A stretch of 64,000 nucleotides of DNA, taken from NCBI GenBank assembly GCA_963675745.2, contig CAXXWX010000001.1, positions 96,001 through 160,000 of the forward strand, written 5' to 3'. Positions 1 to 64,000 of the stretch are shown here, piece by piece. A program made the translations under genes and the position numbers. Below the pieces are notes generated by a model that made no database searches, was not told the DNA's origin, and was given only the letters and a program-made list of their open reading frames with translations. How positions within the stretch are numbered: the stretch's first letter is position 1; each line of letters opens with the position of its first letter. Origin of the DNA: Phycisphaerae bacterium. GTDB taxonomy: Bacteria; Planctomycetota; Phycisphaerae; UBA1845; Fen-1342.

Positions 1-414
1 CGGTTGCGTTTCGAGACAGCGCGGCCATCACAGCGGCCGCCGCGCCGCTCGTCACATTCTCACAGTTTCATCCACTGTTCACTTGTCATAGATCTACCGG
101 CCCTGTCAGGACGGTCCCGCATGTTAGCAGCTTCGCGCCCGCCTGCAAGCCCCCGGGCAGCGAAAACAGAGATTTTCCACGAAAAGCCCGAACGCGTGCG
201 GCAAAATGCACCAAAATCAACTCCGCGTGACCCTCGATGGGACACTTGCCGATCGTGTATATTGAATCAAGGAATACCCCAGGGCACCAGCACGGAACGC
301 GCCGGCGGCCGAGACGCATCGTCATGCCGCCTGCCCAGGAGCGACCCAAGACGCACCGAAGACACGCTGGGGGCTTGCCGATCAAGCCACTTACTGCAAC
401 GCAGGAGGCATAAC

Positions 415-2589
415 ATGATCCATCAACGGAGCGTAACCTACATCGCCACATCCCTTGCTATCGCCGTATTTATCGGAACTTTAGGCGGCTGCCCAGGCTT
501 TGTGTTCCCACCGCCGGGCACGCAGGACGACCCCCTAAACGGGTCGCCGGGCACCCCCGCCAAACTCATCGCTTTTGACTCCCCTGAGGCACTGCTTGAC
601 TACTTCAAGACCGAGGGTCTGCGCCGAATCGAGCCCGACCCCAACCCGGTCGGGTTTTTCGATCTCTTCGGCATAGCCGCCCCGACCGCGGCCTCTCCCG
701 GCGGGACCTTGGATGACGTGGCCAGTTTCGATCAGGCCGCGCCCGAAGATTCACGAGGCGGTGACGGCGGCGAGAATGCCGACGATTACTCCACGACAAA
801 CCTGCAAGTCGCCGGCGTCGACGAAGCCGACATTTTCAAATCCGACGGCACTAACTTCTACTTCGCCAGCGGAAACCTGATCCGCATTCTCCAGGCCACT
901 CCACTGGCGGACATGGCCGAATTGTCCACCATCGAAGTCGGCCACCAGATCAACGAAATGTACTTCTACCAGAACTTCCTGATCGTGATGGCGGTCCGCT
1001 ACGAGGAGTACCAGGGCGACGGCGTGGCCAGCCCCGGCATGCCTGAGCCCGCCATGGATGTCGGCTACGGCGGCTCCTATTACTACGGCGGCGTGCCGCG
1101 ATACATCATCGCGCAGATCGACATCAGCGATCCGGCCAACCCAGCGCTTGTTCATGAACTCGAGGTCGACGGCCTGATTCAGAATTCGCGTCTCACCGAC
1201 GGCCGGCTTGTGGTCATCACGAGCGTTTCGCCGAACATGCCCTACGACGGGCCGGCCATTCAAGCGCTGGAGCTGGATGACCTGATGCCAAACGTGCGCA
1301 CCGCGGCCGGCGCGGTGCCAATGGTCCACTGGAGTGGCTGGTACCATCCCGCCGAACACGACGGCTATCAAACCACCGCGGTCGTGACCATCGATGCCGG
1401 CAATGTCGAATCGATCATCGGAGCACTCGCCATCGTCGCGGACGCCGGCGTGGTCTACATGACGACGGACGCGCTTTACGTAACCGACGATGACTACAGC
1501 GATGACTATGGCTACCGGCCGATCACCGCGATTCACAAGATCACATTCGACGAAGCCGGCGTGCCTCAGTATGCCGCAAGCGGCAGCGTGCCGGGCCGCG
1601 TGCTGAACCAGTTCTCGCTGGACGAATACGAGGATCATCTGCGCCTGGCGACGCACGTTGAGGACTTCAGCTTCTTCTTCGAACCGTGGTTCCCTGACGT
1701 GATACTGTTCTCGGATGTGGCGGTGAGCGTTGGCAACGCTTCTCTGCGTGAGCAGGCCAACGAGCCGTCCGAGCCCTACAACGCGGTTTGGGTGCTGGGC
1801 CAGGATGGCGGCGCGCTGGAAATCACCGGCTCCGTCGAGAACATCGCGCCGGGCGAAGATATCTACGCCGCCCGCTTCCTGGGTGATCACGGATTCCTGG
1901 TCACGTTTGAGCGGATGGACCCGCTGTTCGTACTGAACCTCACCGATCCGGCCGACCCGCAACTGCTGGGCGAGCTCGAGATCCCCGGGTTCAGTGAATA
2001 CCTGCACCCCTATGGCGAGAACCACCTCATCGGCGTCGGCAGATCAACCGAGATCTCGGAGTGGGGCGGCACCATCGAGACGGGTGTCCAGCTCTCACTG
2101 TTCGATGTGAGCGACTGGGCCAATCCCACCGCCGTACAGCAGATCACCATCGGCGAGCAGGGCTCGTTCAGCGACGTCAGCAACACGCACAAGGCCTTCA
2201 CATTCCGCGAGGCGGACGGCCTGCTGGCGCTGCCGGCGGTTGTCACGATCCAGCGCGGCATGGAGTGGGGCTATCCGGTGTACGGTTACGAAGAGTCCGT
2301 GCTGCTGTTCCAGGTATCGACCGAAACGGGCTTCACGCAGCTCGGCCGGTTGGACGTCGCATATGAAGACGACGCGCCGCAGGATGACTGGTGGTATCAG
2401 AACTCCTGGCGCCGGGCCGCGTTCATCGGCGACACGCTGTATGCGGTCGCCCCCAGCGGCGTGCGCGGCGCGCCGCTTGACGACCTGTCAGCGGATTCGT
2501 CCGTGGGCTTCCCCCTCGTGACGACCGACTACTACTACGGGTACATGGACACGGTCGACGACGATGTTGACAGAGAAATCGACGAATAG
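415..2589 (+). CDS. Beta-propeller domain lipoprotein (Beta_propel-type secreted protein)
   Basis: ATG at 415 with AGGAGG at 403-408; the ORF track start at 4 is an over-extension. Lipobox-like LGGC after a hydrophobic stretch. Family-typical motifs YSTTNLQVAGVDEADIFKSDG, VPGRVLNQFSLDEY, GEDIYAARF, DPLFVLNL, LGELEIPGFSEYLHP. Confidence 0.85.
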   Translation: MIHQRSVTYIATSLAIAVFIGTLGGCPGFVFPPPGTQDDPLNGSPGTPAKLIAFDSPEALLDYFKTEGLRRIEPDPNPVGFFDLFGIAAPTAASPGGTLDDVASFDQAAPEDSRGGDGGENADDYSTTNLQVAGVDEADIFKSDGTNFYFASGNLIRILQATPLADMAELSTIEVGHQINEMYFYQNFLIVMAVRYEEYQGDGVASPGMPEPAMDVGYGGSYYYGGVPRYIIAQIDISDPANPALVHELEVDGLIQNSRLTDGRLVVITSVSPNMPYDGPAIQALELDDLMPNVRTAAGAVPMVHWSGWYHPAEHDGYQTTAVVTIDAGNVESIIGALAIVADAGVVYMTTDALYVTDDDYSDDYGYRPITAIHKITFDEAGVPQYAASGSVPGRVLNQFSLDEYEDHLRLATHVEDFSFFFEPWFPDVILFSDVAVSVGNASLREQANEPSEPYNAVWVLGQDGGALEITGSVENIAPGEDIYAARFLGDHGFLVTFERMDPLFVLNLTDPADPQLLGELEIPGFSEYLHPYGENHLIGVGRSTEISEWGGTIETGVQLSLFDVSDWANPTAVQQITIGEQGSFSDVSNTHKAFTFREADGLLALPAVVTIQRGMEWGYPVYGYEESVLLFQVSTETGFTQLGRLDVAYEDDAPQDDWWYQNSWRRAAFIGDTLYAVAPSGVRGAPLDDLSADSSVGFPLVTTDYYYGYMDTVDDDVDREIDE

Positions 2590-2659
2590 CGGCAACGACA
2601 GGAACGACCACAGGTAGGGCATCATCTCCGAAGTGCATTCGGCGCCCGGCCGCACAGCG

Positions 2660-4900
2660 CTAGTCGGCTGGGACCGGTGATGGCATCGGCTCAGTCTTGG
2701 GCCGGCCGGGCGACGGATGCATGGAAAAGACCAGCAGGACACCCACAACGGTCAGGCCCAGTGCCGCCGCCGTCCAGATCGGCGACACAGCGCCATCTTC
2801 CGCGCCGATCACACCGGCGTCTGCGAGCGCGGTCTCCAGGGCCGGCACTTCGCTCAGTAGAATCAGCATCGCATTGTGCATCATGTGAGCGATGACCGCC
2901 GGCCAGATCGATCCGCCGCGCAACACCAGGAGTCCGAACAGCAGCCCCAGCGCTCCGGTGACGATCAGTCGATATACGCTGTGGTGAAACATGGCGAATG
3001 CAAACGCGGTGATAAGCAGTGCCGCCCATTTGCCGAGCGACCCGCGCAGGCCTTGCAGCACATACCCTCTGAAGAACAGCTCTTCCACGAAACCGGGCGT
3101 GAACGCCAGCGCGACAAGCACCAGCCAGAGCGGCGCGGCGCTGATCATCTGCTGAATCTGGGCGTGGCCGACTTCGGCCTCGGGCGGTATCGGCATCCAG
3201 CCGGCCTGAAACGAGAGCCAGGCGGCCGTCAACAGCCATGTCGAACACCCGAAACACAGCGCGGCCAGCAGCCCCGCGACGCGCGGCTTGTGAAGGGCGA
3301 ACGCCGTCAGCGGCCGCACACGCGTGTAGACCGCGGCCATGTATGGGAACAGCCCCAGCAACCCTGTCAGCAACAGCACCAGTCCGGAAAGGTACCGCAC
3401 CGGCTGCGCCAGCAGCTCGACGCCCAGCAGCGTCTGGCTGATGAAGAAGTGCAGCAGATAGGCCACCGCGAGTACAAGGAATGCCATCGCCGCCGTCGGT
3501 ACCGCGCGGGCCTTGAAGAACCGTCGCACGAACAGGGATTTGATCGACCCGCTGTCAGCGAACAGCACGGCTTCCTGCCCGAAGAGCTTGGCGGCGACCG
3601 CCACCGCCGCGCCCGCGTAGATCGACGACGACATCGTCACCCACAAGATGTTCAGCGCGTCGATGCGCCCCATGAACAGATCGCGCGTGAGCAGCACGAT
3701 GTTCGCCACCGGAATCACCAGCAAGGGGCCTTCGAGCCGTGAGCCGGGCAGGGTCCCCACCACTGCCGGAATCATCGCCGCCACCATCACCGGCATCACG
3801 TAGTTCTGGGCTTCCTTAAAGCTGCGGGCAAAGCTGCACACCGCGAGCAGCGCGGCGCTGAACATCACCGCCAGCGGGATGAGCACTATGAGCACCCAGG
3901 GCATGGCGGCCAGTGGGAAAACCACTTCGCCGCCTTTGGCCAGAATGTCACCCAACCCGCCCAGGTAAACGGTCCCCGCCACGGAGAGCAGGTTCAGTGT
4001 CGCGCTCAGCATCCCGATCAACGTCACCACGATGAACTTGCCCGCGATCAGGTCCACGGTCGGCACCGGGGCGACCATCAGCGTCTCAAGCGTGCCGCGC
4101 TCGCGCTCGCCGGCGGTCAGATCGATGGCCGGATAGATCGCTCCCGAGATGGTCATCACGATCAGAATGAACGGCACGATCTGACCCAGGATCGACCCGC
4201 CGACGCGTTCGGGCGTCGCCACCAGGTCCACCTTGATATCCAGCGGCGAGAGCACGGACGGGTCGAGCCCGTGCTGCGTCAGACGGACCTCAACCATCTT
4301 TGCCTGGAGCCGCGAGAGAATCCCCTGCAAGCCGGGGGCGGCGTAGCGATAGCTGCGGTACTCCGTCTGGTCATAGACGAGCGTCACGTGCGACTGCGGG
4401 CCCGAATCAAATGTCGGCAGCGGCCCGTCAACCAGAATGCCGACATGGGCGGCGCCGCTCTTGACTGTCTCACGCACATTCTTGGTGATCAGAATCCGGA
4501 AGTCCGGCGGCCGGCTGCGCGCGTCGGCGTCGGCGGCTTCATCATTGCTGGCGATGACGTCGGGTGGCGGGGCCGCCTCGGCGGTCGGGTTCTCGCGCAT
4601 CTCCTGTCGCAGCTCGGGCAAGTCCTCCGCCGCGACATCCACGCCGGCCGGATGACGCGTCAGGTCCGCGTCGATGCGCGCCCGCAGCCAATGCGCGACC
4701 TGCTCATCGGCGACGGCGATGATGTACACCTCTTGCTCCATGCTGGTCGATTGCAGCTCGAACGCCTGGAGCGACCCCAGCATGAGGGCCGGGTAGAGGA
4801 TGATCGGCACAATCACCATGGCCATCACGGTGCGCCGATCACGCAGCGTGTCGCGCAGCTCTTTGCGCCAGATCGTGTTAATCCGCGAGAATCGAGTCAT
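2660..4900 (-). CDS. ABC transporter permease (NatB-like) fused to C-terminal CPBP/Abi intramembrane metalloprotease
   Basis: N-terminal KELRDTLRDRRT and AGERERGTLETL..P (NatB/ABC-2). C-terminal EELFFRG, FAMFH and AHMMHN (CPBP motifs). Many TM segments; overlaps the upstream ATPase gene. Confidence 0.85.
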   Translation of the reverse strand: MTRFSRINTIWRKELRDTLRDRRTVMAMVIVPIILYPALMLGSLQAFELQSTSMEQEVYIIAVADEQVAHWLRARIDADLTRHPAGVDVAAEDLPELRQEMRENPTAEAAPPPDVIASNDEAADADARSRPPDFRILITKNVRETVKSGAAHVGILVDGPLPTFDSGPQSHVTLVYDQTEYRSYRYAAPGLQGILSRLQAKMVEVRLTQHGLDPSVLSPLDIKVDLVATPERVGGSILGQIVPFILIVMTISGAIYPAIDLTAGERERGTLETLMVAPVPTVDLIAGKFIVVTLIGMLSATLNLLSVAGTVYLGGLGDILAKGGEVVFPLAAMPWVLIVLIPLAVMFSAALLAVCSFARSFKEAQNYVMPVMVAAMIPAVVGTLPGSRLEGPLLVIPVANIVLLTRDLFMGRIDALNILWVTMSSSIYAGAAVAVAAKLFGQEAVLFADSGSIKSLFVRRFFKARAVPTAAMAFLVLAVAYLLHFFISQTLLGVELLAQPVRYLSGLVLLLTGLLGLFPYMAAVYTRVRPLTAFALHKPRVAGLLAALCFGCSTWLLTAAWLSFQAGWMPIPPEAEVGHAQIQQMISAAPLWLVLVALAFTPGFVEELFFRGYVLQGLRGSLGKWAALLITAFAFAMFHHSVYRLIVTGALGLLFGLLVLRGGSIWPAVIAHMMHNAMLILLSEVPALETALADAGVIGAEDGAVSPIWTAAALGLTVVGVLLVFSMHPSPGRPKTEPMPSPVPAD

Positions 4901-5630
4901 CCGCTGCCACCAGGCTCAGAAAGACCTCGCTGAGCCGCTGCACGCCGGTCTGTTGGCGCAGGGCCTCCAGATCACTGTCGGCGATGAGTTTACCGTTATG
5001 TATCAGCCCGATGCGCCGGCAGAGGGTTTCGATCTCATCCAGCGCGTGCGTTGACAGAACGACCGTTTTGCCCGCCGATGCCTGGCTGTGGATGAATCCC
5101 AGGATCAGGCGGTTGCTGAGCACGTCGAGGCCGAGCGTCGGCTCGTCCATGATCAGTACCGGCGGGTCGGCGATCAGCGCGCGGGCGATGCTGGTACGCT
5201 GTTTCTGCCCGGTCGACAGCGCTCCGCAGCGCAGACGCATGAAGGGCGGCATATCCAGCCACTCCACGAGCTCCTGGATACGCTTTTGAGCCTGCGCGCG
5301 ATCCAGCCCGTACAGAGCCGCGAAGTATTCGAGCACCTCCAGCGGTGTCAGCCGCGCGTAGAGCTCGGTGCGGGCCGTGAGGTAGCCGATGCTGCGTTTC
5401 ACGTCCTCCGGGCGGTCGGTCACGTCAACGTCATTGATGTATACGCGTCCGCTGGTCGGGCGCAGGAGCCCGCCGATCATGCGCAGCGTGGTGGTCTTGC
5501 CGGCCCCGTTGGGCCCGAGCAGACCATAGATTTCGCCCGGTGACGCCTCGAACGTGATGTGATCGACAGCGGTTTTCTCGGTCCCGTCCGGATTGGGAAA
5601 CCGCTTGGTTAGCTGCTCGACACGGATCAT
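4878..5630 (-). CDS. ABC transporter ATP-binding protein (NatA-like)
   Basis: Walker A GPNGAGKTT, signature LSTGQKQR, Walker B ILMDEPT-like (LIMDEPT), H-loop STH. Likely start MIRVEQLTK at 5630. Confidence 0.9.
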   Translation of the reverse strand: MIRVEQLTKRFPNPDGTEKTAVDHITFEASPGEIYGLLGPNGAGKTTTLRMIGGLLRPTSGRVYINDVDVTDRPEDVKRSIGYLTARTELYARLTPLEVLEYFAALYGLDRAQAQKRIQELVEWLDMPPFMRLRCGALSTGQKQRTSIARALIADPPVLIMDEPTLGLDVLSNRLILGFIHSQASAGKTVVLSTHALDEIETLCRRIGLIHNGKLIADSDLEALRQQTGVQRLSEVFLSLVAADDSILAD

Positions 5631-5952
5631 AAAGTTCCAATAATCCACGGCATACAGGGGCCGGTGTTCATATCTATCGTCGATCGGCGGCGCATTCCTG
5701 ACACGATTCGTCAGTTGAATTCGCCGGCGAGGCCAACAGAGTGTATAGCATTTTCGCCTCGGCGTAATGTTCGCTGATTCCCTTTCCGGCGCAGCAACGC
5801 CACGCGGACAGCACTGGACACGGCAACCGCCAAGTCGCTACCTTGTGGATACTGGGGGCGGCAATGCTCTACCGGGCCGCCGCCGCCGCGTGCATATCGG
5901 TGTCGGAGTGGTGGGAAGCGTATGGTGCGGTAGCAACAAGGGAGGGTCGGCG

Positions 5953-8062
5953 ATGAGAACACTGGCACTGACCGCGGCAATGCTCATCTGCGCCACGGCG
6001 GCGCGGGCGGATACGGTTCTGGTGGAACCGGTCGGGCAGATTGGTGGGGTGTGCAATGACGTGGCCGTCGTCGGTGATCTGGCCTACATGGGTATCGGCC
6101 CCCGCCTGGTGATTCTGGATGTGTCCGACCGGTCCAATCCGACCTTCCTGGGCCAGTCGGAGGTGCTGCCGGATATTGTCTTCGGCGTAACGGTCTCGGG
6201 CGACTATGCTTACGTGGCGGCTTCCTACGCTGGTCTTCAGGTGATCAACATCTCGGATTCCGCCGCCCCGTTTCAGGTAGGGGCGTACGACACGAGCGCG
6301 GCTGCCTGCGACGTCGTGGTCGTGGGCGACTACGCCTACGTGGCTGATCACTACCGCGGTCTGAAAGTGATCAACATCTCGAATCCGGCCGCCCCATTTC
6401 TGGCCGGCGCTTACGACACGAGCGGGCAGGCCGTCGACGTAGTGGTCTCGGGTAGCCATGCCTACGTGGCTGATTATCACGGCGGTCTTCAGGTGATCAA
6501 CATCTCAAACCCGACTGCCCCGGTTTTGGAGGGTGCATGGGATGACGCAGACGGATCCGCCTCCGGCGTCGCGGTCGCCGGTGACTACGCCTATGTCGCG
6601 TACGGCATTGCCGGTCTTCAGGTGATCAACATCTCAAACCCGGCCACGCCTGTGTGGGTGGGCGCCTGCGATACCAGCGAGTCCGCCAGCGATGTCGCGA
6701 TCGTGGACAATCACGCATTCGTGGCGAGTAACTACTCTGGTCTTCAGGTTGTGGACATCTCAGATCCGGCCGCCCCCGTCCGGGACGGTGGATGGGACAC
6801 AAGTGGGCGTTCAGACGCCGTGGTGGTCTTGGGCGACTACGCCTACGTGGCAGACTACATGGCCGGTTTTCAGATCATCAACATCTCGGTCCCAGCTGCC
6901 CCCGTACAGGAGGGCGCGTACGGCACGTTCCACGTCGGCGCCGTTGCGGTCCTGGGCACGCACGTGCACGTGGCGGGAGGGTATGTCGGTCTTCAGCTCG
7001 TCAACGTCGCGAATCCTGCTGCTCCGTTCGAGGAGGGCAGACTCGACACGAGCGGGAGTGCCTCGGGCCTTGCGGTCTTGGGTGACTACGCCTACGTGGC
7101 GGACTGGGAGGGGGGTCTGCAGGTGATCAATACCGCGAACCCGTCCGCTCCGTTTCGTGCGGGCGGATGCAACATGAGCGGGCGTGCCAGGGGCGTTGCG
7201 GTCGTGGGCGACTACGCCTACGTGGCGGCCTGGGATGCCGGTCTTCAGGTGATCAACATCTCGAACCCGGTCGCCCCTGTCCCGGAAGGCGCGCACGACA
7301 CAAGCGGGTTGGCCAACGCGGTGGCGGTCTCGGGCGATTACGCGTACGTAGCGGATCGCGATGGCGGTCTTCAAGTGATCAACATCTCCAATCCTTCCAG
7401 CCCCACGCTGGCAGGTGCATGCGCCACAAGCGGGTATGCCTACGACGTGGCAGTCTTGGGTGACTACGCCTACGTAACGTGCGGCAACGCCGGTCTTCAG
7501 GTAATCGACATTTCGACCCCCGCCGCTCCGGTCTTGGCCGGCACGTACGAGACGACAGATCCCGCTGCGGGTATTGTCATCTCTGGTGACTGTGCTTACT
7601 TGGGAGTCGGCTCCACCGGTCTTCAGGTGATCAACATCTCGAACCCGGCTGCCCCGCTCCTGGCAGGCGGGCACGACACGAGTGTCGGCAGGCGGCGCCG
7701 TGCGGCGGTGTTGGGCGACCACGCCTACGTCGGCGATGGGGAGGGTGGCTTGGTCATCCTGCACGTCACACCCGACTGCAACGAGAACGGCGTTTCCGAT
7801 AGCGACGACATCGCCGGCGGCGCGAGTACCGACCTTAACGCCAACGGCATCCCGGACGAGTGCGAACGGCTGCTCGGCGACATGAACTGTGACGGGTTGG
7901 GCCAACAACGGCGACATCGACGCGTTTGTCTTCGCCATGTCGTATCCCGAGCAATATCCCGACGAATACCCGGATTGCGACATCATGAACGGCGACATCA
8001 ACGGCGACGGGTGGGTCAATAACGGCGATATCGACGCGTTTGTGGAGTTGCTCGTGCAGTGA
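5953..8062 (+). CDS. Secreted LVIVD-repeat protein with C-terminal dockerin-like Ca-binding module (frameshifted at about 7897-7901)
   Basis: GGAGG at 5941 and ATG at 5953; signal peptide MRTLALTAAMLICATAARA. 14 repeats of about 43 aa (VxVxGDYAYVA...GLQVINISNP). Removing one base near 7898 restores GDMNCDGxANNGDIDAFV...GDINGDGWVNNGDIDAFVELLVQ, ending at TGA 8060-8062. Confidence 0.85.
6058..7765 (+). repeat. 14 tandem coding LVIVD repeats (about 129 nt period)
   Basis: Recurrent ggcgactacgcctacgtggc and ggtcttcaggtgatcaacatctc blocks, in frame. Confidence 0.9.
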
Positions 8063-8295
8063 GCCGGTGAATTGCTCGTGCGAGAATCCTCTCTCGCACG
8101 TTCCTTTGCGGGAATCACATCCCGCGGTCATACGATGCGCGAAGCGGCTCTCGCCGGCGTGGGTGCGAGATATGAATCTCGCACCAGCGTGCGATTAGTT
8201 GACGGCGTTGGGTGCCATGCCGACGGCTGTTCGCGTCGGCATGCTTTTCCGCCGACGAGGACACCTTTGCCGGTTGAAAACCGGTTCCACAACCA

Positions 8296-9119
8296 CTATG
8301 CGACCGCGTCGCGGATACGCTGGCAGGTGGCGAGCACACGCTCAAGATCAGCGAGCGGCCAGACGGTGGCCGCGTCACTGTGTGCGTTCGGCGGGTCGTC
8401 GTGTACTTCCATAAACAGCGCGTCGATGCCCGCGGCGACCGCCGCACGGGTGAGCAGCGGCACGAAACGTCGCGCGCCGCCGGTGGTGGAACCCTCGCCG
8501 CCGGGGTATTGGACCGAATGGGTGGCGTCGAAGACTACCGGGGCGAACTCGCGCATGGTCTCGAAGCCGGTGAAATCGTTGATCAACCGCTCATACCCGA
8601 AGGACGTGCCCCGATCCGTGACCAGAACGTTCTCATTGCCGCTCTCGCGCACCTTCTCAACGGCGAGCCGCATCTTCTCGGGTGAGAGGAACTGCCCCTT
8701 CTTGATGTTGACGCAGCGGCCGGTCTTTCGCCGCCGCCACGAGCAGAGTCAGTCTGACGACACAGGAACGCGGGGACTTGTACGCAATCCAGAACTTCGC
8801 CGGCGGCCGCGGCCTGCGACGGCTCGTGAATATCGGACAACACCGGCACGCCGACCTGGTCGCGGACGGCGGCCAAAACGCGCAGCCCCTCTTCCAAGCC
8901 AGGTCCACGCCGCGAGTGAACGCTCGACCGATTGGCCTTGTCGAAGCTCGCTTTGAAGACAAACGGCAGCCCGACCTTGGCCGCGATGCCGGCGATCTGT
9001 TCGGCCAGCCGCAGACTGTGCTCGAGGGTCTCAATCACGCACGGGCCGGCGATCAGAACCAGCGGATTTCCAGCGCCGACTTCGTAGCGTCCGATCTTTC
9101 CAGTCTTTTGGGCATTCAT
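8296..9119 (-). pseudogene. kdsA: 3-deoxy-8-phosphooctulonate (KDO8P) synthase, interrupted by two 1-nt insertions (probably sequencing error)
   Basis: IAGPCVIE, FKASFDKANRSS, QVPAFLCRQTD, NIKKGQF, DRGTSFGY, FDATHSVQ and EVHDDP..A.SD are spread over three frames. Extra bases at about 8747 and 8727. Confidence 0.92.
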
Positions 9120-9205
9120 AACGGCATCTTATCATCGACCAGCCGCGCTCGACCAGAGACTGGCGAGATGATTGGACACCGGGCCTTATCTTTCACACGG
9201 TTGAA

Positions 9206-10324
9206 GTGTCCCGGGAGCGAACACGAGTGGTCGCAGCAAGGCACAATAACGCAACAGCATTGGCGAGCACAGCCAGCCGGACCCGCCGCGGCCGGGCGCG
9301 CCGGTTCACATGGTCGGTTCGGCTGTTGTTGCACGGCGTGCTGGTTGTCGCCGCGGTCTGGGGCGGGCCGTTGGTCCGTCCAATGGCCATCTGCTCGATA
9401 GTGATGGCGATTCTGGTTGATTTGGACGGCGTGACGCGTCACCTGTTGCGGACCGCCGGGCTGGCGCTGGCCGTCTGGGTGGCCGCGAGCTTTGGCAGTG
9501 CGGCGAATGCGAGCCTGGCGCCGGTATTCGGCACCGGCCGCATACTGGGGATCGGTAACGGCACCATCGCGCTGGGTGTCGGCGTTTTCCTCGCCACCAT
9601 GCTGGTGTCGGGCATATTCACGTGGGGGCTGCGCCGCAGGCCGTGGCTGAGCGCGTTTAACCACGCCGGTGGCGGCGTACTGGGCGCGGCGGAGGGCGCA
9701 TTGCTCATCGCGACGTTGTTCTGGGCGATTCAGATATTCTCCGAACCGATCAAGCTGCTGGCTGAGCAGACGCCCAGCAACGCCGCCAGCAGTCTGTCGC
9801 CGCTTGTGCAGCTTCGCCAACTGGAAGCGCGCTTTGCGGAAGATCCGGCCGCCGGCTTGTTTGCCAAGCACAATTGTCTGGCCGCGTTGCCGTTCATCCA
9901 GAGCGCGCGCAGCGTGGTTGACATCGCGTGCGATCGGTCGGCGATTGCCGCCCTGGCCGACAGCGATGACTTGCGAAGGCTGTTTGAGGAACCGGAGTTT
10001 CAGGCGAAGATCAGTGCGTTGCGCGAGCACCCCGATGTGCAGATCGCGCTACAAGAGCGTGATGTTGCCGCGCTGCTGCGATCGCAACCGCTGGCCGACC
10101 TGATCAATGATCCACAGCTTCTGACCGCCATGCAGACGCACCTGCCGAATCTGAAGACGGCCTTGGGTGAGACCGAACACGCCAAGCTCACCGAGCTGGC
10201 GGCGAATCTCGACGCCGATGAGTTGCGCCGCTTGCAGCGGATGGCTGGTTCGATGCTGGCGCACGTGCGGCTGGGAGAATCAATCGGCCTGGGTCGGGGA
10301 CCACAAACGGCGTGCGCGGATTAG
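9206..10324 (+). CDS. CvpA (colicin V production) family membrane protein with extended soluble C-terminus
   Basis: Several TM helices and NHAGGGVLGAAEGALL, resembling the CvpA DR.LG..FG..RG motif. Start uncertain. Confidence 0.6.
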   Translation: MSRERTRVVAARHNNATALASTASRTRRGRARRFTWSVRLLLHGVLVVAAVWGGPLVRPMAICSIVMAILVDLDGVTRHLLRTAGLALAVWVAASFGSAANASLAPVFGTGRILGIGNGTIALGVGVFLATMLVSGIFTWGLRRRPWLSAFNHAGGGVLGAAEGALLIATLFWAIQIFSEPIKLLAEQTPSNAASSLSPLVQLRQLEARFAEDPAAGLFAKHNCLAALPFIQSARSVVDIACDRSAIAALADSDDLRRLFEEPEFQAKISALREHPDVQIALQERDVAALLRSQPLADLINDPQLLTAMQTHLPNLKTALGETEHAKLTELAANLDADELRRLQRMAGSMLAHVRLGESIGLGRGPQTACAD

Positions 10325-10381
10325 CGGTGCCTCGGCAGAGCGGCAGGTCTGGCTGCACTCGACCTGCCCTACATGTCTATC

Positions 10382-12160
10382 CTACACGGTGGGCGCGGCC
10401 GAAGGCCCGGTTGCGTCGGCCGGCTTCCAGTCGATCACGCGCAGCTCGACCCGGCGCTGGTTGTTCCACTCGTTGATGATCGGCTCGAAGGCAACGCGCA
10501 AGCGCGGGTGTTCGGCGAGCCACTCGACATCCTTGCCTCGGCCAAAGGCGATGGCCTTACGTGTCTCCTGACCTTGCCGCACGCTGAATTGCAGGTGGCT
10601 GCCGTTGCGCCCGACGGCGCGCGGCGGCCCGGCCAACTCGACGACGCCGGTGGCCAGGCGCACTCGGTGGTTGCCCGGGCCGAAGGGGGCCAGGCGTTGC
10701 AACGCATCCACCACGCCCGAATCGAGCTGCGCGAGCGTGACTTCATCGTCGAGATACAGCTTCGGCCGCAGGTCCTTGCTGGTCAGGCACTGGGCCGCCT
10801 CGGCCTGAAACGCCTTGGTGAAATCATCGATCCGCGCTTGCTCGATCTTGACACCCGCGGCCATGGCGTGACCGCCGAAACTTACCAGGTGGGGCGCACA
10901 ACGACTCAGAGCCTCGTGGAGGGGAAACCCCTTGATGCTGCGACCCGAACCCTGGCCGGCCTCGCCATCGAGGGCGATGAGCACCGTCGGACGGTGAAAG
11001 CGATCGACCAGGCGTGAGGCGACAATGCCAACAACGCCGGCATGCCAATCCGCGCTGGCCAACACGATGCCGCGACATGTGTCCCGATCGAAACCCAACT
11101 CGGTCACCAGGGCTTCGGCCTGCTTGGTGATGCCGCGTTCGACGCTTTGCCGCTTGCGATTCTGGGCGTCGAGCGTCTCGGCGATCTGCCGCGCCTGCTC
11201 GGGGCCGGCCCGCGTGAAGAGCTCCACGGCCAGTCGCGCGTGTCCCATGCGGCCGATCGCGTTAAGTCGCGGGGCGAGCATAAAGCCGACATCGTAATCG
11301 TCGTAAGAGCGTTTCTCGGCCAGACCCGACACATCGATCAGCGCGCGCAGGCCGGGATTCTGCGAGTGTTTGAGCTGACGCAGGCCGAACGTCGCGATGA
11401 TGCGGTTCTCGCCGATGAGGGGGACGATGTCGGCAATCAACCCGAGGGCGGCGAATGCGGTCGCATCGAGCAGGAACTCACGCCACTCGGAGCCGACCTG
11501 CCGCGCGCCGCCGAGCTCGCGCGCCAGAGCCCAGACCACCTTGAGGGCCACGGCGGCGCCGCACAGATCGGGATTGCGCGACACGCCGCACGCCGTGGGA
11601 TGCACGATGACATCGGCCGGCGGCAACTCCGAGCGCGGTTCGTGATGGTCGGTGACGACTACGGTCAGACCGAGAGCATTGGCGTGCGCAACCTCCTCGA
11701 GCGCGGTGATGCCGCAGTCCACGCTGATCAGCACATCGGCACCGTCGCCCTTGATCTGATCGATGGCTTCGCGGTTCAGTCCATAGCCTTCATCAAGGCG
11801 GCTGGGAATGTAGAAGCTGACGTCACCGCCCGCGAGCTTGAGCGCGTGCCACAGGATGGCCGTGCCGGTCACGCCGTCGACATCATAATCGCCATAGATC
11901 GTAACCTTGCTCCCGGCACGGATCGCCTGGGCCAGACACGCCCCGGCCTCGACGGCCCCGGGCAACTCCTCGGGTGGGCACAGCTCCTTGAAGTCGGGAT
12001 TCAGAAAACGGTGAATGTCGCCCGCCGACTCGGCACCACGGTTGAGCAGCACCTGGGCGAGCAGCGGTGCGACGCGCGCGGCGGCGGCCAGCTCGTCGCG
12101 TCGCGGATGCGCCACCGCGATGATCCAGTCACGCTCTGGATGGCTCTGGGTGGTAGGGAT
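10382..12160 (-). CDS. recJ: Single-stranded-DNA-specific exonuclease RecJ
   Basis: YGDYDVDG, EGYGL, VDCG, TDHH, APRLNAIGR, GSGRS, FGGHAMAAG and PFGPGN. Start is either GTG 12115 or ATC 12160 (see findings). Confidence 0.95.
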   Translation of the reverse strand: MPTTQSHPERDWIIAVAHPRRDELAAAARVAPLLAQVLLNRGAESAGDIHRFLNPDFKELCPPEELPGAVEAGACLAQAIRAGSKVTIYGDYDVDGVTGTAILWHALKLAGGDVSFYIPSRLDEGYGLNREAIDQIKGDGADVLISVDCGITALEEVAHANALGLTVVVTDHHEPRSELPPADVIVHPTACGVSRNPDLCGAAVALKVVWALARELGGARQVGSEWREFLLDATAFAALGLIADIVPLIGENRIIATFGLRQLKHSQNPGLRALIDVSGLAEKRSYDDYDVGFMLAPRLNAIGRMGHARLAVELFTRAGPEQARQIAETLDAQNRKRQSVERGITKQAEALVTELGFDRDTCRGIVLASADWHAGVVGIVASRLVDRFHRPTVLIALDGEAGQGSGRSIKGFPLHEALSRCAPHLVSFGGHAMAAGVKIEQARIDDFTKAFQAEAAQCLTSKDLRPKLYLDDEVTLAQLDSGVVDALQRLAPFGPGNHRVRLATGVVELAGPPRAVGRNGSHLQFSVRQGQETRKAIAFGRGKDVEWLAEHPRLRVAFEPIINEWNNQRRVELRVIDWKPADATGPSAAPTV

Positions 12161-12312
12161 TGCTGCGGTCCTCCGGGTTATGCGTTCTGGTGCATAGCGT
12201 AGAGCATTCTGGGCTTTCGCACGACGGCCCGTCCGCGGCCCGGCTGGAGAAATCTCCGCCAGCAGCGTCTTCGGCCGCCAAAGACGGGCGCCGCGCCGGC
12301 TTTGGATCGGGT

Positions 12313-13188
12313 CTAGCCGACGTATTTTGACAGGAGCACGCCGTAACGCCGCGCGGTCTCAGGCGTAATTCGCTTTCGATCTGTCCACAGCGCCAAATCG
12401 AGGGCATCGTGCGCCGGGCTGGGCGGCAGCGGTTTGTCCGCCAGCGCCGCGATCGCCGCGCGCATCAGCGTGATCGCGTTGCCCGTCGCGGCGCGCAGAT
12501 GGCCGATGATCTCTTCAAGCAGCTTCTGTTTCGGCAGGGCCGCGTCGTGCGGTTTCCAGCAATCGTAGTCGGTCACCAGCGCAATGAGCGCATACGCAAT
12601 TTCCGCCTCACGAGCCAGCTTGGCCTCGGGCATGCTGGTCATGCCGATTACGTCCCCCCCCCACTGCTGGTGCATCTTCGCCTCGGCGATCGTGCTGAAG
12701 GCGGGCCCTTCCATGCAGACATATGTTCCGGCGGCGTGCACGGTGGTGTCCACCGCGCCGGTGCTTGCCAGCAGATGCTCGCGGAGTACGTCGCAATACG
12801 GCCGGGAGTACTCCACGTGGGCCACCACGCCTTCGTCAAAGAACGTGGGTGTGCGGCGGAAAGTCTTGTCGATCACCTGGTCAACGATCACGAGGTCGCG
12901 CGGGCGGAATTCCTCGCGCAACGAGCCGACGGCGCCGCTCGCGATGATGTGTGTCACGCCGAGCGACTTCAGCGCGTAGATGTTTGCGCGGTATGGCACC
13001 GTTGAGGGGTTGTAAACGTGCCCGTCGCCGTGTCGGGCTAGGATCGCGAGATCGAGTCCGTGCCACCGGGCGCGGTGAATCGGGCCGCTGGGTTGGCCGA
13101 AGGGGGTCTCGATGAGGCGTTGCTCACCGGCTTGCTCCTGCCCGAGCAGTGCGTCACCCAATCCGGTTCCGCCGATCAATCCAATCAT
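12313..13188 (-). CDS. mtnP: S-methyl-5'-thioadenosine phosphorylase
   Basis: IGLIGGTG, RHGDGH, YRANIYALK, YVCMEGPAFST, IGMT..PEAKLAREAE and VTDYDCW. Confidence 0.92.
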   Translation of the reverse strand: MIGLIGGTGLGDALLGQEQAGEQRLIETPFGQPSGPIHRARWHGLDLAILARHGDGHVYNPSTVPYRANIYALKSLGVTHIIASGAVGSLREEFRPRDLVIVDQVIDKTFRRTPTFFDEGVVAHVEYSRPYCDVLREHLLASTGAVDTTVHAAGTYVCMEGPAFSTIAEAKMHQQWGGDVIGMTSMPEAKLAREAEIAYALIALVTDYDCWKPHDAALPKQKLLEEIIGHLRAATGNAITLMRAAIAALADKPLPPSPAHDALDLALWTDRKRITPETARRYGVLLSKYVG

Positions 13189-13308
13189 GCTGCTGCTCCT
13201 GTGTGGCCGGCCCGCCGGCGTATGCTCACGGTCCCGGATTCGCTCGTAGCGGCCGGATAACGATCAGTCCCCCACCTCAAGAGGTGGGGCACCCGATTGT
13301 GGCGGCCG

Positions 13309-15597
13309 CTACACCTTTTTCAGTGAAGCGTGCTCCAGTATCAGATCCTTCGTGCCGGCGCCGGCGAACACGATCGAGGCCGAGGTCAACCCTCCAACCG
13401 AGCTGATCCGGCGCACGCACCCGATGCCGTATTCCTCGTGCTCGACAAATGTACCGGGCCGCCAGTCGGCGTAAGGGGTAGACGGTTCGTGGTCGCCGCG
13501 ATCGGCGGAGACATCAATCATGCGATCCGCCGGGTCGCCTGGCGCTTCCGTGAAGGAGCGCCGGCGGATACGTCCGGGTTCACCGATTTCCTCCGGCGCA
13601 AGCTGGTCGTCGAGGCGTACGAAGCCGTCGCGCTGATTCGCCCCCCGCCCCCAACGCGGCCTGGCGAACGACTCGGTGAGTATCGCGTCGTCCGGCAATT
13701 CGCGTATGAACTGGGACGTGGCGCGCGGCACCAGGCTGCCCCTGATGAAGCGCTGCCGAGCGTGACTCAGGTACAGTCTCTGCCGGGCCCGCGTGATACC
13801 TACGAAACACAGTCGGCGCTCCTCCTCCACATCACCATCATCCCGCATTAGAGCTTGATCATGTGGCAGCAGGCCTTGCTCCAGGCCGACGATGAACACG
13901 ACTGGAAACTCGAGCCCCTTGGCCGCGTGCAGCGTCAGCAGCAGCACTGCATCCACTTTCTCATCCACGCTGTCCTGGTCGCTGGTCAGGCTGACGCGTT
14001 GGAGAAAATCCTCCAGGCTGCCGTCGTCGAAGTCGTCATCGTATTGCGTCGCAGCGCTCACCAACTCGCGCACGTTGGCCAGCCGGTCTTCGCCCTGCTC
14101 TTCCGACTCTTTCTCCAGGGCGACTTCGAGCCCGGACCGTCGCAGCACCTCGCCGACGGCCTGTGCCACGCGTCCCTCGCAACACGCGCTGATCTCATTG
14201 AGCAGCGCGGCGAACCTGCTCACCTTCTTCGCCGCGGCCGACTTGATCGTCGGCACCTGATCGACCTTTGTTACTGTCTGCAGCAAGGTCTGACCTTCCC
14301 GCTCGGCATGGTCGATCAGGCGCTGCACAGTCGTCGCGCCGATGCCGCGGGCCGGCGTGTTGATGATCCGCAACAGCGCTACCTGGTCGGCGGGATTCAC
14401 GATCACCCGCAGGTATGCCAGCGTGTCCTTGATTTCTTTGCGGTTGTAGAACTCGACGCCGCGCGCTATGCGATACGGAATCCCCTCGGCGCGCAGGGCT
14501 TCCTCCAGACCGCGCGTGATGGCGTTTATGCGGTACGCAATGGCGAAGCTGTTGTACGAGCCGCCGCCGACGTGGAGCTGCGCGATGGTCTCGGCGATGC
14601 GGCGGGCTTCGTCCCGGCCTTCGGCGAATTCCCAGACCGTGACCGGCTCGCCCTCCTCGTTGTTGGTCCAGACGTCTTTGGCCTTGCGGCGCGTATTGCA
14701 GGCAATCAGCTTGGAGGCGGCGCGGCAGATGTGCTTGGTTGAGCGGTAGTTTTCTTCGAGCCGCACGATTCGCGCGTCGGGGAAATCATGTTCGAATTCG
14801 AGGATGTTGCGTATGTTCGCGCCGCGCCAGCCATAGATGCTCTGATCCGGGTCACCAGTCGCACAGATATTGCCGTGGTGCCGCGAGAGCGACCTGGCGA
14901 TGAGATACTGAGCGTGGTTCGTATCCTGGTACTCGTCGATCAGCACGTACTGAAAACGTATGTTGAGCCGCTCGGCGATGTCGGGATGGTCACGCAGCAC
15001 CTGAGCCACACGCATCAGCAGGTCATCGAAATCCACGGCGTTGCGCTGCCTTAGGAGCTGGTCATAGGCATCGTAAACACGCGCGAGCATGCGCTGATCG
15101 TGGAAGCTCGCGCGCTCGGCGAATTCCGCCGGCGTTTGCAGCCGGTTCTTGGCGTGGCTGATCTTGGCCAGGGCCCGCTCGGGGCGCAGCAGTTGCTCGG
15201 GGATGTCGCAGAGCGCGAGGGCGTCTTTGATGACGCGCTTCTGGTCGGTCTGATCGTAGATCGAAAATCCGGGCTGCACGCCGCCGAGAGTGCCGAACTC
15301 GCGGAGCAGCCGCACGCACAACGCGTGAAAAGTGTAGACCCACATGCCGCGCGCCACGCCGAGCGCTTCGATGCGTTGTTTCATCTCGCCGGCGGCCTTG
15401 TTGGTGAACGTGATCGCGAGAATGTTGTGCGGCGCCACGCCGGTGTGCACGAGGTATGCCGTCCGCCGCGTGATTACGCGCGTTTTACCGCTGCCGGGCC
15501 CGGCCAGCACCAGCAACGGGCCGTCGCGGTGCATCACGGCTTGCCGCTGCGGCTCGTTGAGGTTCTGCAGGATCATCGTCGCAGCGCCGCCGGCCAT
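13309..15597 (-). CDS. UvrD/PcrA/Rep family ATP-dependent DNA helicase
   Basis: AGPGSGKT, ITFTNKAA, DEYQDTN, GDPDQSIYGWRGA, NYRST, TLHAAKGLEF, EERRLCFVGITRA and a C-terminal Tudor-like segment. Confidence 0.95.
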   Translation of the reverse strand: MAGGAATMILQNLNEPQRQAVMHRDGPLLVLAGPGSGKTRVITRRTAYLVHTGVAPHNILAITFTNKAAGEMKQRIEALGVARGMWVYTFHALCVRLLREFGTLGGVQPGFSIYDQTDQKRVIKDALALCDIPEQLLRPERALAKISHAKNRLQTPAEFAERASFHDQRMLARVYDAYDQLLRQRNAVDFDDLLMRVAQVLRDHPDIAERLNIRFQYVLIDEYQDTNHAQYLIARSLSRHHGNICATGDPDQSIYGWRGANIRNILEFEHDFPDARIVRLEENYRSTKHICRAASKLIACNTRRKAKDVWTNNEEGEPVTVWEFAEGRDEARRIAETIAQLHVGGGSYNSFAIAYRINAITRGLEEALRAEGIPYRIARGVEFYNRKEIKDTLAYLRVIVNPADQVALLRIINTPARGIGATTVQRLIDHAEREGQTLLQTVTKVDQVPTIKSAAAKKVSRFAALLNEISACCEGRVAQAVGEVLRRSGLEVALEKESEEQGEDRLANVRELVSAATQYDDDFDDGSLEDFLQRVSLTSDQDSVDEKVDAVLLLTLHAAKGLEFPVVFIVGLEQGLLPHDQALMRDDGDVEEERRLCFVGITRARQRLYLSHARQRFIRGSLVPRATSQFIRELPDDAILTESFARPRWGRGANQRDGFVRLDDQLAPEEIGEPGRIRRRSFTEAPGDPADRMIDVSADRGDHEPSTPYADWRPGTFVEHEEYGIGCVRRISSVGGLTSASIVFAGAGTKDLILEHASLKKV

Positions 15598-15600
15598 ACC

Positions 15601-15654
15601 ACCCTCACTCCCCTAATCCCTCACTCCCTCAATCCCTCATTCCCTTAGTCCCTC
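15601..15654 (-). repeat. Degenerate 8-bp tandem repeat, seven GGG tracts (GAGGGA.T)
   Basis: Plus-strand C tracts begin at 15602, 15610, 15618, 15626, 15634, 15642 and 15650 (period 8) and fill the nuclease-helicase intergenic gap. Confidence 0.9.
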
Positions 15655-16682
15655 TCTTCCAACCCCGGCAGCAACTCCGGCTGATAGTTGTTGTAGTGCT
15701 TCCAGCTCTCGATCTGCTCCGCCGTCGGCGCACTGCTCGTGTACGCCGCCCAAACGAGCGCGTTCAGCATGTCGGTGGCGTCCGCCAGGCGGCTTTCAAT
15801 GAACTTCTTGCCGGCGGGGCCGTTTAACTCTCCATCGCGCTCCAGGCGATAAAGTGGCTCGACTTGCGCCAGGCCGCGGCGAATATGCTCGGCGATATCC
15901 TGCCAGGGATCCTCGGCATTCACCTTGCGCGCGAACGTCACGCGCGGCTTCAGCGTTTGGTACGTGATCGCATGGTGCGCGATAACGCCGCCGTCGATGT
16001 ACTTATGGAAAGTCCGCTCGGTGGTGTATCCGTGTGGGTTGTCGCCCGCCCAGCCGTTGTAGTGCTTGGTTGTGTGCAGGGGCTGCGCCGCGTCGGCAAC
16101 GAAGTGGGCCAGGTTACCGAGGTGGTCGATGGCAATGCTGCGGGCCTGGAGCAGTTGATGACGCCGCGCCGGTTCGTCGATCGCCTCGAGGATGCGCACT
16201 TGCTGAAAGGCGGCCTGAAGGTAAGCGTACTCCTCGGAGATTGCGTAGGGCAAAAAGCCCGGCCATTCGTGTATCCGCGCCGCGTCGCCGTCGGCATCGT
16301 AGGCATCGATGCGGTCCGGCTTCGTGTGCTTGGCCAGCACCAGCGCGCGAACGTACTCACGCCGCAACCTGGGTAGCGATTCGAGAGTCAGGCCGAACTG
16401 ATCGAGCAGTTCGACGTCCATAAAATGATCGGGATAGGTGACATGCTGAAGGGGCAGCGCCGGCCAGCCGCGCCACCGATCGACCTGGTTGGATTGAAAG
16501 GCAATCCGGTGACGGACCGATGGGGCGCGCAGCCATGCCGGGGCTTCGGCGGGCAGACCGTCGAGCGCAATGTAAGTAACTGTACGGTGGGTGTGGGCGT
16601 CCCAGGCGTCCGCCCGTTCCGCTGGCATGGCCACGGCCGCAACCAGCATCAGGATCGCAAGGTGGCAAGGGTGTCGCATCAC
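15645..16682 (-). CDS. Secreted S1/P1 nuclease / Zn-dependent phospholipase C superfamily protein
   Basis: Signal peptide followed by mature N-terminal WDAHTH; HFMD; HFVADAAQPLH; FHKYID Zn-ligand motifs. Confidence 0.8.
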   Translation of the reverse strand: MMRHPCHLAILMLVAAVAMPAERADAWDAHTHRTVTYIALDGLPAEAPAWLRAPSVRHRIAFQSNQVDRWRGWPALPLQHVTYPDHFMDVELLDQFGLTLESLPRLRREYVRALVLAKHTKPDRIDAYDADGDAARIHEWPGFLPYAISEEYAYLQAAFQQVRILEAIDEPARRHQLLQARSIAIDHLGNLAHFVADAAQPLHTTKHYNGWAGDNPHGYTTERTFHKYIDGGVIAHHAITYQTLKPRVTFARKVNAEDPWQDIAEHIRRGLAQVEPLYRLERDGELNGPAGKKFIESRLADATDMLNALVWAAYTSSAPTAEQIESWKHYNNYQPELLPGLEERD

Positions 16683-17014
16683 GGCAAATCTCCCATAACA
16701 TCAGCCCTGTCAAGTGGTTACAGCCACCGAGGGCCATTGCGCCAAGCGTCGCCCCCAGGTATGTGCGTAATAATACCGATGGAAACGTCTTCGCGACAGG
16801 CGCATTGTGTTAGTAGACGTCCGCATTGCTTTCCGACGGCATTTGAATAAACTCCAATATTGCGGCCGAGGTGTTGCTCCCACATGTATGCAATGCCCAA
16901 GTGAAGACAATTAAAGCCGTTGCGGACCTATGAGGTTTGGCGGCGTGTGGTTTCGGACGAGCCGCCCTGCCGGCTCAAAACGGGTATGTTCACCAGAAAC
17001 AAAGGAACGATGAG

Positions 17015-17857
17015 ATGCGATTTACGATAACTGCTGCCGTATTGTTGGTCGGGTTGTACGGGATTACGCCGGCGTTGGCGGACAATTGTGACAAAGACGC
17101 GGCCAAGGCCATGAAGTGCGGCACGAAGTCCGACAAGTGTGATGCCAAGAAGTGCTGCACGACGTCTGACAAGGGTGATGCCAAGAAGTGCTGCGCGGCG
17201 TCCGAAAAGGGCCAGACGACCAAGGTCGTGGCCTATGAGGACAAGGAAGGGCACGACATCCCCAAGGACCAGTGCGCTTCACAGTGTGCGAATAAGGTCG
17301 CCAAGGGCACGCCGCTGATGTGCTTTGTCGTGGGCGACAAGCAGACCAACTGCCCGGGCGAGGCCGAGGAACTGGCAGGTGGCGACGCCAGCAAGATCAA
17401 GTACGCCGTCGGCGAGAAGAAGTACGACAACGAGGCTGATGCCAAGAAGGCATATGGCGAGGCGCTTGACGGCTATCTGAAGGAGATCACGCAGGTTCAG
17501 TATGTGATCGGCAAGGATGTCACCTGCTGCGCCGTGACAGCGGGCTCAATGGCCAAGAAGCAGAATGCGCCGATTCGTTATCGCGTGGCGATGGTCGACT
17601 TCGAGGACAAGAGCGAGGCCGAGAAAGCCGCCAAGCTTGCGACCGAGGCTTCGGAAAAGGTGCATATGACCTGCCTGGTTGATGGCAAGAAATACCAGTG
17701 TGACAAGCAGGCCGAAGCCGCCTGCAAGGCAAGCGGCAAGAAGGCCAAGTTTGTGATCGGCGACGTAACGACCGACTGCGATGTGACGGCGAAGATCCTC
17801 GTGCTCCGGTCGAAGATCGACGCAGCCGCTGAGGCCGTCGCCAAGATCCACGGCTAG
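17015..17857 (+). CDS. Secreted Cys/Lys-rich hypothetical protein with internal repeats
   Basis: Signal peptide MRFTITAAVLLVGLYGITPALA, then SDKxDAKKCC repeats and recurring (F/Y)V(V/I)G...C units. Confidence 0.75.
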   Translation: MRFTITAAVLLVGLYGITPALADNCDKDAAKAMKCGTKSDKCDAKKCCTTSDKGDAKKCCAASEKGQTTKVVAYEDKEGHDIPKDQCASQCANKVAKGTPLMCFVVGDKQTNCPGEAEELAGGDASKIKYAVGEKKYDNEADAKKAYGEALDGYLKEITQVQYVIGKDVTCCAVTAGSMAKKQNAPIRYRVAMVDFEDKSEAEKAAKLATEASEKVHMTCLVDGKKYQCDKQAEAACKASGKKAKFVIGDVTTDCDVTAKILVLRSKIDAAAEAVAKIHG

Positions 17858-17895
17858 GCCGATTCGAACGTAGCCGTACAGGTGACACTCTCAAG

Positions 17896-17938
17896 TCCGT
17901 AGTGGCCGACGCGGTCGGCTGCTACGGATTTGTGTTTT
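17896..17938 (+). terminator. Stem-loop between convergent genes, probable intrinsic terminator
   Basis: TCCGTAGTGGCCGAC-GCG-GTCGGCTGCTACGGA (15-bp stem including G-U pairs) followed by TTTGTGTTTT. Confidence 0.7.
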
Positions 17939-19736
17939 CAGGCTTGTCGGGGGGACCAAGGCTGACCAGCGTGTCGCCGGGTTTCGGTGTCTGGTCGGTC
18001 TGCGCCGTGAGTGGCTTAGCGCTGCCGCCGCGGATGACGACCAGCGGCAGTACATCAGCGCCATAGCGCTCCCGGAAGGCATCGAAGTTGAAACTCTCGG
18101 TCAGCGGTGTCGCGCGGATCACCGCGCCGGCGGCCACACGCTGATTCAGCACGCCGAAGGTCTGCTCCGAGCCAAACAGGATCCGCCCGTGCAACTCGTG
18201 TGCAAGCATCGGCTTTCCACCGCGCCCCTTAGCCGGCGCGACCTGATAGACTTCCTTTCGACCAAAGGTGCGTTCGAAGCGACGCACCGCCAGCGCGTTG
18301 ACTTCATCATTGGGGGTCACGGCGAGCGCGCGTCCCAGGCCCTGAAAGTCGAGTTGCTGCTCGAGGAAGTCCACTAGCACGTTGCCCTCGAACGCCGGCA
18401 GGCCGGCCATGCGCGCCGCGCTTGTGTGCGCGCGGTTGGTGTCGATCAACAGCACGCGCAGCCCTTCGCGCTGCAAGACCTCGGCGAGCGAACGTGCCCA
18501 GCGGTGCGCGCCGACGATCAGGAATCCTTGCGGATTCGGATCAGCCACGCCCAGCCGTCGTGCCAGCAATGGTGCGGTCAGCCCGTAGACCGCCACGGTC
18601 GCCACAATCACGAGGAATGCGAGCGGTCCCAGCAGCGCGGCCCGTGGATCATGTTCTTCGAGGCGCAACGCGAACACCGAGGCGATTGCGGCCGCCACGA
18701 TTCCGCGCGGCGCAAGCCAGGAGAGTAATACACGCTCGCGCCAGGCCAGGCCCGTGCCGATGGTCGAGCTGAGCACCGCCAGCGGGCGGATGATCACAAT
18801 CAACACCGCGACGAACAGCAGGCTGCCCCAGCCGAGCTGCGCCAGATCATCGATGGTCAAGCGCGCGCTGAGCAGGATGAACAGCGTCGATATGAGCATC
18901 ACACGCAGGTGCTCTTTGAATTCAATGATATGGCTGACGTTTGCCAGACGCTGGTTCGCCAGCACGACACCCATCACCGTGACCGCAAACAGACCGGACT
19001 CCTCCTGCACCAGATCGGCCGCCGTATAGGCCACTGTAACGAACATGAGCGAGATGGCATTGTGGAGAAAATCGGGAATCCAATGGCGGCGAATGAGCAG
19101 CGCCAGGGCGAGAGCCCCCACGAAACCAAGCGCGCCGCCGAGGACGACCGTCTTCAGCATCCCGACGATCGCGATCGAAGTGACTTCCTGATAGCCGCCG
19201 GCCAGCAGCGATTCAAAAACCAGGACGGCCAGCAGCGCGCCTATTGGATCATTGACGATACCTTCCCACTTGATGATCGAGCCAAGCTGGGCGGTTGGGC
19301 GCAGGAATCGCAACATGGGCATGATCACGGTGGGTCCGCTGACCACCAGCACCGCCCCGATGAGCAACGCCGCGCTCCACTGAAGCCCGATCAGATAGTG
19401 GGCGGCGACGGCTGCCAAGGCCCAGGTTACCAGGATGCCAACCGTGACCAGGCGCAGCACGACGCTGCGCACGTCTTTGATTTCGCGCAAGTCCAGGCTC
19501 AGGCCGCCTTCGTACAGGATCAGCCCGACCGAGAGCGAGACAATCGGCAGCAGGAGGTGGCCGAAGAGAGAATCAGGAGCCAGTTCTCGCGCGTACGTGT
19601 TGGCGGCCAGACCGGCACCGAATCCGAATAGCAGCAGCAACAGGATCGACGGCAGACCGAAACGCCATGCGATCCACTGGGCGCTGACACCCAGCGCGAT
19701 GACGGCGGTCAGGGCTAGCAGCATGTGCTCGGACAA
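17922..19736 (-). CDS. Cation:proton antiporter (CPA1, NhaP-type) with C-terminal Rossmann (TrkA-N-like) domain
   Basis: About 12 TM segments; ILYEGGL, VSGPTV, KWEGIVNDPIG and APRGIVAAA; C-terminal LIVGA...LIDTN. Confidence 0.88.
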   Translation of the reverse strand: MSEHMLLALTAVIALGVSAQWIAWRFGLPSILLLLLFGFGAGLAANTYARELAPDSLFGHLLLPIVSLSVGLILYEGGLSLDLREIKDVRSVVLRLVTVGILVTWALAAVAAHYLIGLQWSAALLIGAVLVVSGPTVIMPMLRFLRPTAQLGSIIKWEGIVNDPIGALLAVLVFESLLAGGYQEVTSIAIVGMLKTVVLGGALGFVGALALALLIRRHWIPDFLHNAISLMFVTVAYTAADLVQEESGLFAVTVMGVVLANQRLANVSHIIEFKEHLRVMLISTLFILLSARLTIDDLAQLGWGSLLFVAVLIVIIRPLAVLSSTIGTGLAWRERVLLSWLAPRGIVAAAIASVFALRLEEHDPRAALLGPLAFLVIVATVAVYGLTAPLLARRLGVADPNPQGFLIVGAHRWARSLAEVLQREGLRVLLIDTNRAHTSAARMAGLPAFEGNVLVDFLEQQLDFQGLGRALAVTPNDEVNALAVRRFERTFGRKEVYQVAPAKGRGGKPMLAHELHGRILFGSEQTFGVLNQRVAAGAVIRATPLTESFNFDAFRERYGADVLPLVVIRGGSAKPLTAQTDQTPKPGDTLVSLGPPDKPENTNP

Positions 19737-19819
19737 ACACGGCTCCTTCGGCGATTGGCCCCCATATTCTGGTCAACGGTGGTGCATGCCGCAACGGGGC
19801 CGGGTGAAGTGGCGCGGTG

Positions 19820-20986
19820 CTATTCGGTCCCCAGCGCCTCCGCCAGCCGTGCGCTTATGTCCGGTTGATCGGATGCAACCGCGAGCGAGCGCCGCCAGGC
19901 GCTGATCGCCGCTTGTTGCAGATCATCACGCGCCGGATCGCGCTGATACAGGGACCAAGACAACGCCGCGAGCAGGTTCAGCGCCGGCGTGTGCCTGGGC
20001 CGCGCTTTGACGACACTGGCCGCCAGCTCGCGCGCCTCTACCAGCCGGCCCAGGTGCCGTAGCGCCAGGGCCTGATTGAGGACCAGGTCCAGGTCGTCTG
20101 GCGCAAGCGCGGCGGCCGCGGCGAAGTCGGTCGCGGCCGCCTCCCAGTCGCCCAGATCGGCGCTGACTTCGGCGCGATGGGCATGTGCGTCGATGTCCGT
20201 GGGCCGGAGTGCGATCACCTGATCCCAGGCATTGCGCGCCGCCGCCAGACGCCCAAGAACCTGCCGGCAGACGGCGAGATTGTGCCAGGCATCGACACGC
20301 TGCGGGTCCAGCTTGACGACCGTATCAAGCGCGTCGGCCGCGCTGCCCCAGCGCTGTGAACGCATCAACGCACCGGCGAGGCGAAAACGCGCGGCCACAC
20401 TCTCGGGCTCAAGCGCGCACAGCCGTTCCAGCAGGTCGGCGGCTTCCGACCAGCGCTTGAGCCCATCAAGCGCCTCGACGGCATCACGCAGCGCCGCGGA
20501 GTTGTAAGGCTCCGTGGCGAGCGTCCGTTTGGCGATGTCGAGTTGCCGCTCCAGCCGTAGTTGGTTTGCATCACTCGTCCAGTGAACCGGCGTAGGGTCT
20601 GGCTCGGAGGGCGGCTCGCGGGAAACTTCCACGTCTTGAGACGGCGTCGTAGCAGGACTCGACGGATTCCCCGCCGGGTGCCCCGCGGCTTGCCGTGGGG
20701 GACGGGCTTGGGACACTTGTTGCTCTTGAGAGTCGTGAGAGTCAGTCCCCCACCCCAAGGAGTGGGGCACCCGCCGAGGGTCCGTTTGCGGGGCTTGAGT
20801 CGCCACAGGGGCTCGACCAACAGCAACGTCAGCCGCTGCGGTGTCGGGCGCAGGTGCCGATGTGGGCGCCGCCGGTGCTTGCGGCCGCGTGCGCAAGGCT
20901 GTCCATACCTGCCAGCCGGCCAATACGGCCATCAGCACGCATGCCCCGACGACGGCTGCTATCAGCCTCATACTCGGTCCATCCAC
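19820..20986 (-). CDS. Membrane-anchored TPR protein
   Basis: N-terminal hydrophobic helix, Pro/Ala/Gln-rich linker, then about 6-7 TPR-like repeats (e.g. DAWHNLAVCRQVLGRLAAARNAWDQVIALRP). Confidence 0.8.
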   Translation of the reverse strand: MDGPSMRLIAAVVGACVLMAVLAGWQVWTALRTRPQAPAAPTSAPAPDTAAADVAVGRAPVATQAPQTDPRRVPHSLGWGTDSHDSQEQQVSQARPPRQAAGHPAGNPSSPATTPSQDVEVSREPPSEPDPTPVHWTSDANQLRLERQLDIAKRTLATEPYNSAALRDAVEALDGLKRWSEAADLLERLCALEPESVAARFRLAGALMRSQRWGSAADALDTVVKLDPQRVDAWHNLAVCRQVLGRLAAARNAWDQVIALRPTDIDAHAHRAEVSADLGDWEAAATDFAAAAALAPDDLDLVLNQALALRHLGRLVEARELAASVVKARPRHTPALNLLAALSWSLYQRDPARDDLQQAAISAWRRSLAVASDQPDISARLAEALGTE

Positions 20987-21023
20987 ATACCTGCCAAAGC
21001 ACGCCCCGGTTCCGCGTGGGCAC

Positions 21024-23777
21024 TCACGTTACGTGCAGTGCCTCAACCACATTCGTACGCGCCGCGCGCCGGGCGGGAAGCATGCCGGCGAGCACACATA
21101 GTCCCACGGTCAACACGACCGACCACGCCAGGAATCCCCACGGCAAGTGCAGCGCGATCGAGAATCCCCACATGCGTTCGGTCAGGAGTGTGGTATTCGC
21201 CGCCAGGTGCAAGCCCAGCCCGATGCCCAACGCGCTGCCGATCAGTCCCAGCACGAGTGCTTCGCCGATTACCAGCCGCAGAATCTGTCCGCGCGTGGCA
21301 CCGATCGCCCGCAACATGGCGAGCTGTTTGGCCCGACTGGTAACGTTGGCGGTCATCAGATTCGCCACACCCAACGCCGCAACTATCAAGGCCATGGACG
21401 GCACCATCGTGAGTAGACGCGTCACGTTGGTGAGTTGGCTGTCGATTTCATCCTTCAGTTCGGCGACGGTGCCGTAGTTGGCATACGGCGAGCCGAGCGC
21501 GACGGCAATCTCGTGCAGCTTGTCGCGCTCGCGGAAGCGCATCCAGCGGCGTTCAATGGGGATGTTGCGATCGTAATAGGCCTCGTCGTAGCGAACGCTG
21601 AGGTACTCCCAATTCTCCTGCGCGGGCGGCCACCCATCCGGCACGGGTTCCGGCGGCAGGTCGAAGTTCGCCAGCAGGATACGCCGACCTGTCAGGTTGA
21701 ACAGCGCCTCCATGTCCGCGTTGGTCCCGATGACCGACCCGGACGCGACGACCTGCATCTGCGAATTCAACTCGAAGTAGTTGGCCGCGATGTCGAGGGC
21801 CGGCGATGTCACCACCGCGGCGATTTTGAACTTAAACGGCCGATTGGCGAAATACACAGTGATCTCGTCGCCCAGATGCTTGTCGCGCGAACGGGCAAAA
21901 TCATCGGCCACCAGTACGTGGCGGCCGCGCTCCAGCAAGGTTTCGGCGGCGGAGCGCTCGCCCTCCACAAAGGTGGCCTGGACGAGATCGAGAAACTGGT
22001 GCGGCTCGATTCCAAGAAACCACGTGAGGCCGATCTGATACTTCTGGAGCATGGGGGGACGTTCGATCACGCTCACATTGACCGCGTTACAAGTCGTGAA
22101 CGATTCGATCCCGGAGATGCCCGCTATTACTTCGTCGCAATCATCCGGGCCCGGGCGCATCTGGTCGATACTCCAGATGAATGCCGCCGGGAACTTCTTC
22201 GGAAACTGCCATCCCCCCTTGAAGCTCTCGCTGAACACCATCAGGCCGACGATCAACGACAGGCCGACCATGAGTCCGCAGGCGATTCCGGTCGAGCGCC
22301 AGACGGCGTGTCCTACCTGGTCCTGCAGCAGCCGCGTACGCACCACCAGCACACGTGCGGCCAGCACAACGGCCAACGAACCGATGATCCAAACCACCAG
22401 CGGTGCCGCGCACGCGTATGCCAGGTAGAGCAGCACGATCGCCAGCGACGCGCTGTGCACGAAGTTCGGCGAGCGCATGACCCAGAACTCCAGCACGTGT
22501 CCCTGGGCGAGGATCAGTGCGAGGGCCAGGGCAAACGCCGCCCACAACCAGACGGTTCGCGGTTTGCGGGCGCGCGGGTGCGCGGCCTCGAGTGGCGAAA
22601 CGGTCAGGGCGGCAAACATCGGCAGCACGGCGGCCACGAGTGTGGTCGCCAGCCCGCCGATCACCGCCAGTAGAATCCCCGCGCTGCTGACTGTGAATCC
22701 ACCCACGTACTGCGGCGCAAGCCAGACGCTGATCAGGGCCATGCCGAGGCCGATCGGCACGCCGGCGATCACGCCGATGGCGCCGAGCGGTGCGACTTCG
22801 AGCCCCACCAGGATAGCAAGCTGCCGGCCGGTTACGCCAACGCAACGCATCAGGCCCAGTTGCGAGATGCGCTCAATCATCCCCATGCTCAGCGTGCTGA
22901 GAATGATGAACAGGGCCGTCAACATCGCGACCGAGCTGAGCAGCGCGAGGACGAGCTCCTGCTGGCTCTGAGCGGCCTTGATCTGTTGCATGCGCCCCGC
23001 CGTGCTGCGCACAGTGGCGGTCTTGCCGGAAAGGCGTTGGCGAATTGTTGCGATAACGTTGCGTTGCGTCTGCCGGATGCCCTCCACGCTGTCGTCCGCC
23101 GAAACAACGTCGATTGATGAGATCAGGTATGGTTCATCGGTGATGGCCTGAAGCGTGCGCAACGGGAGCAGCGCGAGCCCTTTCTGGAATCGGGCGATAC
23201 GCCGGCGCTCCACCAGGCCGACAATGCGCAGCGCGCGCGGGTCTCGGCCACCGTGACGCCAGACGAGTAACACATCGCCGACGCCCACACCGTGCTCGTC
23301 GGCCAGGTCATGCTCCAGCACGCAAGCGTCCTCATCATCGCCGGCGAGCATCTGGCCGGCGGTGATGGGCCAGTCACGCACGTACGGCTCACGTGCTGGG
23401 TCTATTCCATAGAAGTCGACTTTGGGTGTCCACTCGTTCAGGCGCGGGGGATGGGCGGCGTCCGCGGCTTTGATCGGCAGTCCGGGCAAACGCCGGCTCA
23501 TCAGCGGTGCGGCGTGGCGCACACCGTCGGTCTTTTCGATGTCGCGGACCAGCAGGTGTGAGAGCTTGCCCGCGCTGCCGAGGGTTGACTCGACACTGAT
23601 GTGGCTCTTGCCGATGTACTGATTGGCCCAGTCGAGCACGGTCGTGCGGACGGATTCGAACGAGCAGGTGACCCAGACCACGGCACCGGTGCCGAGCGCG
23701 ATGGCCAGTATGGCCCCGCACGTGCGCACCGGGCGCGCTTTCCAGTTCTTGGTGGCCAGTTGCGACCAGTGCTGCAT
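21024..23777 (-). CDS. ABC transporter permease, FtsX/MacB/LolE family (duplicated)
   Basis: Two FtsX-type blocks (ERISQLGLMRCVG; SRAKQLAMLRAIGATRGQI...EA), C-terminal PARRAAR, and two periplasmic domains. Confidence 0.9.
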   Translation of the reverse strand: MQHWSQLATKNWKARPVRTCGAILAIALGTGAVVWVTCSFESVRTTVLDWANQYIGKSHISVESTLGSAGKLSHLLVRDIEKTDGVRHAAPLMSRRLPGLPIKAADAAHPPRLNEWTPKVDFYGIDPAREPYVRDWPITAGQMLAGDDEDACVLEHDLADEHGVGVGDVLLVWRHGGRDPRALRIVGLVERRRIARFQKGLALLPLRTLQAITDEPYLISSIDVVSADDSVEGIRQTQRNVIATIRQRLSGKTATVRSTAGRMQQIKAAQSQQELVLALLSSVAMLTALFIILSTLSMGMIERISQLGLMRCVGVTGRQLAILVGLEVAPLGAIGVIAGVPIGLGMALISVWLAPQYVGGFTVSSAGILLAVIGGLATTLVAAVLPMFAALTVSPLEAAHPRARKPRTVWLWAAFALALALILAQGHVLEFWVMRSPNFVHSASLAIVLLYLAYACAAPLVVWIIGSLAVVLAARVLVVRTRLLQDQVGHAVWRSTGIACGLMVGLSLIVGLMVFSESFKGGWQFPKKFPAAFIWSIDQMRPGPDDCDEVIAGISGIESFTTCNAVNVSVIERPPMLQKYQIGLTWFLGIEPHQFLDLVQATFVEGERSAAETLLERGRHVLVADDFARSRDKHLGDEITVYFANRPFKFKIAAVVTSPALDIAANYFELNSQMQVVASGSVIGTNADMEALFNLTGRRILLANFDLPPEPVPDGWPPAQENWEYLSVRYDEAYYDRNIPIERRWMRFRERDKLHEIAVALGSPYANYGTVAELKDEIDSQLTNVTRLLTMVPSMALIVAALGVANLMTANVTSRAKQLAMLRAIGATRGQILRLVIGEALVLGLIGSALGIGLGLHLAANTTLLTERMWGFSIALHLPWGFLAWSVVLTVGLCVLAGMLPARRAARTNVVEALHVT

Positions 23778-23790
23778 CCGGCCCTCCAGG

Positions 23791-24579
23791 CTAGCCTGCC
23801 AGATCCTGATAGCGCGCGGTAACCGTGGCCACGTCGTCCGGACCGGTCGGCTCGACGCCGCCCACTACGCGGCCGTCCTTGAGAATCACAACGGCACCGG
23901 CGTAGGCGGCGCCATTTGCCTCGTGAGTGACCATCAGGATTGTCTTGCGTTGCTCGTTGGCAACACGCCGCAAGAGGTCCCAGATCTGCGCCGACTGCTT
24001 CGAGTCGAGATTGCCGGTCGGTTCGTCGGCCAGAATGATGGCGGGGTCGTTCAGCAGTGCCCGTGCAATCGCCACGCGCTGTTGCTCACCGCCGGAGAGC
24101 GCGTCGGGGCGATGCTCGGCGCGCGTTTCCAGGTGTACGAGCGCCAGCAGTTCATCAACACGAGATGAGATTCTTCGCAACGGCGTGCCGTCCACGAGCA
24201 TGGGCAGTGCCACATTCTCGCGCGCCGTCAACGTCGGCAGCAGGTTGTAATCCTGAAAGATGATGCCCATGCGGCGACGGCGAAAGATCGTGCGCGTGCG
24301 GTCCGACATGCGCGCGAGGTTTCGGCCTTCGACGACGACCTCGCCGGCGGTCGGCGGTGTCAGCCCGCCGACCAGGTGCAACAGGGTGCTCTTGCCCGAA
24401 CCGCTGGCCCCCATTATCGCGGTGAACGAGCCCGCGGCCACGCGTAGATCCAAACCGTCGAGGGCCACGACGCGCAGACCTGAGGTGTCGTAGACCTTCT
24501 GGACGCCGTTGACCTCGAGGACCACATCGGTCGGCGGCTGACTGTCGGTGGCTGCATTCGCGGCATTCGGTTCAAGCAT
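23791..24579 (-). CDS. ABC transporter ATP-binding protein, LolD/MacB family
   Basis: [33 protein letters not shown] and MVTH. Confidence 0.93.
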
Positions 24580-24699
24580 TGGGGCAGTGTATGCCTGGAC
24601 GGCGCCCGGCTCAACGCGCCGCCGTGACCTAGAGAGAGTGCATGCTGGCTAAACACGTCCGACTCTGGGGGGGCGGACGCTACGGGAGAGCATACCACC

Positions 24700-26697
24700 C
24701 TAGCGACCAGTGTTTACGCAAAGCGGGACGAGGGGCGTTGGGGTGCCGCGCTTGGCGTTCATCAGGTCCATGAAGCGGCTCGTGGCGCTGCGGCGACCCT
24801 CCTCCATCGACACAAGCTGAAGCGCGATGGGTTTATCGGAAAGCACGGCAACCTCGGCCCCGGCGCGCAGCGTGGTCGGCGACGCCGCCAGCGACGGGAG
24901 ATCAACGCCACGTTGCAGCGCGGCGCGGTACCACGTGCGCAAGGATTCATCGAGCGTCCAGGCCGACGTCGTCAGAACCGTGGCGGAAGGCATGTATATG
25001 ACCCAGCTCGGCGGCGTGGTGCTGCGCCATTCGGTGCCGGCCAGCAACGTGCCTTGCTCAAAACCAAACCAGGTACCGGTCAGCGGCGCGTCAGAGGCGA
25101 TGATGATGCGCGGATCCTTGAGCCCCGCGGGCGGACCGGGAGCCGCCAGGGCCACGCGCAACACCTGCTCGGGACTGGTCTGCGGCGGGATGATCTTCTG
25201 CAAATACTGATCGGTGTATTCAACCGTGGCCATGCGGGCGGCGTACTGCTCGCGATACACGGCCACGCCGCAATACCGCGGCGCGCTGCCGGGCGTGCTG
25301 CCGCGCAGCTCAAACATCTCGACAAAGAGATAAATGAGCTGGCTTTCGCCTAGCTCGCTCTTCAACTGGGCGATGCTCAGCGGCGCGATGTTCACGCCGA
25401 GCTCGGCGGCCTTGGCTCGCTGGATGCTGGCAAACAGCGCATCGGCGGCGCGCAGGTCGGTCACGTTACCTGCGCTGGAAAGCTGCTGCTCGACGGTTGC
25501 CTGGGCGGCAGCCCGCTCCTGCCGGGAGCGACCGCGAAAGGTCGAGGTGAGCGGCAAGCGTGCGGGTTCGACGTAGCGCCCCGCGGCGGCGCGCGCCGCC
25601 CAGCCGTTCTGCGGGTCAGCGACCGCATCCCAGCCGCGGCCGTCCACAGCACGCACCGCCTGGACCAGCGGCGTCACTTGTGCGGCCAATTGCTGACGCG
25701 CGGTCGAATCCGCCTCGTCACCGGCCGAAAGCAACCGCGCCAAAGCGGACCAGATGCGCAGATTGTCTTGTTCGAGACGATCGGCCATCTGCGACCACGC
25801 CTGCGGCGTGTCGGTGTAAGGTATCGGGCTGGCGGTTGCGGCGCGATCGGTGGCATCAACACCGATGGCACGGTCCAGCAGAGCCGCGGCGATCTGGAAT
25901 GACCAGTCCACCGCCTGGCGCTGCTCGGGCAGACTGATCGGCCCGGCCGGGTTTGATGTCCAGGTTGCGTGCTCGGCGATCAGGTCATTTCGCAGTGCCA
26001 GCAGGCGGGGGAAAGCGGCCAGATCGGGAGAACTTGTCAAGCTCGCCAGGGTTGTCCGCGGTGCATCCCACACCTGCGGATCACGTCGGGGGATCAGCTT
26101 CGCGGTTGGCACGCCGCGCGAAAGCAGCGTGAACTTGACGTACGCTTCGAGATCATAGTAGTTGGCCTGCGCGTCCATCCATTGGCGCAGGGCATCTGGA
26201 TCGGTGATGTCGTCGGTCGCCTGAAGTTGCGCGATGAGCTCGTCGAGCAGAGCCAGCTCGTCACCGCACGCGCTCAACAGCCCCGTCCAGCGCTCTGACG
26301 CGGCCTCGGCCAACTGCTGGGCGGCCGCGCGGCCGTTAGGTTGCTGCCGCGTGTAGCGCACCTGCTCGACCAGCCAACGGGCCTGGTCACACGGTGTCGA
26401 CAGCAGCCGGCTAAGTTCGATTAAATCAGCGGGTGGCAGGAATTCGTCGCCCGCGGCACCGCGCAGCGTCTGCACGATTGCGTTGAGCGCCTCGCGCTCG
26501 GCGGGTTCCTGATACGCGGGTTGATTCGCCTGGGCCACGGCGGGGCCGGCAAATGCGGTCAGCAGCGCCAGGCACACAAGCAGTTGAGCCGATCGCCGAA
26601 GACAGGTTGTACCGGTCGTTAACACGCTAAGCCGCTCGCGGACAACACACACGCAGAACCTCGCGGCGGCACCGCACCACCGCCTCCCGCTTCGCAT
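24700..26697 (-). CDS. Exported helical protein with degenerate CHAT-like C-terminal region
   Basis: Signal-like LLVCLALLTAFAGPAVAQ (true start may be GTG 26625). C-terminal LSIAQLKSEL, RIIIASDAPL and VIYMPSATVL resemble CHAT-domain strands. Confidence 0.55.
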   Translation of the reverse strand: MRSGRRWCGAAARFCVCVVRERLSVLTTGTTCLRRSAQLLVCLALLTAFAGPAVAQANQPAYQEPAEREALNAIVQTLRGAAGDEFLPPADLIELSRLLSTPCDQARWLVEQVRYTRQQPNGRAAAQQLAEAASERWTGLLSACGDELALLDELIAQLQATDDITDPDALRQWMDAQANYYDLEAYVKFTLLSRGVPTAKLIPRRDPQVWDAPRTTLASLTSSPDLAAFPRLLALRNDLIAEHATWTSNPAGPISLPEQRQAVDWSFQIAAALLDRAIGVDATDRAATASPIPYTDTPQAWSQMADRLEQDNLRIWSALARLLSAGDEADSTARQQLAAQVTPLVQAVRAVDGRGWDAVADPQNGWAARAAAGRYVEPARLPLTSTFRGRSRQERAAAQATVEQQLSSAGNVTDLRAADALFASIQRAKAAELGVNIAPLSIAQLKSELGESQLIYLFVEMFELRGSTPGSAPRYCGVAVYREQYAARMATVEYTDQYLQKIIPPQTSPEQVLRVALAAPGPPAGLKDPRIIIASDAPLTGTWFGFEQGTLLAGTEWRSTTPPSWVIYMPSATVLTTSAWTLDESLRTWYRAALQRGVDLPSLAASPTTLRAGAEVAVLSDKPIALQLVSMEEGRRSATSRFMDLMNAKRGTPTPLVPLCVNTGR

Positions 26698-26763
26698 CCC
26701 GGGAACGCCGTCCAGGTCTCACCGACCGGCGGAGCCGATCGGTGAAACGTGGACAGCTATTGA

Positions 26764-29700
26764 TCAGCGACGACGACGCTCGCTCTGCCGCAGCAGGTGC
26801 AGCCCGACGAGGCAGGCGACGATCACCGGCATCATTGCGAATCCGCAGAACGGAACCGCCGGCGCCGGCTGCGCCTCGGTCGGGCTCTGTGCGAGCGGAT
26901 CGAGCTCGTTGGGCACGCCGTCATTGTCGAGGTCGGCATCACAAGCGTCACCAAGTCCATCGCCGTCATAGTCAAGCTGGTTGGCGTTGCTGGCGGTCGG
27001 GCAGTTGTCAGTCGGAATGAGCTGCTCGGTGGGATCATCGAGCAAATCTAGCCAACCGTTGCCCACGATGGCCCCGTTGGTGTCGCGGATCAGGCGATAG
27101 GTCCCAAACAGCGCCGCGCCCTGATTGGCGCTGCCGGCGCGGGGGTCAAACGGTCCGGCGGTGCCCTGACCGAGGCCGCCGACGTCGTAGCCGTCACTTA
27201 GCGTGCCATCGTTGCTGAAGTCGATGCCGAAGGCTTGCTCCAGGGTGGCCTCGTTGTAGCGTGTGAAGTCCGGGAACCCGTCGCCGTTGGCATCCGGCGC
27301 CTCGAGGACGCCGTCGCCATCCTGGTCGAAGTCCAGCAGCAATCGCTGGAACTCGGCTATGGTGGCGGGGAAGTCGTCGACATTCTCGCCGGCCGCCTGG
27401 AAGTCGGCGCGGAACTGAGTCAGGTCGGCGTCATCAAACACACCGTCGCCGTTGGCATCAAACCCCCAGCGGGCGGGGTTGATCTGCGGCGCGGGATCAG
27501 TCGCGTCCGGCAGGCCGTCCTCATCAGTATCGGCCAGCGTCGGGTCGGTGCGGATACCCGGAATCGGCTTGCTGACCGCCCGGCCGCGCCGGGCGATGAG
27601 ATCGCTCAAGCCGATGCTCTCGGTAACGAGGCTGGCAAAGTCCAGATCGCCGTTGGCATTCAGATCTTCGCCGTCGTTCAGCGCTCCGTCGCCGTTGGCA
27701 TCCTCGGCGAGAATAGCCCAGCGCGCCCAGGTGTTGACCTCATCCCAGTCACTGATGCCATCGCCATCCGTATCGGCGACGCGTGGGTTGGTCATCACGC
27801 GAGTGACATACTGGCTCTGGAAGCGGCCGGAAATGGAATCAGCCGGGAAGCGCGTCAGCGTGAAGCCGTCGCCTTCCTCCTTGTCACTGAGTCCGTCGCC
27901 ATCGGTGTCCCACATGCGCGGGTCGGTTTCGTTGGCATCGACAACGCCATCCCGGTTGACGTCTTCCTCGCCATCGGTCAGACCATCATTGTCGGTATCC
28001 GAATCAGCGGGATTGGTGTTGATCTGCCGTTCGAGCGAATCACTGAGACCGTCGTCATCCGTGTCGATCTCGGTATCGAACGTGCGCGTGTTCTCCGCCG
28101 GAATCTCGGGTGAGCCGGCGTTGTCGGCCGGGAAGACCACACCGGCCGGGATCAGGAAGCCTTCTTCCTCGTCACGCCGGATCAACCCGTCGCCGTCGAT
28201 ATCGGCGTTCGGGTCGGCGGTGGAGTTCGGCGTGGCCGCGATGTTGTTGGTCTCATCCTGCTCGGTCACGGCGGCGCCATCATCGATCTGGGCCTTGAGG
28301 AAGAAGTTGACATCCGCAAACGCCGTCGACGGGATGTTCAGCGTGACCGTGCGTGAGTGAGCACCGACGGTCTTGTCGGCGGCGTCGGTAATGGTGACCG
28401 TCGCAAACTGGACATCACCGGCGAGCGAGTCGATGTCCGAATCCGCCGACACGTAGAAAGCGATGGTGAAGTCCTCGCTGACCTGGTTCTCGTTGACGCT
28501 GTAGTTGATTGTCGCGCTGAAGTCCTCATCAAGCGCCGTGCCGGGGAACGCCAGACGCGTGAGCACCAGATCGACCGTGAAGGCCTCGGCCGTGCTGGCG
28601 ACGTTGTTGGTGACCTCTTCCGACTCGGTCACGAGCCCGACCGGGTCAAGCTCGGCGACAACAACCACATTGCTGGCGGTGGTGATGCCGCGGGACAGGA
28701 ATTCGGTTGGCAGGTCGATGGTCATGGTGTGCGCGCTGGGCGTCACCTGATCGGCGGCGGTCACCGTATCGCGGAGCACATCATCGATCGCGCCGTCGCC
28801 GGTCGTATCCAAGCCGAGCCGCACGGTGAAGCTGGGCACGTCAGCGGGACTGTTGACGACGTAGGTGACCCGGGCGCTCGATGAAGCGCCGCGGATACTC
28901 GCAATCACGAGCTCGACGGCCAGATCAACGTTGAGCGTCCTCGTCGCGAAGTTGTCGGTTTCGATCGTCTCGAGAATCGCGTTGGCGCTGTCGAGCTGCA
29001 CGACAAGCTGGTCGCCGTTGCGGACGATGCCGTTCAGATCCGGCCGTATATCGCCGAGCGAAACCGTATGCACACCAGGCGCCCGCGAACTGGCGTCGTT
29101 GACGTCCACGAATCCAAACTCGGTATCGATCGGCGTGGCATTGTTCGGGTCGCGCTCCAGACCGAACGTGATGCGGAATGGATCGACGGTGGTCGAACCG
29201 GTGACGGTGTATGTGATCGACAAATCCGTGGTTGTGCTGGTCTGTGCCAGCGTGATCGTGGGACCTGAGAGGTCGGTACCCGCGGTGATGCTGAACAAAT
29301 TCGAATTTACGGTGAGCGCTGCGGAGGTGGCGGTCAGCCGATAGCCGCTGCACACCGTATCAACCGTCAGGTTTTCGGTGGCGGTCCACTCCGCCAAGCC
29401 GGCGACGGCATTGATGGTGGCCGTACCGCCAAGCGTGCCGCCACAGCCCGCCGGGTTCACCAGCGTCAGCGCGATGGGGTCGTTGTTACCAACCACGCGG
29501 TTGTTGGAGGCGTCGATGACCTCCACGGAGACCACGAGCGGCGTGCTGATGTCAGAGTTAGAGGGCTGGACAACATAGCGCAGGCCGGTGGCCGCGCCCG
29601 GATCGAAGACGATCGTCGCCTGCTGGGTAATGGTCACGCTATCGGTAGCATCGATCGCGCGGAGGGTAACCGTCTTGGCTTCGGTGGCGGTCACGTCGAA

Positions 29701-32700
29701 GGTGACGACCCCGGTGGCGTCTGACTGTCCGGAGGGCGCGCTAATCGTGACGTTGGTCGCACCGCCGGTCGCCACTTCAAGCGTGACATCATGGTTGGGG
29801 ATGGGGTTGTTGGTGACGTCGCGCAGCGTGATCGTGACGGTCTCGACATCGACGCCGTTGGCCACCGCCGATCCGTCGGTGGCAGTCACCGTGGAATTGG
29901 CGGCGCTGGCGGAACTGGCGGTGAAGGCAACGGCGGCCGTCTGAGCGATGGTGACTGTGTCGGTCGCGTCCGTGGCCTCAAACGTGACGTTCTTGGCCTG
30001 AGTTGAACTGACGGCGAAGGTTACCGCGCCGGCTGCGTCTGTCGTGGTTCCGCCCGGCGCACTGATCGTCACGTTCGCCGCCCCGCCGGCCGAAACTGCC
30101 AGCGAGACGGTGTTGCCGGCCACGGGATTGTTGTTTGCGTCGAATAGTGTGACGGTGATGGTGTCGGTGTCGACGCCATCCGAAAGCGCTGTGCCGGCGG
30201 TGGCGACGACCGTGGAGTTGGCCGCATTTGTTGTAGCCGCTGAGAAAGTCACATCGGCCGTGTCAGTAACGGGGACGGCTTCGGTCGTATCAGTTGCGGC
30301 CAGCGTGACCGTCTTGGCCTCGGTCGAGCTGACGGTGAATACGGCCTGGCCAGCACCGTCGGTAACGACCGGCGCGCTGATGGTGACATTAGCGGCGCCG
30401 CCGGCGGAGACCGCCAGCGCGACCGTGTTGCCCGCGACGGGGTTGTTGTTCGCATCCAACAGCGTAACGGTGATCGCTTCAGCGTCGATCCCATCCGCAA
30501 TCCCGGTACCATCCGCCGCAACGACGGTGGACGTGCCGGCACTCGTCGGGCCGACGGTGAACGTCACGTTCGCCGTCTGCGTGACAATCACCGAGCTCGT
30601 GGTGTCGTTGGCCTGGAACGTGACGGTCTTGGCGACGGTCGACGTTACGGTGAATGCGGCCTGTCCAGCAATGTCCGTCACGACTGGGTTGGGAGTCATG
30701 ACGACGCCGGTCGCATCGCCAACCACCTGCAACTGAACCGAGTGTCCAGAGACGGGGACAAACGCCACGTCAGCCAGCGTCACGGTGATGATGTCGTTGT
30801 CGACGCCATCGGCGACCGCCGTGCCGGTCGCGGCCACGACTGTCGAATTGCCGGCGTCGGTGGAACCGGACACGAAGTTGATAGTCGCCGAGTCTTCGAG
30901 TGTGACATTGTCGTTCGTGTCGGTCGCGATGATCTGTACAAGCTTGGCAACCGTCGAGGTGACGTTGAGCGTGACCTGACCAGCGCCGTCCGTCGCGGCC
31001 GGGGCGTCAACCGTCACCCCTGTGGCGTCACCGGCCACTGAGAGTTGCACAGTGTGGCCAGAGACCGGGTTGTCGTTGGCGTCATGGAGCGTGACCGTTA
31101 CGGCCTTGAATGCCGCCCCGTCGGCCTGGACATCGCCGGCCGGGGCCGTCACCGTCGAGCGGGTGGTACGGGAATCGGTACGACCAACGACAAAGTTGAC
31201 GATCGCGGTATTCGTGATCGTGATGTTCGCGCCGGTCGTGTCGGTGGCCTGGAACGTGACGGACTGCACGGAACTGGACTCGACCTGGAAATGTGCGACG
31301 CCGGCGCTGTTGGTCACTCCGGCACCGGAGCCCAGGTTCAACGGCGTGATCGTCACATCTCCGGCGTTGCCGACGGTGACCGCTAGCGAGACGGTGCGGC
31401 CGATGGCCGGGTTGCCAAGAGCGTTGAGGCACGTGACGACCACGACGTCGCTGTCAACACCGTCGGTCTGAGCCGTCCCGTCGACCGGATCGGCGTAGGA
31501 CAATCCGGCATTGCTGATGTTCTCGGTGAAGGTGATCGTCTCGGTGGCGGTAACCGTTACGCCGTCAGTGGTATCAACCGCCTCGAACTCGGTGCCGCCC
31601 GGGTCGTGCTCCGTGTCCGAGCGCACCAGAAAAGTCGCGACGCCGGCGGAATTCGTCGTCACGGGGGAGGTGACAACCGTCACGCCGCCACCATTGTTGA
31701 TCGCGGTCAGGGTTACGGTGTGGCCGGTCACGATTGGGTTGCCGGCGGCGTTGCGTAATGTGACGGTGATCTGCTCAGTGTCCACATCGTCCGCGATCGC
31801 GGTGCCGTCAACCGAGGCTATGGTCGAGTTGCCGGCGTCGCTTTGAGTCGCGGTGAAAGTCACCGTATCTGTGGCCGTGATCGTCACGTCAGGAGCGGGC
31901 GTGGTATCAACAGCCTCGAACACCGTGGCGCCGGGATCATGCACAGTGATGGACGACACGACGAAGGTGACGACGCCCGATGCATCGGTGGTACCGGTGG
32001 CCGGGTCGATCGTCACGCCGCCGCCATTGCTGGAGGCGGTCAGGTCAACACTGTGACCGGCGATGGGGTTACCGGCGGCATTCAGCAGCGTCACGGTGAT
32101 GACGTCGGTATCCACGCCATCGGCCACGGCGGTGCCGCTGGTAGCCACTACGGTTGATGTCCCGGCATCGACCTCGTTGGCAACGAACAAAACCGTCGCC
32201 GTCGCGGTGATCGCCAGATCAGGGTTGGCGGTGATATCGCGCGCCTCAAACTCGGTGCCGGCGGGATCATGTTCGGCGGTTGATGAAACGCGGAACACCA
32301 CCTGCCCGGCACCATCGGAAACATCGGATTCGGTAGCGATCGACACGCCGGTGCCATTTGCGATCGCGGTCAGACTCACGCGGTGCCCGACGACCGGCGC
32401 AGCCACGCCGTCCAGCAGCGTTACGGTGATCAGCTCGGTGTCGGCACCGTCGACAATCGCGCTGCCATCGGCGGCAGTGACGGTCGAGTTCGCCGCGTCG
32501 GTCTCGTTTTCGTGGAACTGAATCTCCACGCGCGTCGTGATTGTCTCGTCCGGGTTCTCGGTCGTGTCCTCGAACTCGAACTCCGTGGCGCTGGGGTCTT
32601 CGTGCGCGGTGTTGGATACCACCTCGAAGATCACATACCCGTTGGCGTCCGATGTCAGGTCGTTTGCAACCGACGAGACACCGCCACCGTTGGCCGTCGC

Positions 32701-32967
32701 CGTCAGGTGCACGACGTGTCCCGCGACCGGCAGCCCGCCGGCATCGAGCAGGCGCACGACGATGACGCCGCGGTCCGTGCCGTCGGCCAGCACGCTGTCA
32801 TCGGCGGCGAAGACCTGTGACACGCTCCCGTCGGTTTGCGCAAAGGCACCGACCGGCAGTGCGGCCATCAGCAGCACGATTGCCAGCAGCTTTCCCGTGC
32901 CGACCCCACGCGCTGTCAGAAACGCCCGAAGATTCTGGTTTGGGAGAACGCTCTTCCCGCTCTGCAT
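26764..32967 (-). CDS. Giant invasin/intimin-like surface protein: 10 Big_1 Ig repeats, Cys-containing Ig domain, 3 CARDB-like domains, DxDGDG Ca-binding (TSP3-like) repeats, C-terminal Cys-Gly/TM/poly-Arg tail
   Basis: GGAGG before ATG 32967; signal peptide ending AFA-Q. Repeats of S.V.A..G.A.ADG.D...ITVTL.D...NPV.G..V.L; (L/I)D....[14 protein letters not shown]; tail [29 protein letters not shown]. Confidence 0.85.
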
Positions 32968-33260
32968 GACGAAACCTCCGAGTTGGAGCGTGATTTGTAA
33001 GCGACTCATGTCGTTCATACTCCGCACTGGCTGGAAAACCAGCGCGATGAACTACGCGGATACGAAACCACATCACCCGCCGCAATCCATTCACGGGCGC
33101 TACTGCCAGACGTCAGTCATCCATGCGACGCCTTATCTGATTGTCCAGTCGCCTTGTGCGGTCAGCGGCCAGCGGTGCCGCATGATCGCCAAGTGCCCGG
33201 CCCGTCACATTCTAGGCGCGCCACGGCGCCCGTTCGAGTCGTCTTTGCGTGCCGCGCTGA

Positions 33261-34382
33261 TTACGGTGTCGCACCAAGGCCCGCGGGCCCGACGGTGCGC
33301 CGCCCACCCGCTCCGGTTCCCGGGATGGCGAGCTGCTGCAATCCACGAAAGCCCAGACCGCGGCTGCCGGTCTGCTCCAGTACCGCGGCGGCGGCGTTAT
33401 TCAACTGGATCGCAGTGACACCCTCGCCGACGTTGCGAAGATTCTGCACGCTGAGCGAGGCCGGCGAGAGCAGCGGCACCTGGTTAGCGGCGTCAAACGG
33501 CTGGGTTTCCGCCGAGCCACCACGCGTGCTCGACCGCGATGACCGGGAAATCTGCTGCACAGTCTGGCGGATTTCCGGATTGAAGCGGTACTCACGCAAG
33601 CGCGCGACGACGTACTTCGCCCCGGCATACTGGTCCCAGGCGATGATCTTGCGGAACAACTTGGCTTCTATGTCACTGCGCGCGGCCTGAGCCGAGGCTA
33701 CGCCGAGCACGCGTCCGGGCGACTGGTCAAAGCCGGTGTCAGCCGACCACTGGTCGAGTGAACCAAGCGTCTGCTCACCGTCGCGCGAGATGGCCAGCAA
33801 CTTGCCGGATTCGAGTTCGACCGAATCGTCGCCGACCAGGATTTCCGTCGCGGTGCCATCGCTGGTTATGAATCCCAGATCGAGCGTATCCGGACCGCGC
33901 CGCACAAACGTCCGCCCGGGCGGCGCCGCGACTTCCACGATGTTCTCGGTGTCAGGCAAGTCGTCCATGGGGATCAGCAATGTGGTCCCTATTTCAAACT
34001 CGTCGACGCCGGCGGCCTCCAGCATCAGGCTGCCATCACGCAGCTCAATGGCCACGCCACCCGTCAGATCATCGAGCGTTACGGCCAGCTCGGCCGGCCC
34101 GACCAGCACGGCGACCACCCCGGTATCGGCGAACATCATCACACGCTGGCCGGCGCTGACGCGCAGCACACCCGGGAAGACGGTGCTGCCCAGCGAAAGA
34201 AACTGAGCCTCCGCCTCGTCGATCTCCAGCGTGACGGCTTCGCGGTCGGTGGTTGACGTCACGACGAAGAGCTCTTGCGCAAACGCCGGAGCCCCGGCAA
34301 CCGCACATAGCACGACCAACACCAGCGGCCATCGCCCCACCCGAACGCCGCCGACCGCACCTGATTTGCTCTCAGTATTCAT
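33261..34382 (-). CDS. Exported protein, possibly FecR-like beta domain
   Basis: Signal peptide (..APAFAQ). LRVSAGQRVMMFADTGVVAVLVGPAELAV...IELRDGSL resembles the FecR periplasmic domain. Translationally coupled to the upstream gene (shared base 34382). Confidence 0.5.
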   Translation of the reverse strand: MNTESKSGAVGGVRVGRWPLVLVVLCAVAGAPAFAQELFVVTSTTDREAVTLEIDEAEAQFLSLGSTVFPGVLRVSAGQRVMMFADTGVVAVLVGPAELAVTLDDLTGGVAIELRDGSLMLEAAGVDEFEIGTTLLIPMDDLPDTENIVEVAAPPGRTFVRRGPDTLDLGFITSDGTATEILVGDDSVELESGKLLAISRDGEQTLGSLDQWSADTGFDQSPGRVLGVASAQAARSDIEAKLFRKIIAWDQYAGAKYVVARLREYRFNPEIRQTVQQISRSSRSSTRGGSAETQPFDAANQVPLLSPASLSVQNLRNVGEGVTAIQLNNAAAAVLEQTGSRGLGFRGLQQLAIPGTGAGGRRTVGPAGLGATP

Positions 34383-36403
34383 CAGAAGGCCACCTCAAGT
34401 CGCACGCCGTAGATCGCACGGTCGTACTCGTAAATATCTTCGCCCAGGCGGTTCCAGATGTTCGAGTCTTCGAGAATAACCTCGACTCCGGCGCGGAGCT
34501 TCATGGCGAGCGTGCGCCAATCTTCGCGCTCGCCGGCGTCGATAATCGTGTAGGTCAGGCCAAAGTCGTAGCGCTGCCCGAAATTGGAGCGCTCCTTGCG
34601 CTCGTAGTCGAAGATGCTGGCGCTGCTGTGGTCCTCCCAACTGAATTCGCCGTCAACTTCGAAGGCAAGCCGGTAGGGCAACGGAACCTCGACACCCCAC
34701 AGAATCGAGTGGCCGCGCAGGTCGAACTCCGTGCCGCGCGTGCGTTCGTCACGGTAGGCATACCCGATATAGACATTGAGCCACTCGTCGCCGAAGAGCT
34801 CACGTTCTTTTTCGTGCGTGTCGAAGTACGGTTGCATGTAGGGAAGATTCTGGGCCTGCACGATGAAGAACGTGTGCTGAGCACCGACCGCCTGGTACGT
34901 GCCGTCACGCTCCAGCCGAAAATCACTGATGGGCTCGAGGTAGTTGCGGTCGTCAAAGGTGTAGTAAAAGTCGGTGCGCCCCCGGTCGATCGCGACGCGG
35001 CTCTCATCCTCCATCCGCCAACTCCAGGAGATCACCGGCGTCAGTCGGTGGCTGGAGATGAACGGGTCGTGGCCGAGCATGGTGTAGGAATACTCGTACT
35101 GCAAGCCAACGTACAAGTCGCGCATCGGCTGCCAATTGGCATACGCGCGACCGGAATACCGGTTCACGTCGAACTCGGTGATGTTGGGCTGCCATACGTA
35201 TGAAGCGCTGCCGCCAAACCCCAGGGTGAGGCTTTCGCCGGGGATCGGCATTTCATCGCCCGTGAGGTAGCGGCTGATGTTGAAATCGGCCAGCGTATCG
35301 AAGCGGTAGTCTTCGGACTGCTTGATGCCGAGCGGCAACGCCGTGTCGTGGCCGAGCAGGATCACATTGGTGTCAAAGGCGTTGCCGATTTGCAGACGGC
35401 CTTCGAGTTCCCAGGGGCCGAGCGGCGCGGGCACTGGCAGCGTCATGCGGTCCTGCCCGCCTCGCTGCACTTCATCAAGCTTGTTCACGACGGCTTCGGC
35501 ATTGCGCGCCAGCAGTGTCCCTTCAGCGCGCTCGATCACTTCGAGGAACAATTGACGTGCCAACTGATTGTCGCGCTGCAAAATGCTCAACAGCGCGTTG
35601 TAGTAGGTAATGACGGTCTTGAAGTCCTCGAGCTCACCCGGCGTGATGCGGTTGGCCATGCTGTCCTGTTGGGCGAGTTCAGCAGCGCGCTCCAGATCCT
35701 GCACGGCCTGTTCAACGGCGCGGGCCGCTTCGGTGCGCATCCTCAGGCGACCGTATTCGTCGGCCAGGCGATAGTGGGCAACGCCGAGATAGAAGTAGCC
35801 GAAGCGATCTTGAGCACCGTCTTCGGTCTCGCTCACGTAGCGGGTGAGAGTCTCTTCAGCCCGTTGGGCAAGCTGGAAGGGCTCATCGTCCAGCGAGGCC
35901 GGCTGGTCCTTGGCGAGTTGAGCGATGCCGAGCAAAAGCGCGGCGCGCACCATCTCGGCGGTCGGGTCCACCTGCCCAACTACGTTTTCGAAGTGCTGCT
36001 GTGCGATCTCGAATTGTGCGCGCGCGGCGGCGGCCTCATCGAGCTGAGTCGCCAGGGCGGCGGCCTCCGCCGGTTCATCACCGGCGGCTTGCGCGCTTTG
36101 GGCCTCGCCGCCGGCGGCCTGGGCCGCGGTGGCATGATCAAGACCGCGATCAAGCGCGATCAGGCCCAGGTAGTAAGCGCATGCGACGGCCCGGGGGCCC
36201 TGCGGGTCGGACGCGAGCAGGCGGTCGAAGATCTCGGCGGCACTCTCGCGGTCTTCCGCCAGATAGGCGCGGATGGCACGGTTTAGATCGATGAGTTCAG
36301 TGCTGGGGGCCGCCGCGGGCTCCTCTTGTGCGGCCGCCGGCACCGCGACGTACGCCAGGCCCAGAAGCGACCACGCCGCTGCCATGGTGAATAGCGCTTT
36401 CAT
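34382..36403 (-). CDS. TPR-containing outer-membrane beta-barrel protein (Slam-like architecture)
   Basis: ATG 36403 and signal peptide; TPR-like helices (AYYLGLIAL, YFYLGVAHY); C-terminal ~310 aa of amphipathic strands starting near AFDTNV; ends YGVRLEVAF (terminal Phe, BAM-type signal). Confidence 0.75.
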   Translation of the reverse strand: MKALFTMAAAWSLLGLAYVAVPAAAQEEPAAAPSTELIDLNRAIRAYLAEDRESAAEIFDRLLASDPQGPRAVACAYYLGLIALDRGLDHATAAQAAGGEAQSAQAAGDEPAEAAALATQLDEAAAARAQFEIAQQHFENVVGQVDPTAEMVRAALLLGIAQLAKDQPASLDDEPFQLAQRAEETLTRYVSETEDGAQDRFGYFYLGVAHYRLADEYGRLRMRTEAARAVEQAVQDLERAAELAQQDSMANRITPGELEDFKTVITYYNALLSILQRDNQLARQLFLEVIERAEGTLLARNAEAVVNKLDEVQRGGQDRMTLPVPAPLGPWELEGRLQIGNAFDTNVILLGHDTALPLGIKQSEDYRFDTLADFNISRYLTGDEMPIPGESLTLGFGGSASYVWQPNITEFDVNRYSGRAYANWQPMRDLYVGLQYEYSYTMLGHDPFISSHRLTPVISWSWRMEDESRVAIDRGRTDFYYTFDDRNYLEPISDFRLERDGTYQAVGAQHTFFIVQAQNLPYMQPYFDTHEKERELFGDEWLNVYIGYAYRDERTRGTEFDLRGHSILWGVEVPLPYRLAFEVDGEFSWEDHSSASIFDYERKERSNFGQRYDFGLTYTIIDAGEREDWRTLAMKLRAGVEVILEDSNIWNRLGEDIYEYDRAIYGVRLEVAF

Positions 36404-36514
36404 ATGCAACACCCCACGGGGTTGGCATAGGGCGGCACGTCCACCGACGCGCCAGCCCCCTTCCGACTCGCTTGACCCAGACCGCGCCCCACACACCTGA
36501 CGGCGACCGGTCTA

Positions 36515-36688
36515 CTAAGTCGTCGCCTGCGTCACAAGTGAGATGGTTTGACCGAGCATGTCGGCGGTTACGCGCGCAAACTCGGTGCGCAGGAAATCAA
36601 ACAACTGCTGCTGCGAGGCGCACCCCCCCAACGCCAAGCACACACCGCCGGGCACAAACCATCTGCTCATTTTCATGACAATGCGCAT
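36515..36688 (-). CDS. Small putative lipoprotein (57 aa)
   Basis: GGAG upstream of ATG 36688; lipobox LGGC; amphipathic helix; ends QATT. Confidence 0.65.
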   Translation of the reverse strand: MRIVMKMSRWFVPGGVCLALGGCASQQQLFDFLRTEFARVTADMLGQTISLVTQATT

Positions 36689-36708
36689 ATTGAGCTCCAT
36701 CTCCCGCG

Positions 36709-36909
36709 TCAGGTCGTCATCCGGACCAGCGCGTTGTCCAGCAAAAAGAAGATCGTGTCCGAGATTACCGCGCCAATCTGCGGCAACAGCACCTGCTGCG
36801 CGATCACATTGTTCTGGTCGTTGAGCGCACAGGAGCCAGCCTGCAACAGCGCAGCTCCCCCACACACGCTCACGAGCCACTGCGCAAAACGCATCTTAGC
36901 GGTAGTCAT
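36709..36909 (-). CDS. Small putative lipoprotein (66 aa)
   Basis: GAGGAG about 10 nt upstream of ATG 36909; lipobox-like AGSC; amphipathic/hydrophobic helix; ends RMTT. Confidence 0.65.
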   Translation of the reverse strand: MTTAKMRFAQWLVSVCGGAALLQAGSCALNDQNNVIAQQVLLPQIGAVISDTIFFLLDNALVRMTT

Positions 36910-36997
36910 GAGAAATCACTCCTCGGGCTCACCGTTCAGCAGTCCTCGTGTTATACGACAACAACGACGATTTGACTTCGGCACGTAATATCGCGTA

Positions 36998-37026
36998 ACG
37001 CTATTCGAGCGCCTCGGGTAAGTCAA
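36998..37026 (-). promoter_or_regulatory. Candidate sigma70-type promoter for the minus-strand cluster
   Basis: TTGACT (37026-37021), 17-nt spacer, TAGCGT (37003-36998), in the divergent intergenic region. Confidence 0.35.
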
Positions 37027-37244
37027 GTCCGAGACGCGGGTTAGTTGTCGGCGCGGCGCGCGCGCCGACCCGGCAAGGGGACACACTGTAACGCCGTCAC
37101 TTCGGCGCCATTTTCCGCGCTACCATTGTCGTGAGACACGGAAGCGTATAAGAAGCGCATCTGTCCTGCTTGTGAGTGCAGGCGGATATCCCCTCACGGT
37201 GCCGGGGCTGGCTGGCGCCCGCGAACACCCAGGCGACTTTGGTC

Positions 37245-40200
37245 ATGGCCGCCACGTTTCGACGTCTTTTTCTCAAACCACCGTCCGCGACCCCGGAGCA
37301 GCTCGGTGAGCTGCGCGACGGGCTGCAAGCCGCGGCGCATGCGCAGAATCGCCTGGCGGCCAAGTCACTGCACATCCTGCAATTCCAGGGAGCACTCCAG
37401 GAGGACGAGCACCACTTCTTCATCGAGCACGAGCCGGCTGAGCCACTCGTCCTGGGCGATATATTCGACCCGAAGGGCATGCGCATGGCCGGCGGGCAAC
37501 TCGTGCAGATCCTGGCGGCCCTGGCCGACGCGTTGTCCGCGGCCCACTCCGCCGGCAGCGCTCGTTCGACCGTACACGGCGGGCTGGCCCCCGGCGTGCT
37601 CGTGGCCGGCGAAGACGGAGTGGTCAAGGTCACGGACTTTGGGTTCGCCGTGGAAGCCTGCCGCGCGCTGGGTGTTGAAAGCTACCTCAACCTCGCGGTC
37701 AGCCCCTGCGAGACCTCGACCGGCGAATGGGATGTTGCCGACCCCGGCGCAACGCATCGCGACGACCGCATATGCGCGTTCATCGACCCTGACAAGCACG
37801 GGCAGGGCACGCTGAGCACATTTGAAGCCGGTTCGGACATAATCGCCGCCGGCATGCTGCTGTACGTTCTCGCCGAACATGTTCACCCCTACCTGCACTC
37901 CATACCCGGGGCCCAGCGCATCGTGGACATCTCGCGGATGTCGGCGTATGGGGTCCCACGCCCCGTGCAGCGGGAGGATCTGTGCTCGACGAAGAAGCCG
38001 GCGCTGCGCGCGTGGGTCTCGCTCGTCGAGGGCATGATCACGCGCGAGCCGGCCAAGCGTCCCTCGGCCCGGCAGGTTGCCGAAGAGATAGAGAAGCACG
38101 CCAAGGGTGTCGACAGCGAGAGCATCCAGGTTCAGCGCTGGCTCGCCCAGGTGGAGGCCATGTTCGGCGCGCGCCAGTGGGATGAGCTCGAGGCGCTGCT
38201 GCGAGATCGGCCGGCCCTGGACGACCAACCCGTAGAGGTACATGACCGGCTGACCACAATTGAGGATCAGTCCAAGCGTGAGCGGGCGGCTGATGAGCGC
38301 CGCGCGGCGGTCGAACGCGACCATCGCATGGCCAACTGGTGGTTCAAGAGCCTGGAGGAAGCCGTCAACTCGGATGAGTGGCACACGGCCTACCGACTGC
38401 TGGACGAACGCCCGCCCTTGACGCACTGGCCGGAGAGGATCGAGCAGCAAGTCGCGCCGCTGGCCAAGCGGATCAGACAGGTGCGTGCCGAGCATGAGCT
38501 GCACACCTGGCATGAATCCCTCCAGAACGCGCACGATGCGGAAGACTGGAAGACAGTGGCCACCCTGATCGGTAAGCGCCCGGCGCTGGAGCACTGGCCG
38601 CAGGACATTGCGGAGAACACCGCGCGCATCGAGGAGGCCTTCGAGGCACACCAGGCGGCCATGCGCGCCGAGCGCGAGCGCATTGCGGCCGACCACAAAG
38701 TGGCCCAGGAATGGCTTGGCCAAGCTCAGGCCCTGGCCGCCAAGGAAGAGTGGGTAAGTGCGATTGACAGTCTGGCCGAGCTGCCGCAGATCAAGCACTG
38801 GCCGGACGGCCTGCGCGAGCAGGTCGATGAGCTCGAGGATGAGTACCGCTCGCAGCTTGGCGAATCCGTCGTCGCCAATCTCGACGCCTTTACGGATAGT
38901 GTCGCGCGCCAGGCCGGTGAGATGGCGCGCGAACTCGTGCCGGATAGTTGTGGCGGCCTGCTCGCGCCTGACCGCGTGGAAACCAAGGTCGACTTCGTGA
39001 TGTGGGCGCCACCCGACACCGACGCACACGGGCGCGCGCGGGTGGTCGTGCGACTGACTCCGGAAACAGCCGGCGACAAGGCCGAACCGCTTCAGGGCCA
39101 ACTTGATTTTCGCCTGAAGGCTGTCGAGGTGCTGATCACAGGAGGCGAGGCCGAATTCCGCGCGCAGATCAGCCAGGGGCTGCCCGATCTGTTGTTTAAA
39201 CGCCAGCAGGCGGAGGTGGCGGCCCTGCAGGAGCGCCTGCGCGACAGCGTGTTTCCCAATCTCAGCGTCAGTGCTCAGCTCGACACGCCCGAGGAACAGC
39301 TCCGCGCGAAGATCGGCCTGCTGGGCAGCGACGCATCCACCGGCCAACTCGAGGTTGCCCTGCGCTGGGAGGCGGACAGCCTGACCTGGGTACCGGTCGA
39401 CGCGGCGGGTCTCGTGAGTCATGCGCTGGAAATCGCGCAGACAATCACCACGGCCGCGGTGCGCGAACGGCTCGTCACGAGTTGCGAGCCACTCGGGCCC
39501 TATCGCGACGCGCTGTTGCCGATTCTGGGTGCGGGCGCAGCCGAGAGCGGCGACAAGCTTCCCAAGACGCTGAAGTACACAGCCGAGGTCGTGATCCAGT
39601 CAGGGCCGCGCCGTCTGGCCTTGCCTTTAGCCGTCCTTGCTGTGGAGTGCACGGAGGTGGGTCGGGCGGATGTCAGCATCAACGCCGAGGAGATTTGTCG
39701 GCGGTTGGATGAGCTGCTGCTGGCGGCGCAGGAGAGCTATCGCGCCGGGTTGTTTGAACAGTCGCGGCAGTGGGGACACACCAGTACGGCCCGCGCGCGA
39801 GTTGCGGTCCAGCCCAAACGCATCACGGTCCCAACCGACGAGATCCGCTTTGATTTGCGCCCGCAGGGCGCCGACCCCGCCACAGTCACCGGGAAGTGGG
39901 ACACTGGGCGCTTCGCCTACGTTTTCTCGAACGAGGCCCAGCAGATCCTCACGAAGCTGCTGGGCGAAACGCCGGAGAACTTCGGGGATGTGCCGGTCTC
40001 ACTCGAGGCCGCCCAGAAGCGCGGCAAGAGCCGCGGCGGCTTGTTCGTTGGCGGAGCGGTCCTGGTGTTGGTGGCAGTGAGCGTGGTGGCGTACCTCGGC
40101 GTGTTCCGAACGCCAGCGCCGCCGCCGGCGCCGCCACCAGCACCAGTGGCGCCGCCGGACCCGATGAACTCGACCGTCACCACCGCGGACGGCATGGCGG

Positions 40201-41993
40201 TGGCCAACGGCGTTGATACGGAGAGGGTCACGGTCACGCTGATCGACGCGGATAACAACCCGGTGCCGAATCACAGCGTTTCGCTCGAGGTCATCGCCGG
40301 TGGCGCTGACAACGTTGACATCAGCGCCGCCTCCCGGCGGTCCGACCCCGAGACAGGCGTCGTAACGTTCGACGTCACGTCAACCGAACCCAAGTCTATC
40401 ACGGTCCGGGCCGTCACCACGACCGACAGCCTGACCCTCACCCCCGATGTCAACATTGTCTTCGAGCCCGGTGCCCCCGCCGGGCTCAGATACGTCATAC
40501 AGCCGGTGGACTCCGACATCGGCACACCGCTGGTCGTCGCCATCGAGGTTCTCGACAACGCTGATGCTGACGCCCCCGCCGCGAACCGCGTGGTTGATTT
40601 CAACGGCGCCGTGACCTTGCAACTCCTGAACCCGGAGGGCTGCGCCGGCACGCTTGCCGCAACCACGACGGTCAATGCGGTGAACGGCCTCGCCGAGTGG
40701 ACCGACGCCGAAGACCTGACCATCGATACGGTGTGCAGCGGCTATCGGCTGCGCGCCGCGGCGCTGACCTTCACGCGCGATTCGCAGCCGTTCAGCATCA
40801 CCGCCACCACGACCGACCCGGGAGCGCCGCGCGCGGCGGCCGATCTGGTTCGAGAGCTCCGAGAGCACATGGAGGCGCAGTTTGACCTGACTGGCGTCCC
40901 GAGCGCTCAGTTGGCCGACCTGCTCCGGGTGTTCATCCCCGAAGATGCGCGGGCCACGGGCGAGAAGCTGATCGCCACGCTGGTGCCGCTGGCCCAGGAC
41001 GGCACGACATTCGCCGACTACCGGGCGGCCAGCGATGGCGTGGTCGAGGTGGACATCCGCGTGCCGCTCATCGCCGGCGCGGTAGCCGAGCAACGTGGCT
41101 TCGTCATGAAACTAGAGGACGACTCGTGGCAGCCCGTGTACGGCAACGTCGATCTCGTGGGCAAGCTGACCAACAGCGCCAAACGGGCGCTGCTCGACCG
41201 CGTCGCCGAGGCGCGCGAAGAAATCGAGACACACCGCGCAAACGGTGAGCTGGCAGCGGCTTACGCTCGCTTTGCCGCGAGCGCTGCGGAGCGCGCGGCA
41301 CTGCCGGACGAGGAATCCGTCCAGGCGCTGGAGTCCCTGATGGAAGCGCTTCCGCCACGCTGGGAGGTGCTTGAAGGGCAACTGGCGGACTATCAGGCTG
41401 CGGGGGCGACTGACCCTGACACCGGATATCCGACCCAGCTTCAGAAGACGGGCGAAGATGTTCCGATGTTGCTCGTGTCGGTCCCGCCGGCCGCTCCGGT
41501 TTGGGACGAGTTGGCCCAACTTAGTGTGCCGATAGTGTCCGACCAGCCGCTTGGCACGTATGTGAATTCCACCGCCGGTGAGCGTGAATGGCTGATCTAC
41601 TACATCGACGCGCGTGAGTTGGGCGCGCTGGAGAGCTTTGGCGAGGCCCAGACGCGGGCCGCGGCGCTGGGGCGCGTGCTGCCCACGCGCAGCGAGTGGC
41701 TGCTTGCCGCACTGGTCACACGTGGTCGCCCTGAAATGGCCGAGATCGCCGGCGGACTGTACGAGTGGTGCGCCGATGACCCCGTGGCCGGCGAGCGCTG
41801 GGTGTGTGGCGGCGCCACGCTCAGTATCCAGGGTGAACAGCGTATCTATCCGCAGGCGCCCGCGGCGGCGGCCGACACGGAAACCTGGTGGACCTGGCTG
41901 ACGAACCCGCTCGTCATGCAGACGCGCGCACAGGGTGACGGCCTGACCACTGCGCGTACTGCTCTGCGCCTGTATCCGCCGTCGACACCGTGA
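37245..41993 (+). CDS. T6SS-associated membrane Ser/Thr pseudokinase (PpkA-like position) with Trp-rich helical repeats, TM helix, Ig domains and C-terminal FGE-sulfatase-like domain
   Basis: Kinase fold: VHGGLAPGVL in place of HRDLKP.N, VKVTDFG, FIDPD, SDIIAAG, EPAKRPSA. TM GLFVGGAVLVLVAVSVVAYLGVF; Big_1 module; LPTRSEW, GGLYEWC and RWVCGG. Start ATG 37245 or GTG 37176. Confidence 0.8.
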   Translation: MAATFRRLFLKPPSATPEQLGELRDGLQAAAHAQNRLAAKSLHILQFQGALQEDEHHFFIEHEPAEPLVLGDIFDPKGMRMAGGQLVQILAALADALSAAHSAGSARSTVHGGLAPGVLVAGEDGVVKVTDFGFAVEACRALGVESYLNLAVSPCETSTGEWDVADPGATHRDDRICAFIDPDKHGQGTLSTFEAGSDIIAAGMLLYVLAEHVHPYLHSIPGAQRIVDISRMSAYGVPRPVQREDLCSTKKPALRAWVSLVEGMITREPAKRPSARQVAEEIEKHAKGVDSESIQVQRWLAQVEAMFGARQWDELEALLRDRPALDDQPVEVHDRLTTIEDQSKRERAADERRAAVERDHRMANWWFKSLEEAVNSDEWHTAYRLLDERPPLTHWPERIEQQVAPLAKRIRQVRAEHELHTWHESLQNAHDAEDWKTVATLIGKRPALEHWPQDIAENTARIEEAFEAHQAAMRAERERIAADHKVAQEWLGQAQALAAKEEWVSAIDSLAELPQIKHWPDGLREQVDELEDEYRSQLGESVVANLDAFTDSVARQAGEMARELVPDSCGGLLAPDRVETKVDFVMWAPPDTDAHGRARVVVRLTPETAGDKAEPLQGQLDFRLKAVEVLITGGEAEFRAQISQGLPDLLFKRQQAEVAALQERLRDSVFPNLSVSAQLDTPEEQLRAKIGLLGSDASTGQLEVALRWEADSLTWVPVDAAGLVSHALEIAQTITTAAVRERLVTSCEPLGPYRDALLPILGAGAAESGDKLPKTLKYTAEVVIQSGPRRLALPLAVLAVECTEVGRADVSINAEEICRRLDELLLAAQESYRAGLFEQSRQWGHTSTARARVAVQPKRITVPTDEIRFDLRPQGADPATVTGKWDTGRFAYVFSNEAQQILTKLLGETPENFGDVPVSLEAAQKRGKSRGGLFVGGAVLVLVAVSVVAYLGVFRTPAPPPAPPPAPVAPPDPMNSTVTTADGMAVANGVDTERVTVTLIDADNNPVPNHSVSLEVIAGGADNVDISAASRRSDPETGVVTFDVTSTEPKSITVRAVTTTDSLTLTPDVNIVFEPGAPAGLRYVIQPVDSDIGTPLVVAIEVLDNADADAPAANRVVDFNGAVTLQLLNPEGCAGTLAATTTVNAVNGLAEWTDAEDLTIDTVCSGYRLRAAALTFTRDSQPFSITATTTDPGAPRAAADLVRELREHMEAQFDLTGVPSAQLADLLRVFIPEDARATGEKLIATLVPLAQDGTTFADYRAASDGVVEVDIRVPLIAGAVAEQRGFVMKLEDDSWQPVYGNVDLVGKLTNSAKRALLDRVAEAREEIETHRANGELAAAYARFAASAAERAALPDEESVQALESLMEALPPRWEVLEGQLADYQAAGATDPDTGYPTQLQKTGEDVPMLLVSVPPAAPVWDELAQLSVPIVSDQPLGTYVNSTAGEREWLIYYIDARELGALESFGEAQTRAAALGRVLPTRSEWLLAALVTRGRPEMAEIAGGLYEWCADDPVAGERWVCGGATLSIQGEQRIYPQAPAAAADTETWWTWLTNPLVMQTRAQGDGLTTARTALRLYPPSTP

Positions 41994-42295
41994 CGCCTCG
42001 CACCGCGCGGCAGAGTCTGCTTGTCGCGGTGCCGCCCGGACCGACTGACCGGTTCTCGTCGAGTGGTTGCCGACCTTGCGCAGCGCGCCTAGCATATCAT
42101 GTGCTCGCGGAAACACTTGCCGGGTTCGGGTCGGCGGTATATTGTGCGTGGCATGGCCGTGTGGCGCTGCGCAGTGCGGGCAGTGCCTGTTAACCTGTCT
42201 TGCGGGGCAATGCCCCGCAGTGCGGCATCGACTGCTGTTCGGGCGTCGATGTCGGTCGGTCCGATCTAGGCCCCGGTGAGTGCAGGGCGTCGGCG

Positions 42296-43477
42296 ATGGC
42301 TAATAGCGAATCAGAAAACGCGCTGCGGGACGCCGCGGGCAATGCCTTCGAGTCGTTTCGCGTTGCGTTGGCCAAGGCTCCCGAGCCGGATCGCTATCGT
42401 CTGCTGGCGACATTCTTCGAGGACCTGGCAAACCACCAGCAGTCGCAAAGCGGCGTTTCAAACGCCGCCGAACGGGAACACGTTGAACTGCTGGGCAAGA
42501 AACTGCAACGCATTAATGAAGAGCGCGCGCAGCTTGCGGATGACCTGGCGGCCAGCCGTGCTGATGTGGAACATCGCCGCAAACAGCTCGAAGCGGAACT
42601 GGAACGCAGCAGCGAGCTGGAGCGAATCAGCAACGAGCAGCGGGAGCGACTTAAATCGACGCAGCAGCAATTCGCCGAGCTCGAAGAGCAGGTTATTGCC
42701 AAGAATGCGGCGTTGCACGAGGCCGAAAACCAGGTTGAAACGCTCACGCTGCGGCTTCAGCGGGCTGATCTGGCAGCCGGCGACACATCGCGTGTGGATG
42801 CCATTGAGGACGACCGGCGGGAGCTGCGCCGTCAGTTAGAGGAGCTTAGCAACGCGCGGGAGCAACTGCGTATGGACAAAGACGCCGAGATCGAACGACT
42901 CAAGACCGAATTGGCGGAAGTGCGTGCGGCCGCCGCGCGCAGCGGTGACGAGACGCTGGCGGCATTGTGGGAACGTCTGGCCCATGCCAAGCCCCACCTG
43001 GCCCCGGGCGGGGTCCAGCCCACACCGCAGGCCGCCGAGCGGCTATTCGACGCATTCATCGAGTTGGCGCTGTTCACGCATGACTTCGATCAGAGCATGC
43101 GGCCGTTTCTGGGCAGCCTGGCGCGCTACAGCGGCTCGCTGGGGCGCCCGTGGGATGCGTATGCGAAGTCACCGGGAATCGACGACCTGGTCCGCGACAT
43201 TATTGACGTGCAGGCCGGCAAGCCGGCGGCGGTGCTGAAAGCCCGCCTGGTGGCGCTGAAGCGTTGGGTGATCGCGACAATCATGGGCAGTGATACCGCC
43301 GTCGAATCGATCGCGCACGAGCTTGAAGAGCAGTTGCGCGGCGACGTCGGGATGGGAAACGATCCGAATCGCAAGGTAAAGGACTACGTTCGCGACGACG
43401 GACACCAGTTGTTCCTGGAGCATATTCGCGAGCTGCGGAGTCAGAAATTGGCCGACATCTACGCACACGGGGTATGA
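42296..43477 (+). CDS. Coiled-coil protein in T6SS cluster (unknown; possible FHA-less TagH/Fha counterpart)
   Basis: About 200-aa heptad-rich Glu/Gln/Leu/Arg region plus a helical C-terminal domain. Stop overlaps the start of the next gene (ATGA). Confidence 0.7.
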   Translation: MANSESENALRDAAGNAFESFRVALAKAPEPDRYRLLATFFEDLANHQQSQSGVSNAAEREHVELLGKKLQRINEERAQLADDLAASRADVEHRRKQLEAELERSSELERISNEQRERLKSTQQQFAELEEQVIAKNAALHEAENQVETLTLRLQRADLAAGDTSRVDAIEDDRRELRRQLEELSNAREQLRMDKDAEIERLKTELAEVRAAAARSGDETLAALWERLAHAKPHLAPGGVQPTPQAAERLFDAFIELALFTHDFDQSMRPFLGSLARYSGSLGRPWDAYAKSPGIDDLVRDIIDVQAGKPAAVLKARLVALKRWVIATIMGSDTAVESIAHELEEQLRGDVGMGNDPNRKVKDYVRDDGHQLFLEHIRELRSQKLADIYAHGV

Positions 43478-44148
43478 AAACCATGGCGAATACCGCACCA
43501 CGACCGAATTCTGTGATCGGCGCCATTCGGCGCTACGGGCTGCTTGGGGGCTGTCTGCTGGTCATGGCCATGCAGGCCGGCTGCGCGGCCCGGACCATCT
43601 CTATTTACCAGGATCCGTATATCAACACCGCGGCCCAGGCCAATCGCGCGCCGGCGGACCGCACCGGCGAACCGCTCGAGCTCGCCATCGTCTGCGTCTA
43701 TCCGGACGATCTCAAGAATCCGCAGAACGAGCTGCTGCGGCCGACGTCGTCGATCACCTCCCGCGACTGGTTCGAACGCCGACCGCAACTCGGTATGGAG
43801 AACCAGTCGGCATTCGATCTGCCCAAGGATCGCGTATACGTGATGACGATCGCCGACGACGTCTATGGACGCAAAATCGGCAGCGCGCTGCGCGGCGCCA
43901 AGCTCGACGGCGAGGCCCCCATCCAGAAAAAGGCGATCGAGTTCGATTCCTTCAAACTGCGCGACAGCGATTCGGTGATCTACGTGTTTGGCAAGTTCCT
44001 GGATTCGGCGGGCAACTACTTACCGGTGCCACCGGCCAAGTACAACCCGCCGGGCGCGTACATCCACAAGCTGAGTGTGAAAATCGGTGTCGACGCGGAT
44101 CGTCCGCTGGAAGAAGCTCAGTACATCCGCGTGCTGAACGATCGCTAG
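43474..44148 (+). CDS. T6SS lipoprotein, TssJ-like (divergent)
   Basis: Lipobox-like QAGC; YIN.....G.PLELAIVCV (similar to TssJ IN...G...P..V.VY.L); located directly before tssK-tssL-tssM. Confidence 0.6.
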   Translation: MKTMANTAPRPNSVIGAIRRYGLLGGCLLVMAMQAGCAARTISIYQDPYINTAAQANRAPADRTGEPLELAIVCVYPDDLKNPQNELLRPTSSITSRDWFERRPQLGMENQSAFDLPKDRVYVMTIADDVYGRKIGSALRGAKLDGEAPIQKKAIEFDSFKLRDSDSVIYVFGKFLDSAGNYLPVPPAKYNPPGAYIHKLSVKIGVDADRPLEEAQYIRVLNDR

Positions 44149-44238
44149 CCAAGCGGCGCGGACGCGCAGGCGCCCGCGGGCCGCGGGGAGTCACCTATCG
44201 GGGCGTCAGTCGCGGGCGCCGGCCGGAGAACAGGGCGA

Positions 44239-45660
44239 ATGACGTTTTGGACGGAGATACACTGGTACGAGGGCGTCTTCCTGCGGCCCCACCACTTGCA
44301 GGCCGCCCAGCGCCGCTCAGAGACGCTGGTACGCTCATCATTGGATGCAACGCGGTCATTCGCGTGGGGCGCGGTGGAACTGGAGATCGCCCCCGAGCCG
44401 ATGGAGAACTTCACGCTGCGCGTTGACCGCTGCGAGTTGCGTCTCAAGGACGGCACCTGGGTGCGCATCCCGGACAACACCGAGGTCCCCCCGCTTAGCT
44501 TTGAGGATGCGCTCGAAGCCGGCGGCGGCAAGGTGGATATCTACTTCGGCGTGCCGCAGATGCAGGAGGTGCGGGCCAACGCGGTCTCGCTGGAAGCGCC
44601 GGAGAAAGTCAGCGGAATCCCACGCTTTGAGCCACACCCGATCACACGCCGTGATGAAAACACGGGCGAGAATCCGCAGACGCTCTACGTACGCCGCATG
44701 CGCGGCAAGCTCTTCGTGGCCGGCGACGACATGACCGGCTATGAGGTGGTGCGCCTTTGCCGGGTGAAGCGCACCGACCGCCCCGGCGCCGTGCCCGAGT
44801 TGGATGAGAAGGGCGCGGGGCCGTTGTTGGCGATCCAGGCCGACGCCGGTCTCAGCTCGATGATCTCGTCGCTCGCGGACCAGGTGGAAGCCAAGGACGA
44901 GGTGCTGTCACGCGAGGCCCATGAACACCGCATGATGTTCACGGACGGCGTTCCGGCCAACGTGGAGCATCTGCTCCGGTTGAACGCACTGAACGGCGCG
45001 CGCACGCAGCTTCGCGCGCTGCTGCAAAGCGCGCTGCTGCATCCCTACGACATGTTTGTGGCATTATCGCGGCTGATCGGCGAGATCTCCGTCTTCCATG
45101 AAGACCTGGTGGCCCAGCCGATTCCCGCCTACGATCACGACAACCCCGGCGAGACCTTTGATCAGCTGTACCGGCGCTTGCTGGTGCTGCTGGATGCGCT
45201 GCGGCCGATGGCGTACGTCGAGCGTCCGTTCGCGCGCAAGAAGGATGAGCGCGGGCGCGACGGACTCGAGGTGGAGCTCGACCGCAGTTGGATCGACGAC
45301 AACCTGGATATGTATGTGGGCCTGCATTCAGATGAGCACGATGTCAACGAGCTCCAGCAGCACATCTACGGCACACTGGATATGAAGCTGGCCTCGCCAC
45401 GCCGCTCACCGCGGATTCACAACATCGCGGTGCGCGGCTTGCGTCTACAGATCAAGGCGGTGCCGGCGGGCACCCTCCCCCGGCGTGCCGCGCTGCACTA
45501 CTACCGCGTGGACAAGACAATCGGTCCGGACCGGACCGACTATTGGCGCGAATGCGAGCAGGAGCGGGGTATCCGCATGAGCATTCGCGAGGGTCAAATG
45601 GCGGCGATGGAGAAGTTCAAGCCGGCCCTGTACGTTTGCCTGAAGGCGCCAGCGCGATGA
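44239..45660 (+). CDS. tssK: T6SS baseplate protein TssK
   Basis: IHWYEGVFLRPHHLQ, WG, LHPY, PAYDHD and ASP...GLRL...P..LP. Confidence 0.92.
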   Translation: MTFWTEIHWYEGVFLRPHHLQAAQRRSETLVRSSLDATRSFAWGAVELEIAPEPMENFTLRVDRCELRLKDGTWVRIPDNTEVPPLSFEDALEAGGGKVDIYFGVPQMQEVRANAVSLEAPEKVSGIPRFEPHPITRRDENTGENPQTLYVRRMRGKLFVAGDDMTGYEVVRLCRVKRTDRPGAVPELDEKGAGPLLAIQADAGLSSMISSLADQVEAKDEVLSREAHEHRMMFTDGVPANVEHLLRLNALNGARTQLRALLQSALLHPYDMFVALSRLIGEISVFHEDLVAQPIPAYDHDNPGETFDQLYRRLLVLLDALRPMAYVERPFARKKDERGRDGLEVELDRSWIDDNLDMYVGLHSDEHDVNELQQHIYGTLDMKLASPRRSPRIHNIAVRGLRLQIKAVPAGTLPRRAALHYYRVDKTIGPDRTDYWRECEQERGIRMSIREGQMAAMEKFKPALYVCLKAPAR

Positions 45661-46463
45661 GCGATTATCACGACAACGTCCCGACTGTCAGACTGACGGA
45701 AGTCTGCTGGCCGGTTTTCGATTTCCTCATCAACTTTGCGCGGCAGATCAAATACAACGCCGCCCCCCCACCGGACCAGGTGCGCTTCGAAGCCCTCTCG
45801 GCCGTGCGCGACGCCGAAGATCTGGCGCGACGTGATCCGATCTCCGAGCGTCTGTGGGAAGACCGCGTCAAGGCGATGATGGTCTACCTGATAGACTACA
45901 AGATGCTCAATTGCGAGTGGGAAGGCCGCGACTTCTGGTTTGACGGGCGCTTCGAAACCGACCCCGATGTGCTCAACAACATCGAGGCGCTGGGCGGCGA
46001 GAAGTTCTTTGAGGACTGCGACGAGATTCAACGCGAGTACGAACTGGCCGAACGCCGGGACCGGCGGGACAAGCACGAGCTGGCCGAGCAACTCGCGCTG
46101 TATTTCATCTGCCTGCGGCTGGGCTTCAAGGGACAATTCCATGATCGTCCCCAGGAGTTGGCGGACTACACGCGCCGGTTGTTCACGCGCTTGCCGGCGT
46201 ATTCGTCGACGCGCGGTAAGGAAATGTTCCCTGAAACCTACCGGCACAACCAGGAACTCAGGGTGGATTACAAGCTGGGTCGCAGCTTGACGGTCGTGCT
46301 GATCGGCCTGCTGGCGGTCATCGCGATATCTCTGGTGACATTCCGTATTGCCTGGAGCCGGGCGGTAAGAGACATCCACACGGTGGCCACGGAATGGGTG
46401 TCGAGTGACAGCCAACCGGCCACGACCGGCGATGATGCGGCCGAAGATGGTGAGCAATCATAG
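45657..46463 (+). CDS. tssL: T6SS membrane protein TssL (DotU family), no OmpA domain
   Basis: GGEKFF, LYFICLRLGFKGQF and a single C-terminal TM. ATG 45657 overlaps the tssK stop. Confidence 0.88.
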   Translation: MSDYHDNVPTVRLTEVCWPVFDFLINFARQIKYNAAPPPDQVRFEALSAVRDAEDLARRDPISERLWEDRVKAMMVYLIDYKMLNCEWEGRDFWFDGRFETDPDVLNNIEALGGEKFFEDCDEIQREYELAERRDRRDKHELAEQLALYFICLRLGFKGQFHDRPQELADYTRRLFTRLPAYSSTRGKEMFPETYRHNQELRVDYKLGRSLTVVLIGLLAVIAISLVTFRIAWSRAVRDIHTVATEWVSSDSQPATTGDDAAEDGEQS

Positions 46464-46511
46464 ATTTCATAACCCGCCGCCCGACGGCGTGAGCGACTCA
46501 CGAGGTTTGCG

Positions 46512-49500
46512 ATGAAAAAGCTCATGGGAATGTTCAAGGGCATGCCGCCCGAGTTGCGGATGTTCGTGGCCATGGCGGGCCTCGGCACACCGCTGGGCGC
46601 CATATACCTGCTCCAGCGCTTTGTATTCAAAGGCGTGCCGCTGTTCTTCATCATCATCGGCGTGGCGGTCGTCGTGGGCGCCCTGCTGCTGGTCGGCTTC
46701 CTGGTTAACAGGCTGTGGGGCCGCTCAGCCCGCAAACGCCAGAAGAAAATGGAAGGCGAACTGGCCAGCGGAGCCGAGGCGGGTCCGGTCTCGATGGATC
46801 TGCGCGCCGCGGTCAAATCCAACAACGAGAAGTTCTTTGGCGCCATCAAGGACATGCGCAAGCTGGGGATCAGCGTCTACGACCTGCCCTGGTACATAGT
46901 CATCGGCGACTCGGGCTGCGGAAAGACGAAGCTCGTCAATGAGGGCGGATTGACTTTCTCGACCGGCAAGCCGGAGGGTTACCAGCTCGGCACGTTGAAC
47001 TACAACTGGTGGTTCACCGAAGATGCCATTTTCGTTGATATGGCCGGCCGGCTCTGCAACCCGCAGGATGACGCCGACCATCGTGAATGGCAGTCTTTCC
47101 TGAAGACGGTCGGCGCCGGCCGCAAGGGTTACCCCATCAACGGCGCCATCTGCTGCGTATCCGCCGAACACCTGCTCCAGGATTCGCCCGAGAACCTGGA
47201 GCAAGACGCCAATACGATGCTCGAACGCTTGCGCGACCTGCAAAGCAAGCTGGGCGTCACCTTCGCGACTTATCTGGTCATCACCAAGTGCGACAAAATC
47301 GTGGGGTTCATGCAGTTCTTCGACCGGGCCGAGCGCGACATCACCATCAAAAACCAGATGTTCGGCTGGTCCAAGCCAACCGGTTTTGACGAACTCTACG
47401 ATCCGGAGCGCTTCAGCGAGGATTTCGACGGCGTATATGCGCGGTTAAACGAGTTGCGCCTCAGGCGCCTCAACGATGACGTGGACGAGCTCGAACTGGG
47501 AATGGCGTATGGTTTTCCCGAGGAGTTCGCGCAGCTTCGCGAACCGTTGCAGATTTACGTCCGCGCTCTGTTCCCCATGATCAAGAACCCGCGCGCCGTC
47601 AAGAACCTGATATTCCGCGGTTTGTACTTCACGAGTGCCACGCAGCAGGGTTCGCTGATCCTGCGGCACCTGACCGACCGCCTCGGCACCGACGCCGCGG
47701 GCCAGTTTCCGCCGCTGGAGAGCCTCTATCCCCGACCGCGGCCGCACTTTGTCAAGGACATGCTGATTCGCAAGGTCTTTCCGGAACACGGCCTGGTGTT
47801 CCGCAACGAACAGGAAGTGGTGCGGAATCGCAAGCTGTCCCGGCTGTTGACGATCGCGTCGGCCGCTGTGAGTGTGGTGCTCATATTGTTGCTGGTCATC
47901 AGCGCGGTCAAGTTCGGCAGCCTGATCAGCGAGCCAAGTGTGCGCGCCAATCAATCGCCGCAACTGGCTGCGAAGCCGGTCGAAGCGCTTGAACATGTCG
48001 GCAAGCTCGCCGCCGACGTGGACACGCTGAAAGGCAGCATGTGGCCGACAATCCTCTCGCTGGGCATCGGTGCCAGCCAGCCGGTCAAGGACCTCACCAA
48101 GATTCAGTTGCTGCTGTTCGAAGAGAGTGGTCTGCGCAGCCGCCTCGAGGGCGTCGATGACGGATTGCGGACCGCTGAAATAGTGTCCGACGAGCAGCCG
48201 GGCCAGGGCGGCGTGCCGCTCACGGCCTATCTCGAATCGTTGAACGAGTACATCGCCTGGTACGGCTGCGCCGACGGCGAATCACTGCCCGAGCATCTGG
48301 ATCATGCCAGCTTTGAGCGCCTGGGCGCCATCACCAGGGCCGCCGGCCTGCCCGATGCCCAGGGCAAGCGCGCGGAGATGATCAGCGAGCAGGCCCCCAG
48401 GTATTTCACCGAGATTCACACGCGCGACTGGCACAACCCGGCGCGCATACTGACCGAACCCGGCCTTGACGGTCGCACGCTTGACCCGCCTGGAACGATC
48501 CAGGCCGCGATCTTCCGGCTGCACGACTACATGCGTCGCTATGCGGTGCTGAACGAAACTCACCCCAACGATGTTGTGCGCGAATGGGCGCGAATCCGCG
48601 ATGCCTGCGCGCGCATCGAGGAGTCTTACGCACAGATGCTCGGCGCCGTGTCGGGTCAACTGACCACGCGCCAGCAGCTTGAGGATCTCGCCACGACGTT
48701 CAGCGAGAATTTCAAGATCTTCAACGACTCGGTCGCCGAGCTCGAATGGCGCCTCAAGCCTGCCAGCGGCTTTTTGCGAATCGCCATGATACGCGACGCG
48801 CTGCTGGTCGAGCGTGAGCGCTGGCTTGCGCAACAGAGCGCAATGCGGGAGGCGTATGCGACGTGCAACGAGGCCGCCGGCGACAATCCGAACGACCCGG
48901 TGCTCGTCGCGATTGATGCTCTGTCAACCGGCATGGACACGCAGCTCCGCGGACTCGACCGCATGCTCGCCGACAGCATCCAGGCCGCCGGTCTGGCCGA
49001 TCGCGGATACTTCGAGGGCTATTTTGACGATGCGTTTCACCAGCTCGTCAAAGAGGTGGATGCCGCCTACGGGCACATCTTCACGATCGTTCGCGCCGGG
49101 GATGCTCCGGACGACGACGCGCTGGAGCTGACCGTTCAGTTGACCGGCACGGTACACCCCACGCTGAAGCAGGTCGCCGCCCGGCTGGGCAAGCTCGGCG
49201 CGGGCAGCCTGGGAGCCGATACACCCGCCGATTGGATCGCCGAGATAAAGGATCTGCTCTACGGCGAAGAGGATGAGGGCCCGACAACCATCGATGCGAG
49301 TCGCTTCGGCGAGTTGCACGCCCGCTGGCGCCCGCAGCAGCTTGCGAATCTGAGCACCGCCTACGAGGAGTTACTGCTGAAGGGTCGCGGCACACTGTTG
49401 CTGCGCTCGATCGAGAGCAGTCTGGCAGATGTCGGCCCGTGGGGCATTGGTGAGTTGCAGCCCGAGTGGCGCGACATGCGGCGTTCGGCATACTACATCG

Positions 49501-51311
49501 CCCCGCCCGTGACGGCGCGGCCGCAGCCTGAACCGGTCCGGCCACCCGACGAGGACGGCGAGCCCGAGGAATCCACGTCGTCGCGCCGGCCGGGTGGACC
49601 GCCACCCTTGACCGGTCGCACCAGGCCGCCTGATCCGACGGCGGTCAAGCCGCCACCGGAAGAGGAAACAGCCGAGCCTGCGCCGGAAGTCGCGGTGTCG
49701 GGCGCGATCCAGATTCCGCAGTGTGCCTCGCCCGAGTTTCTGAATGCCCGCGCGGGAGAGTGCGTGCAGTTGATGCGTTTCCTGGCCGATTTCGGCAGCG
49801 AGTTCTATCTCGCCGAGGCCAGCGATACCACGCCGTTCAATGACCGCTGCGCCCGGATGATCGAGCAGGCGTGGCAGGACTACACGCAGGCCTATGTGCG
49901 GGCGTGGAGCGATGCCTACGGCGCGAAGAGGCTGGAGGAGCTGGACAAGGTCGGCTTGTGGAACGGCGGCTGGGAGTCATTTGCGGCACAATTCCACGTG
50001 GCCGCCGGCGCGCGCTCCAGCGCCCGCAACTCGGTTCGCGACGAGATCGAGCCGGCGTTGTCCGAGATTCTGCACAGCCTGCGCTGGGCTACTTACATGC
50101 CCGACAGCGGCTGGTGGCTCGAAGAACCCGACGACTTCTATGGCCGACAGAAGCGCATCGTGGCCGAAGCCTATTCAGCGGCGCTGCAAAGCAACTGGTC
50201 GCACGGCGATTTCGCCCGCCAGGCCAACGCGGGCCGCGGCCTCGCCCAGAACGTGATGCCCTGGGACGCGCTCGCGGCGCAAGTCGCCACGCGCTGGGAA
50301 AACTGGGCCAACGCCATCGGGCGCGCGGCGGTGCTGCCGCGCGAGTTTGATCGCGACGCCGGTGCCGGCGGCGCACTGAAGATTCCCTGGGGTGAGATGG
50401 CGGCCTTGCGCGATGAAGCCGGGCTGCGTGACGAGGCGCTTTCCCAGCAGTTCGTCGAGTTCGAGCGGCAGGCTCAGAACCTGCTGGATCGAGAGTTGAC
50501 CAACATCTACCACGGCATCCAGGGGCGGTTTCTGGCCAACGAGAATCCGTACGACGGCTGGCCGTATGTGAATGCCAGTGGCGTCGGACTCACGGCGTTG
50601 GAGACGGTTAACTTCGACCAATTTGTGAGCTTCCTCGCCGCGGTCCAACGCGCCGACGCGGCACTCGGTCAGCTTGATAACGGGCTGCCGGATACACCGA
50701 CGCGCCAGCGACGGCGGGCGTTCGTCAGCGCCTGTGCGGATTGGCAGAAGTTCATCGGCAACCCGACGCCGCTGGATGTGGAAGTGTGGAATGACGACCC
50801 GCTGGTTGAACCCAAGGGCCAGAAACGCGTCGATGACCGCGCGCAGTTCTACTACCAGAAGGTGCGTCTGTCGCTGGGGCTGCGGCTGCAACAGGCCGGC
50901 GCCACGGCGCTGGAGTTCCGTACGATGGAGCGCGGCGCGGCGCGGGCGGTACAGACCGTTTGGGAATGGCGACGACCGCAGCTCCAGGAGCTTACGTTCG
51001 AGGCGGTCGATGGGATCCAGCCGGAGGGACGTGATTTCCGCTATCCGCGCGTAAGCCCTGACACGCTCGGCGCGCCGTCGCCACTGGCGCTGTGTGCCTA
51101 CCTGCACCGATACGGCCATTATGCCGACGGCAACTGGGTCGTGTCGCACGGCATCAACCTGACCGAGAAATTCAGGGAAGCCGGTCAGGAGCGGCTGTTG
51201 ACAAACGTACCGACCGACAAGCGCGTGGTTGGCGAGAAGTTCATCTTTCGATTGCCGCCTGGTCGCGGGCTGCCGGCGCCGATTCAGCGCCTGAGCCCTG
51301 CCGGCGGTTGA
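46512..51311 (+). CDS. tssM: T6SS membrane-complex protein TssM (IcmF), unusually long
   Basis: N-terminal TMs; YDLPWYIVIGDSGCGKT, WWFTEDAIFVDMAGR, PING, YLVITKCDKIVGF, FPEEF and FRGLYFTSATQ; TM; large periplasmic part. Confidence 0.92.
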   Translation: MKKLMGMFKGMPPELRMFVAMAGLGTPLGAIYLLQRFVFKGVPLFFIIIGVAVVVGALLLVGFLVNRLWGRSARKRQKKMEGELASGAEAGPVSMDLRAAVKSNNEKFFGAIKDMRKLGISVYDLPWYIVIGDSGCGKTKLVNEGGLTFSTGKPEGYQLGTLNYNWWFTEDAIFVDMAGRLCNPQDDADHREWQSFLKTVGAGRKGYPINGAICCVSAEHLLQDSPENLEQDANTMLERLRDLQSKLGVTFATYLVITKCDKIVGFMQFFDRAERDITIKNQMFGWSKPTGFDELYDPERFSEDFDGVYARLNELRLRRLNDDVDELELGMAYGFPEEFAQLREPLQIYVRALFPMIKNPRAVKNLIFRGLYFTSATQQGSLILRHLTDRLGTDAAGQFPPLESLYPRPRPHFVKDMLIRKVFPEHGLVFRNEQEVVRNRKLSRLLTIASAAVSVVLILLLVISAVKFGSLISEPSVRANQSPQLAAKPVEALEHVGKLAADVDTLKGSMWPTILSLGIGASQPVKDLTKIQLLLFEESGLRSRLEGVDDGLRTAEIVSDEQPGQGGVPLTAYLESLNEYIAWYGCADGESLPEHLDHASFERLGAITRAAGLPDAQGKRAEMISEQAPRYFTEIHTRDWHNPARILTEPGLDGRTLDPPGTIQAAIFRLHDYMRRYAVLNETHPNDVVREWARIRDACARIEESYAQMLGAVSGQLTTRQQLEDLATTFSENFKIFNDSVAELEWRLKPASGFLRIAMIRDALLVERERWLAQQSAMREAYATCNEAAGDNPNDPVLVAIDALSTGMDTQLRGLDRMLADSIQAAGLADRGYFEGYFDDAFHQLVKEVDAAYGHIFTIVRAGDAPDDDALELTVQLTGTVHPTLKQVAARLGKLGAGSLGADTPADWIAEIKDLLYGEEDEGPTTIDASRFGELHARWRPQQLANLSTAYEELLLKGRGTLLLRSIESSLADVGPWGIGELQPEWRDMRRSAYYIAPPVTARPQPEPVRPPDEDGEPEESTSSRRPGGPPPLTGRTRPPDPTAVKPPPEEETAEPAPEVAVSGAIQIPQCASPEFLNARAGECVQLMRFLADFGSEFYLAEASDTTPFNDRCARMIEQAWQDYTQAYVRAWSDAYGAKRLEELDKVGLWNGGWESFAAQFHVAAGARSSARNSVRDEIEPALSEILHSLRWATYMPDSGWWLEEPDDFYGRQKRIVAEAYSAALQSNWSHGDFARQANAGRGLAQNVMPWDALAAQVATRWENWANAIGRAAVLPREFDRDAGAGGALKIPWGEMAALRDEAGLRDEALSQQFVEFERQAQNLLDRELTNIYHGIQGRFLANENPYDGWPYVNASGVGLTALETVNFDQFVSFLAAVQRADAALGQLDNGLPDTPTRQRRRAFVSACADWQKFIGNPTPLDVEVWNDDPLVEPKGQKRVDDRAQFYYQKVRLSLGLRLQQAGATALEFRTMERGAARAVQTVWEWRRPQLQELTFEAVDGIQPEGRDFRYPRVSPDTLGAPSPLALCAYLHRYGHYADGNWVVSHGINLTEKFREAGQERLLTNVPTDKRVVGEKFIFRLPPGRGLPAPIQRLSPAGG

Positions 51312-51374
51312 GGACTCCAGCGGAACGGTAAGCGCCGCCCACCACGGGCCGCGCACCCTTTTGGCGTGGGTCAT

Positions 51375-52379
51375 ATGAGCTGGAAAGACCTATTCAGATC
51401 GAAGGCGGCAAAAGCCCGGCGTCAGGCTGATTCGCGCGTGCGCTGGTTCGGCAAGCTGCCGACGTACGCCGACTACTACAGCTCCCCCACCGATGAAGAT
51501 TGGGCGGTCGAGTTCAATGACTGGATTCTGACGGGCTACGAGCTGTATCACGCACGCCAGCGGGATGCCAACGGCACCGTACACGTTTCGCCCGGCACCT
51601 GCATTCTACGCCTGCCCAAGTCGCAGATGACAGTGTTCGCCTCAATCCAGGACTTCGGCGGGGACATGCGCGGCCGGCCTTTCCCATTGTGCTTCTACGT
51701 CGGGATCCCCAGCGAATTCTGCCCGGGGCCGACGTGCGACGACGCACCGGCCCTGCTCAAGCCGCTGGAACGCCTGACGGAGTTTCGCGAGCGGGTGGTG
51801 CGTTTCATCAATTCGCCGGGGCGTTTTGAGCAGGTTTTCGGCGATCTGGAGCTGGAACCGGCCACGACGGACACGACGTCGGGCGAAGCTGCCTGGAGGC
51901 AGGGGGCGCGCAAGCTCACGATGGCACAGTGGATCGAAGCCAGCCGGCCCTGCCTGAAAGCCGATGATGCCGAGGTCTGGCTTGCCCGGGTGGCTGCGTG
52001 GGGCGTGAATATCAGTGCGCTGGACTCCGCGGATTTTGAGCCGACGTTTCGGTTTCCGCTGGCGCTTTCGCTGCCGCTCGATGTTCAGGTTGCGGGCTGG
52101 TTGAACTGGCTTGGACAGAGGATGGATTTAACGCGACATCTCTTGTCGCTTGTGCTGTCCAGTGACGCGGACGGCGCAACCGGGTGGCTCAGTGTCGTGG
52201 CGCGCGAACCGATTCGTGAAGATTTTCTGTTGTGGACCCCGCTGGGCGGAGCGTTGTCGTATGTCGACGACTTGTGCGCCGCCGCCAGCGATGGGAAGCA
52301 GCAGGCGCCGACGGAATCACCGTCGACCGGCATGCCCGAGCAGTGGGCTGACTTCATTGAATCGGCGCCGGCGACTTGA
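51375..52379 (+). CDS. tagF: T6SS-associated TagF family protein
   Basis: WFGKLPTYADY and DMRGRPFP motifs; directly downstream of tssM. Start ATG 51375 or GTG 51366. Confidence 0.8.
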   Translation: MSWKDLFRSKAAKARRQADSRVRWFGKLPTYADYYSSPTDEDWAVEFNDWILTGYELYHARQRDANGTVHVSPGTCILRLPKSQMTVFASIQDFGGDMRGRPFPLCFYVGIPSEFCPGPTCDDAPALLKPLERLTEFRERVVRFINSPGRFEQVFGDLELEPATTDTTSGEAAWRQGARKLTMAQWIEASRPCLKADDAEVWLARVAAWGVNISALDSADFEPTFRFPLALSLPLDVQVAGWLNWLGQRMDLTRHLLSLVLSSDADGATGWLSVVAREPIREDFLLWTPLGGALSYVDDLCAAASDGKQQAPTESPSTGMPEQWADFIESAPAT

Positions 52380-52473
52380 CTAATGGATGGCGCAGAGCAA
52401 CACTCTGTGTCGATTCGATGACAACCGTCTAAGGTAGTTCACGCGTGAAATTCGACCCGGACGGGGTAAACCC

Positions 52474-52503
52474 TTGTCTCTGTTCAAATTGCCGTGCTAT
52501 AAT
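52474..52503 (+). promoter_or_regulatory. Sigma70-type extended -10 promoter upstream of tssA
   Basis: TTGTCT (52474-52479), 18-nt spacer, TGc-TATAAT (52495-52503), in an AT-richer intergenic gap. Confidence 0.65.
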
Positions 52504-52642
52504 GCGGCATCGGGCTGAACCTCACGCAACCACGAATCGTCGTTCGTCGGGCCGGCGACGAGTGCTGAATGGAATCAGACGCTACGGGCCAGGGTCTGGC
52601 GCGTAGTGCTTCGACATCGCGGATTGCCGCGGGGCATTAGCC

Positions 52643-54208
52643 ATGGCTGGCTTCGATGAAGCTCCAATTCTAGAGCTCGGGACAAACCCGATCTCACCAG
52701 ACGCGCCGGGTGGCGAGGACGTTGCCGACGACGAGGAGTATCTGCTCGTCGACGCGGAGACCGCCAAACTTGACCGCATCGATCTGGGAGACCCGGATTG
52801 GTTTGCGATTGAGCAGGCCAGCCAGAACATCCTGCGTTCAAAGTCCAAAGACCTCGAAATGGCCATCGCGCTGGGTATGGCCCTGTTCAAGAAACAGACC
52901 TATGCGGGCCTGGCCGCCACTCTGGGCCTGTTCCGCGACCTCACCAAAAACTTCTGGGACAACATGTTTCCCGTGCGGCCGCGACGCCGTAAGAACGGCA
53001 TCGAAGGCTACACGGAGAAGCTGGTCGATGGTGGTTGGCTGCGTGACGCCCCGCCGAAACCCGACGATTTCGACGCCATCGATCTCTGTCTCGAACGCAC
53101 CAAGGAGCTCGAGGAAGCCCTCACCGAGAAGATGCCGGACGACGCGCCGTCGTTCGGCAAGTTCCTGCGCAAGGTCAAAGAGCTCGCCTCGCAACGGCCG
53201 AAGGAAGCCGCGCCGGCACCCGCGGCGCCGGCCGATGGTGCCGGGGCAGCCGCGGCGCCCGCGGGCGGAGGGGCCACTTTTGCCGCCGGGGATGTCCAGG
53301 ATGTTTCGGGCGCGGTCAACGCGATTCTCGGCGCTGCCACGTTTATCCGCAAAGCGGACGCAACCGATCCACTGCCCTACGCGGTCGTGCGCCTGATCAA
53401 GTGGGCCAAGGTCGAGCTGCCCACATCGGATGCGGCGGCGACCCAGATCGAGCCACCCGAAAAGACCGTGATCGAGGCGCTGGAGCACCAGTTCAACAAC
53501 GGCGTGTGGGAGCACTTGCTCAAGAACGCGGAGTCGGCGTTTCGCTCATGCGATCCGCTGTGGCTGGATTTGCAGCGCTACACGTGTGCCGCGTTGCAGG
53601 GCTTGGGGGCACCGTACGAAAAGGCGCGCAACGCGGTGATCGCCGTGACCGGTGGTCTCGTGCGCCGTCTCGGCAGTGGCCTCTACGACCTGACGTTTCG
53701 TGGTGGCACGCCCCTGTGTGGCGGTGAGACAAAGATGTGGCTCGAATCGGAGGTGATCACGGGCGATGGTGGCGGCGGCGGCGGCGGCTCGGCGGGCAAC
53801 GGCAAACTGGCCGAGGCCTCGGATGAAGCCCGCAAGCTGGCCGGCACCGGCAAGCTCAAGGAGGCCGTCCAGACATTGCAGGCGGGCCTGTCGACGTGCA
53901 ATCAGCGACGCGACCGGTTTCTCTGGCGCGCCCAGATTGCCAAGCTGTGTTTTGACGCCAAGAAGCTCAAGCTCGCCGCCCCGCTGTTGGAAGAATGCTA
54001 CCAGGAGATACAGCGCTACCACATCGAAGACTGGGAGCCAACGTTGGCCGTCGAGGTAGCGCAGACGTTATATCGGTGCCGCAAGGCCCTCACCGCGGTG
54101 GACAAGAACCCCCCGCCCGAGGCGCTGGCGGGCGTGCGCGAGTCATTCGCGTGGTTGTGTCAATTGGACCCCCTGGCGGCCCTGGCGGCCGACCCGGCGG
54201 GCAAGTAA
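52643..54208 (+). CDS. tssA: T6SS TssA (ImpA_N plus middle and VasJ-like C-terminal domains)
   Basis: PISPDAPGGED, DW, SKDL, FWDNMFP, LWLDLQ, LTFRGGTP, WEP and LCQLDP. Confidence 0.9.
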   Translation: MAGFDEAPILELGTNPISPDAPGGEDVADDEEYLLVDAETAKLDRIDLGDPDWFAIEQASQNILRSKSKDLEMAIALGMALFKKQTYAGLAATLGLFRDLTKNFWDNMFPVRPRRRKNGIEGYTEKLVDGGWLRDAPPKPDDFDAIDLCLERTKELEEALTEKMPDDAPSFGKFLRKVKELASQRPKEAAPAPAAPADGAGAAAAPAGGGATFAAGDVQDVSGAVNAILGAATFIRKADATDPLPYAVVRLIKWAKVELPTSDAAATQIEPPEKTVIEALEHQFNNGVWEHLLKNAESAFRSCDPLWLDLQRYTCAALQGLGAPYEKARNAVIAVTGGLVRRLGSGLYDLTFRGGTPLCGGETKMWLESEVITGDGGGGGGGSAGNGKLAEASDEARKLAGTGKLKEAVQTLQAGLSTCNQRRDRFLWRAQIAKLCFDAKKLKLAAPLLEECYQEIQRYHIEDWEPTLAVEVAQTLYRCRKALTAVDKNPPPEALAGVRESFAWLCQLDPLAALAADPAGK

Positions 54209-54242
54209 CACGTGATGATGCCAGCAGAAAGGGAAGCACAAT

Positions 54243-54773
54243 ATGGCTAAGGGACCGTCAAAAGCTCGGGAATCACGGGTAAACATCGTCATTTCGGACG
54301 CGCTGCGCGGCGGGGCCGAACCGGAGTTGCCCTTCCGCATGCTGGTGATGGGCGATTTCTCGACAACCGATGACAAACGCCCAATGGAGGACCGGCAACC
54401 GATCGACGTAAACAAGTCCAATTTCGACTCGGTCATGCAGAGCTACAACCTGTCGATGGACACGTCGGTTAATGACCGCCTCACCGGCACGGGCGAGATG
54501 CCGATCTCGCTCAAATTCGGCACACTGAAGGACTTCCGTCCGGAGTCTATCGCGCGGCAGGTGCCCCAGCTCAAGAGTCTGCTGGAGTTCCGCGACGCGC
54601 TCAAGGCGCTGCGGCCGAAGATGGGCGACAAAGCCGCCCAGAAGAAGCTGCTCGACGCCATCAAGGACCCCGAGACGCGCGAAAAGATCCTCGCCATGAT
54701 CACTACCGCCGAAGGTGGCGGCGAAGGCGGTGGCGAGGAGTCAGGCGATTCAGGTGAGTCGAGTGACGCGTAG
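54243..54773 (+). CDS. tssB: T6SS contractile sheath small subunit TssB
   Basis: SRVNI, ELPFRMLVMGDFS, NKSNFDSVM and DFRPESIARQVPQLKSLLEFR. Confidence 0.95.
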   Translation: MAKGPSKARESRVNIVISDALRGGAEPELPFRMLVMGDFSTTDDKRPMEDRQPIDVNKSNFDSVMQSYNLSMDTSVNDRLTGTGEMPISLKFGTLKDFRPESIARQVPQLKSLLEFRDALKALRPKMGDKAAQKKLLDAIKDPETREKILAMITTAEGGGEGGGEESGDSGESSDA

Positions 54774-54843
54774 GTGAGACCAGGTCAACGTTTGGTACCC
54801 GCAGCGCGACTGCACTGCGGCACATGAATGGAGATAGAAAAAG

Positions 54844-56325
54844 ATGGCAGAACAACCGGAAGCCGCTTCCGCCGCCGGAGCCCAGGAAACCGAGGCTGTC
54901 GATGCCCTGATCGATTCGCTCGACCTGGATCACGAGTACATGGACCTGTACCGCAAGGGAATTGCGGGACTGGTTCAAAAAGCCGCCGGCCTGGATCTGA
55001 ACAAGGTCGTGATCGACAAACAGGTCGTCGACGACTTCATCAGCGAGATTGACCAGCAGCTCAGCGCGCAGGTCAACGAAATCCTGCACAACGAACAATT
55101 CCAGAAGCTCGAATCGGCCTGGCGCGGCCTGTGGTACTTGATCGACAACACCGAATTCCGCCAGAACATCCGCATCGAGGTGCTGAACACCTCCAAGGAG
55201 GACCTGCTCGAGGACTTCCAGGACTGCAAGGACTGGCAGAAATCGGGATTGTTCAAGACCGTTTACCGCGACCAGTACAACACGTTCGGCGGCAATCCGT
55301 ACGGGATGATGGTCGCCAACTTCGCGCTCGACTATCGCAATCCCGATGTCGAGCTGATGAGCGAGATCGCGCGAGTTTCCGCGGTGGCCAAGTGCCCGCT
55401 GATCGCCGGCGCCAGCCCCAAGATGTTCGACAAGAACATGGACTCGTTCGAGCACCTGCCGAAGCTCGCCGAGATGTACGAGATCTTCGAGCAGCCCATG
55501 TACACCAAGTGGAACTCGTTCCGCGAGTCGGACGACTCACGATATGTCGCGCTGGCCATGCCGCGCTTCCTGTTGCGCAGCCCCTACACGGTCGCGAACC
55601 AGGACGTCAAGGACTTCGTGTTCGAAGAGGACGTCCGCACCGAGAACCACGATCGCTACCTGTGGGGCAATGCCGCATTTGCCATGGCCGGCCGCATGAC
55701 CGAGAGCTTTGCGAAGTACGGCTGGTACAACGCAATCGTCGGGCCGACAAGTGGCGGCACGGTGCCGGATCTCCCGCTGCACCAGTACGAGGCCACCGGT
55801 CAGTACCACACGAAGATCCCCACCGAGACGCTGATCTCCGAGGACATGGACGTCGACCTGTGCAACTTCGGCTTTGTGCCGCTCGTGATGCGCAAGGGCA
55901 GCGACAACGCGGCGTTCTTTGACGCTCCCTCGTGCAAGAAGGTCGGCAAGTTCCCCGACACCGCCGAGGGCAAGGAAGACGAGACGCGCGCCCGTTTGGG
56001 CATGTCGTTGCCATACCTGATGATCCAGTGCCGCCTGGCGCACTATCTGAAGGTCATCTGGCGTGAGAACATGGGCCGCGTGATGGACGCCGAGAAGATG
56101 GTCGGCGAAATCAACAAGTGGCTGAAGCAGTATTGCCGCCAGGGCACTCTCGATGACGTGTTGGCCGCGAAGTACCCGCTGAAGGAAGTCCAGGTCACCG
56201 CGACACCGGTGCCGGGCAAGCCGGGCATGTTCAAGTCCGAGATCCAGATGATTCCGCACTTCCGACTGAAAGGCGTGGAAGTGCAGCTTTCGATGGTGGG
56301 TCAATTCGACCCGCCGCCGCAGTAA
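54844..56325 (+). CDS. tssC: T6SS contractile sheath large subunit TssC
   Basis: IDQQLSAQVNEILH, FQKLESAWRGL, FGGNPYG, WNSFRESDDSRY, PRFLLR, YLWGNAAF and RLAHYLK. Confidence 0.96.
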   Translation: MAEQPEAASAAGAQETEAVDALIDSLDLDHEYMDLYRKGIAGLVQKAAGLDLNKVVIDKQVVDDFISEIDQQLSAQVNEILHNEQFQKLESAWRGLWYLIDNTEFRQNIRIEVLNTSKEDLLEDFQDCKDWQKSGLFKTVYRDQYNTFGGNPYGMMVANFALDYRNPDVELMSEIARVSAVAKCPLIAGASPKMFDKNMDSFEHLPKLAEMYEIFEQPMYTKWNSFRESDDSRYVALAMPRFLLRSPYTVANQDVKDFVFEEDVRTENHDRYLWGNAAFAMAGRMTESFAKYGWYNAIVGPTSGGTVPDLPLHQYEATGQYHTKIPTETLISEDMDVDLCNFGFVPLVMRKGSDNAAFFDAPSCKKVGKFPDTAEGKEDETRARLGMSLPYLMIQCRLAHYLKVIWRENMGRVMDAEKMVGEINKWLKQYCRQGTLDDVLAAKYPLKEVQVTATPVPGKPGMFKSEIQMIPHFRLKGVEVQLSMVGQFDPPPQ

Positions 56326-56443
56326 ACCGGCCCTTGGGCCGAATGGGAGCATTTGCGGAGTTCTGTTTCGCCGGGCACAGCTTGTTTTTGGGAACTGTGT
56401 GTTCGCGTAGGAACGAAGGGCATTCAAACAAGGAGATGTTGTC

Positions 56444-56920
56444 ATGCCTACCCCCTGTAATCTGAAGATCGCCGAGTACCCGGGTTCGTCTGAGAAGGAA
56501 GCTCGGGAAGATACTTCCGATGTCTTCGAGATTGAGCATCACATTCACCAGCCGGTTGATATGACGACCGGCGAGGCGACCGGCGTGCGCGTGCACAGCC
56601 CGATGCGCATCGTGAAGGTCCTCGACAAGGCCAGCCCGGGCCTGCAGAAGGCACTGTGCACCGGCCAGAACCTGAAGGAAGTCATCCTGGACTTCTATCG
56701 CATCGATCCGGCCACGCGCTCGGAGTCGAAGTACTACACGATCACGTTGCGCAACGCCCGCGTGGTTGACGCGCGTCCGTACATGCCGATGAGCTTCGTG
56801 CCGGCCAACGAGTCGTATCGGCACATGGAGCAGGTCAGCTTCGTGTACGAGGAGATCGAGTGGAACTGGCTGCCGGACAGCGTCGTTGAAATGGACAAGT
56901 GGCGTTCGCCGGGCGGCTAA
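56444..56920 (+). CDS. hcp: T6SS tube protein Hcp (TssD)
   Basis: AGGAG RBS; MPTPC start; G.RVH.P, K.LDKASP.L..AL..GQ.L and E.VSF.YE.I.W...D.WR. Confidence 0.93.
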   Translation: MPTPCNLKIAEYPGSSEKEAREDTSDVFEIEHHIHQPVDMTTGEATGVRVHSPMRIVKVLDKASPGLQKALCTGQNLKEVILDFYRIDPATRSESKYYTITLRNARVVDARPYMPMSFVPANESYRHMEQVSFVYEEIEWNWLPDSVVEMDKWRSPGG

Positions 56921-57256
56921 GCGTCAATCTCGCGACGTATTGGGGCGGGTGTGCGTCCGACAGGTATGACCGGTTGGACACCTGCCCCATTGTCGGGTTC
57001 CCAGTGCAGGCACGGCCGGGAGCGTCAAACACTCCCGCTCGCGCCTGTGGTGTATCGTTGCCCGTGGCTGCGTGTCACGCGCTCGGTGACACATGGGGGC
57101 CGGCGCCTGTCGATCAGTGGCCTGCTCTCCGACCTGGGCCGGATCAACACAATGGTTCGGACGCCCCATTGGAGCGCATTGTCCGGTCACGATGGGCGCG
57201 AGGCGGCGTCGCTGACAGGTGCAGACGGCTGATTCCAGCTTCGTAGAGGGTCGATT

Positions 57257-57688
57257 GTGGGCCGCGAGAAGATGTTGCTGGACCGCATCGCCAGCCTCCA
57301 GGACGACGGCGATCGCGGCCGATACGACGCGACCGTCACCGAAGACCTGGAGTCGCTGATGGAATCGGTGCGGCGGAACCTGACGCGTCTGTTGAACGCG
57401 CGCCAGGGCATGGCCGAGGGGCTGTCTGACTACGGCCTGCCGGCGATGTCAGACGTTCTCTCGGGCAGCGACAAGTATATCCGTCGGGTGCAGGACGCGG
57501 TCCGTACGACGATCGAGCGGTATGAGCCACGGTTGCGAAACGTGCGCGTGACGCACCAAACCGCCGAGGGCACGTTGCAGACGCTCGTGTTCCGCGTGGA
57601 CGCCGTGATCGTATCAGAGAGCGGCCAGCACCGCGTCTGGTACGAGACTTCGTTCGCCCCGAATGGCCGCTTTGATGTAGTAGGCTAG
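57257..57688 (+). CDS. tssE: T6SS baseplate TssE (gp25-like)
   Basis: LLDRI, SVRRNLTRLLNARQG, DYGLP and IERYEPRL. Confidence 0.92.
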   Translation: MGREKMLLDRIASLQDDGDRGRYDATVTEDLESLMESVRRNLTRLLNARQGMAEGLSDYGLPAMSDVLSGSDKYIRRVQDAVRTTIERYEPRLRNVRVTHQTAEGTLQTLVFRVDAVIVSESGQHRVWYETSFAPNGRFDVVG

Positions 57689-57833
57689 CCGTCCGCGGTG
57701 AGGATCGTCGCGGTTCGGATCCAATAATGGTCGAGCCTCCGGCATCTGGGAATGCCTGGCAACGCCGGTTCCCCGGGCCAGACGAGCCCGACGTCTTCAG
57801 GCCGCACCAGCGGTCGAGTCAGCGAGTTGCGCT

Positions 57834-59639
57834 GTGGATAACACGTATTACCAGGACGAGTTGCGATACTTGCGCGAGGTGGGGCCGGAGTTCGCGCGTT
57901 CGAATCCGGAGATGGCGCGCTACCTGGCTGACGCCGGCTCAGACCCAGATGTCGAACGTCTCCTGGAGGGTGTTGCGTTTCTCTGCGGTCGCATCCGCCA
58001 GAAGCTTGATGATGAGCTTCCCGAGTTCACCGCGAGTCTCATGTCGCTGCTGTGGCCGCACTATCTGCGTCCCATTCCGTCGATGACGATTCTTGAATTG
58101 CTGCCTGAAGTTGAAGGCATGCAGGCGCCGATGGCCGTCAACGCCGGCGCCGAATTCGCCAGCCGGCCAATCGACGGAACGCGCTGTCGCTATCGTTCAA
58201 CCTGGCCGGTGACACTGCGCCCCTGGGTACTGGGTAACGCGGAACTGGAGACGCTTCCGGCCGAACCCGCCCGCCTGAAACTGACCTTCCGGGCCGCCGC
58301 GAAATCGAAGCTCGAAGATCTCGAGCTCGGCTCCGTACGGCTGCACCTGGCGGGTGATCCACCAACGGCGTTCGCGCTGTACCTGCTGCTTGCCGCGCAC
58401 GTGGCATCGGTAACCATCAGCGACGGATCAAGCCGTGCCAAGCGACCCGAAGTACATTTGCCCGCGACGGCGGTAAAGGCCGCGGGGCTCGACCGCGAGG
58501 CCCCCCTGCTGCCATATCCGCCCTACGTGTTTCCCGGCTACTACCTGATCCAGGAATACTTCACGCTGAACGAGCGTTTTCTGTTCATCGACGTCGATGG
58601 GCTGGACCGCGCTGTCGATCAATTGGAGTTGAGCGACACGGTCGAGGTGACCTTCACGTTCAATCGCCGGCTCGAGTCGTATCCGCTCGTGTCACCCGAG
58701 AACATTCGGCTGCACTGCGTACCGGTCATCAATCTCTTCCCGCACAACGCGGAGCCGATTCGGCTGGACCATGAGCGCGTGCGGTATATGGTCCAGCCCG
58801 CGCGGGCTGGCATCGCCGACCGGCGACACGCGGAGGTCTATTCGGTTGATCGGGTGCTGGGCCTGGTGCGCTCTCAAGGTCTGGAATCGCACGAATTCCA
58901 GCCGTTTTATTCGTTCTCGCACGTCGGCTCGGCTGATCCGCGCGACGCCACGTACTATCAGTGCCACATCACGCCGAGCGTGATCGGCAAGGACGCGCGC
59001 TGGGGCACCGACACGTTTCTCTCGTTTGTGGTGGGAGATGAGCCGGGGGCGCTGCCCGCGGAAGAGACGATCTCGGTCGAGCTCACGTGTACGAATCGTG
59101 ACCTACCGCGTGAGTTGCGCGCCGGCGACATTTGCGAGCCGACCGACCGCTCGCCGGCCGGCGCCCGCTTTCGCAACCTGCTCAAGCCCACCCCGACGGT
59201 CAGCCCGCCGCTGGGACAGGGGCTGCACTGGCGACTGATTTCACACATGTCGCTCAACTATGTATCACTGAGCAACATCAAACACTTCAAGGAACTGCTG
59301 CGCGTTTACGATTTTGAAGCGGCACTTGATGCCCAACGCGCCGTGGCCCACCAACGCAGGCTCGATGGGATCCGCGCGTTGGACGCGGTCTATCGCGAGC
59401 GCATGGTGCGCGGCGCGCCGGTGCGCGGGCTGCTGGTCAACCTGGAATTGGACGAGGACCACTACGCCGGCGAAGGCGACGCTTTTCTGTTCGCGGCGAT
59501 TCTGGATCGTTTCATCGCGGCTTACGTAACGATCAATGCGTTTACGCAATTGGAGGTGCGTTTCACCCAGACCGGACAGATACACACGTTTCCGCCTCGC
59601 TGGGGCGAGCAATTCACGCCGATGGATGAGCGCCCATGA
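57834..59639 (+). CDS. tssF: T6SS baseplate TssF
   Basis: YYQDELRYLRE.G.EFA, DPDVERLLEGVAFL, WPHYLRPIPS, LHCVPVINLF, CTNRDLP and WRLISHMSLNY. Confidence 0.96.
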   Translation: MDNTYYQDELRYLREVGPEFARSNPEMARYLADAGSDPDVERLLEGVAFLCGRIRQKLDDELPEFTASLMSLLWPHYLRPIPSMTILELLPEVEGMQAPMAVNAGAEFASRPIDGTRCRYRSTWPVTLRPWVLGNAELETLPAEPARLKLTFRAAAKSKLEDLELGSVRLHLAGDPPTAFALYLLLAAHVASVTISDGSSRAKRPEVHLPATAVKAAGLDREAPLLPYPPYVFPGYYLIQEYFTLNERFLFIDVDGLDRAVDQLELSDTVEVTFTFNRRLESYPLVSPENIRLHCVPVINLFPHNAEPIRLDHERVRYMVQPARAGIADRRHAEVYSVDRVLGLVRSQGLESHEFQPFYSFSHVGSADPRDATYYQCHITPSVIGKDARWGTDTFLSFVVGDEPGALPAEETISVELTCTNRDLPRELRAGDICEPTDRSPAGARFRNLLKPTPTVSPPLGQGLHWRLISHMSLNYVSLSNIKHFKELLRVYDFEAALDAQRAVAHQRRLDGIRALDAVYRERMVRGAPVRGLLVNLELDEDHYAGEGDAFLFAAILDRFIAAYVTINAFTQLEVRFTQTGQIHTFPPRWGEQFTPMDERP

Positions 59640-60814
59640 CCGCCGCCGACACAGCCCCTACGCATCAAACCGCCGAGCACGCGCGCCGGCCGGATTTGCT
59701 TGAGCGGCTGCTAAGCACGGCGTACCGGTTCGATTTCTTCCAGGCCGTCTGGCTGCTGGAACGCTATCGTCCGGGCAGCGTGCCTGTCGGTCGCCGCGGG
59801 CCGGTCGCCGCGGAACGGCTGCGCTTCCGCCCGGGGCTGTCGATGGGTTTCCCGCCGACCGATGTCGGCAGCCTGACGGAGTTCCAGGATCCTTCGCGCC
59901 GCGATCCAAACTACCTCATCGAAGTGCTCTTCATGGGCCTGTACGGGGTTTCCACGCCGCTGCCGCTGCACTACGCCACCGACTTTCTGCGGTCCGTCGA
60001 ACGCGGCGTGCCTTCGGCGGCGGATACCGCGGACGAAGGTGGGCCGGCGCAGCGTCACGAGCGGCCGCCAAACGGCAGCCCGACGCGCGACTTCGTCGAC
60101 GTCTTTCATCATCGCGTTGTCTCACTCTTCTACCGGAGTTGGCTGAAGTATCGCTATGAGCGGATGTTCGGCCAGCCGGACCGCGATGTGATTACCAGCT
60201 ACCTGTTGAGCCTGATTGGCTGCCCGGCGGCATATGACGCGCCGACCCTGGGAGTTAATCCGATCTACCTGCTGCGCTACGCAGGCGTGTTGACGCAAAA
60301 ACCCCGCTCGGCGATCACACTCCAGGGCGTGTTGCACGACTATCTCGACCTCACGCCGGTCAAGGTCCGGCAATTCGTCGGCCAATGGGTCACGCTGTCG
60401 GAGTCGGATCTCAACCGCATTGGAGAGGCCAACTGTGTGCTCGGCGGCAACTTGACCGTCGGCGAACAGGTTTACGATCTCGGCGGCGCGTTCTGTATCA
60501 CGATTGGTCCGGTCAATTGGCAGACCTACGTGGGATTCGTGCCCGGCGGCCGGCTGTTTTCGCAAATCCGGGCGCTTACCAAGCTCTACTGCTGTGATCC
60601 ACTCACATTCAATATTGAGGTACGTTTGCTACCGAACGAGGTGCCGGAAACGCAGCTCACCTCGGACGCCACGTCCGGGCGCCTGGGCCTGACGAGTTGG
60701 GTGCGGACCGGACCTATGGGTGAGACGGCTGAGACATTCGACGCACGCGCGGACGCATCAGCGGCACCAGGGGTGTTTGTCGCCCCACCCGCAACCGCCA
60801 AGGCCGTCGCATAA
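59636..60814 (+). CDS. tssG: T6SS baseplate TssG
   Basis: FDFFQAVWLLE, FMGLYG..TPLP, DFVDVFHHR, YRSWLKY and RLGLTSW. Overlaps the tssF stop (ATGA). Confidence 0.94.
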   Translation: MTAADTAPTHQTAEHARRPDLLERLLSTAYRFDFFQAVWLLERYRPGSVPVGRRGPVAAERLRFRPGLSMGFPPTDVGSLTEFQDPSRRDPNYLIEVLFMGLYGVSTPLPLHYATDFLRSVERGVPSAADTADEGGPAQRHERPPNGSPTRDFVDVFHHRVVSLFYRSWLKYRYERMFGQPDRDVITSYLLSLIGCPAAYDAPTLGVNPIYLLRYAGVLTQKPRSAITLQGVLHDYLDLTPVKVRQFVGQWVTLSESDLNRIGEANCVLGGNLTVGEQVYDLGGAFCITIGPVNWQTYVGFVPGGRLFSQIRALTKLYCCDPLTFNIEVRLLPNEVPETQLTSDATSGRLGLTSWVRTGPMGETAETFDARADASAAPGVFVAPPATAKAVA

Positions 60815-60874
60815 AGTAATGGTCGTTGAGCAATCACAGAGGGCCGCCACCGGCGGCGAAACCAAAGCGAGCGA

Positions 60875-63646
60875 GTGAAAGACATGAACGACAGCACGAC
60901 CGGCTCCACCAGCGAGAGTTTGCGCGAGTTGCTGAGGCGCTGCGACAACGCCTGCATCCAGGCGTTTCAGGGCGCCGCCAGCGTCTGCCAGACGCGCGCT
61001 CACTACGAGGTAACCCCCGACCATCTCATGCTGCGCCTGTTGGACGAGACGGTCGGCGATGTCACCGCGATCTTCAACACATTCAAGGTGGACCGCACAA
61101 GGTTGCGCCGCGCCGTGCAGCGGGCACTGGAAGTGCTGCCGACCGGCCATCGCGGGAGACCCGCGCTTTCGCCCAAACTCGTCGAGCTTTTCCAGTCGGC
61201 GGGCGTTATGTCGGACGAGTTCGGCTTTGACCAGATCCGCAGCGGGGCTCTCATACTCGCGTTTGCCCTCAATCCTGAGCATCTGGCGGCTGCGGAGCAC
61301 ACGCCCGAGCTCGAGCGCATTGACGTCGATCAGTTGCGCGATCACTTTCACGAGATTCTGACGGGAGCGCCGGCCGAGGCGCCCGGCCCCGAAGGCCGTC
61401 CGCGCGGCGCCGGAATGGGTGCCGGCGACGGCGCGCTCGCCCAGTTCACGGTCGATCTGACGGCCCGCGCCGCCGCCGGTGAGATCGACCCGGTGTTCGG
61501 CCGTGACCAGGAAATCCGCCAGATGATCGACATTCTCGGGCGCCGGCGGAAGAACAACCCGATTATCGTCGGCGAGCCCGGCACCGGAAAGACCGCGATC
61601 GTCGAGGGGCTGGCCCTGCGCATGCACCAGGGCGACGTGCCCCCCTTCCTGAAGGGCGTGCGGCTGATCTGCCTCGACCTCGGACTGCTGCAAGCCGGGG
61701 CCGGCGTCAAGGGCGAGTTTGAAAACCGCCTGAAGAACGTCATCCGCGAAATCAAAGAGAGCGAGCAGCCCATCGTCACGTTCATCGATGAAGCCCACAT
61801 GATGATCGGCGCCGGCGGGGGCGGCGGCGGTGACGCGTCAAACCTGCTCAAGCCGGCGCTGGCACGCGGCGAGCTGCGCACCATCGCGGCCACAACGTGG
61901 GCCGAGTACAAGAAATACTTCGAGAAGGATGCCGCCCTCGAACGCCGTTTCCAACTCGTACGCTGCAACGAGCCGACGATCGAAAACTCCATCGTCATGC
62001 TCCGCGGGCTGAAAGACAAGTACGAGAAACACCACAAGACCATCCTGCTGGACGAGGCGGTCACCGCGGCCGTTGCGCTTGCCAAACGCTACATCAGCGG
62101 GCGGTTCCTGCCGGATAAGGCGGTTGACCTGCTGGACACGGCGGCGGCCCGCGTCTCGGTGGGCCTGAGCACGACGCCGGCAGCGCTCGAGGACGTCGGG
62201 CGCCGGCTTCACAGCCTGGCCACCGCCATCGCCGCGCTCAATCGCGACGAGGCGGCCGGCGTCGAGATCGACAAGGACACACTCCAGGAGATGGAGACCG
62301 AGCGCACCAATCTCCTCGCCGAAAGCGAGCGGCTCGACGCCCAGTGGAGAGCCGAGCTGGAGCTGGTCAACGAAATCCGCGATCTGCGCAACAAGCTCAT
62401 GGCAAAGACCGGCGTAGGAATCGCCGGGGACGAAGAGGCCAAGGCTGAAGAGCCGGCCGAGAAACCCGCGGAAGCCGGCGAGACCGAAGCCGCCGAGGCC
62501 CCCGCACCAGCGGAGGCCGAGGCCGAGGCCGAGCCCGAAGATGCGCTCGACGAGGGCGAGTTGCGCCGCAAGATCGACGAGGGTATGGCCAAGCTCCAGG
62601 AGTTGCAGGGCGAAGATCCACTCCTGTACGCCCAGGTCGACGAGGGGGCGGTTGCGGCCGTGCTCGCCGATTGGACCGGCGTACCGGTGGGCAAGCTGGT
62701 TCGCGATGAGATTGCCGCCACGCTCGAAATGGAGGAACGTCTGCGCAGCAGAGTCGTCGGACAGGATCACGCGTTGAAGGTCGTGGCCGAAAAGCTGCGG
62801 GCCGCCAAGGCCAGCATCGGCAACCCCGAGCAACCCATGGGCGTATTCCTGCTGGTCGGGCCCAGCGGTACCGGCAAGACCGAATTGGCCCTGGCCGTGG
62901 CCGATCTGCTGTTCGGCGGCGAGCGTTTTCTCACCAGCATCAACATGTCGGAGTTCATGGAGAAACACACCGTATCGCAACTGAAGGGCTCACCGCCGGG
63001 CTATGTCGGCTATGGCGAGGGTGGCGTGCTGACCGAAGCGGTACGTCAGAGCCCCTACTCGGTCGTGCTGCTCGACGAGGTCGAGAAAGCCCACCCCGAT
63101 GTCATGAACCTTTTCTACCAGGTCTTCGACAAGGGACAGCTCGCCGACGGCGAGGGCCGTGTGATCGACTTCAAGAACACCGTCATCTTCCTGACGAGCA
63201 ATCTCGGCACCGATGTCATCCAGCAGATGTGTGAGTCCGGCGAAGACATCGATATTGCCGAGCTGAAGGAATCGGTTTACCCCCACCTGCGCGAGCACTT
63301 CAAACCCGCGCTGGTGGCGCGCATGACGGTCATTCCGTATTTGACGCTGCCGGCCGAGATCCTCGAGATGATCGCCAAGATCAAGCTGCGCAAGGTCGGC
63401 AAACGCCTGGCCGAGGCGCACGGGATAAGTTTCAACGTGGATGACGCGGTCTATACAACCATGGCCGGTCGCTGTGGTCAGGTTGATCTCGGTGCGCGGC
63501 AGATCGACCACCAGATTGACGGCGCCGTGCTGCCGGTGTTGTCACGCCGGCTGCTGGAGCAGATGGCGACCGAAGAAATGCCCACAAAGCTGACGATGGG
63601 TGTGGGTGAGGACGGCGAGTACGTGTACACGTTCGCGCAGGCGTAG
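60875..63646 (+). CDS. clpV: T6SS AAA+ ATPase ClpV (TssH)
   Basis: RRRKNNPIIVGEPGTGKT, GAGVKGEFENRLK, TTWAEYKKYFEKDAALERRF, GPSGTGKT and LKGSPPGYVGYGEGGVLTEAVR. Confidence 0.96.
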   Translation: MKDMNDSTTGSTSESLRELLRRCDNACIQAFQGAASVCQTRAHYEVTPDHLMLRLLDETVGDVTAIFNTFKVDRTRLRRAVQRALEVLPTGHRGRPALSPKLVELFQSAGVMSDEFGFDQIRSGALILAFALNPEHLAAAEHTPELERIDVDQLRDHFHEILTGAPAEAPGPEGRPRGAGMGAGDGALAQFTVDLTARAAAGEIDPVFGRDQEIRQMIDILGRRRKNNPIIVGEPGTGKTAIVEGLALRMHQGDVPPFLKGVRLICLDLGLLQAGAGVKGEFENRLKNVIREIKESEQPIVTFIDEAHMMIGAGGGGGGDASNLLKPALARGELRTIAATTWAEYKKYFEKDAALERRFQLVRCNEPTIENSIVMLRGLKDKYEKHHKTILLDEAVTAAVALAKRYISGRFLPDKAVDLLDTAAARVSVGLSTTPAALEDVGRRLHSLATAIAALNRDEAAGVEIDKDTLQEMETERTNLLAESERLDAQWRAELELVNEIRDLRNKLMAKTGVGIAGDEEAKAEEPAEKPAEAGETEAAEAPAPAEAEAEAEPEDALDEGELRRKIDEGMAKLQELQGEDPLLYAQVDEGAVAAVLADWTGVPVGKLVRDEIAATLEMEERLRSRVVGQDHALKVVAEKLRAAKASIGNPEQPMGVFLLVGPSGTGKTELALAVADLLFGGERFLTSINMSEFMEKHTVSQLKGSPPGYVGYGEGGVLTEAVRQSPYSVVLLDEVEKAHPDVMNLFYQVFDKGQLADGEGRVIDFKNTVIFLTSNLGTDVIQQMCESGEDIDIAELKESVYPHLREHFKPALVARMTVIPYLTLPAEILEMIAKIKLRKVGKRLAEAHGISFNVDDAVYTTMAGRCGQVDLGARQIDHQIDGAVLPVLSRRLLEQMATEEMPTKLTMGVGEDGEYVYTFAQA

Positions 63647-63708
63647 GAAAAGGGTGTTAATCAGTTGGCCGGGCGCGTTGCGAGAAGGTTTTCGAAAGGA
63701 GTCACGAC

Positions 63709-63999
63709 ATGAATTCGATCGTCGAAGAAGAACTGCGGATGTACCTGGTGAATCGCCTGCACTACGACCCCTATCAGTGCGGGACGATCCTCGAGGTTAT
63801 GCGCGCGCTGGCGCGGATGGCTGGTCATGATTTTGACCACCGCTTTCGGCACGCCGGACTCGGCGCCGGCCCGGAGGCGCGCGTCGCCGCCGGACTGGTT
63901 GACTTGGCTATGGGCGGCGGTGGCTGCGAGACGTCGCCGTACACGATTCGCAAGCACATTGACGACTGGCTGCTCAAGAACCCGGCCAAGGGCCGCTAG
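63709..63999 (+). CDS. Small hypothetical protein downstream of clpV
   Basis: AAGGAG at about 63696-63701, ATG 63709, 96 aa with GC-rich codon usage. No recognisable motif. Confidence 0.6.
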   Translation: MNSIVEEELRMYLVNRLHYDPYQCGTILEVMRALARMAGHDFDHRFRHAGLGAGPEARVAAGLVDLAMGGGGCETSPYTIRKHIDDWLLKNPAKGR

Positions 64000-64000
64000 G

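Follow-up and report, generated by a model that had tools for sequence, protein, structure and literature searches.

A pseudokinase- and adhesin-containing envelope module beside a type VI secretion gene cluster in Phycisphaerae

For the H1 type VI secretion system (H1-T6SS) of Pseudomonas aeruginosa, it has been described that the TagQ/TagR complex engages PpkA via the FGE domain of TagR, and that events at the outer membrane (OM) are relayed to T6SS assembly via receptor dimerization (PMC13713981). A sequence-only reading of 64,000 nt of DNA from an uncultured aquatic planctomycete of the Phycisphaerae, the stretch analyzed here and called the window, had compared a group of genes beside a T6SS cluster with this sensor, and nearly all of the features it described were found where it had placed them. 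The window comprises two conserved gene blocks that meet head to head, i.e., a T6SS block and an envelope module. The module is undescribed and occurs in one group of Phycisphaerae. Its members are a pseudokinase, two mini-lipoproteins, a TPR protein with a 14-strand barrel, a protein with a FecR/PupR fold, an adhesin, and a secreted 665-aa protein (Table 1). The module probably helps the bacterium to grip or sense target cells.

Table 1. Positions of the analyzed features in the window
Feature	Position	Strand	Basis
TPR protein	19820-20986	-	
FtsX/MacB permease	21024-23777	-	
ABC ATPase	23791-24579	-	
Secreted 665-aa protein, unknown fold, last conserved module gene	24700-26697	-	signal peptide
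Giant adhesin, 2087 aa	26764-33027	-	Pfam Big_1, TSP_3, C-terminal tripartite signal
Adhesin segment duplicated in receptor, aa 1044-1251 (last Big_1 and next Ig-like domain)	29275-29898	-	BLASTP
Secreted FecR-like protein, 373 aa	33261-34382	-	AF2 model, Foldseek, VIA-align
OM TPR and 14-strand barrel protein	34382-36403	-	AF2 model, Foldseek, Atlas
Mini-lipoprotein A, 53 aa	36515-36676	-	lipobox LGGC
Mini-lipoprotein B, 66 aa	36709-36909	-	lipobox AGSC
Divergent intergenic region, 335 bp, between the two arms	36910-37244	.	
Membrane pseudokinase receptor, 1582 aa	37245-41993	+	Pfam Pkinase, catalytic-loop alignment, C-terminal FGE-like domain
Coiled-coil protein, 425 aa, first gene of T6SS block	42200-43477	+	kept in relatives
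Lipoprotein, 224 aa, TssJ position	43474-44148	+	lipobox QAGC
TssK	44239-45660	+	Pfam T6SS_VasE 8.5e-65
TssL	45543-46463	+	Pfam DotU 3.9e-15
TssM	46512-51311	+	Pfam IcmF-related_N 1.4e-54
TagF-like, weak match	51366-52379	+	Pfam TagF_N E 0.0032; TIGR03373 E 0.0024; both under cut-off
TssA	52643-54208	+	above Pfam cut-off
TssB	54243-54773	+	above Pfam cut-off
TssC	54844-56325	+	above Pfam cut-off
Hcp	56444-56920	+	above Pfam cut-off
TssE	57257-57688	+	above Pfam cut-off
TssF	57834-59639	+	above Pfam cut-off
TssG	59636-60814	+	above Pfam cut-off
ClpV	60875-63646	+	above Pfam cut-off

The T6SS block and the pseudokinase receptor

The T6SS block extends from the coiled-coil protein through ClpV, and the plus arm from 42.2 to 63.6 kb represents a complete T6SS with its spike genes elsewhere in the genome. 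No VgrG gene was found within the 64-kb window; the genome carries one VgrG gene and PAAR genes on contigs C19 and C3. Together with core genes above the Pfam cut-offs, this upholds the earlier T6SS assignment. Three further proteins of the block are retained in relatives, the records of which are Phycisphaerae/Planctomycetota MAGs. The coiled-coil protein, for which family and PDB searches gave no match, shows 32–62% identity among relatives, and in one genome (G042), it remains beside the T6SS although the receptor is located elsewhere. The lipoprotein at the TssJ position had no sequence match in Pfam or PDB and is retained upstream of tssK, and the TagF-like protein shows 44–54% identity. 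The Pfam search revealed no FHA and no PP2C gene in the T6SS cluster. The divergent intergenic region described earlier is present and measures 335 bp. It yielded neither a sigma-70-like promoter match nor a terminator match, and an alignment of 8 genomes showed no conserved motif.

The ATG start codon of the receptor is backed by the aligned N-termini of orthologues; an alternative start at 37176 would result in a protein of 1605 aa. The receptor consists of a truncated kinase fold, four repeats, each roughly 60 aa long, a single TM helix at about aa 945–968, a variable insert, which in this genome is a Big_1 plus an Ig domain (nt 40167–40811), and a C-terminal FGE-sulfatase-like domain. On its own, the kinase domain scored 35 bits against Pfam Pkinase (cut-off 31.7). 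Alignments revealed that the HRD motif of the catalytic loop is replaced by HGG in 13 of 13 orthologues, and that a Gly-rich loop is missing from their kinase domains. The kinase is dead, and the designation as a pseudokinase was thus justified. With an inactive kinase and neither an FHA nor a PP2C gene in the cluster, a phosphorelay of the PpkA type is excluded.

The periplasmic end of the receptor is, by sequence comparison, a divergent domain related to the FGE-sulfatase superfamily. A profile of the C-terminal domain reached proteins in which the matched stretch is Pfam FGE-sulfatase (5 of 21 scanned hits, library E 8.7e-9 to 8.6e-4), an FGE-sulfatase assignment was found in 21 of 30 Atlas matches, and hhalign against FGE domains gave a probability of 80.5 over 18 columns. 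The relation depends on a short central stretch. Pfam's own FGE model did not reach the receptor, and a PDB profile search with the C-terminal domain gave no FGE match. The relation to the superfamily of TagR, which the sequence-only reading had not noticed, strengthens the proposed analogy to TagQRST-PpkA (PMC13713981).

The envelope module on the minus strand

The "TPR beta-barrel" and "FecR-like" designations of the sequence-only reading were corroborated by models or alignments, and the two small lipoproteins are present as well. The barrel protein, the translation of which could also start further upstream, at a GTG (36496), has a signal peptide, a helical TPR-like domain (aa 35–315), a 14-strand beta-barrel (aa 331–672), and a terminal Phe. 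The AF2 model contained the 14 strands with a mean pLDDT of 84.5, Foldseek matched it to BcsC, OmpG (TMt 0.63), and CymA, and Atlas features matched TPR and SlipAM clusters at 0.94–0.95. A Slam/DUF560 sequence match was not obtained, and a search of 5.8 billion clusters gave only 58 relatives. The lipoboxes of the two mini-lipoproteins were assigned by eye, and the mature proteins would comprise just 34–40 residues. Tblastn matches at the same position (at least 55 bits) were obtained in 8 loci for mini-lipoprotein B and in 4 loci for mini-lipoprotein A.

In 22 of 22 loci, the FecR-like gene comes directly after that of the barrel protein. The protein has a cell-surface-signaling fold of the FecR/PupR type (aa 38–208), a conserved long helix (aa 221–263), and a conserved Pro/Gly-rich tail. 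Foldseek matched the AF2 model to 4m0n (E 5.5e-6) and PupR 6ovk_R (1.8e-4), and VIA-align gave Z scores of 14.1 (rmsd 2.5 Å, 137 aligned) and 14.0 (2.7 Å, 135 aligned), with the next-best match at 8.5. The two neighbors are predicted to bind to one another, with the long helix of the FecR-like protein docking in the TPR domain of the barrel protein. The complex models reached ipSAE values of 0.78, 0.72, and 0.78, compared to 0.00 for the best of 3 controls, the runs shared at least 35% of the contacts, and the partner pLDDT was 60–65. Among solved complexes, 116 of 157 attained this ipSAE mark, versus 2 of 215 mismatched pairs, a calibration that is only approximate, as the alignments are our own.

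An adhesin gene is present downstream of the FecR-like one in 16 of 16 loci that extend far enough. The protein has a signal peptide, about 10 invasin-type Ig domains (Big_1, E 3.9e-74 across 10 stretches), calcium-binding repeats of the TSP3 type, and, at the C-terminus, a Cys-Gly motif, TM helix, and Arg-rich tail. This tripartite signal is kept in 15 of 15 orthologues, and no NCBIfam CTERM model gave a match. The sole CPBP protease gene nearby (2660–4900) lies at a distance of 22 kb and is not a conserved neighbor of the module. One module common to both arms, as noted earlier, is indeed present: aa 1044–1251 of the adhesin are 60% identical over 215 aa to aa 998–1212 of the receptor (BLASTP, E 2e-67), and the adhesin's remaining Big_1 repeats match at 32–45%. 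However, the shared module is specific to this genome: all 17 further full-length orthologues of the receptor lack it; therefore, it is not a general coupling device.

Of 12 loci that reach at least 3 kb past the adhesin, 8 have an orthologue of the 665-aa protein after it. The protein had no sequence match in Pfam, NCBIfam, or PDB, and the label "CHAT-like" had to be dropped, as none of 10 orthologues gave a Pfam CHAT match. Beyond its gene, no conserved neighbor follows; the ABC, FtsX, and TPR genes, formerly counted as part of the arm with the least certainty, were found beside the module in no other genome examined.

Distribution of the module and its possible link to type VI secretion

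In a class sample of 301 Phycisphaerae genomes, the FecR-like gene (counted by strong matches) and the receptor C-terminal domain were found in the identical 11 genomes, all 11 of which contained TssC, versus 43 of the 290 others. Neither gene was found in any of the 247 TssC-negative genomes. In a sample of 41 relatives, TssC was found in 11 of 12 module-bearing genomes, and the twelfth (G022) had a TssF fragment at a contig start; neither gene was found in the 8 T6SS-negative genomes of the same family. These counts stem from related genomes in which adjacent genes are gained and lost together, and co-occurrence in linked genomes is thus not independent evidence. The minus-strand core genes are conserved beside the T6SS in several genera and two further families and, among the genomes searched, confined to T6SS-bearing ones.

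Of 19 informative genomes, 11 have the module directly beside the T6SS; among them are members of families f2 (G152) and f7 (G030, with a divergent version). The neighborhood thereby persists over three families, although the receptor gene has been inverted. In the remaining 8, no T6SS gene is found next to the module: the receptor is still beside the barrel in G041–G043 and G045, whereas in G011, G021, and G208, it is apart from both the barrel and the T6SS (the eighth is G044). In none of them does the receptor adjoin the T6SS, which fits a module working on its own. The pseudokinase belongs genetically to the adhesin module and not to the T6SS. The two blocks might be unrelated neighbors, i.e., the module would be an autonomous adhesin, biofilm, or surface-signaling system, and its location beside the T6SS would merely reflect a common island or a position inherited from an ancestor. 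The unlinked genomes, the lack of a conserved motif in the shared intergenic region, and distant barrel relatives (25–37% identity) in four genomes without detected TssC or TssF (G010, G028, G038, G040) would agree with this, but the absence of FecR-like gene and receptor from T6SS-negative genomes and the neighborhood retained over three families render it unlikely.

Alternatively, the barrel and its partners could be OM components that the T6SS needs to cross, or to be anchored in, the planctomycete envelope, akin to TssW, which is described as an OM anchor positioning a T6SS (PMC12607579). The TssJ candidate that is unrecognizable by sequence and the unusually long TssM (1599 aa) could be explained in this way. 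Nevertheless, such a structural role is highly improbable: TssC was present in 8 of 29 module-free relatives, one genome (G039) has the T6SS type of the window (TssC 75% identical) and no barrel match, and the module is unlinked in 8 genomes.

A further possibility is that the module serves adhesion only, i.e., it would build and regulate a surface adhesin bringing prey or kin into contact so that the T6SS can act in water, and the pseudokinase would control adhesin export or turnover without a signal to the T6SS. A precedent is TasL of Vibrio fischeri, described as a T6SS-linked attachment factor required for killing in liquid or hydrogel (PMC9040878). The confinement to T6SS-bearing genomes, the receptor kept with the adhesin module in split genomes, and the pairing with two TssC types (75–94% and 44–47% identical to that of the window) all agree with this explanation. 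Yet, in most genomes of the same family with the window's T6SS type, the receptor gene has been flipped so that it leads the genes on the T6SS strand. The cytoplasmic part of the receptor, at 940 aa, is large for a protein that only regulates export, and the receptor has a kinase fold and an FGE-like domain in common with the PpkA/TagR sensor. Adhesion as the sole function appears rather unlikely.

We tentatively prefer contact sensing, a possible rather than a probable reading, in which the envelope module reads the state of the adhesin or the OM, and the receptor licenses or positions the T6SS. The barrel and its FecR-like partner would position the adhesin on the cell surface or retain it there. 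The FGE-like domain may read the state of the OM complex in the periplasm, e.g., the load on the adhesin with a neighbor bound. The receptor, unable to phosphorylate, could cluster or act as a scaffold via its cytoplasmic part, and this would license or position T6SS assembly at the contact site.

Comparison with described systems

Several described systems share single traits with the module. Like Slam/type XI secretion (DUF560), it has an N-terminal periplasmic TPR domain and a 14-strand OM barrel beside lipoprotein genes (PMC8406197). In contrast to Slam, the barrel protein has no DUF560 sequence match, its TPR domain has about 280 aa, compared to roughly 140 aa in NilB, and the mini-lipoproteins are too short for the 8-strand barrel typical of Slam cargo. 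With FecR/PupR signaling, it shares the periplasmic signaling-domain fold and a predicted binding to the periplasmic domain of an OM barrel; however, a cytoplasmic anti-sigma part, a membrane anchor beyond the signal peptide, and an ECF sigma factor in the module are missing, and the partner is not a 22-strand TonB-dependent transducer. The adhesin ends in a Cys motif, TM helix, and Arg cluster, as described for large surface proteins with MYXO-CTERM-type sorting signals, e.g., TraA (10.1101/2023.06.07.544157; PMC11980579), but it lacks a CTERM match, and the sole nearby CPBP protease gene is distant. YukC/EssB of T7SSb is also a kinase-dead membrane protein, described as the hub of its secretion system (10.1101/2020.05.09.085852); both secretion system and lineage differ from those of the module.

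Among T6SS-linked factors, TasL is also a large factor for surface attachment that is genetically linked to a T6SS and reportedly needed for contact in liquid, but as described, it is a single lipoprotein, whereas the module has six genes and a receptor (PMC9040878). The TssW-PpkA-Fha axis of Acidovorax citrulli likewise combines an OM anchor with an inner-membrane kinase-fold protein, which there set the T6SS assembly site; by its description, it relies on Fha phosphorylation and condensates, unlike the module (PMC12607579). In the H1-T6SS sensor (TagQRST, PpkA, PppA, Fha1, TagF) as well as here, a receptor with a kinase fold resides in the inner membrane and is encoded at a T6SS cluster that includes a TagF-like gene; an FGE-superfamily domain is located in the periplasm, and the sensor arm comprises lipoproteins. 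In contrast to that sensor, all 13 receptor orthologues have a dead kinase, FHA and PP2C are missing, a conserved TagST-like ABC transporter is lacking, and the TPR barrel, the FecR-fold protein, and the giant adhesin have no counterpart there. The FGE-like domain, which resides in TagR in P. aeruginosa, is here fused to the receptor as its C-terminus. Overall, the module may represent a counterpart of TagQ/TagR-PpkA with a dead kinase and with the TagR-like and PpkA-like parts joined in one protein.

Gene order of the module and its possible tie to the T6SS

The window's proteins were mapped by tblastn onto the contigs of relatives (coordinates are compiled in the table). The barrel gene was followed by the FecR-like gene at 22 of 22 loci, the adhesin gene came next at all 16 loci that extend far enough, and the gene for the 665-aa protein followed the adhesin gene at 8 of 12 loci. 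No conserved gene was found beyond it in the relatives' loci. An ABC ATPase, an FtsX permease and a TPR protein had been counted in the minus-strand arm by the sequence-only reading. They were dropped as not conserved: they lie beside the module in no other genome mapped, and the ABC ATPase and FtsX genes have no counterpart beside it in the genomes G019, G015, G004, G022 and G002 or at 22 further loci.

The position of the receptor gene was not uniform. In the window and most of its family it lies on the T6SS strand. In G152 (family f2) and in G030 (family f7, a divergent version) it lies on the module strand, and the divergent gap has moved to the coiled-coil gene. At four loci (L049, L050, L053, L055) it stands beside the barrel gene with no T6SS nearby, and in G011, G021 and G208 it is on a contig apart from both the barrel gene and the T6SS. 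Furthermore, the T6SS of G042 starts at the coiled-coil gene, and no receptor is found within 10 kb. Therefore, the unit consists of the receptor and the minus arm, and the T6SS block begins at position 42200. The receptor C-terminal domain and the FecR-like gene were found in the same 11 genomes of the 301 in the class sample, with weak extra matches in G028 for the receptor domain and in G307 and G162 for the FecR-like protein. In G030, the place of the FecR-like gene is taken by one for a 357-aa protein, whose match to the FecR-like profile is weak (hhalign E 0.016, probability 2.8). Barrel, FecR-like and adhesin genes at 46–61% identity to those of the window's module also occur on L048, a contig assigned to a Burkholderiales bin and probably misbinned.

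Co-occurrence of the minus-strand core genes with the T6SS, for which a check had been proposed earlier, was borne out by the counts. In the class sample, TssC was present in 11 of 11 module genomes versus 43 of the 290 others. The relatives sample of 41 genomes contains 12 with the module, 11 of these with TssC; in the twelfth (G022), a contig breaks off within the receptor gene, and another contig starts with a fragment of TssF. The module was found in none of 8 same-family genomes without T6SS genes, among them G003, which is of the same genus and 97% complete. Physical linkage, which had been described for the window, held in part among the genomes: the module abuts the T6SS in 11 of 19 readable genomes (G000, the window's own genome, G019, G015, G004, G002, G180, G301, G152, L037, L038, L041), but is unlinked in the other 8 (G011, G021, G208, G041–G045), 6 of which have a second TssC type alone, 44–47% identical to the window's. 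This second T6SS type was seen in the same family in G007, G011–G014, G018, G021, G023 and G024, and the window's proteins recognise its TssB, TssC and Hcp only.

These counts suggest, but do not prove, a functional tie between module and T6SS, because kinship makes the genomes non-independent observations and because genes that are linked come and go together. That the two are mere neighbours would agree with the unlinked genomes and sits poorly with the absence of the module from relatives without T6SS genes; we consider it unlikely. The TssC-bearing genomes without the module speak against a role as a structural outer-membrane part of the T6SS, which is highly improbable. The divergent region contains no promoter-like or terminator-like site that could be found and no motif conserved in an alignment of 8 genomes.

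The window's genome is a MAG of 5.2 Mb in 28 contigs, and the window corresponds to G000:C1:96001-160000. TssK, L, M, A, B, C, Hcp, TssE, F, G and ClpV all exceeded the Pfam cut-offs and form one co-directional run, which also includes a TagF-like protein (a weak match with Pfam and NCBIfam). A 224-aa lipoprotein before tssK, without a Pfam or PDB sequence match, is the TssJ candidate. VgrG and PAAR are absent from the 64-kb window; one VgrG is encoded on contig C19, and PAAR on C19 and C3. Therefore, the machine is complete at genome level, and the earlier description of a near-complete T6SS was confirmed. Copies of the TssB/TssC fusion just past the window, of 570–750 aa, occur in nearly every T6SS-bearing relative, often 0–20 kb beyond ClpV, and a 139-aa neighbour is conserved beside them.

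Features of the region (positions count from the window start unless a contig or locus is named)
Feature	Position	Strand	Remarks
Large Beta_propel protein	1-2589	+	E 7e-130; flanks the ABC/CPBP pair
ABC-2 permease fused to CPBP/Rce1-like intramembrane protease, with ABC ATPase	2660-5648	-	fusion gene at 2660-4900, ABC ATPase next to it
Beta-propeller protein	5767-8022	+	12 LVIVD repeats, E 3e-139; flanks the ABC/CPBP pair
ABC ATPase, FtsX permease, TPR protein	19.8-24.6 kb		ABC ATPase and FtsX at 21024-24579
665-aa protein	24700-26697	-	
Adhesin	26764-33027	-	
FecR-like protein	33261-34382	-	
Barrel protein	34382-36403	-	
Two mini-lipoproteins	36515-36909	-	
Divergent gap	36910-37244		335 bp
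GC-rich palindrome	37047-37069		middle of the divergent region; not conserved in the 8-genome alignment
Receptor	37245-41993	+	
Coiled-coil protein	42200-43477	+	
T6SS block	42200-63646	+	42.2-63.6 kb, coiled-coil protein through ClpV
TssM	46512-51311	+	1599 aa; N-terminal third only recognised by Pfam/NCBIfam; remainder kept in relatives at 35-56% identity
115-aa ORF	56899-57246	+	between hcp and tssE; no family match, no tblastn match in relatives; probably not a gene
TssB/TssC fusion	G000:C1:160156-161976 (= L003:1156-2976)	+	606 aa; TssB-like and TssC-like N-terminal domain; VipA E 5e-20, VipB E 5e-40; no C-terminal VipB_2 domain
VgrG	G000:C19:334002-335819		TIGR03361, 302 and 276 bits
PAAR	G000 C19:328894		downstream of VgrG
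PAAR, second	G000 C3:5212		
Left flank			Na/H exchanger, UvrD, RecJ (housekeeping)
Right flank			GH130, alanine racemase, PriA (housekeeping)
Smaller barrel relative	L067:8217-14500 (locus with the kinase)		
Smaller barrel relative	L069:7771-14436 (locus with the kinase)		

The receptor and its Ig segment

The receptor ORF encodes a partial protein-kinase fold, and this domain alone scored 35 bits against the Pfam Pkinase model (cut-off 31.7). In an alignment, its catalytic loop reads VHGGLAPGV, compared with IHCDLKPAN and IHRDLKPSN in two active kinases of relatives. HGG at the HxD position of active kinases and LxPG in place of LKPxN were found in 13 of 13 receptor orthologues. All 13 have kept DFG, and their N-termini lie so close to the strand aligned with VAIK, a few residues ahead of it, that a Gly-rich loop is missing. 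Judged from this alignment, the receptor is a conserved pseudokinase, as the sequence-only reading had suspected, and not a recently decayed kinase.

After the kinase fold, the receptor has four repeats, each about 60 aa long, then a single TM helix and a variable stretch, and it ends in a conserved domain of about 190 aa; the TM helix, as well as signal peptides and lipoboxes, was read by eye. For the C-terminal domain, the Pfam FGE-sulfatase model gave no match and a profile search of the PDB gave no FGE match. The feature matches in the Atlas were FGE-sulfatase in 21 of 30 cases (score 0.91), and comparison with 13 FGE domains by hhalign yielded a probability of 80.5 (E 1.3e-5) over 18 columns only, those of the LPTxxEW..AA motif. 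A search of 1.84 billion representatives with the domain profile retrieved 65 proteins, most of them receptors of 1400–1800 aa. Among 21 of these that were scanned, namely the 17 weakest and 4 strong matches, Pfam FGE-sulfatase exceeded its cut-off on the matched stretch in 5 (P0114, P0117, P0119, P0122, P0123). When the receptor was compared pairwise with kinase-FGE proteins by BLASTP, no similarity outside the catalytic loop was significant. A relationship of the domain to the FGE superfamily is thus probable but unproven; if real, the FGE-like domain is fused to the receptor and not a separate protein like TagR.

The duplicated module that one protein of each arm was said to share is real: the receptor and the adhesin have an Ig segment in common with 60% identity over 215 aa. 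It occupies a receptor stretch whose length ranges, across orthologues, from about 47 to about 373 aa. The segment was present in none of 17 other full-length orthologues, and tblastn placed it on adhesin genes only; the assembly of G001, a member of the same genus, is too broken up for this stretch to be read. On sequence comparison, this shows an exchange between two neighbouring genes, and the segment in the receptor is a lineage-specific insertion that is not common to the system as a whole.

The barrel, FecR-like and adhesin proteins

The AF2 model of the barrel protein has TPR-like helices at residues 35–315 and 14 strands at 331–672 (mean pLDDT 84.5). The Foldseek matches were BcsC, OmpG and CymA, the Atlas feature matches belonged to TPR and SlipAM (Slam) clusters (SlipAM 0.94–0.95), and 58 members of the family were counted among 5.8 billion clusters. 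No match to DUF560 (PF04575) was found at E up to 10; PF04575 was absent from 5 genomes with distant barrel relatives, and control genomes gave no match either. On genome contigs the barrel gave no match as a single-protein query, and an alignment query gave matches. Smaller relatives of 444–454 aa (26–29% identical) are found at two loci (L067, L069), where an active Ser/Thr kinase that ends in an FGE-sulfatase domain is encoded 2.5–3 kb away; at L067, an ECF sigma gene lies between barrel relative and kinase, and a zf-HC2 anti-sigma motif is present in the kinase. This pairing may be due to chance, because it was found in only 2 of 11 such loci.

In the FecR-like protein (373 aa), a signal peptide and a beta domain precede a long helix and a Pro/Gly-rich tail, both of them conserved. 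The beta domain resembles the periplasmic signalling domain found in FecR-type regulators (Foldseek probability 1.00), and its closest folds are 4m0h_A (BDI_1681, Z 14.1) and 6ovm_R (PupR, Z 14.0), the next match being at 8.5. The signal peptide alone precedes the domain, without a cytoplasmic anti-sigma domain or a TM anchor, and no sigma-factor gene was detected within the module with Pfam. In the model of the complex with the barrel protein, the long helix of the FecR-like protein sits inside the TPR domain. The ipSAE values were 0.78, 0.72 and 0.78, and 0.00 for the best of three controls; at least 35% of the contacts agree between runs, and the partner pLDDT is 60–65. Of 157 solved complexes, 116 attain this ipSAE mark, compared with 2 of 215 mismatched pairs; the calibration is rough, since our own alignments were used. 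The predicted complex supports, but does not show, binding of the FecR-like protein by the barrel.

About 10 Big_1 domains and TSP3 repeats were recognised in the adhesin with Pfam. In 15 of 15 orthologues, the C-terminus combines a Cys-Gly motif with a TM helix and an Arg cluster; the curated NCBIfam CTERM models gave no match. Cys-containing sorting signals such as MYXO-CTERM are built in this way, and CPBP proteases are proposed to process them in a preprint (Haft, 10.1101/2023.06.07.544157). The CPBP-fusion gene of the window lies 22 kb from the module; in G019, the CPBP/ABC pair is 45–46% identical and about 10 kb from the module, and it was not seen near the module in G015 or G022. A role of the module in adhesion only, as for TasL (PMC9040878), appears rather unlikely.

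The 665-aa protein is secreted, and its sequence has no recognised fold. It had been labelled CHAT-like, but 0 of 10 orthologues match Pfam CHAT at E up to 1, and the label was rejected. Sequence-profile searches of the PDB were uninformative for the barrel and FecR-like proteins, the receptor C-terminus, the 665-aa protein, the TssJ candidate and the coiled-coil protein.

Possible function and likeness to known systems

We tentatively favour the reading that the module displays the adhesin and sends a clustering signal to the T6SS, and give it slightly less than an even chance. In an elaborate form, which we regard as quite improbable, the module would be an envelope-spanning sensor of contact or tension. 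When a neighbour cell is bound, the adhesin, held via the 14-strand barrel, would relay the event to the mini-lipoproteins and the FecR-fold protein. They in turn would cluster the receptor, in which PpkA-like and TagR-like parts would be fused and the kinase is dead, and the receptor cluster would nucleate the T6SS where cells touch. If true, this would be the first phosphorylation-independent, adhesin-coupled aiming device for a T6SS. Should the link to the T6SS fail, the pair of barrel and FecR-fold protein would still represent a new use of a cell-surface-signalling fold.

To our knowledge, only the phosphorelay of a few proteobacteria has been worked out in detail as a control of where and when a T6SS fires. 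A literature search found no T6SS study in Phycisphaerae beyond incidental mentions, and none in Planctomycetes among the matches listed. The locus is a differently built candidate for the control of T6SS firing. We know of no report in which a dead kinase bearing an FGE-like sensor end occurs together with a Slam-like barrel, a free FecR-fold protein and a giant adhesin with a sorting signal, and all of these are unnamed families.

A PpkA-type phosphorelay is excluded. In contrast to PpkA-PppA-Fha, the cluster has no competent Ser/Thr kinase, no FHA scaffold and no PP2C; FHA and PP2C matched none of the 25 ORFs scanned with Pfam between 19.8 and 63.6 kb. An N-terminal TPR domain with a 14-strand barrel is the architecture of Slam/T11SS proteins, as described in PMC8406197, but the barrel protein does not match DUF560 in sequence, and the neighbouring lipoproteins are too short for the C-terminal 8-strand barrel of Slam cargo. 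The FecR-like protein shares the periplasmic signalling-domain fold with FecR/PupR regulators, but not their anti-sigma domain, TM anchor and ECF sigma partner. In inverse autotransporters (intimin/invasin), a Big_1 passenger is fused to its own N-terminal barrel, whereas the adhesin has Big_1 domains and no barrel, and the sole barrel of the module is encoded by a separate gene. The likeness to TagQ/TagR-PpkA lies in the kinase-fold receptor with its probably FGE-related periplasmic end, the two lipoproteins and the TagF-like gene; according to PMC13713981, the FGE domain of TagR binds PpkA and dimerises it. Compared with TagQRST, a conserved Lol-like ABC transporter partner (TagST) is missing, while an outer-membrane barrel with its FecR-fold partner and the giant adhesin with its sorting signal come in addition to the TagQ/TagR-PpkA-like parts.

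Follow-up and report, generated by a model that had tools for sequence, protein, structure and literature searches.

An Adhesin-Derived Pair of Ig-Like Domains in a T6SS-Linked Pseudokinase: A Case of Local Domain Shuffling

The Locus and Its Pseudokinase

The window analyzed here is a stretch of 64,000 nucleotides from the genome of a Phycisphaerae bacterium (5.2 Mb in 28 contigs, 91% complete, 6% estimated contamination). A giant adhesin-like gene and a membrane pseudokinase gene lie in it on opposite strands, separated by three genes (Table 1). The adhesin is built from a signal peptide, 10 Big_1 domains, one two-Cys domain, and CARDB-like and TSP3 calcium-binding repeats, and its C-terminal end consists of a TM segment and an RRRR tail. 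The intervening products are a secreted protein (373 aa), a protein that has a signal peptide and whose C-terminal part is barrel-like with a final Phe (704 aa), and a putative lipoprotein (121 aa). Pfam and NCBIfam searches returned nothing usable for these three or for the 665- and 224-aa neighbors. The pseudokinase gene adjoins TssK/TssM, and Pfam matches to Tss genes downstream show that the T6SS context proposed from the letters alone is real; the set comprises a coiled-coil protein, a lipoprotein, TssK, TssL, TssM, a weak TagF match (TagF_N, E 0.003), TssA, TssC, TssF, TssG, and ClpV.

In five other genomes as well (G019, G015, G022, G004, and G002), the adhesin operon lies divergently beside the pseudokinase/T6SS operon, and the order of the intervening genes is repeated there. 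By coordinates, the same neighborhood is also found in G087, G088, G237, and G072.

Table 1. Features of the adhesin–pseudokinase locus, in window coordinates
Feature	Position	Strand	Remarks
Giant adhesin-like gene	26764..33027	-	2087 aa
Donor-type module: last Big_1 + two-Cys domain	29281..29898	-	Adhesin residues 1044-1249
Three genes between adhesin and kinase	33261..36880	-	373-aa, 704-aa, 121-aa products; divergent from kinase
Membrane pseudokinase gene	37176..41993	+	1605-aa ORF; first gene on T6SS cluster strand
Cytoplasmic kinase-like domain	37245..38165	+	Loop VHGGLAPGV, DFG kept; lacks Gly-rich loop and VAIK lysine region
Single transmembrane segment	40032..40106	+	About residues 953-977
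Short proline-rich linker RTPAPPPAPPPAPVAPPDPM	40110..40166	+	Remnant of 58-97-aa linker of orthologues
Captured domain 1: Big_1 Ig-like	40167..40466	+	Kinase residues 998-1097; 64/99 identical to adhesin's last Big_1
Captured domain 2: two-Cys Ig-like, ~105-aa planctomycete repeat family	40467..40805	+	Kinase residues 1098-1210; 66/107 identical to adhesin copy
Conserved periplasmic C-terminal region	40806..41990	+	Aligns with 6 orthologues
T6SS genes downstream of kinase	42200..63646	+	Pfam; lipobox seen in lipoprotein

The true start of the pseudokinase is likely the ATG at 37245, which gives a protein of 1582 aa; the database copy (P0006) has this length, and the alignment with orthologues begins at Met 24. 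Active Hanks-type kinases carry a catalytic loop HRDxKxxN and, in the N lobe, a Gly-rich loop and the VAIK lysine. Here VHGGLAPGV stands in place of HRDLKPxN and the N lobe is truncated, which upholds the identification of the host protein as a pseudokinase. The catalytic Asp, Lys, and Asn are absent in 9/9 aligned family members. The Pfam Pkinase model (PF00069) scores 28.1 bits, under its gathering cut-off of 31.7, and a phmmer search of the PDB finds the GCN2 kinase (E 2.9e-5, residues 75–302), with HRNLKP facing HGGLAP. Hydropathy peaks at 2.63 over residues 956–974 with no second comparable maximum, and together with the alignment it confirms that the shared module follows directly after a single TM segment.

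Pfam recognizes no meaningful family in the middle 625 or the C-terminal 395 residues, and the latter give no match to FGE-sulfatase (PF03781) at E<=1. The last ~185 residues (about 41421–41975) are predicted to adopt an FGE-sulfatase/C-type-lectin-like fold (AF2 pLDDT 89.4). VIA Z is 9.2 for the Bd2740 C-domain, 8.1–8.3 for FGE structures (133–135 residues aligned, 19% identity; 8.3 over 135 residues for 2q17), and 7.0–7.5 for C-type lectins, a Z near 8 being middling, and Foldseek E-values against structures are only about 0.01. A genome-wide search found PF03781 in 16 other places, the kinase C-terminal domain not among them, and hhalign of that domain against six FGE-sulfatase domains of the same genome gave a probability of 4.3% over 15 columns around LPT(R/E)xEW.

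A Module Shared with the Adhesin

Kinase residues 998–1210 (40167–40805) align end to end with adhesin residues 1044–1249 (29281–29898, minus strand). The module is in frame in both genes, and the likeness ends at both of its borders. BLASTP gives 130/213 identical residues (61%), 156/213 positives, seven gap positions, and E 1e-86; over aligned columns the identity is 130/206, precisely the count of about 130 of 206 that the sequence-only reading had made by hand. The DNA is 69% identical over the 206 aligned codons and includes a single identical tract of 27 bases. As that reading had also claimed, the copy comprises the adhesin's last Big_1 repeat and its two-Cys domain, and the resemblance goes beyond generic Ig similarity. 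A search of the genome with the module returned 10 matches: itself, the adhesin module (63%, query 1–213), and eight other Big_1 repeats of the adhesin, which reach only from query 1 to about 115 at 35–48% identity. The full two-domain module is present at two places only in this genome, in the kinase and in the adhesin.

Pfam Big_1 (PF02369) scores 43.5 bits on the module and 38.9 on the whole kinase, above the cut-off of 34.9; Invasin_D3 also exceeds its cut-off on the module. The AF2 model of the kinase module is all-beta (pLDDT 92.3), and its top Foldseek matches, intimin D0-D1, InvE, InvD, FdeC, and invasin (6tpl at E 1.6e-9, then 5n40, 1f00, 5ldy, 4e9l, and 1cwv), point to an Ig-like beta-sandwich. 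PECAM-1 IgL1-2 is also among the fold matches. The database assigns PF26198 to the adhesin and to 4/11 other matches; it is absent from the Pfam scans made here.

The two-Cys domain had been described as unique to the adhesin. It is indeed single within this adhesin, and an HMM of it finds one match each in kinase and adhesin in this genome, but the domain is a member of a widespread family of ~105-aa repeats, of which P0007 has up to 21 tandem copies. No curated family was identified for this planctomycete Ig-like repeat or its two-Cys subclass. In seven other genomes, adhesin homologues have the two-Cys form as their conserved last copy; last-repeat domains score 91–110 bits in homologues from five other genomes and 68 in G003, against 30–55 for generic repeats. 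In a 19-domain alignment both Cys (NPxGC and VCxGY motifs) are present in the kinase copy. The kinase copy keeps 30/43 and the adhesin copy 34/43 of the positions conserved in at least five of six two-Cys subclass members; for subclass-specific positions the figures are 9/16 and 11/16. Such strong conservation may point to a specific role of the last repeat, one that the copy might have taken along.

Lineage-Specific Capture from the Adhesin

Phylogenetic trees place the kinase and adhesin copies as sisters, both for the second domain (19 rows, support 98/98) and for the two domains together (22 rows, 99/94). At E<=0.001, 957 of 1.84 billion representatives match, many proteins carrying arrays of these repeats. 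The closest of these, apart from the two copies, is 52% identical, and among the 150 best the N- and C-terminal parts of the kinase are matched by the window's own kinase only.

The pseudokinase family is found in 70/279 genomes of the order. Eight other full-length members (seven from genomes, and P0017) lack the module and have at its site either a proline-rich linker of 58–97 residues or a different, non-Ig insert, as in G002 and G030. The linker measures 58–97 aa in five orthologues, with 23–39% Pro, and is reduced here to 20 + 11 (~32) residues. Across the 279 genomes, 0 of the module matches listed fall within any of the 76 other pseudokinase places; 74 weaker module matches in the order lie beyond those listed and compared with pseudokinase genes. 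The donor-type junction of Big_1 and two-Cys domain occurs in adhesin homologues of eight genomes (G015, G064, G066, G082, G084, G063, G087, and G088). Because these adhesins have the junction while the kinases lack the module, the direction of transfer is set as adhesin to kinase, and because the module is missing from orthologous pseudokinases and, among the matches listed, from those across the order, the event is a lineage-specific capture.

On this comparative evidence, a contiguous two-domain piece of the adhesin was evidently duplicated in frame into the pseudokinase gene, only in this lineage and long ago, landing just outside the membrane within the proline-rich periplasmic linker. 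The sister placement of the copies and the module-free state of the other pseudokinases thus bear out the local capture proposed earlier. Concerted evolution, which the same proposal had entertained, is not supported, since orthologous kinases carry no module matching their own adhesin and the copies here stand at dS about 1.

Between the two copies dS is 0.97, dN 0.27, and dN/dS 0.275 (206 codons). The copy is thus judged to be old and still constrained, with both copies under purifying selection. The sequence-only reading had paired two findings as telling against capture, module-free orthologues and a copy free of purifying selection; the first was observed, yet the copy is under such selection (dN/dS 0.28). 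Relative-rate tests on the two-domain alignment were not significant with 9/9 outgroups, and branch lengths in the tree are 0.47 for the kinase copy and 0.18 for the adhesin copy. The time of insertion is poorly bounded because the searched collections hold no close relative of the kinase: the best is 38–41% identical, and a collection of 5.8 billion yielded two besides the protein itself, at 38% and 23% identity. Within the genus, G002 has a 30%-identical protein, G001 a fragment, and G003 none.

The caution that the copy might reflect mis-assembly has been largely answered. One 22,419-base contig from run X1 carries the stretch with 0 differences and holds the adhesin copy as well, and in run X2 both junctions are spanned by contigs of 555 and 470 bases; the two runs are of one sample, possibly the source of the assembly. 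With contigs of two runs bridging both junctions, mis-assembly is rejected. The copies differ at 31% of bases, so that collapsed repeats are impossible.

Function of the Captured Pair and Comparison with Known Systems

For the function of the captured pair we can only infer. Our first choice is a folded stalk that replaces part of the linker, and a shared docking surface is a serious rival. The explanation as a whole, capture with the pair serving mainly as a stalk in the kinase, seems to us quite possible, although short of probable. In orthologues, the proline-rich linker of 58–97 residues would space the conserved C-terminal sensor region, predicted to end in the FGE/C-type-lectin-like domain, from the inner membrane. 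Here the gap left by the ~32-residue linker would be filled by a rigid pair of Ig domains like those of intimin/invasin stalks, and this pair would determine how far the sensor reaches and how stiff it is. Presumably unable to phosphorylate, the pseudokinase could pass a periplasmic signal to the T6SS through clustering or scaffolding. We favor the stalk because the insert falls exactly in the linker, because its predicted fold is that of the Ig stalks of intimin, InvE, InvD, FdeC, and invasin, and because in G002 and G030 the linker site is occupied by inserts of other, non-Ig kinds. A disordered region between folded domains is described for Pseudomonas aeruginosa PpkA as well, in the available text of PMC13713981. 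Retention of both Cys and of 30/43 subclass positions in the kinase copy would argue against a pure spacer, as does a rate not clearly above that of the adhesin copy despite the longer branch. If the pair is a spacer only, the capture amounts to a modest evolutionary note.

It is conceivable, if more doubtful, that after the same capture the pair was kept as a docking surface, the kinase copy also binding the partner of the adhesin's two-Cys junction module. That partner might, with the same tentativeness, be a periplasmic or outer-membrane protein encoded at the locus or an external ligand, so that the pseudokinase would read the state of the adhesin and couple it to T6SS assembly. The conserved divergent neighborhood of the two operons in the genomes named above is in keeping with such coupling, as are the scores of the two-Cys domain, far above those of generic repeats across adhesin homologues, the Cys residues and subclass positions kept in the kinase copy, its low dN/dS, and the lack of a significant rate difference between the copies. 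However, a structural stalk would also be expected to be under purifying selection. All other sampled family members function without the module, and the basic connection of the two operons thus does not depend on it. About 20 residues separate the kinase module from the membrane, against ~840 between the adhesin module and the adhesin's C-terminal anchor, so there is no requirement for the two copies to encounter one partner at one height.

A bolder form of this idea, which we think unlikely, is that the docking part of the adhesin still works in its kinase copy, through which the pseudokinase senses the adhesin's partner or a surface cue, so that T6SS assembly would be positioned or triggered directly when the adhesin engages. 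If true, a contact-sensing input would have been made by copying the recognition part of an adhesin into a receptor, within a pseudokinase pathway that is independent of phosphorylation and belongs to an unstudied phylum.

Direct homotypic Ig–Ig binding of the kinase module to the adhesin module, giving the T6SS a self or contact signal, appears improbable. Trans-homophilic Ig pairs are known in general, PECAM-1 IgL1-2 being an example, and the common origin of the copies and their conserved neighborhood would suit this reading. Yet the copies have diverged to 61–63% identity with dS about 1, concerted evolution is lacking, and the one 27-base identical tract is the only sign of homogenization. 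A predicted complex of the two modules (11-row alignment each) received a score of 0.00 and a mark of 0.32, in a prediction made without control runs that counts neither for nor against such binding. Least credible, and largely refuted, is an assembly or binning artefact, a transfer from kinase to adhesin, or a third source for both copies: the draft state and estimated contamination of the genome lend the first some color, but the base differences between the copies and the bridging contigs (from one sample) speak against it, as do the donor-type junctions in eight genomes with module-free kinases against the second and the lack of any third protein closer than 52% against the third.

To our knowledge, when and where firing is decided in T6SSs outside Proteobacteria is largely unknown. 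The locus offers a conserved, catalytically dead kinase-fold receptor beside TssK/TssM and a giant-adhesin operon, and a natural experiment in which the same receptor exists with and without an adhesin module, a handle on the coupling of adhesion to T6SS firing. For the in-frame transfer of domains between neighboring bacterial genes it provides, besides, a clean and datable case. A full-text literature search on pseudokinase, type VI secretion, and Planctomycetes found no description of such a capture among its best matches, and in the available text of a 2026 review of T6SS accessory factors pseudokinase, planctomycet, and adhesin each have 0 occurrences.

As far as the available descriptions go, the protein resembles PpkA of the P. 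aeruginosa H1-T6SS (with TagQ/TagR/TagS/TagT) in being an inner-membrane kinase-fold protein encoded among T6SS genes, with its periplasmic part on a flexible linker. It differs from PpkA in missing the catalytic residues of the kinase loop throughout the aligned family. As in the PpkA pathway, an ABC ATPase and an FtsX-type permease are encoded close by, but the pair is absent from the syntenic G019 and G015 loci, and a reading of it as TagS/TagT was set aside on that ground. The T6SS threonine phosphorylation pathway (PpkA-PppA-Fha) has an FHA-domain substrate and a PP2C phosphatase encoded with the system. With the two Pfam models used here, FHA domains were found at nine places in the genome, 0 of them on the window's contig, and PP2C_2 phosphatase had no match in the genome (91% complete). 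In the available text of PMC13713981, an FGE-sulfatase-superfamily domain of TagR engages PpkA, and PpkA is not described as having an Ig pair taken from an adhesin. Here the kinase-like protein itself includes, as a fused part, the domain with the predicted FGE/C-type-lectin-like fold; this domain has no Pfam FGE-sulfatase match and an hhalign probability of 4%. YukC of the Bacillus subtilis T7SSb is likewise a membrane-anchored pseudokinase belonging to a secretion system, although of another type and in another phylum, and the likeness is one of available description alone.

The captured pair shares its fold and its Pfam Big_1/Invasin_D3 matches with the stalks of intimin, InvE, InvD, FdeC, and invasin. 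Those domains belong to outer-membrane adhesins, whereas the pair here resides in an inner-membrane signaling protein and takes its second domain from the ~105-aa repeat family of planctomycete-type giant proteins. As in the shuffling of Ig repeats among bacterial surface proteins, a discrete Ig block seems to have been duplicated and moved in frame; here, unlike there, the recipient is a signaling receptor, the sole fusion of this sort in the 150 best representatives that bear the module. The adhesin Ig pair in the T6SS pseudokinase is thus, judged from alignments and trees, a tidy case of local domain shuffling.

The Ig module shared by adhesin and pseudokinase

The adhesin begins with a signal peptide. 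Ten Big_1 repeats (245 bits) precede one lone copy of an Ig-like domain of about 105 residues with two cysteines; beyond this two-Cys domain lie CARDB-like repeats and calcium-binding repeats of thrombospondin type 3. Against NCBIfam the adhesin has a weak match (E 1.3e-10, far under the cut-off) to the TSP3 part of the MYXO-CTERM protein MtsC.

Both module stretches are stop-free in translation. BLASTP aligns the kinase and adhesin modules over their full length; 130 of 213 positions are identical (61%, E 1e-86, 7 gap positions), which confirms the match first seen by eye. Identity is 64/99 in the Big_1 domain and 66/107 in the second domain, and beyond either module border similarity falls to background. 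The sequence-only reading held this to be more than generic Ig similarity, and a search of the host genome (5.2 Mb in 28 contigs, 91% complete, 6% contamination) bears it out. Of the ten places matched, one is the kinase itself and one the adhesin module (63% along its whole length); the remaining eight are Big_1 repeats elsewhere in the adhesin, which cover only the first 100-115 or so module residues at 35-48% identity.

The modeled module (pLDDT 92.3, from an 11-row alignment) forms two beta-sandwich domains, and the structures it resembles most are Ig stalks, those of intimin (E 1.6e-9), InvE, InvD, FdeC and invasin.

Mis-assembly was considered with two public sequencing runs from one sample, both containing the stretch. 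In the first, one 22,419-base contig spans 39800-41200 with zero differences and also holds the adhesin copy; in the second, the upstream junction is bridged by a contig of 555 bases and the downstream one by a contig of 470, with a few strain differences. Since the assembly may itself derive from this sample, these contigs support the junctions as a check on assembly, not on biology. The differences in the second run lie at 39974, 39977, 40141, 40150 and 40409, and suggest strain variants within the same sample.

Features of the window bearing on the shared module, with the T6SS genes in order after the kinase gene
Feature	Position	Strand	Description
ABC ATPase and permease	21024-24579	-	LolD/FtsE-like ATPase and 917-aa FtsX/MacB-type permease; adjoin adhesin operon
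Adhesin gene	26764-33027	-	2087 aa; long ORF, divergent from kinase gene
Adhesin C-terminus	26764-26900	-	PFCGF, hydrophobic segment, then RRRR; resembles a C-terminal sorting tag
Adhesin copy of module	29281-29898	-	residues 1044-1249
Identical tract, adhesin copy	29335-29361	-	27 bases, nine codons (DTVCSGYRL)
704-aa protein	34382-36496	-	signal peptide, helical N-part, barrel-like C-part ending in Phe
Small ORF	36515-36880	-	lipobox-like signal sequence, …LGGC
Kinase gene	37176-41993	+	1605 aa; long ORF, divergent from adhesin gene
Kinase helical repeats	38160-38900	+	cytoplasmic part; four repeats of ~45 residues, motif W…(R/K)P.L..WP
Kinase copy of module	40167-40805	+	residues 998-1210
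Identical tract, kinase copy	40725-40751	+	27 bases, nine codons (DTVCSGYRL)
Kinase C-terminal domain	41421-41975	+	contains LPTRxEW motif
Small ORF	43474-44148	+	lipobox-like signal sequence, …QAGC
T6SS genes after kinase	downstream	same as kinase	coiled-coil protein, lipoprotein, TssK, TssL, TssM
Further T6SS genes after TssM	downstream	same as kinase	weak TagF match, TssA, TssC, TssF, TssG, ClpV

Age, direction and distribution of the copy

The copy is clearly old and shows no recent homogenization. Over 206 codons the Nei-Gojobori method gives dN 0.27 and dS 0.97, the latter a rough estimate because GC3 is above 0.8; dN/dS is 0.19 in domain 1 and 0.37 in domain 2. Across the same aligned codons the DNA agrees at 69% of bases. 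Set in this background is the identical tract of 27 bases, which exceeds the length expected from shuffling (permutation p 0.007) and may reflect either a short gene-conversion tract or constraint at the codon level. The kinase-copy branch is longer in trees (0.47 vs 0.13-0.18), but the kinase copy is not clearly the faster changing, as relative-rate counts do not clearly back the branch lengths: the second domain has 13-16 vs 3-9 unique changes, a difference that is significant for one outgroup of six, and both domains together have 22-31 vs 17-22, which reaches significance for none of the nine used. Of 43 positions that the two-Cys subclass conserves, 30 are kept in the kinase copy and 34 in the adhesin copy.

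By HMM search, the second domain belongs to a family of repeats that form long arrays within giant proteins; one database protein, which its source assigns to a Planctomycetia bacterium, has 21 copies. In the adhesin homologues of genomes G022, G008, G026, G036, G010, G003 and G011, the array ends with the two-Cys form. This form scores 91-110 bits in five of these and 68 in G003, vs 30-55 for generic repeats; the G011 copy, at 48 bits, is not above the generic range. At least eight other genomes have adhesin homologues with the contiguous Big_1 and two-Cys junction; the copying therefore ran from adhesin to kinase.

That the transfer was a local domain capture is well supported. The host's kinase and adhesin copies are sisters in a tree of 19 second domains (98/98), and again in a tree of 22 two-domain modules to which closer adhesins were added (99/94). 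The nearest adhesins after this pair share 50-55% identity with the adhesin copy and 47-52% with the kinase copy. When 1.84 billion representatives were searched exhaustively with HMMER, 957 proteins matched at E≤0.001, none of them above 52% identity to the kinase module. Among the best 150 of the 957, only the window's kinase matches the N-terminal 950 or C-terminal 392 residues of the kinase.

Of 41 close genomes, 14 contain relatives of the pseudokinase N-terminal part, and eight loci were fetched for comparison. Compared by BLASTP with nine kinase-family proteins and six adhesins, the module matches only its own kinase and the adhesins of G000, G022, G015 and G019. In four relatives (G019, G015, G004, G008) and a metagenomic protein, nothing but a proline-rich linker of 58-97 residues with 23-39% Pro separates the membrane from the conserved C-terminal region. 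The kinases of G002 (L049:3259-4251 (-)) and G030 (L051:3612-5714 (-)) bear other, non-Ig inserts in the same juxtamembrane linker, a site that seems to be an insertion hot spot. The G022 kinase gene is truncated by a contig end. The family member in G039 differs in architecture; its 1397-aa product (L052:4274-8464 (-)) has, after the pseudokinase part, the canonical kinase motifs of a Gly-rich loop, VALKV and HGDIKPQN, and would be a pseudokinase-kinase tandem replacing the membrane and periplasmic part.

More widely, among 279 genomes of the order, 70 have the pseudokinase domain at E≤1e-25 (76 places outside the host genome) and 60 have matches to the module. Among the module matches listed, all at E≤3e-9, none lies within another pseudokinase ORF, and those in G237, G087, G088, G072, G015, G019 and G022 fall in the neighboring divergent adhesin gene; 74 weaker matches are left out of this list, so that some other kinase may have an Ig domain that has diverged strongly. 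Of 12 matches in a collection of 5.8 billion proteins, only the window's own protein combines Pkinase with Big_1. The capture is therefore lineage-specific. The notion that each kinase mirrors its own adhesin through concerted evolution must be rejected, because the other kinases compared lack the module and dS is about 1. That absence was one half of an objection foreseen in the sequence-only reading; the other half, a copy free of purifying selection, fails at an overall dN/dS of 0.275.

The host protein and its neighborhood

The true start of the kinase is likely the ATG at 37245. The kinase-like domain at its beginning, at 37245-38165, scores 28.1 bits, below the Pfam threshold of 31.7. 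Alignment with the solved structure of GCN2 begins at residue 75, and the sequence ahead of it is too short for a normal N-lobe. The catalytic loop reads VHGGLAPGV opposite HRNLKP of GCN2; DFG is retained. Since all nine aligned family members share this loop, the protein is a conserved pseudokinase, as had been proposed. Beyond a single transmembrane segment (about residues 953-977), 20 proline-rich residues lead to the 213-residue module; a further 11 residues of linker connect it to a conserved C-terminal region of about 385 residues, modeled with pLDDT 89.4.

The predicted fold of the last domain resembles formylglycine-generating enzyme (FGE) and C-type lectins. VIA gives Z 8.1-8.3 against FGE (133-135 aligned residues, 19% identity) and Z 9.2 against the Bd2740 C-domain; Foldseek E-values are only about 0.01. 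The label FGE/CTLD-like would apply by fold only, since sequence searches with FGE-sulfatase were negative: Pfam gave no match at E≤1 on the C-terminal region, the domain is absent from the 16 places found by the model in the host genome, and hhalign gave 4% probability. The domain recalls TagR, here fused to the receptor.

The order adhesin, 373-aa gene, 704-aa gene and divergent kinase recurs in G019, G015, G022, G004 and G002. The 704-aa protein has no family match, and a homologue lies directly beside the G030 kinase too (L051:251-2602 (-)). A kinase gene followed by TssK, or by TssK and TssM, is also seen in G004 and G030. The small plus-strand ORF just before TssK may encode a TssJ-type lipoprotein. 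The ABC ATPase and permease are reminiscent of TagT/TagS and are missing from the syntenic loci of G019 and G015.

Possible roles of the Ig pair and known systems

In one lineage only, a T6SS-linked pseudokinase has a folded and constrained Ig pair in its juxtamembrane linker, on the periplasmic side. The simplest reading, held tentatively at a little short of an even chance, is that the pair replaces part of a flexible proline-rich spacer with a rigid one and would set the reach of the FGE/CTLD-like sensor domain. It is based on the long proline-rich linker of the orthologues, a site that tolerates other inserts, and the stalk type of the pair. A serious rival, somewhat less likely, is that the two-Cys junction domain serves the adhesin for docking and that the kinase copy has retained this surface; this would fit the subclass conservation of the domain and the conserved neighborhood of the adhesin and kinase operons. 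Direct binding between the two modules, raised earlier as homotypic, is improbable. Signaling cannot rely on phosphorylation by this protein. The significance of the capture is moderate as it stands, and would be greater were the docking proposal true.

Ig-domain shuffling and T6SS envelope sensors are known kinds. Neither such pseudokinases nor the capture was found described among the matches listed in a full-text literature search (pseudokinases, type VI secretion, Planctomycetes), and the terms pseudokinase, planctomycet and adhesin are absent from a review of accessory factors of the T6SS published in 2026. Among described systems the nearest is PpkA/TagQRST of P. aeruginosa, in which PpkA, an active kinase with a disordered linker, is engaged at its periplasmic domain by TagR, a protein of the FGE superfamily (PMC13713981). 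Unlike PpkA/TagQRST, the present system has neither an active kinase nor an FHA/PP2C partner (no FHA domain on the window's contig, no PP2C_2 match in the host genome) nor FGE-sulfatase sequence; in layout the two systems resemble each other.
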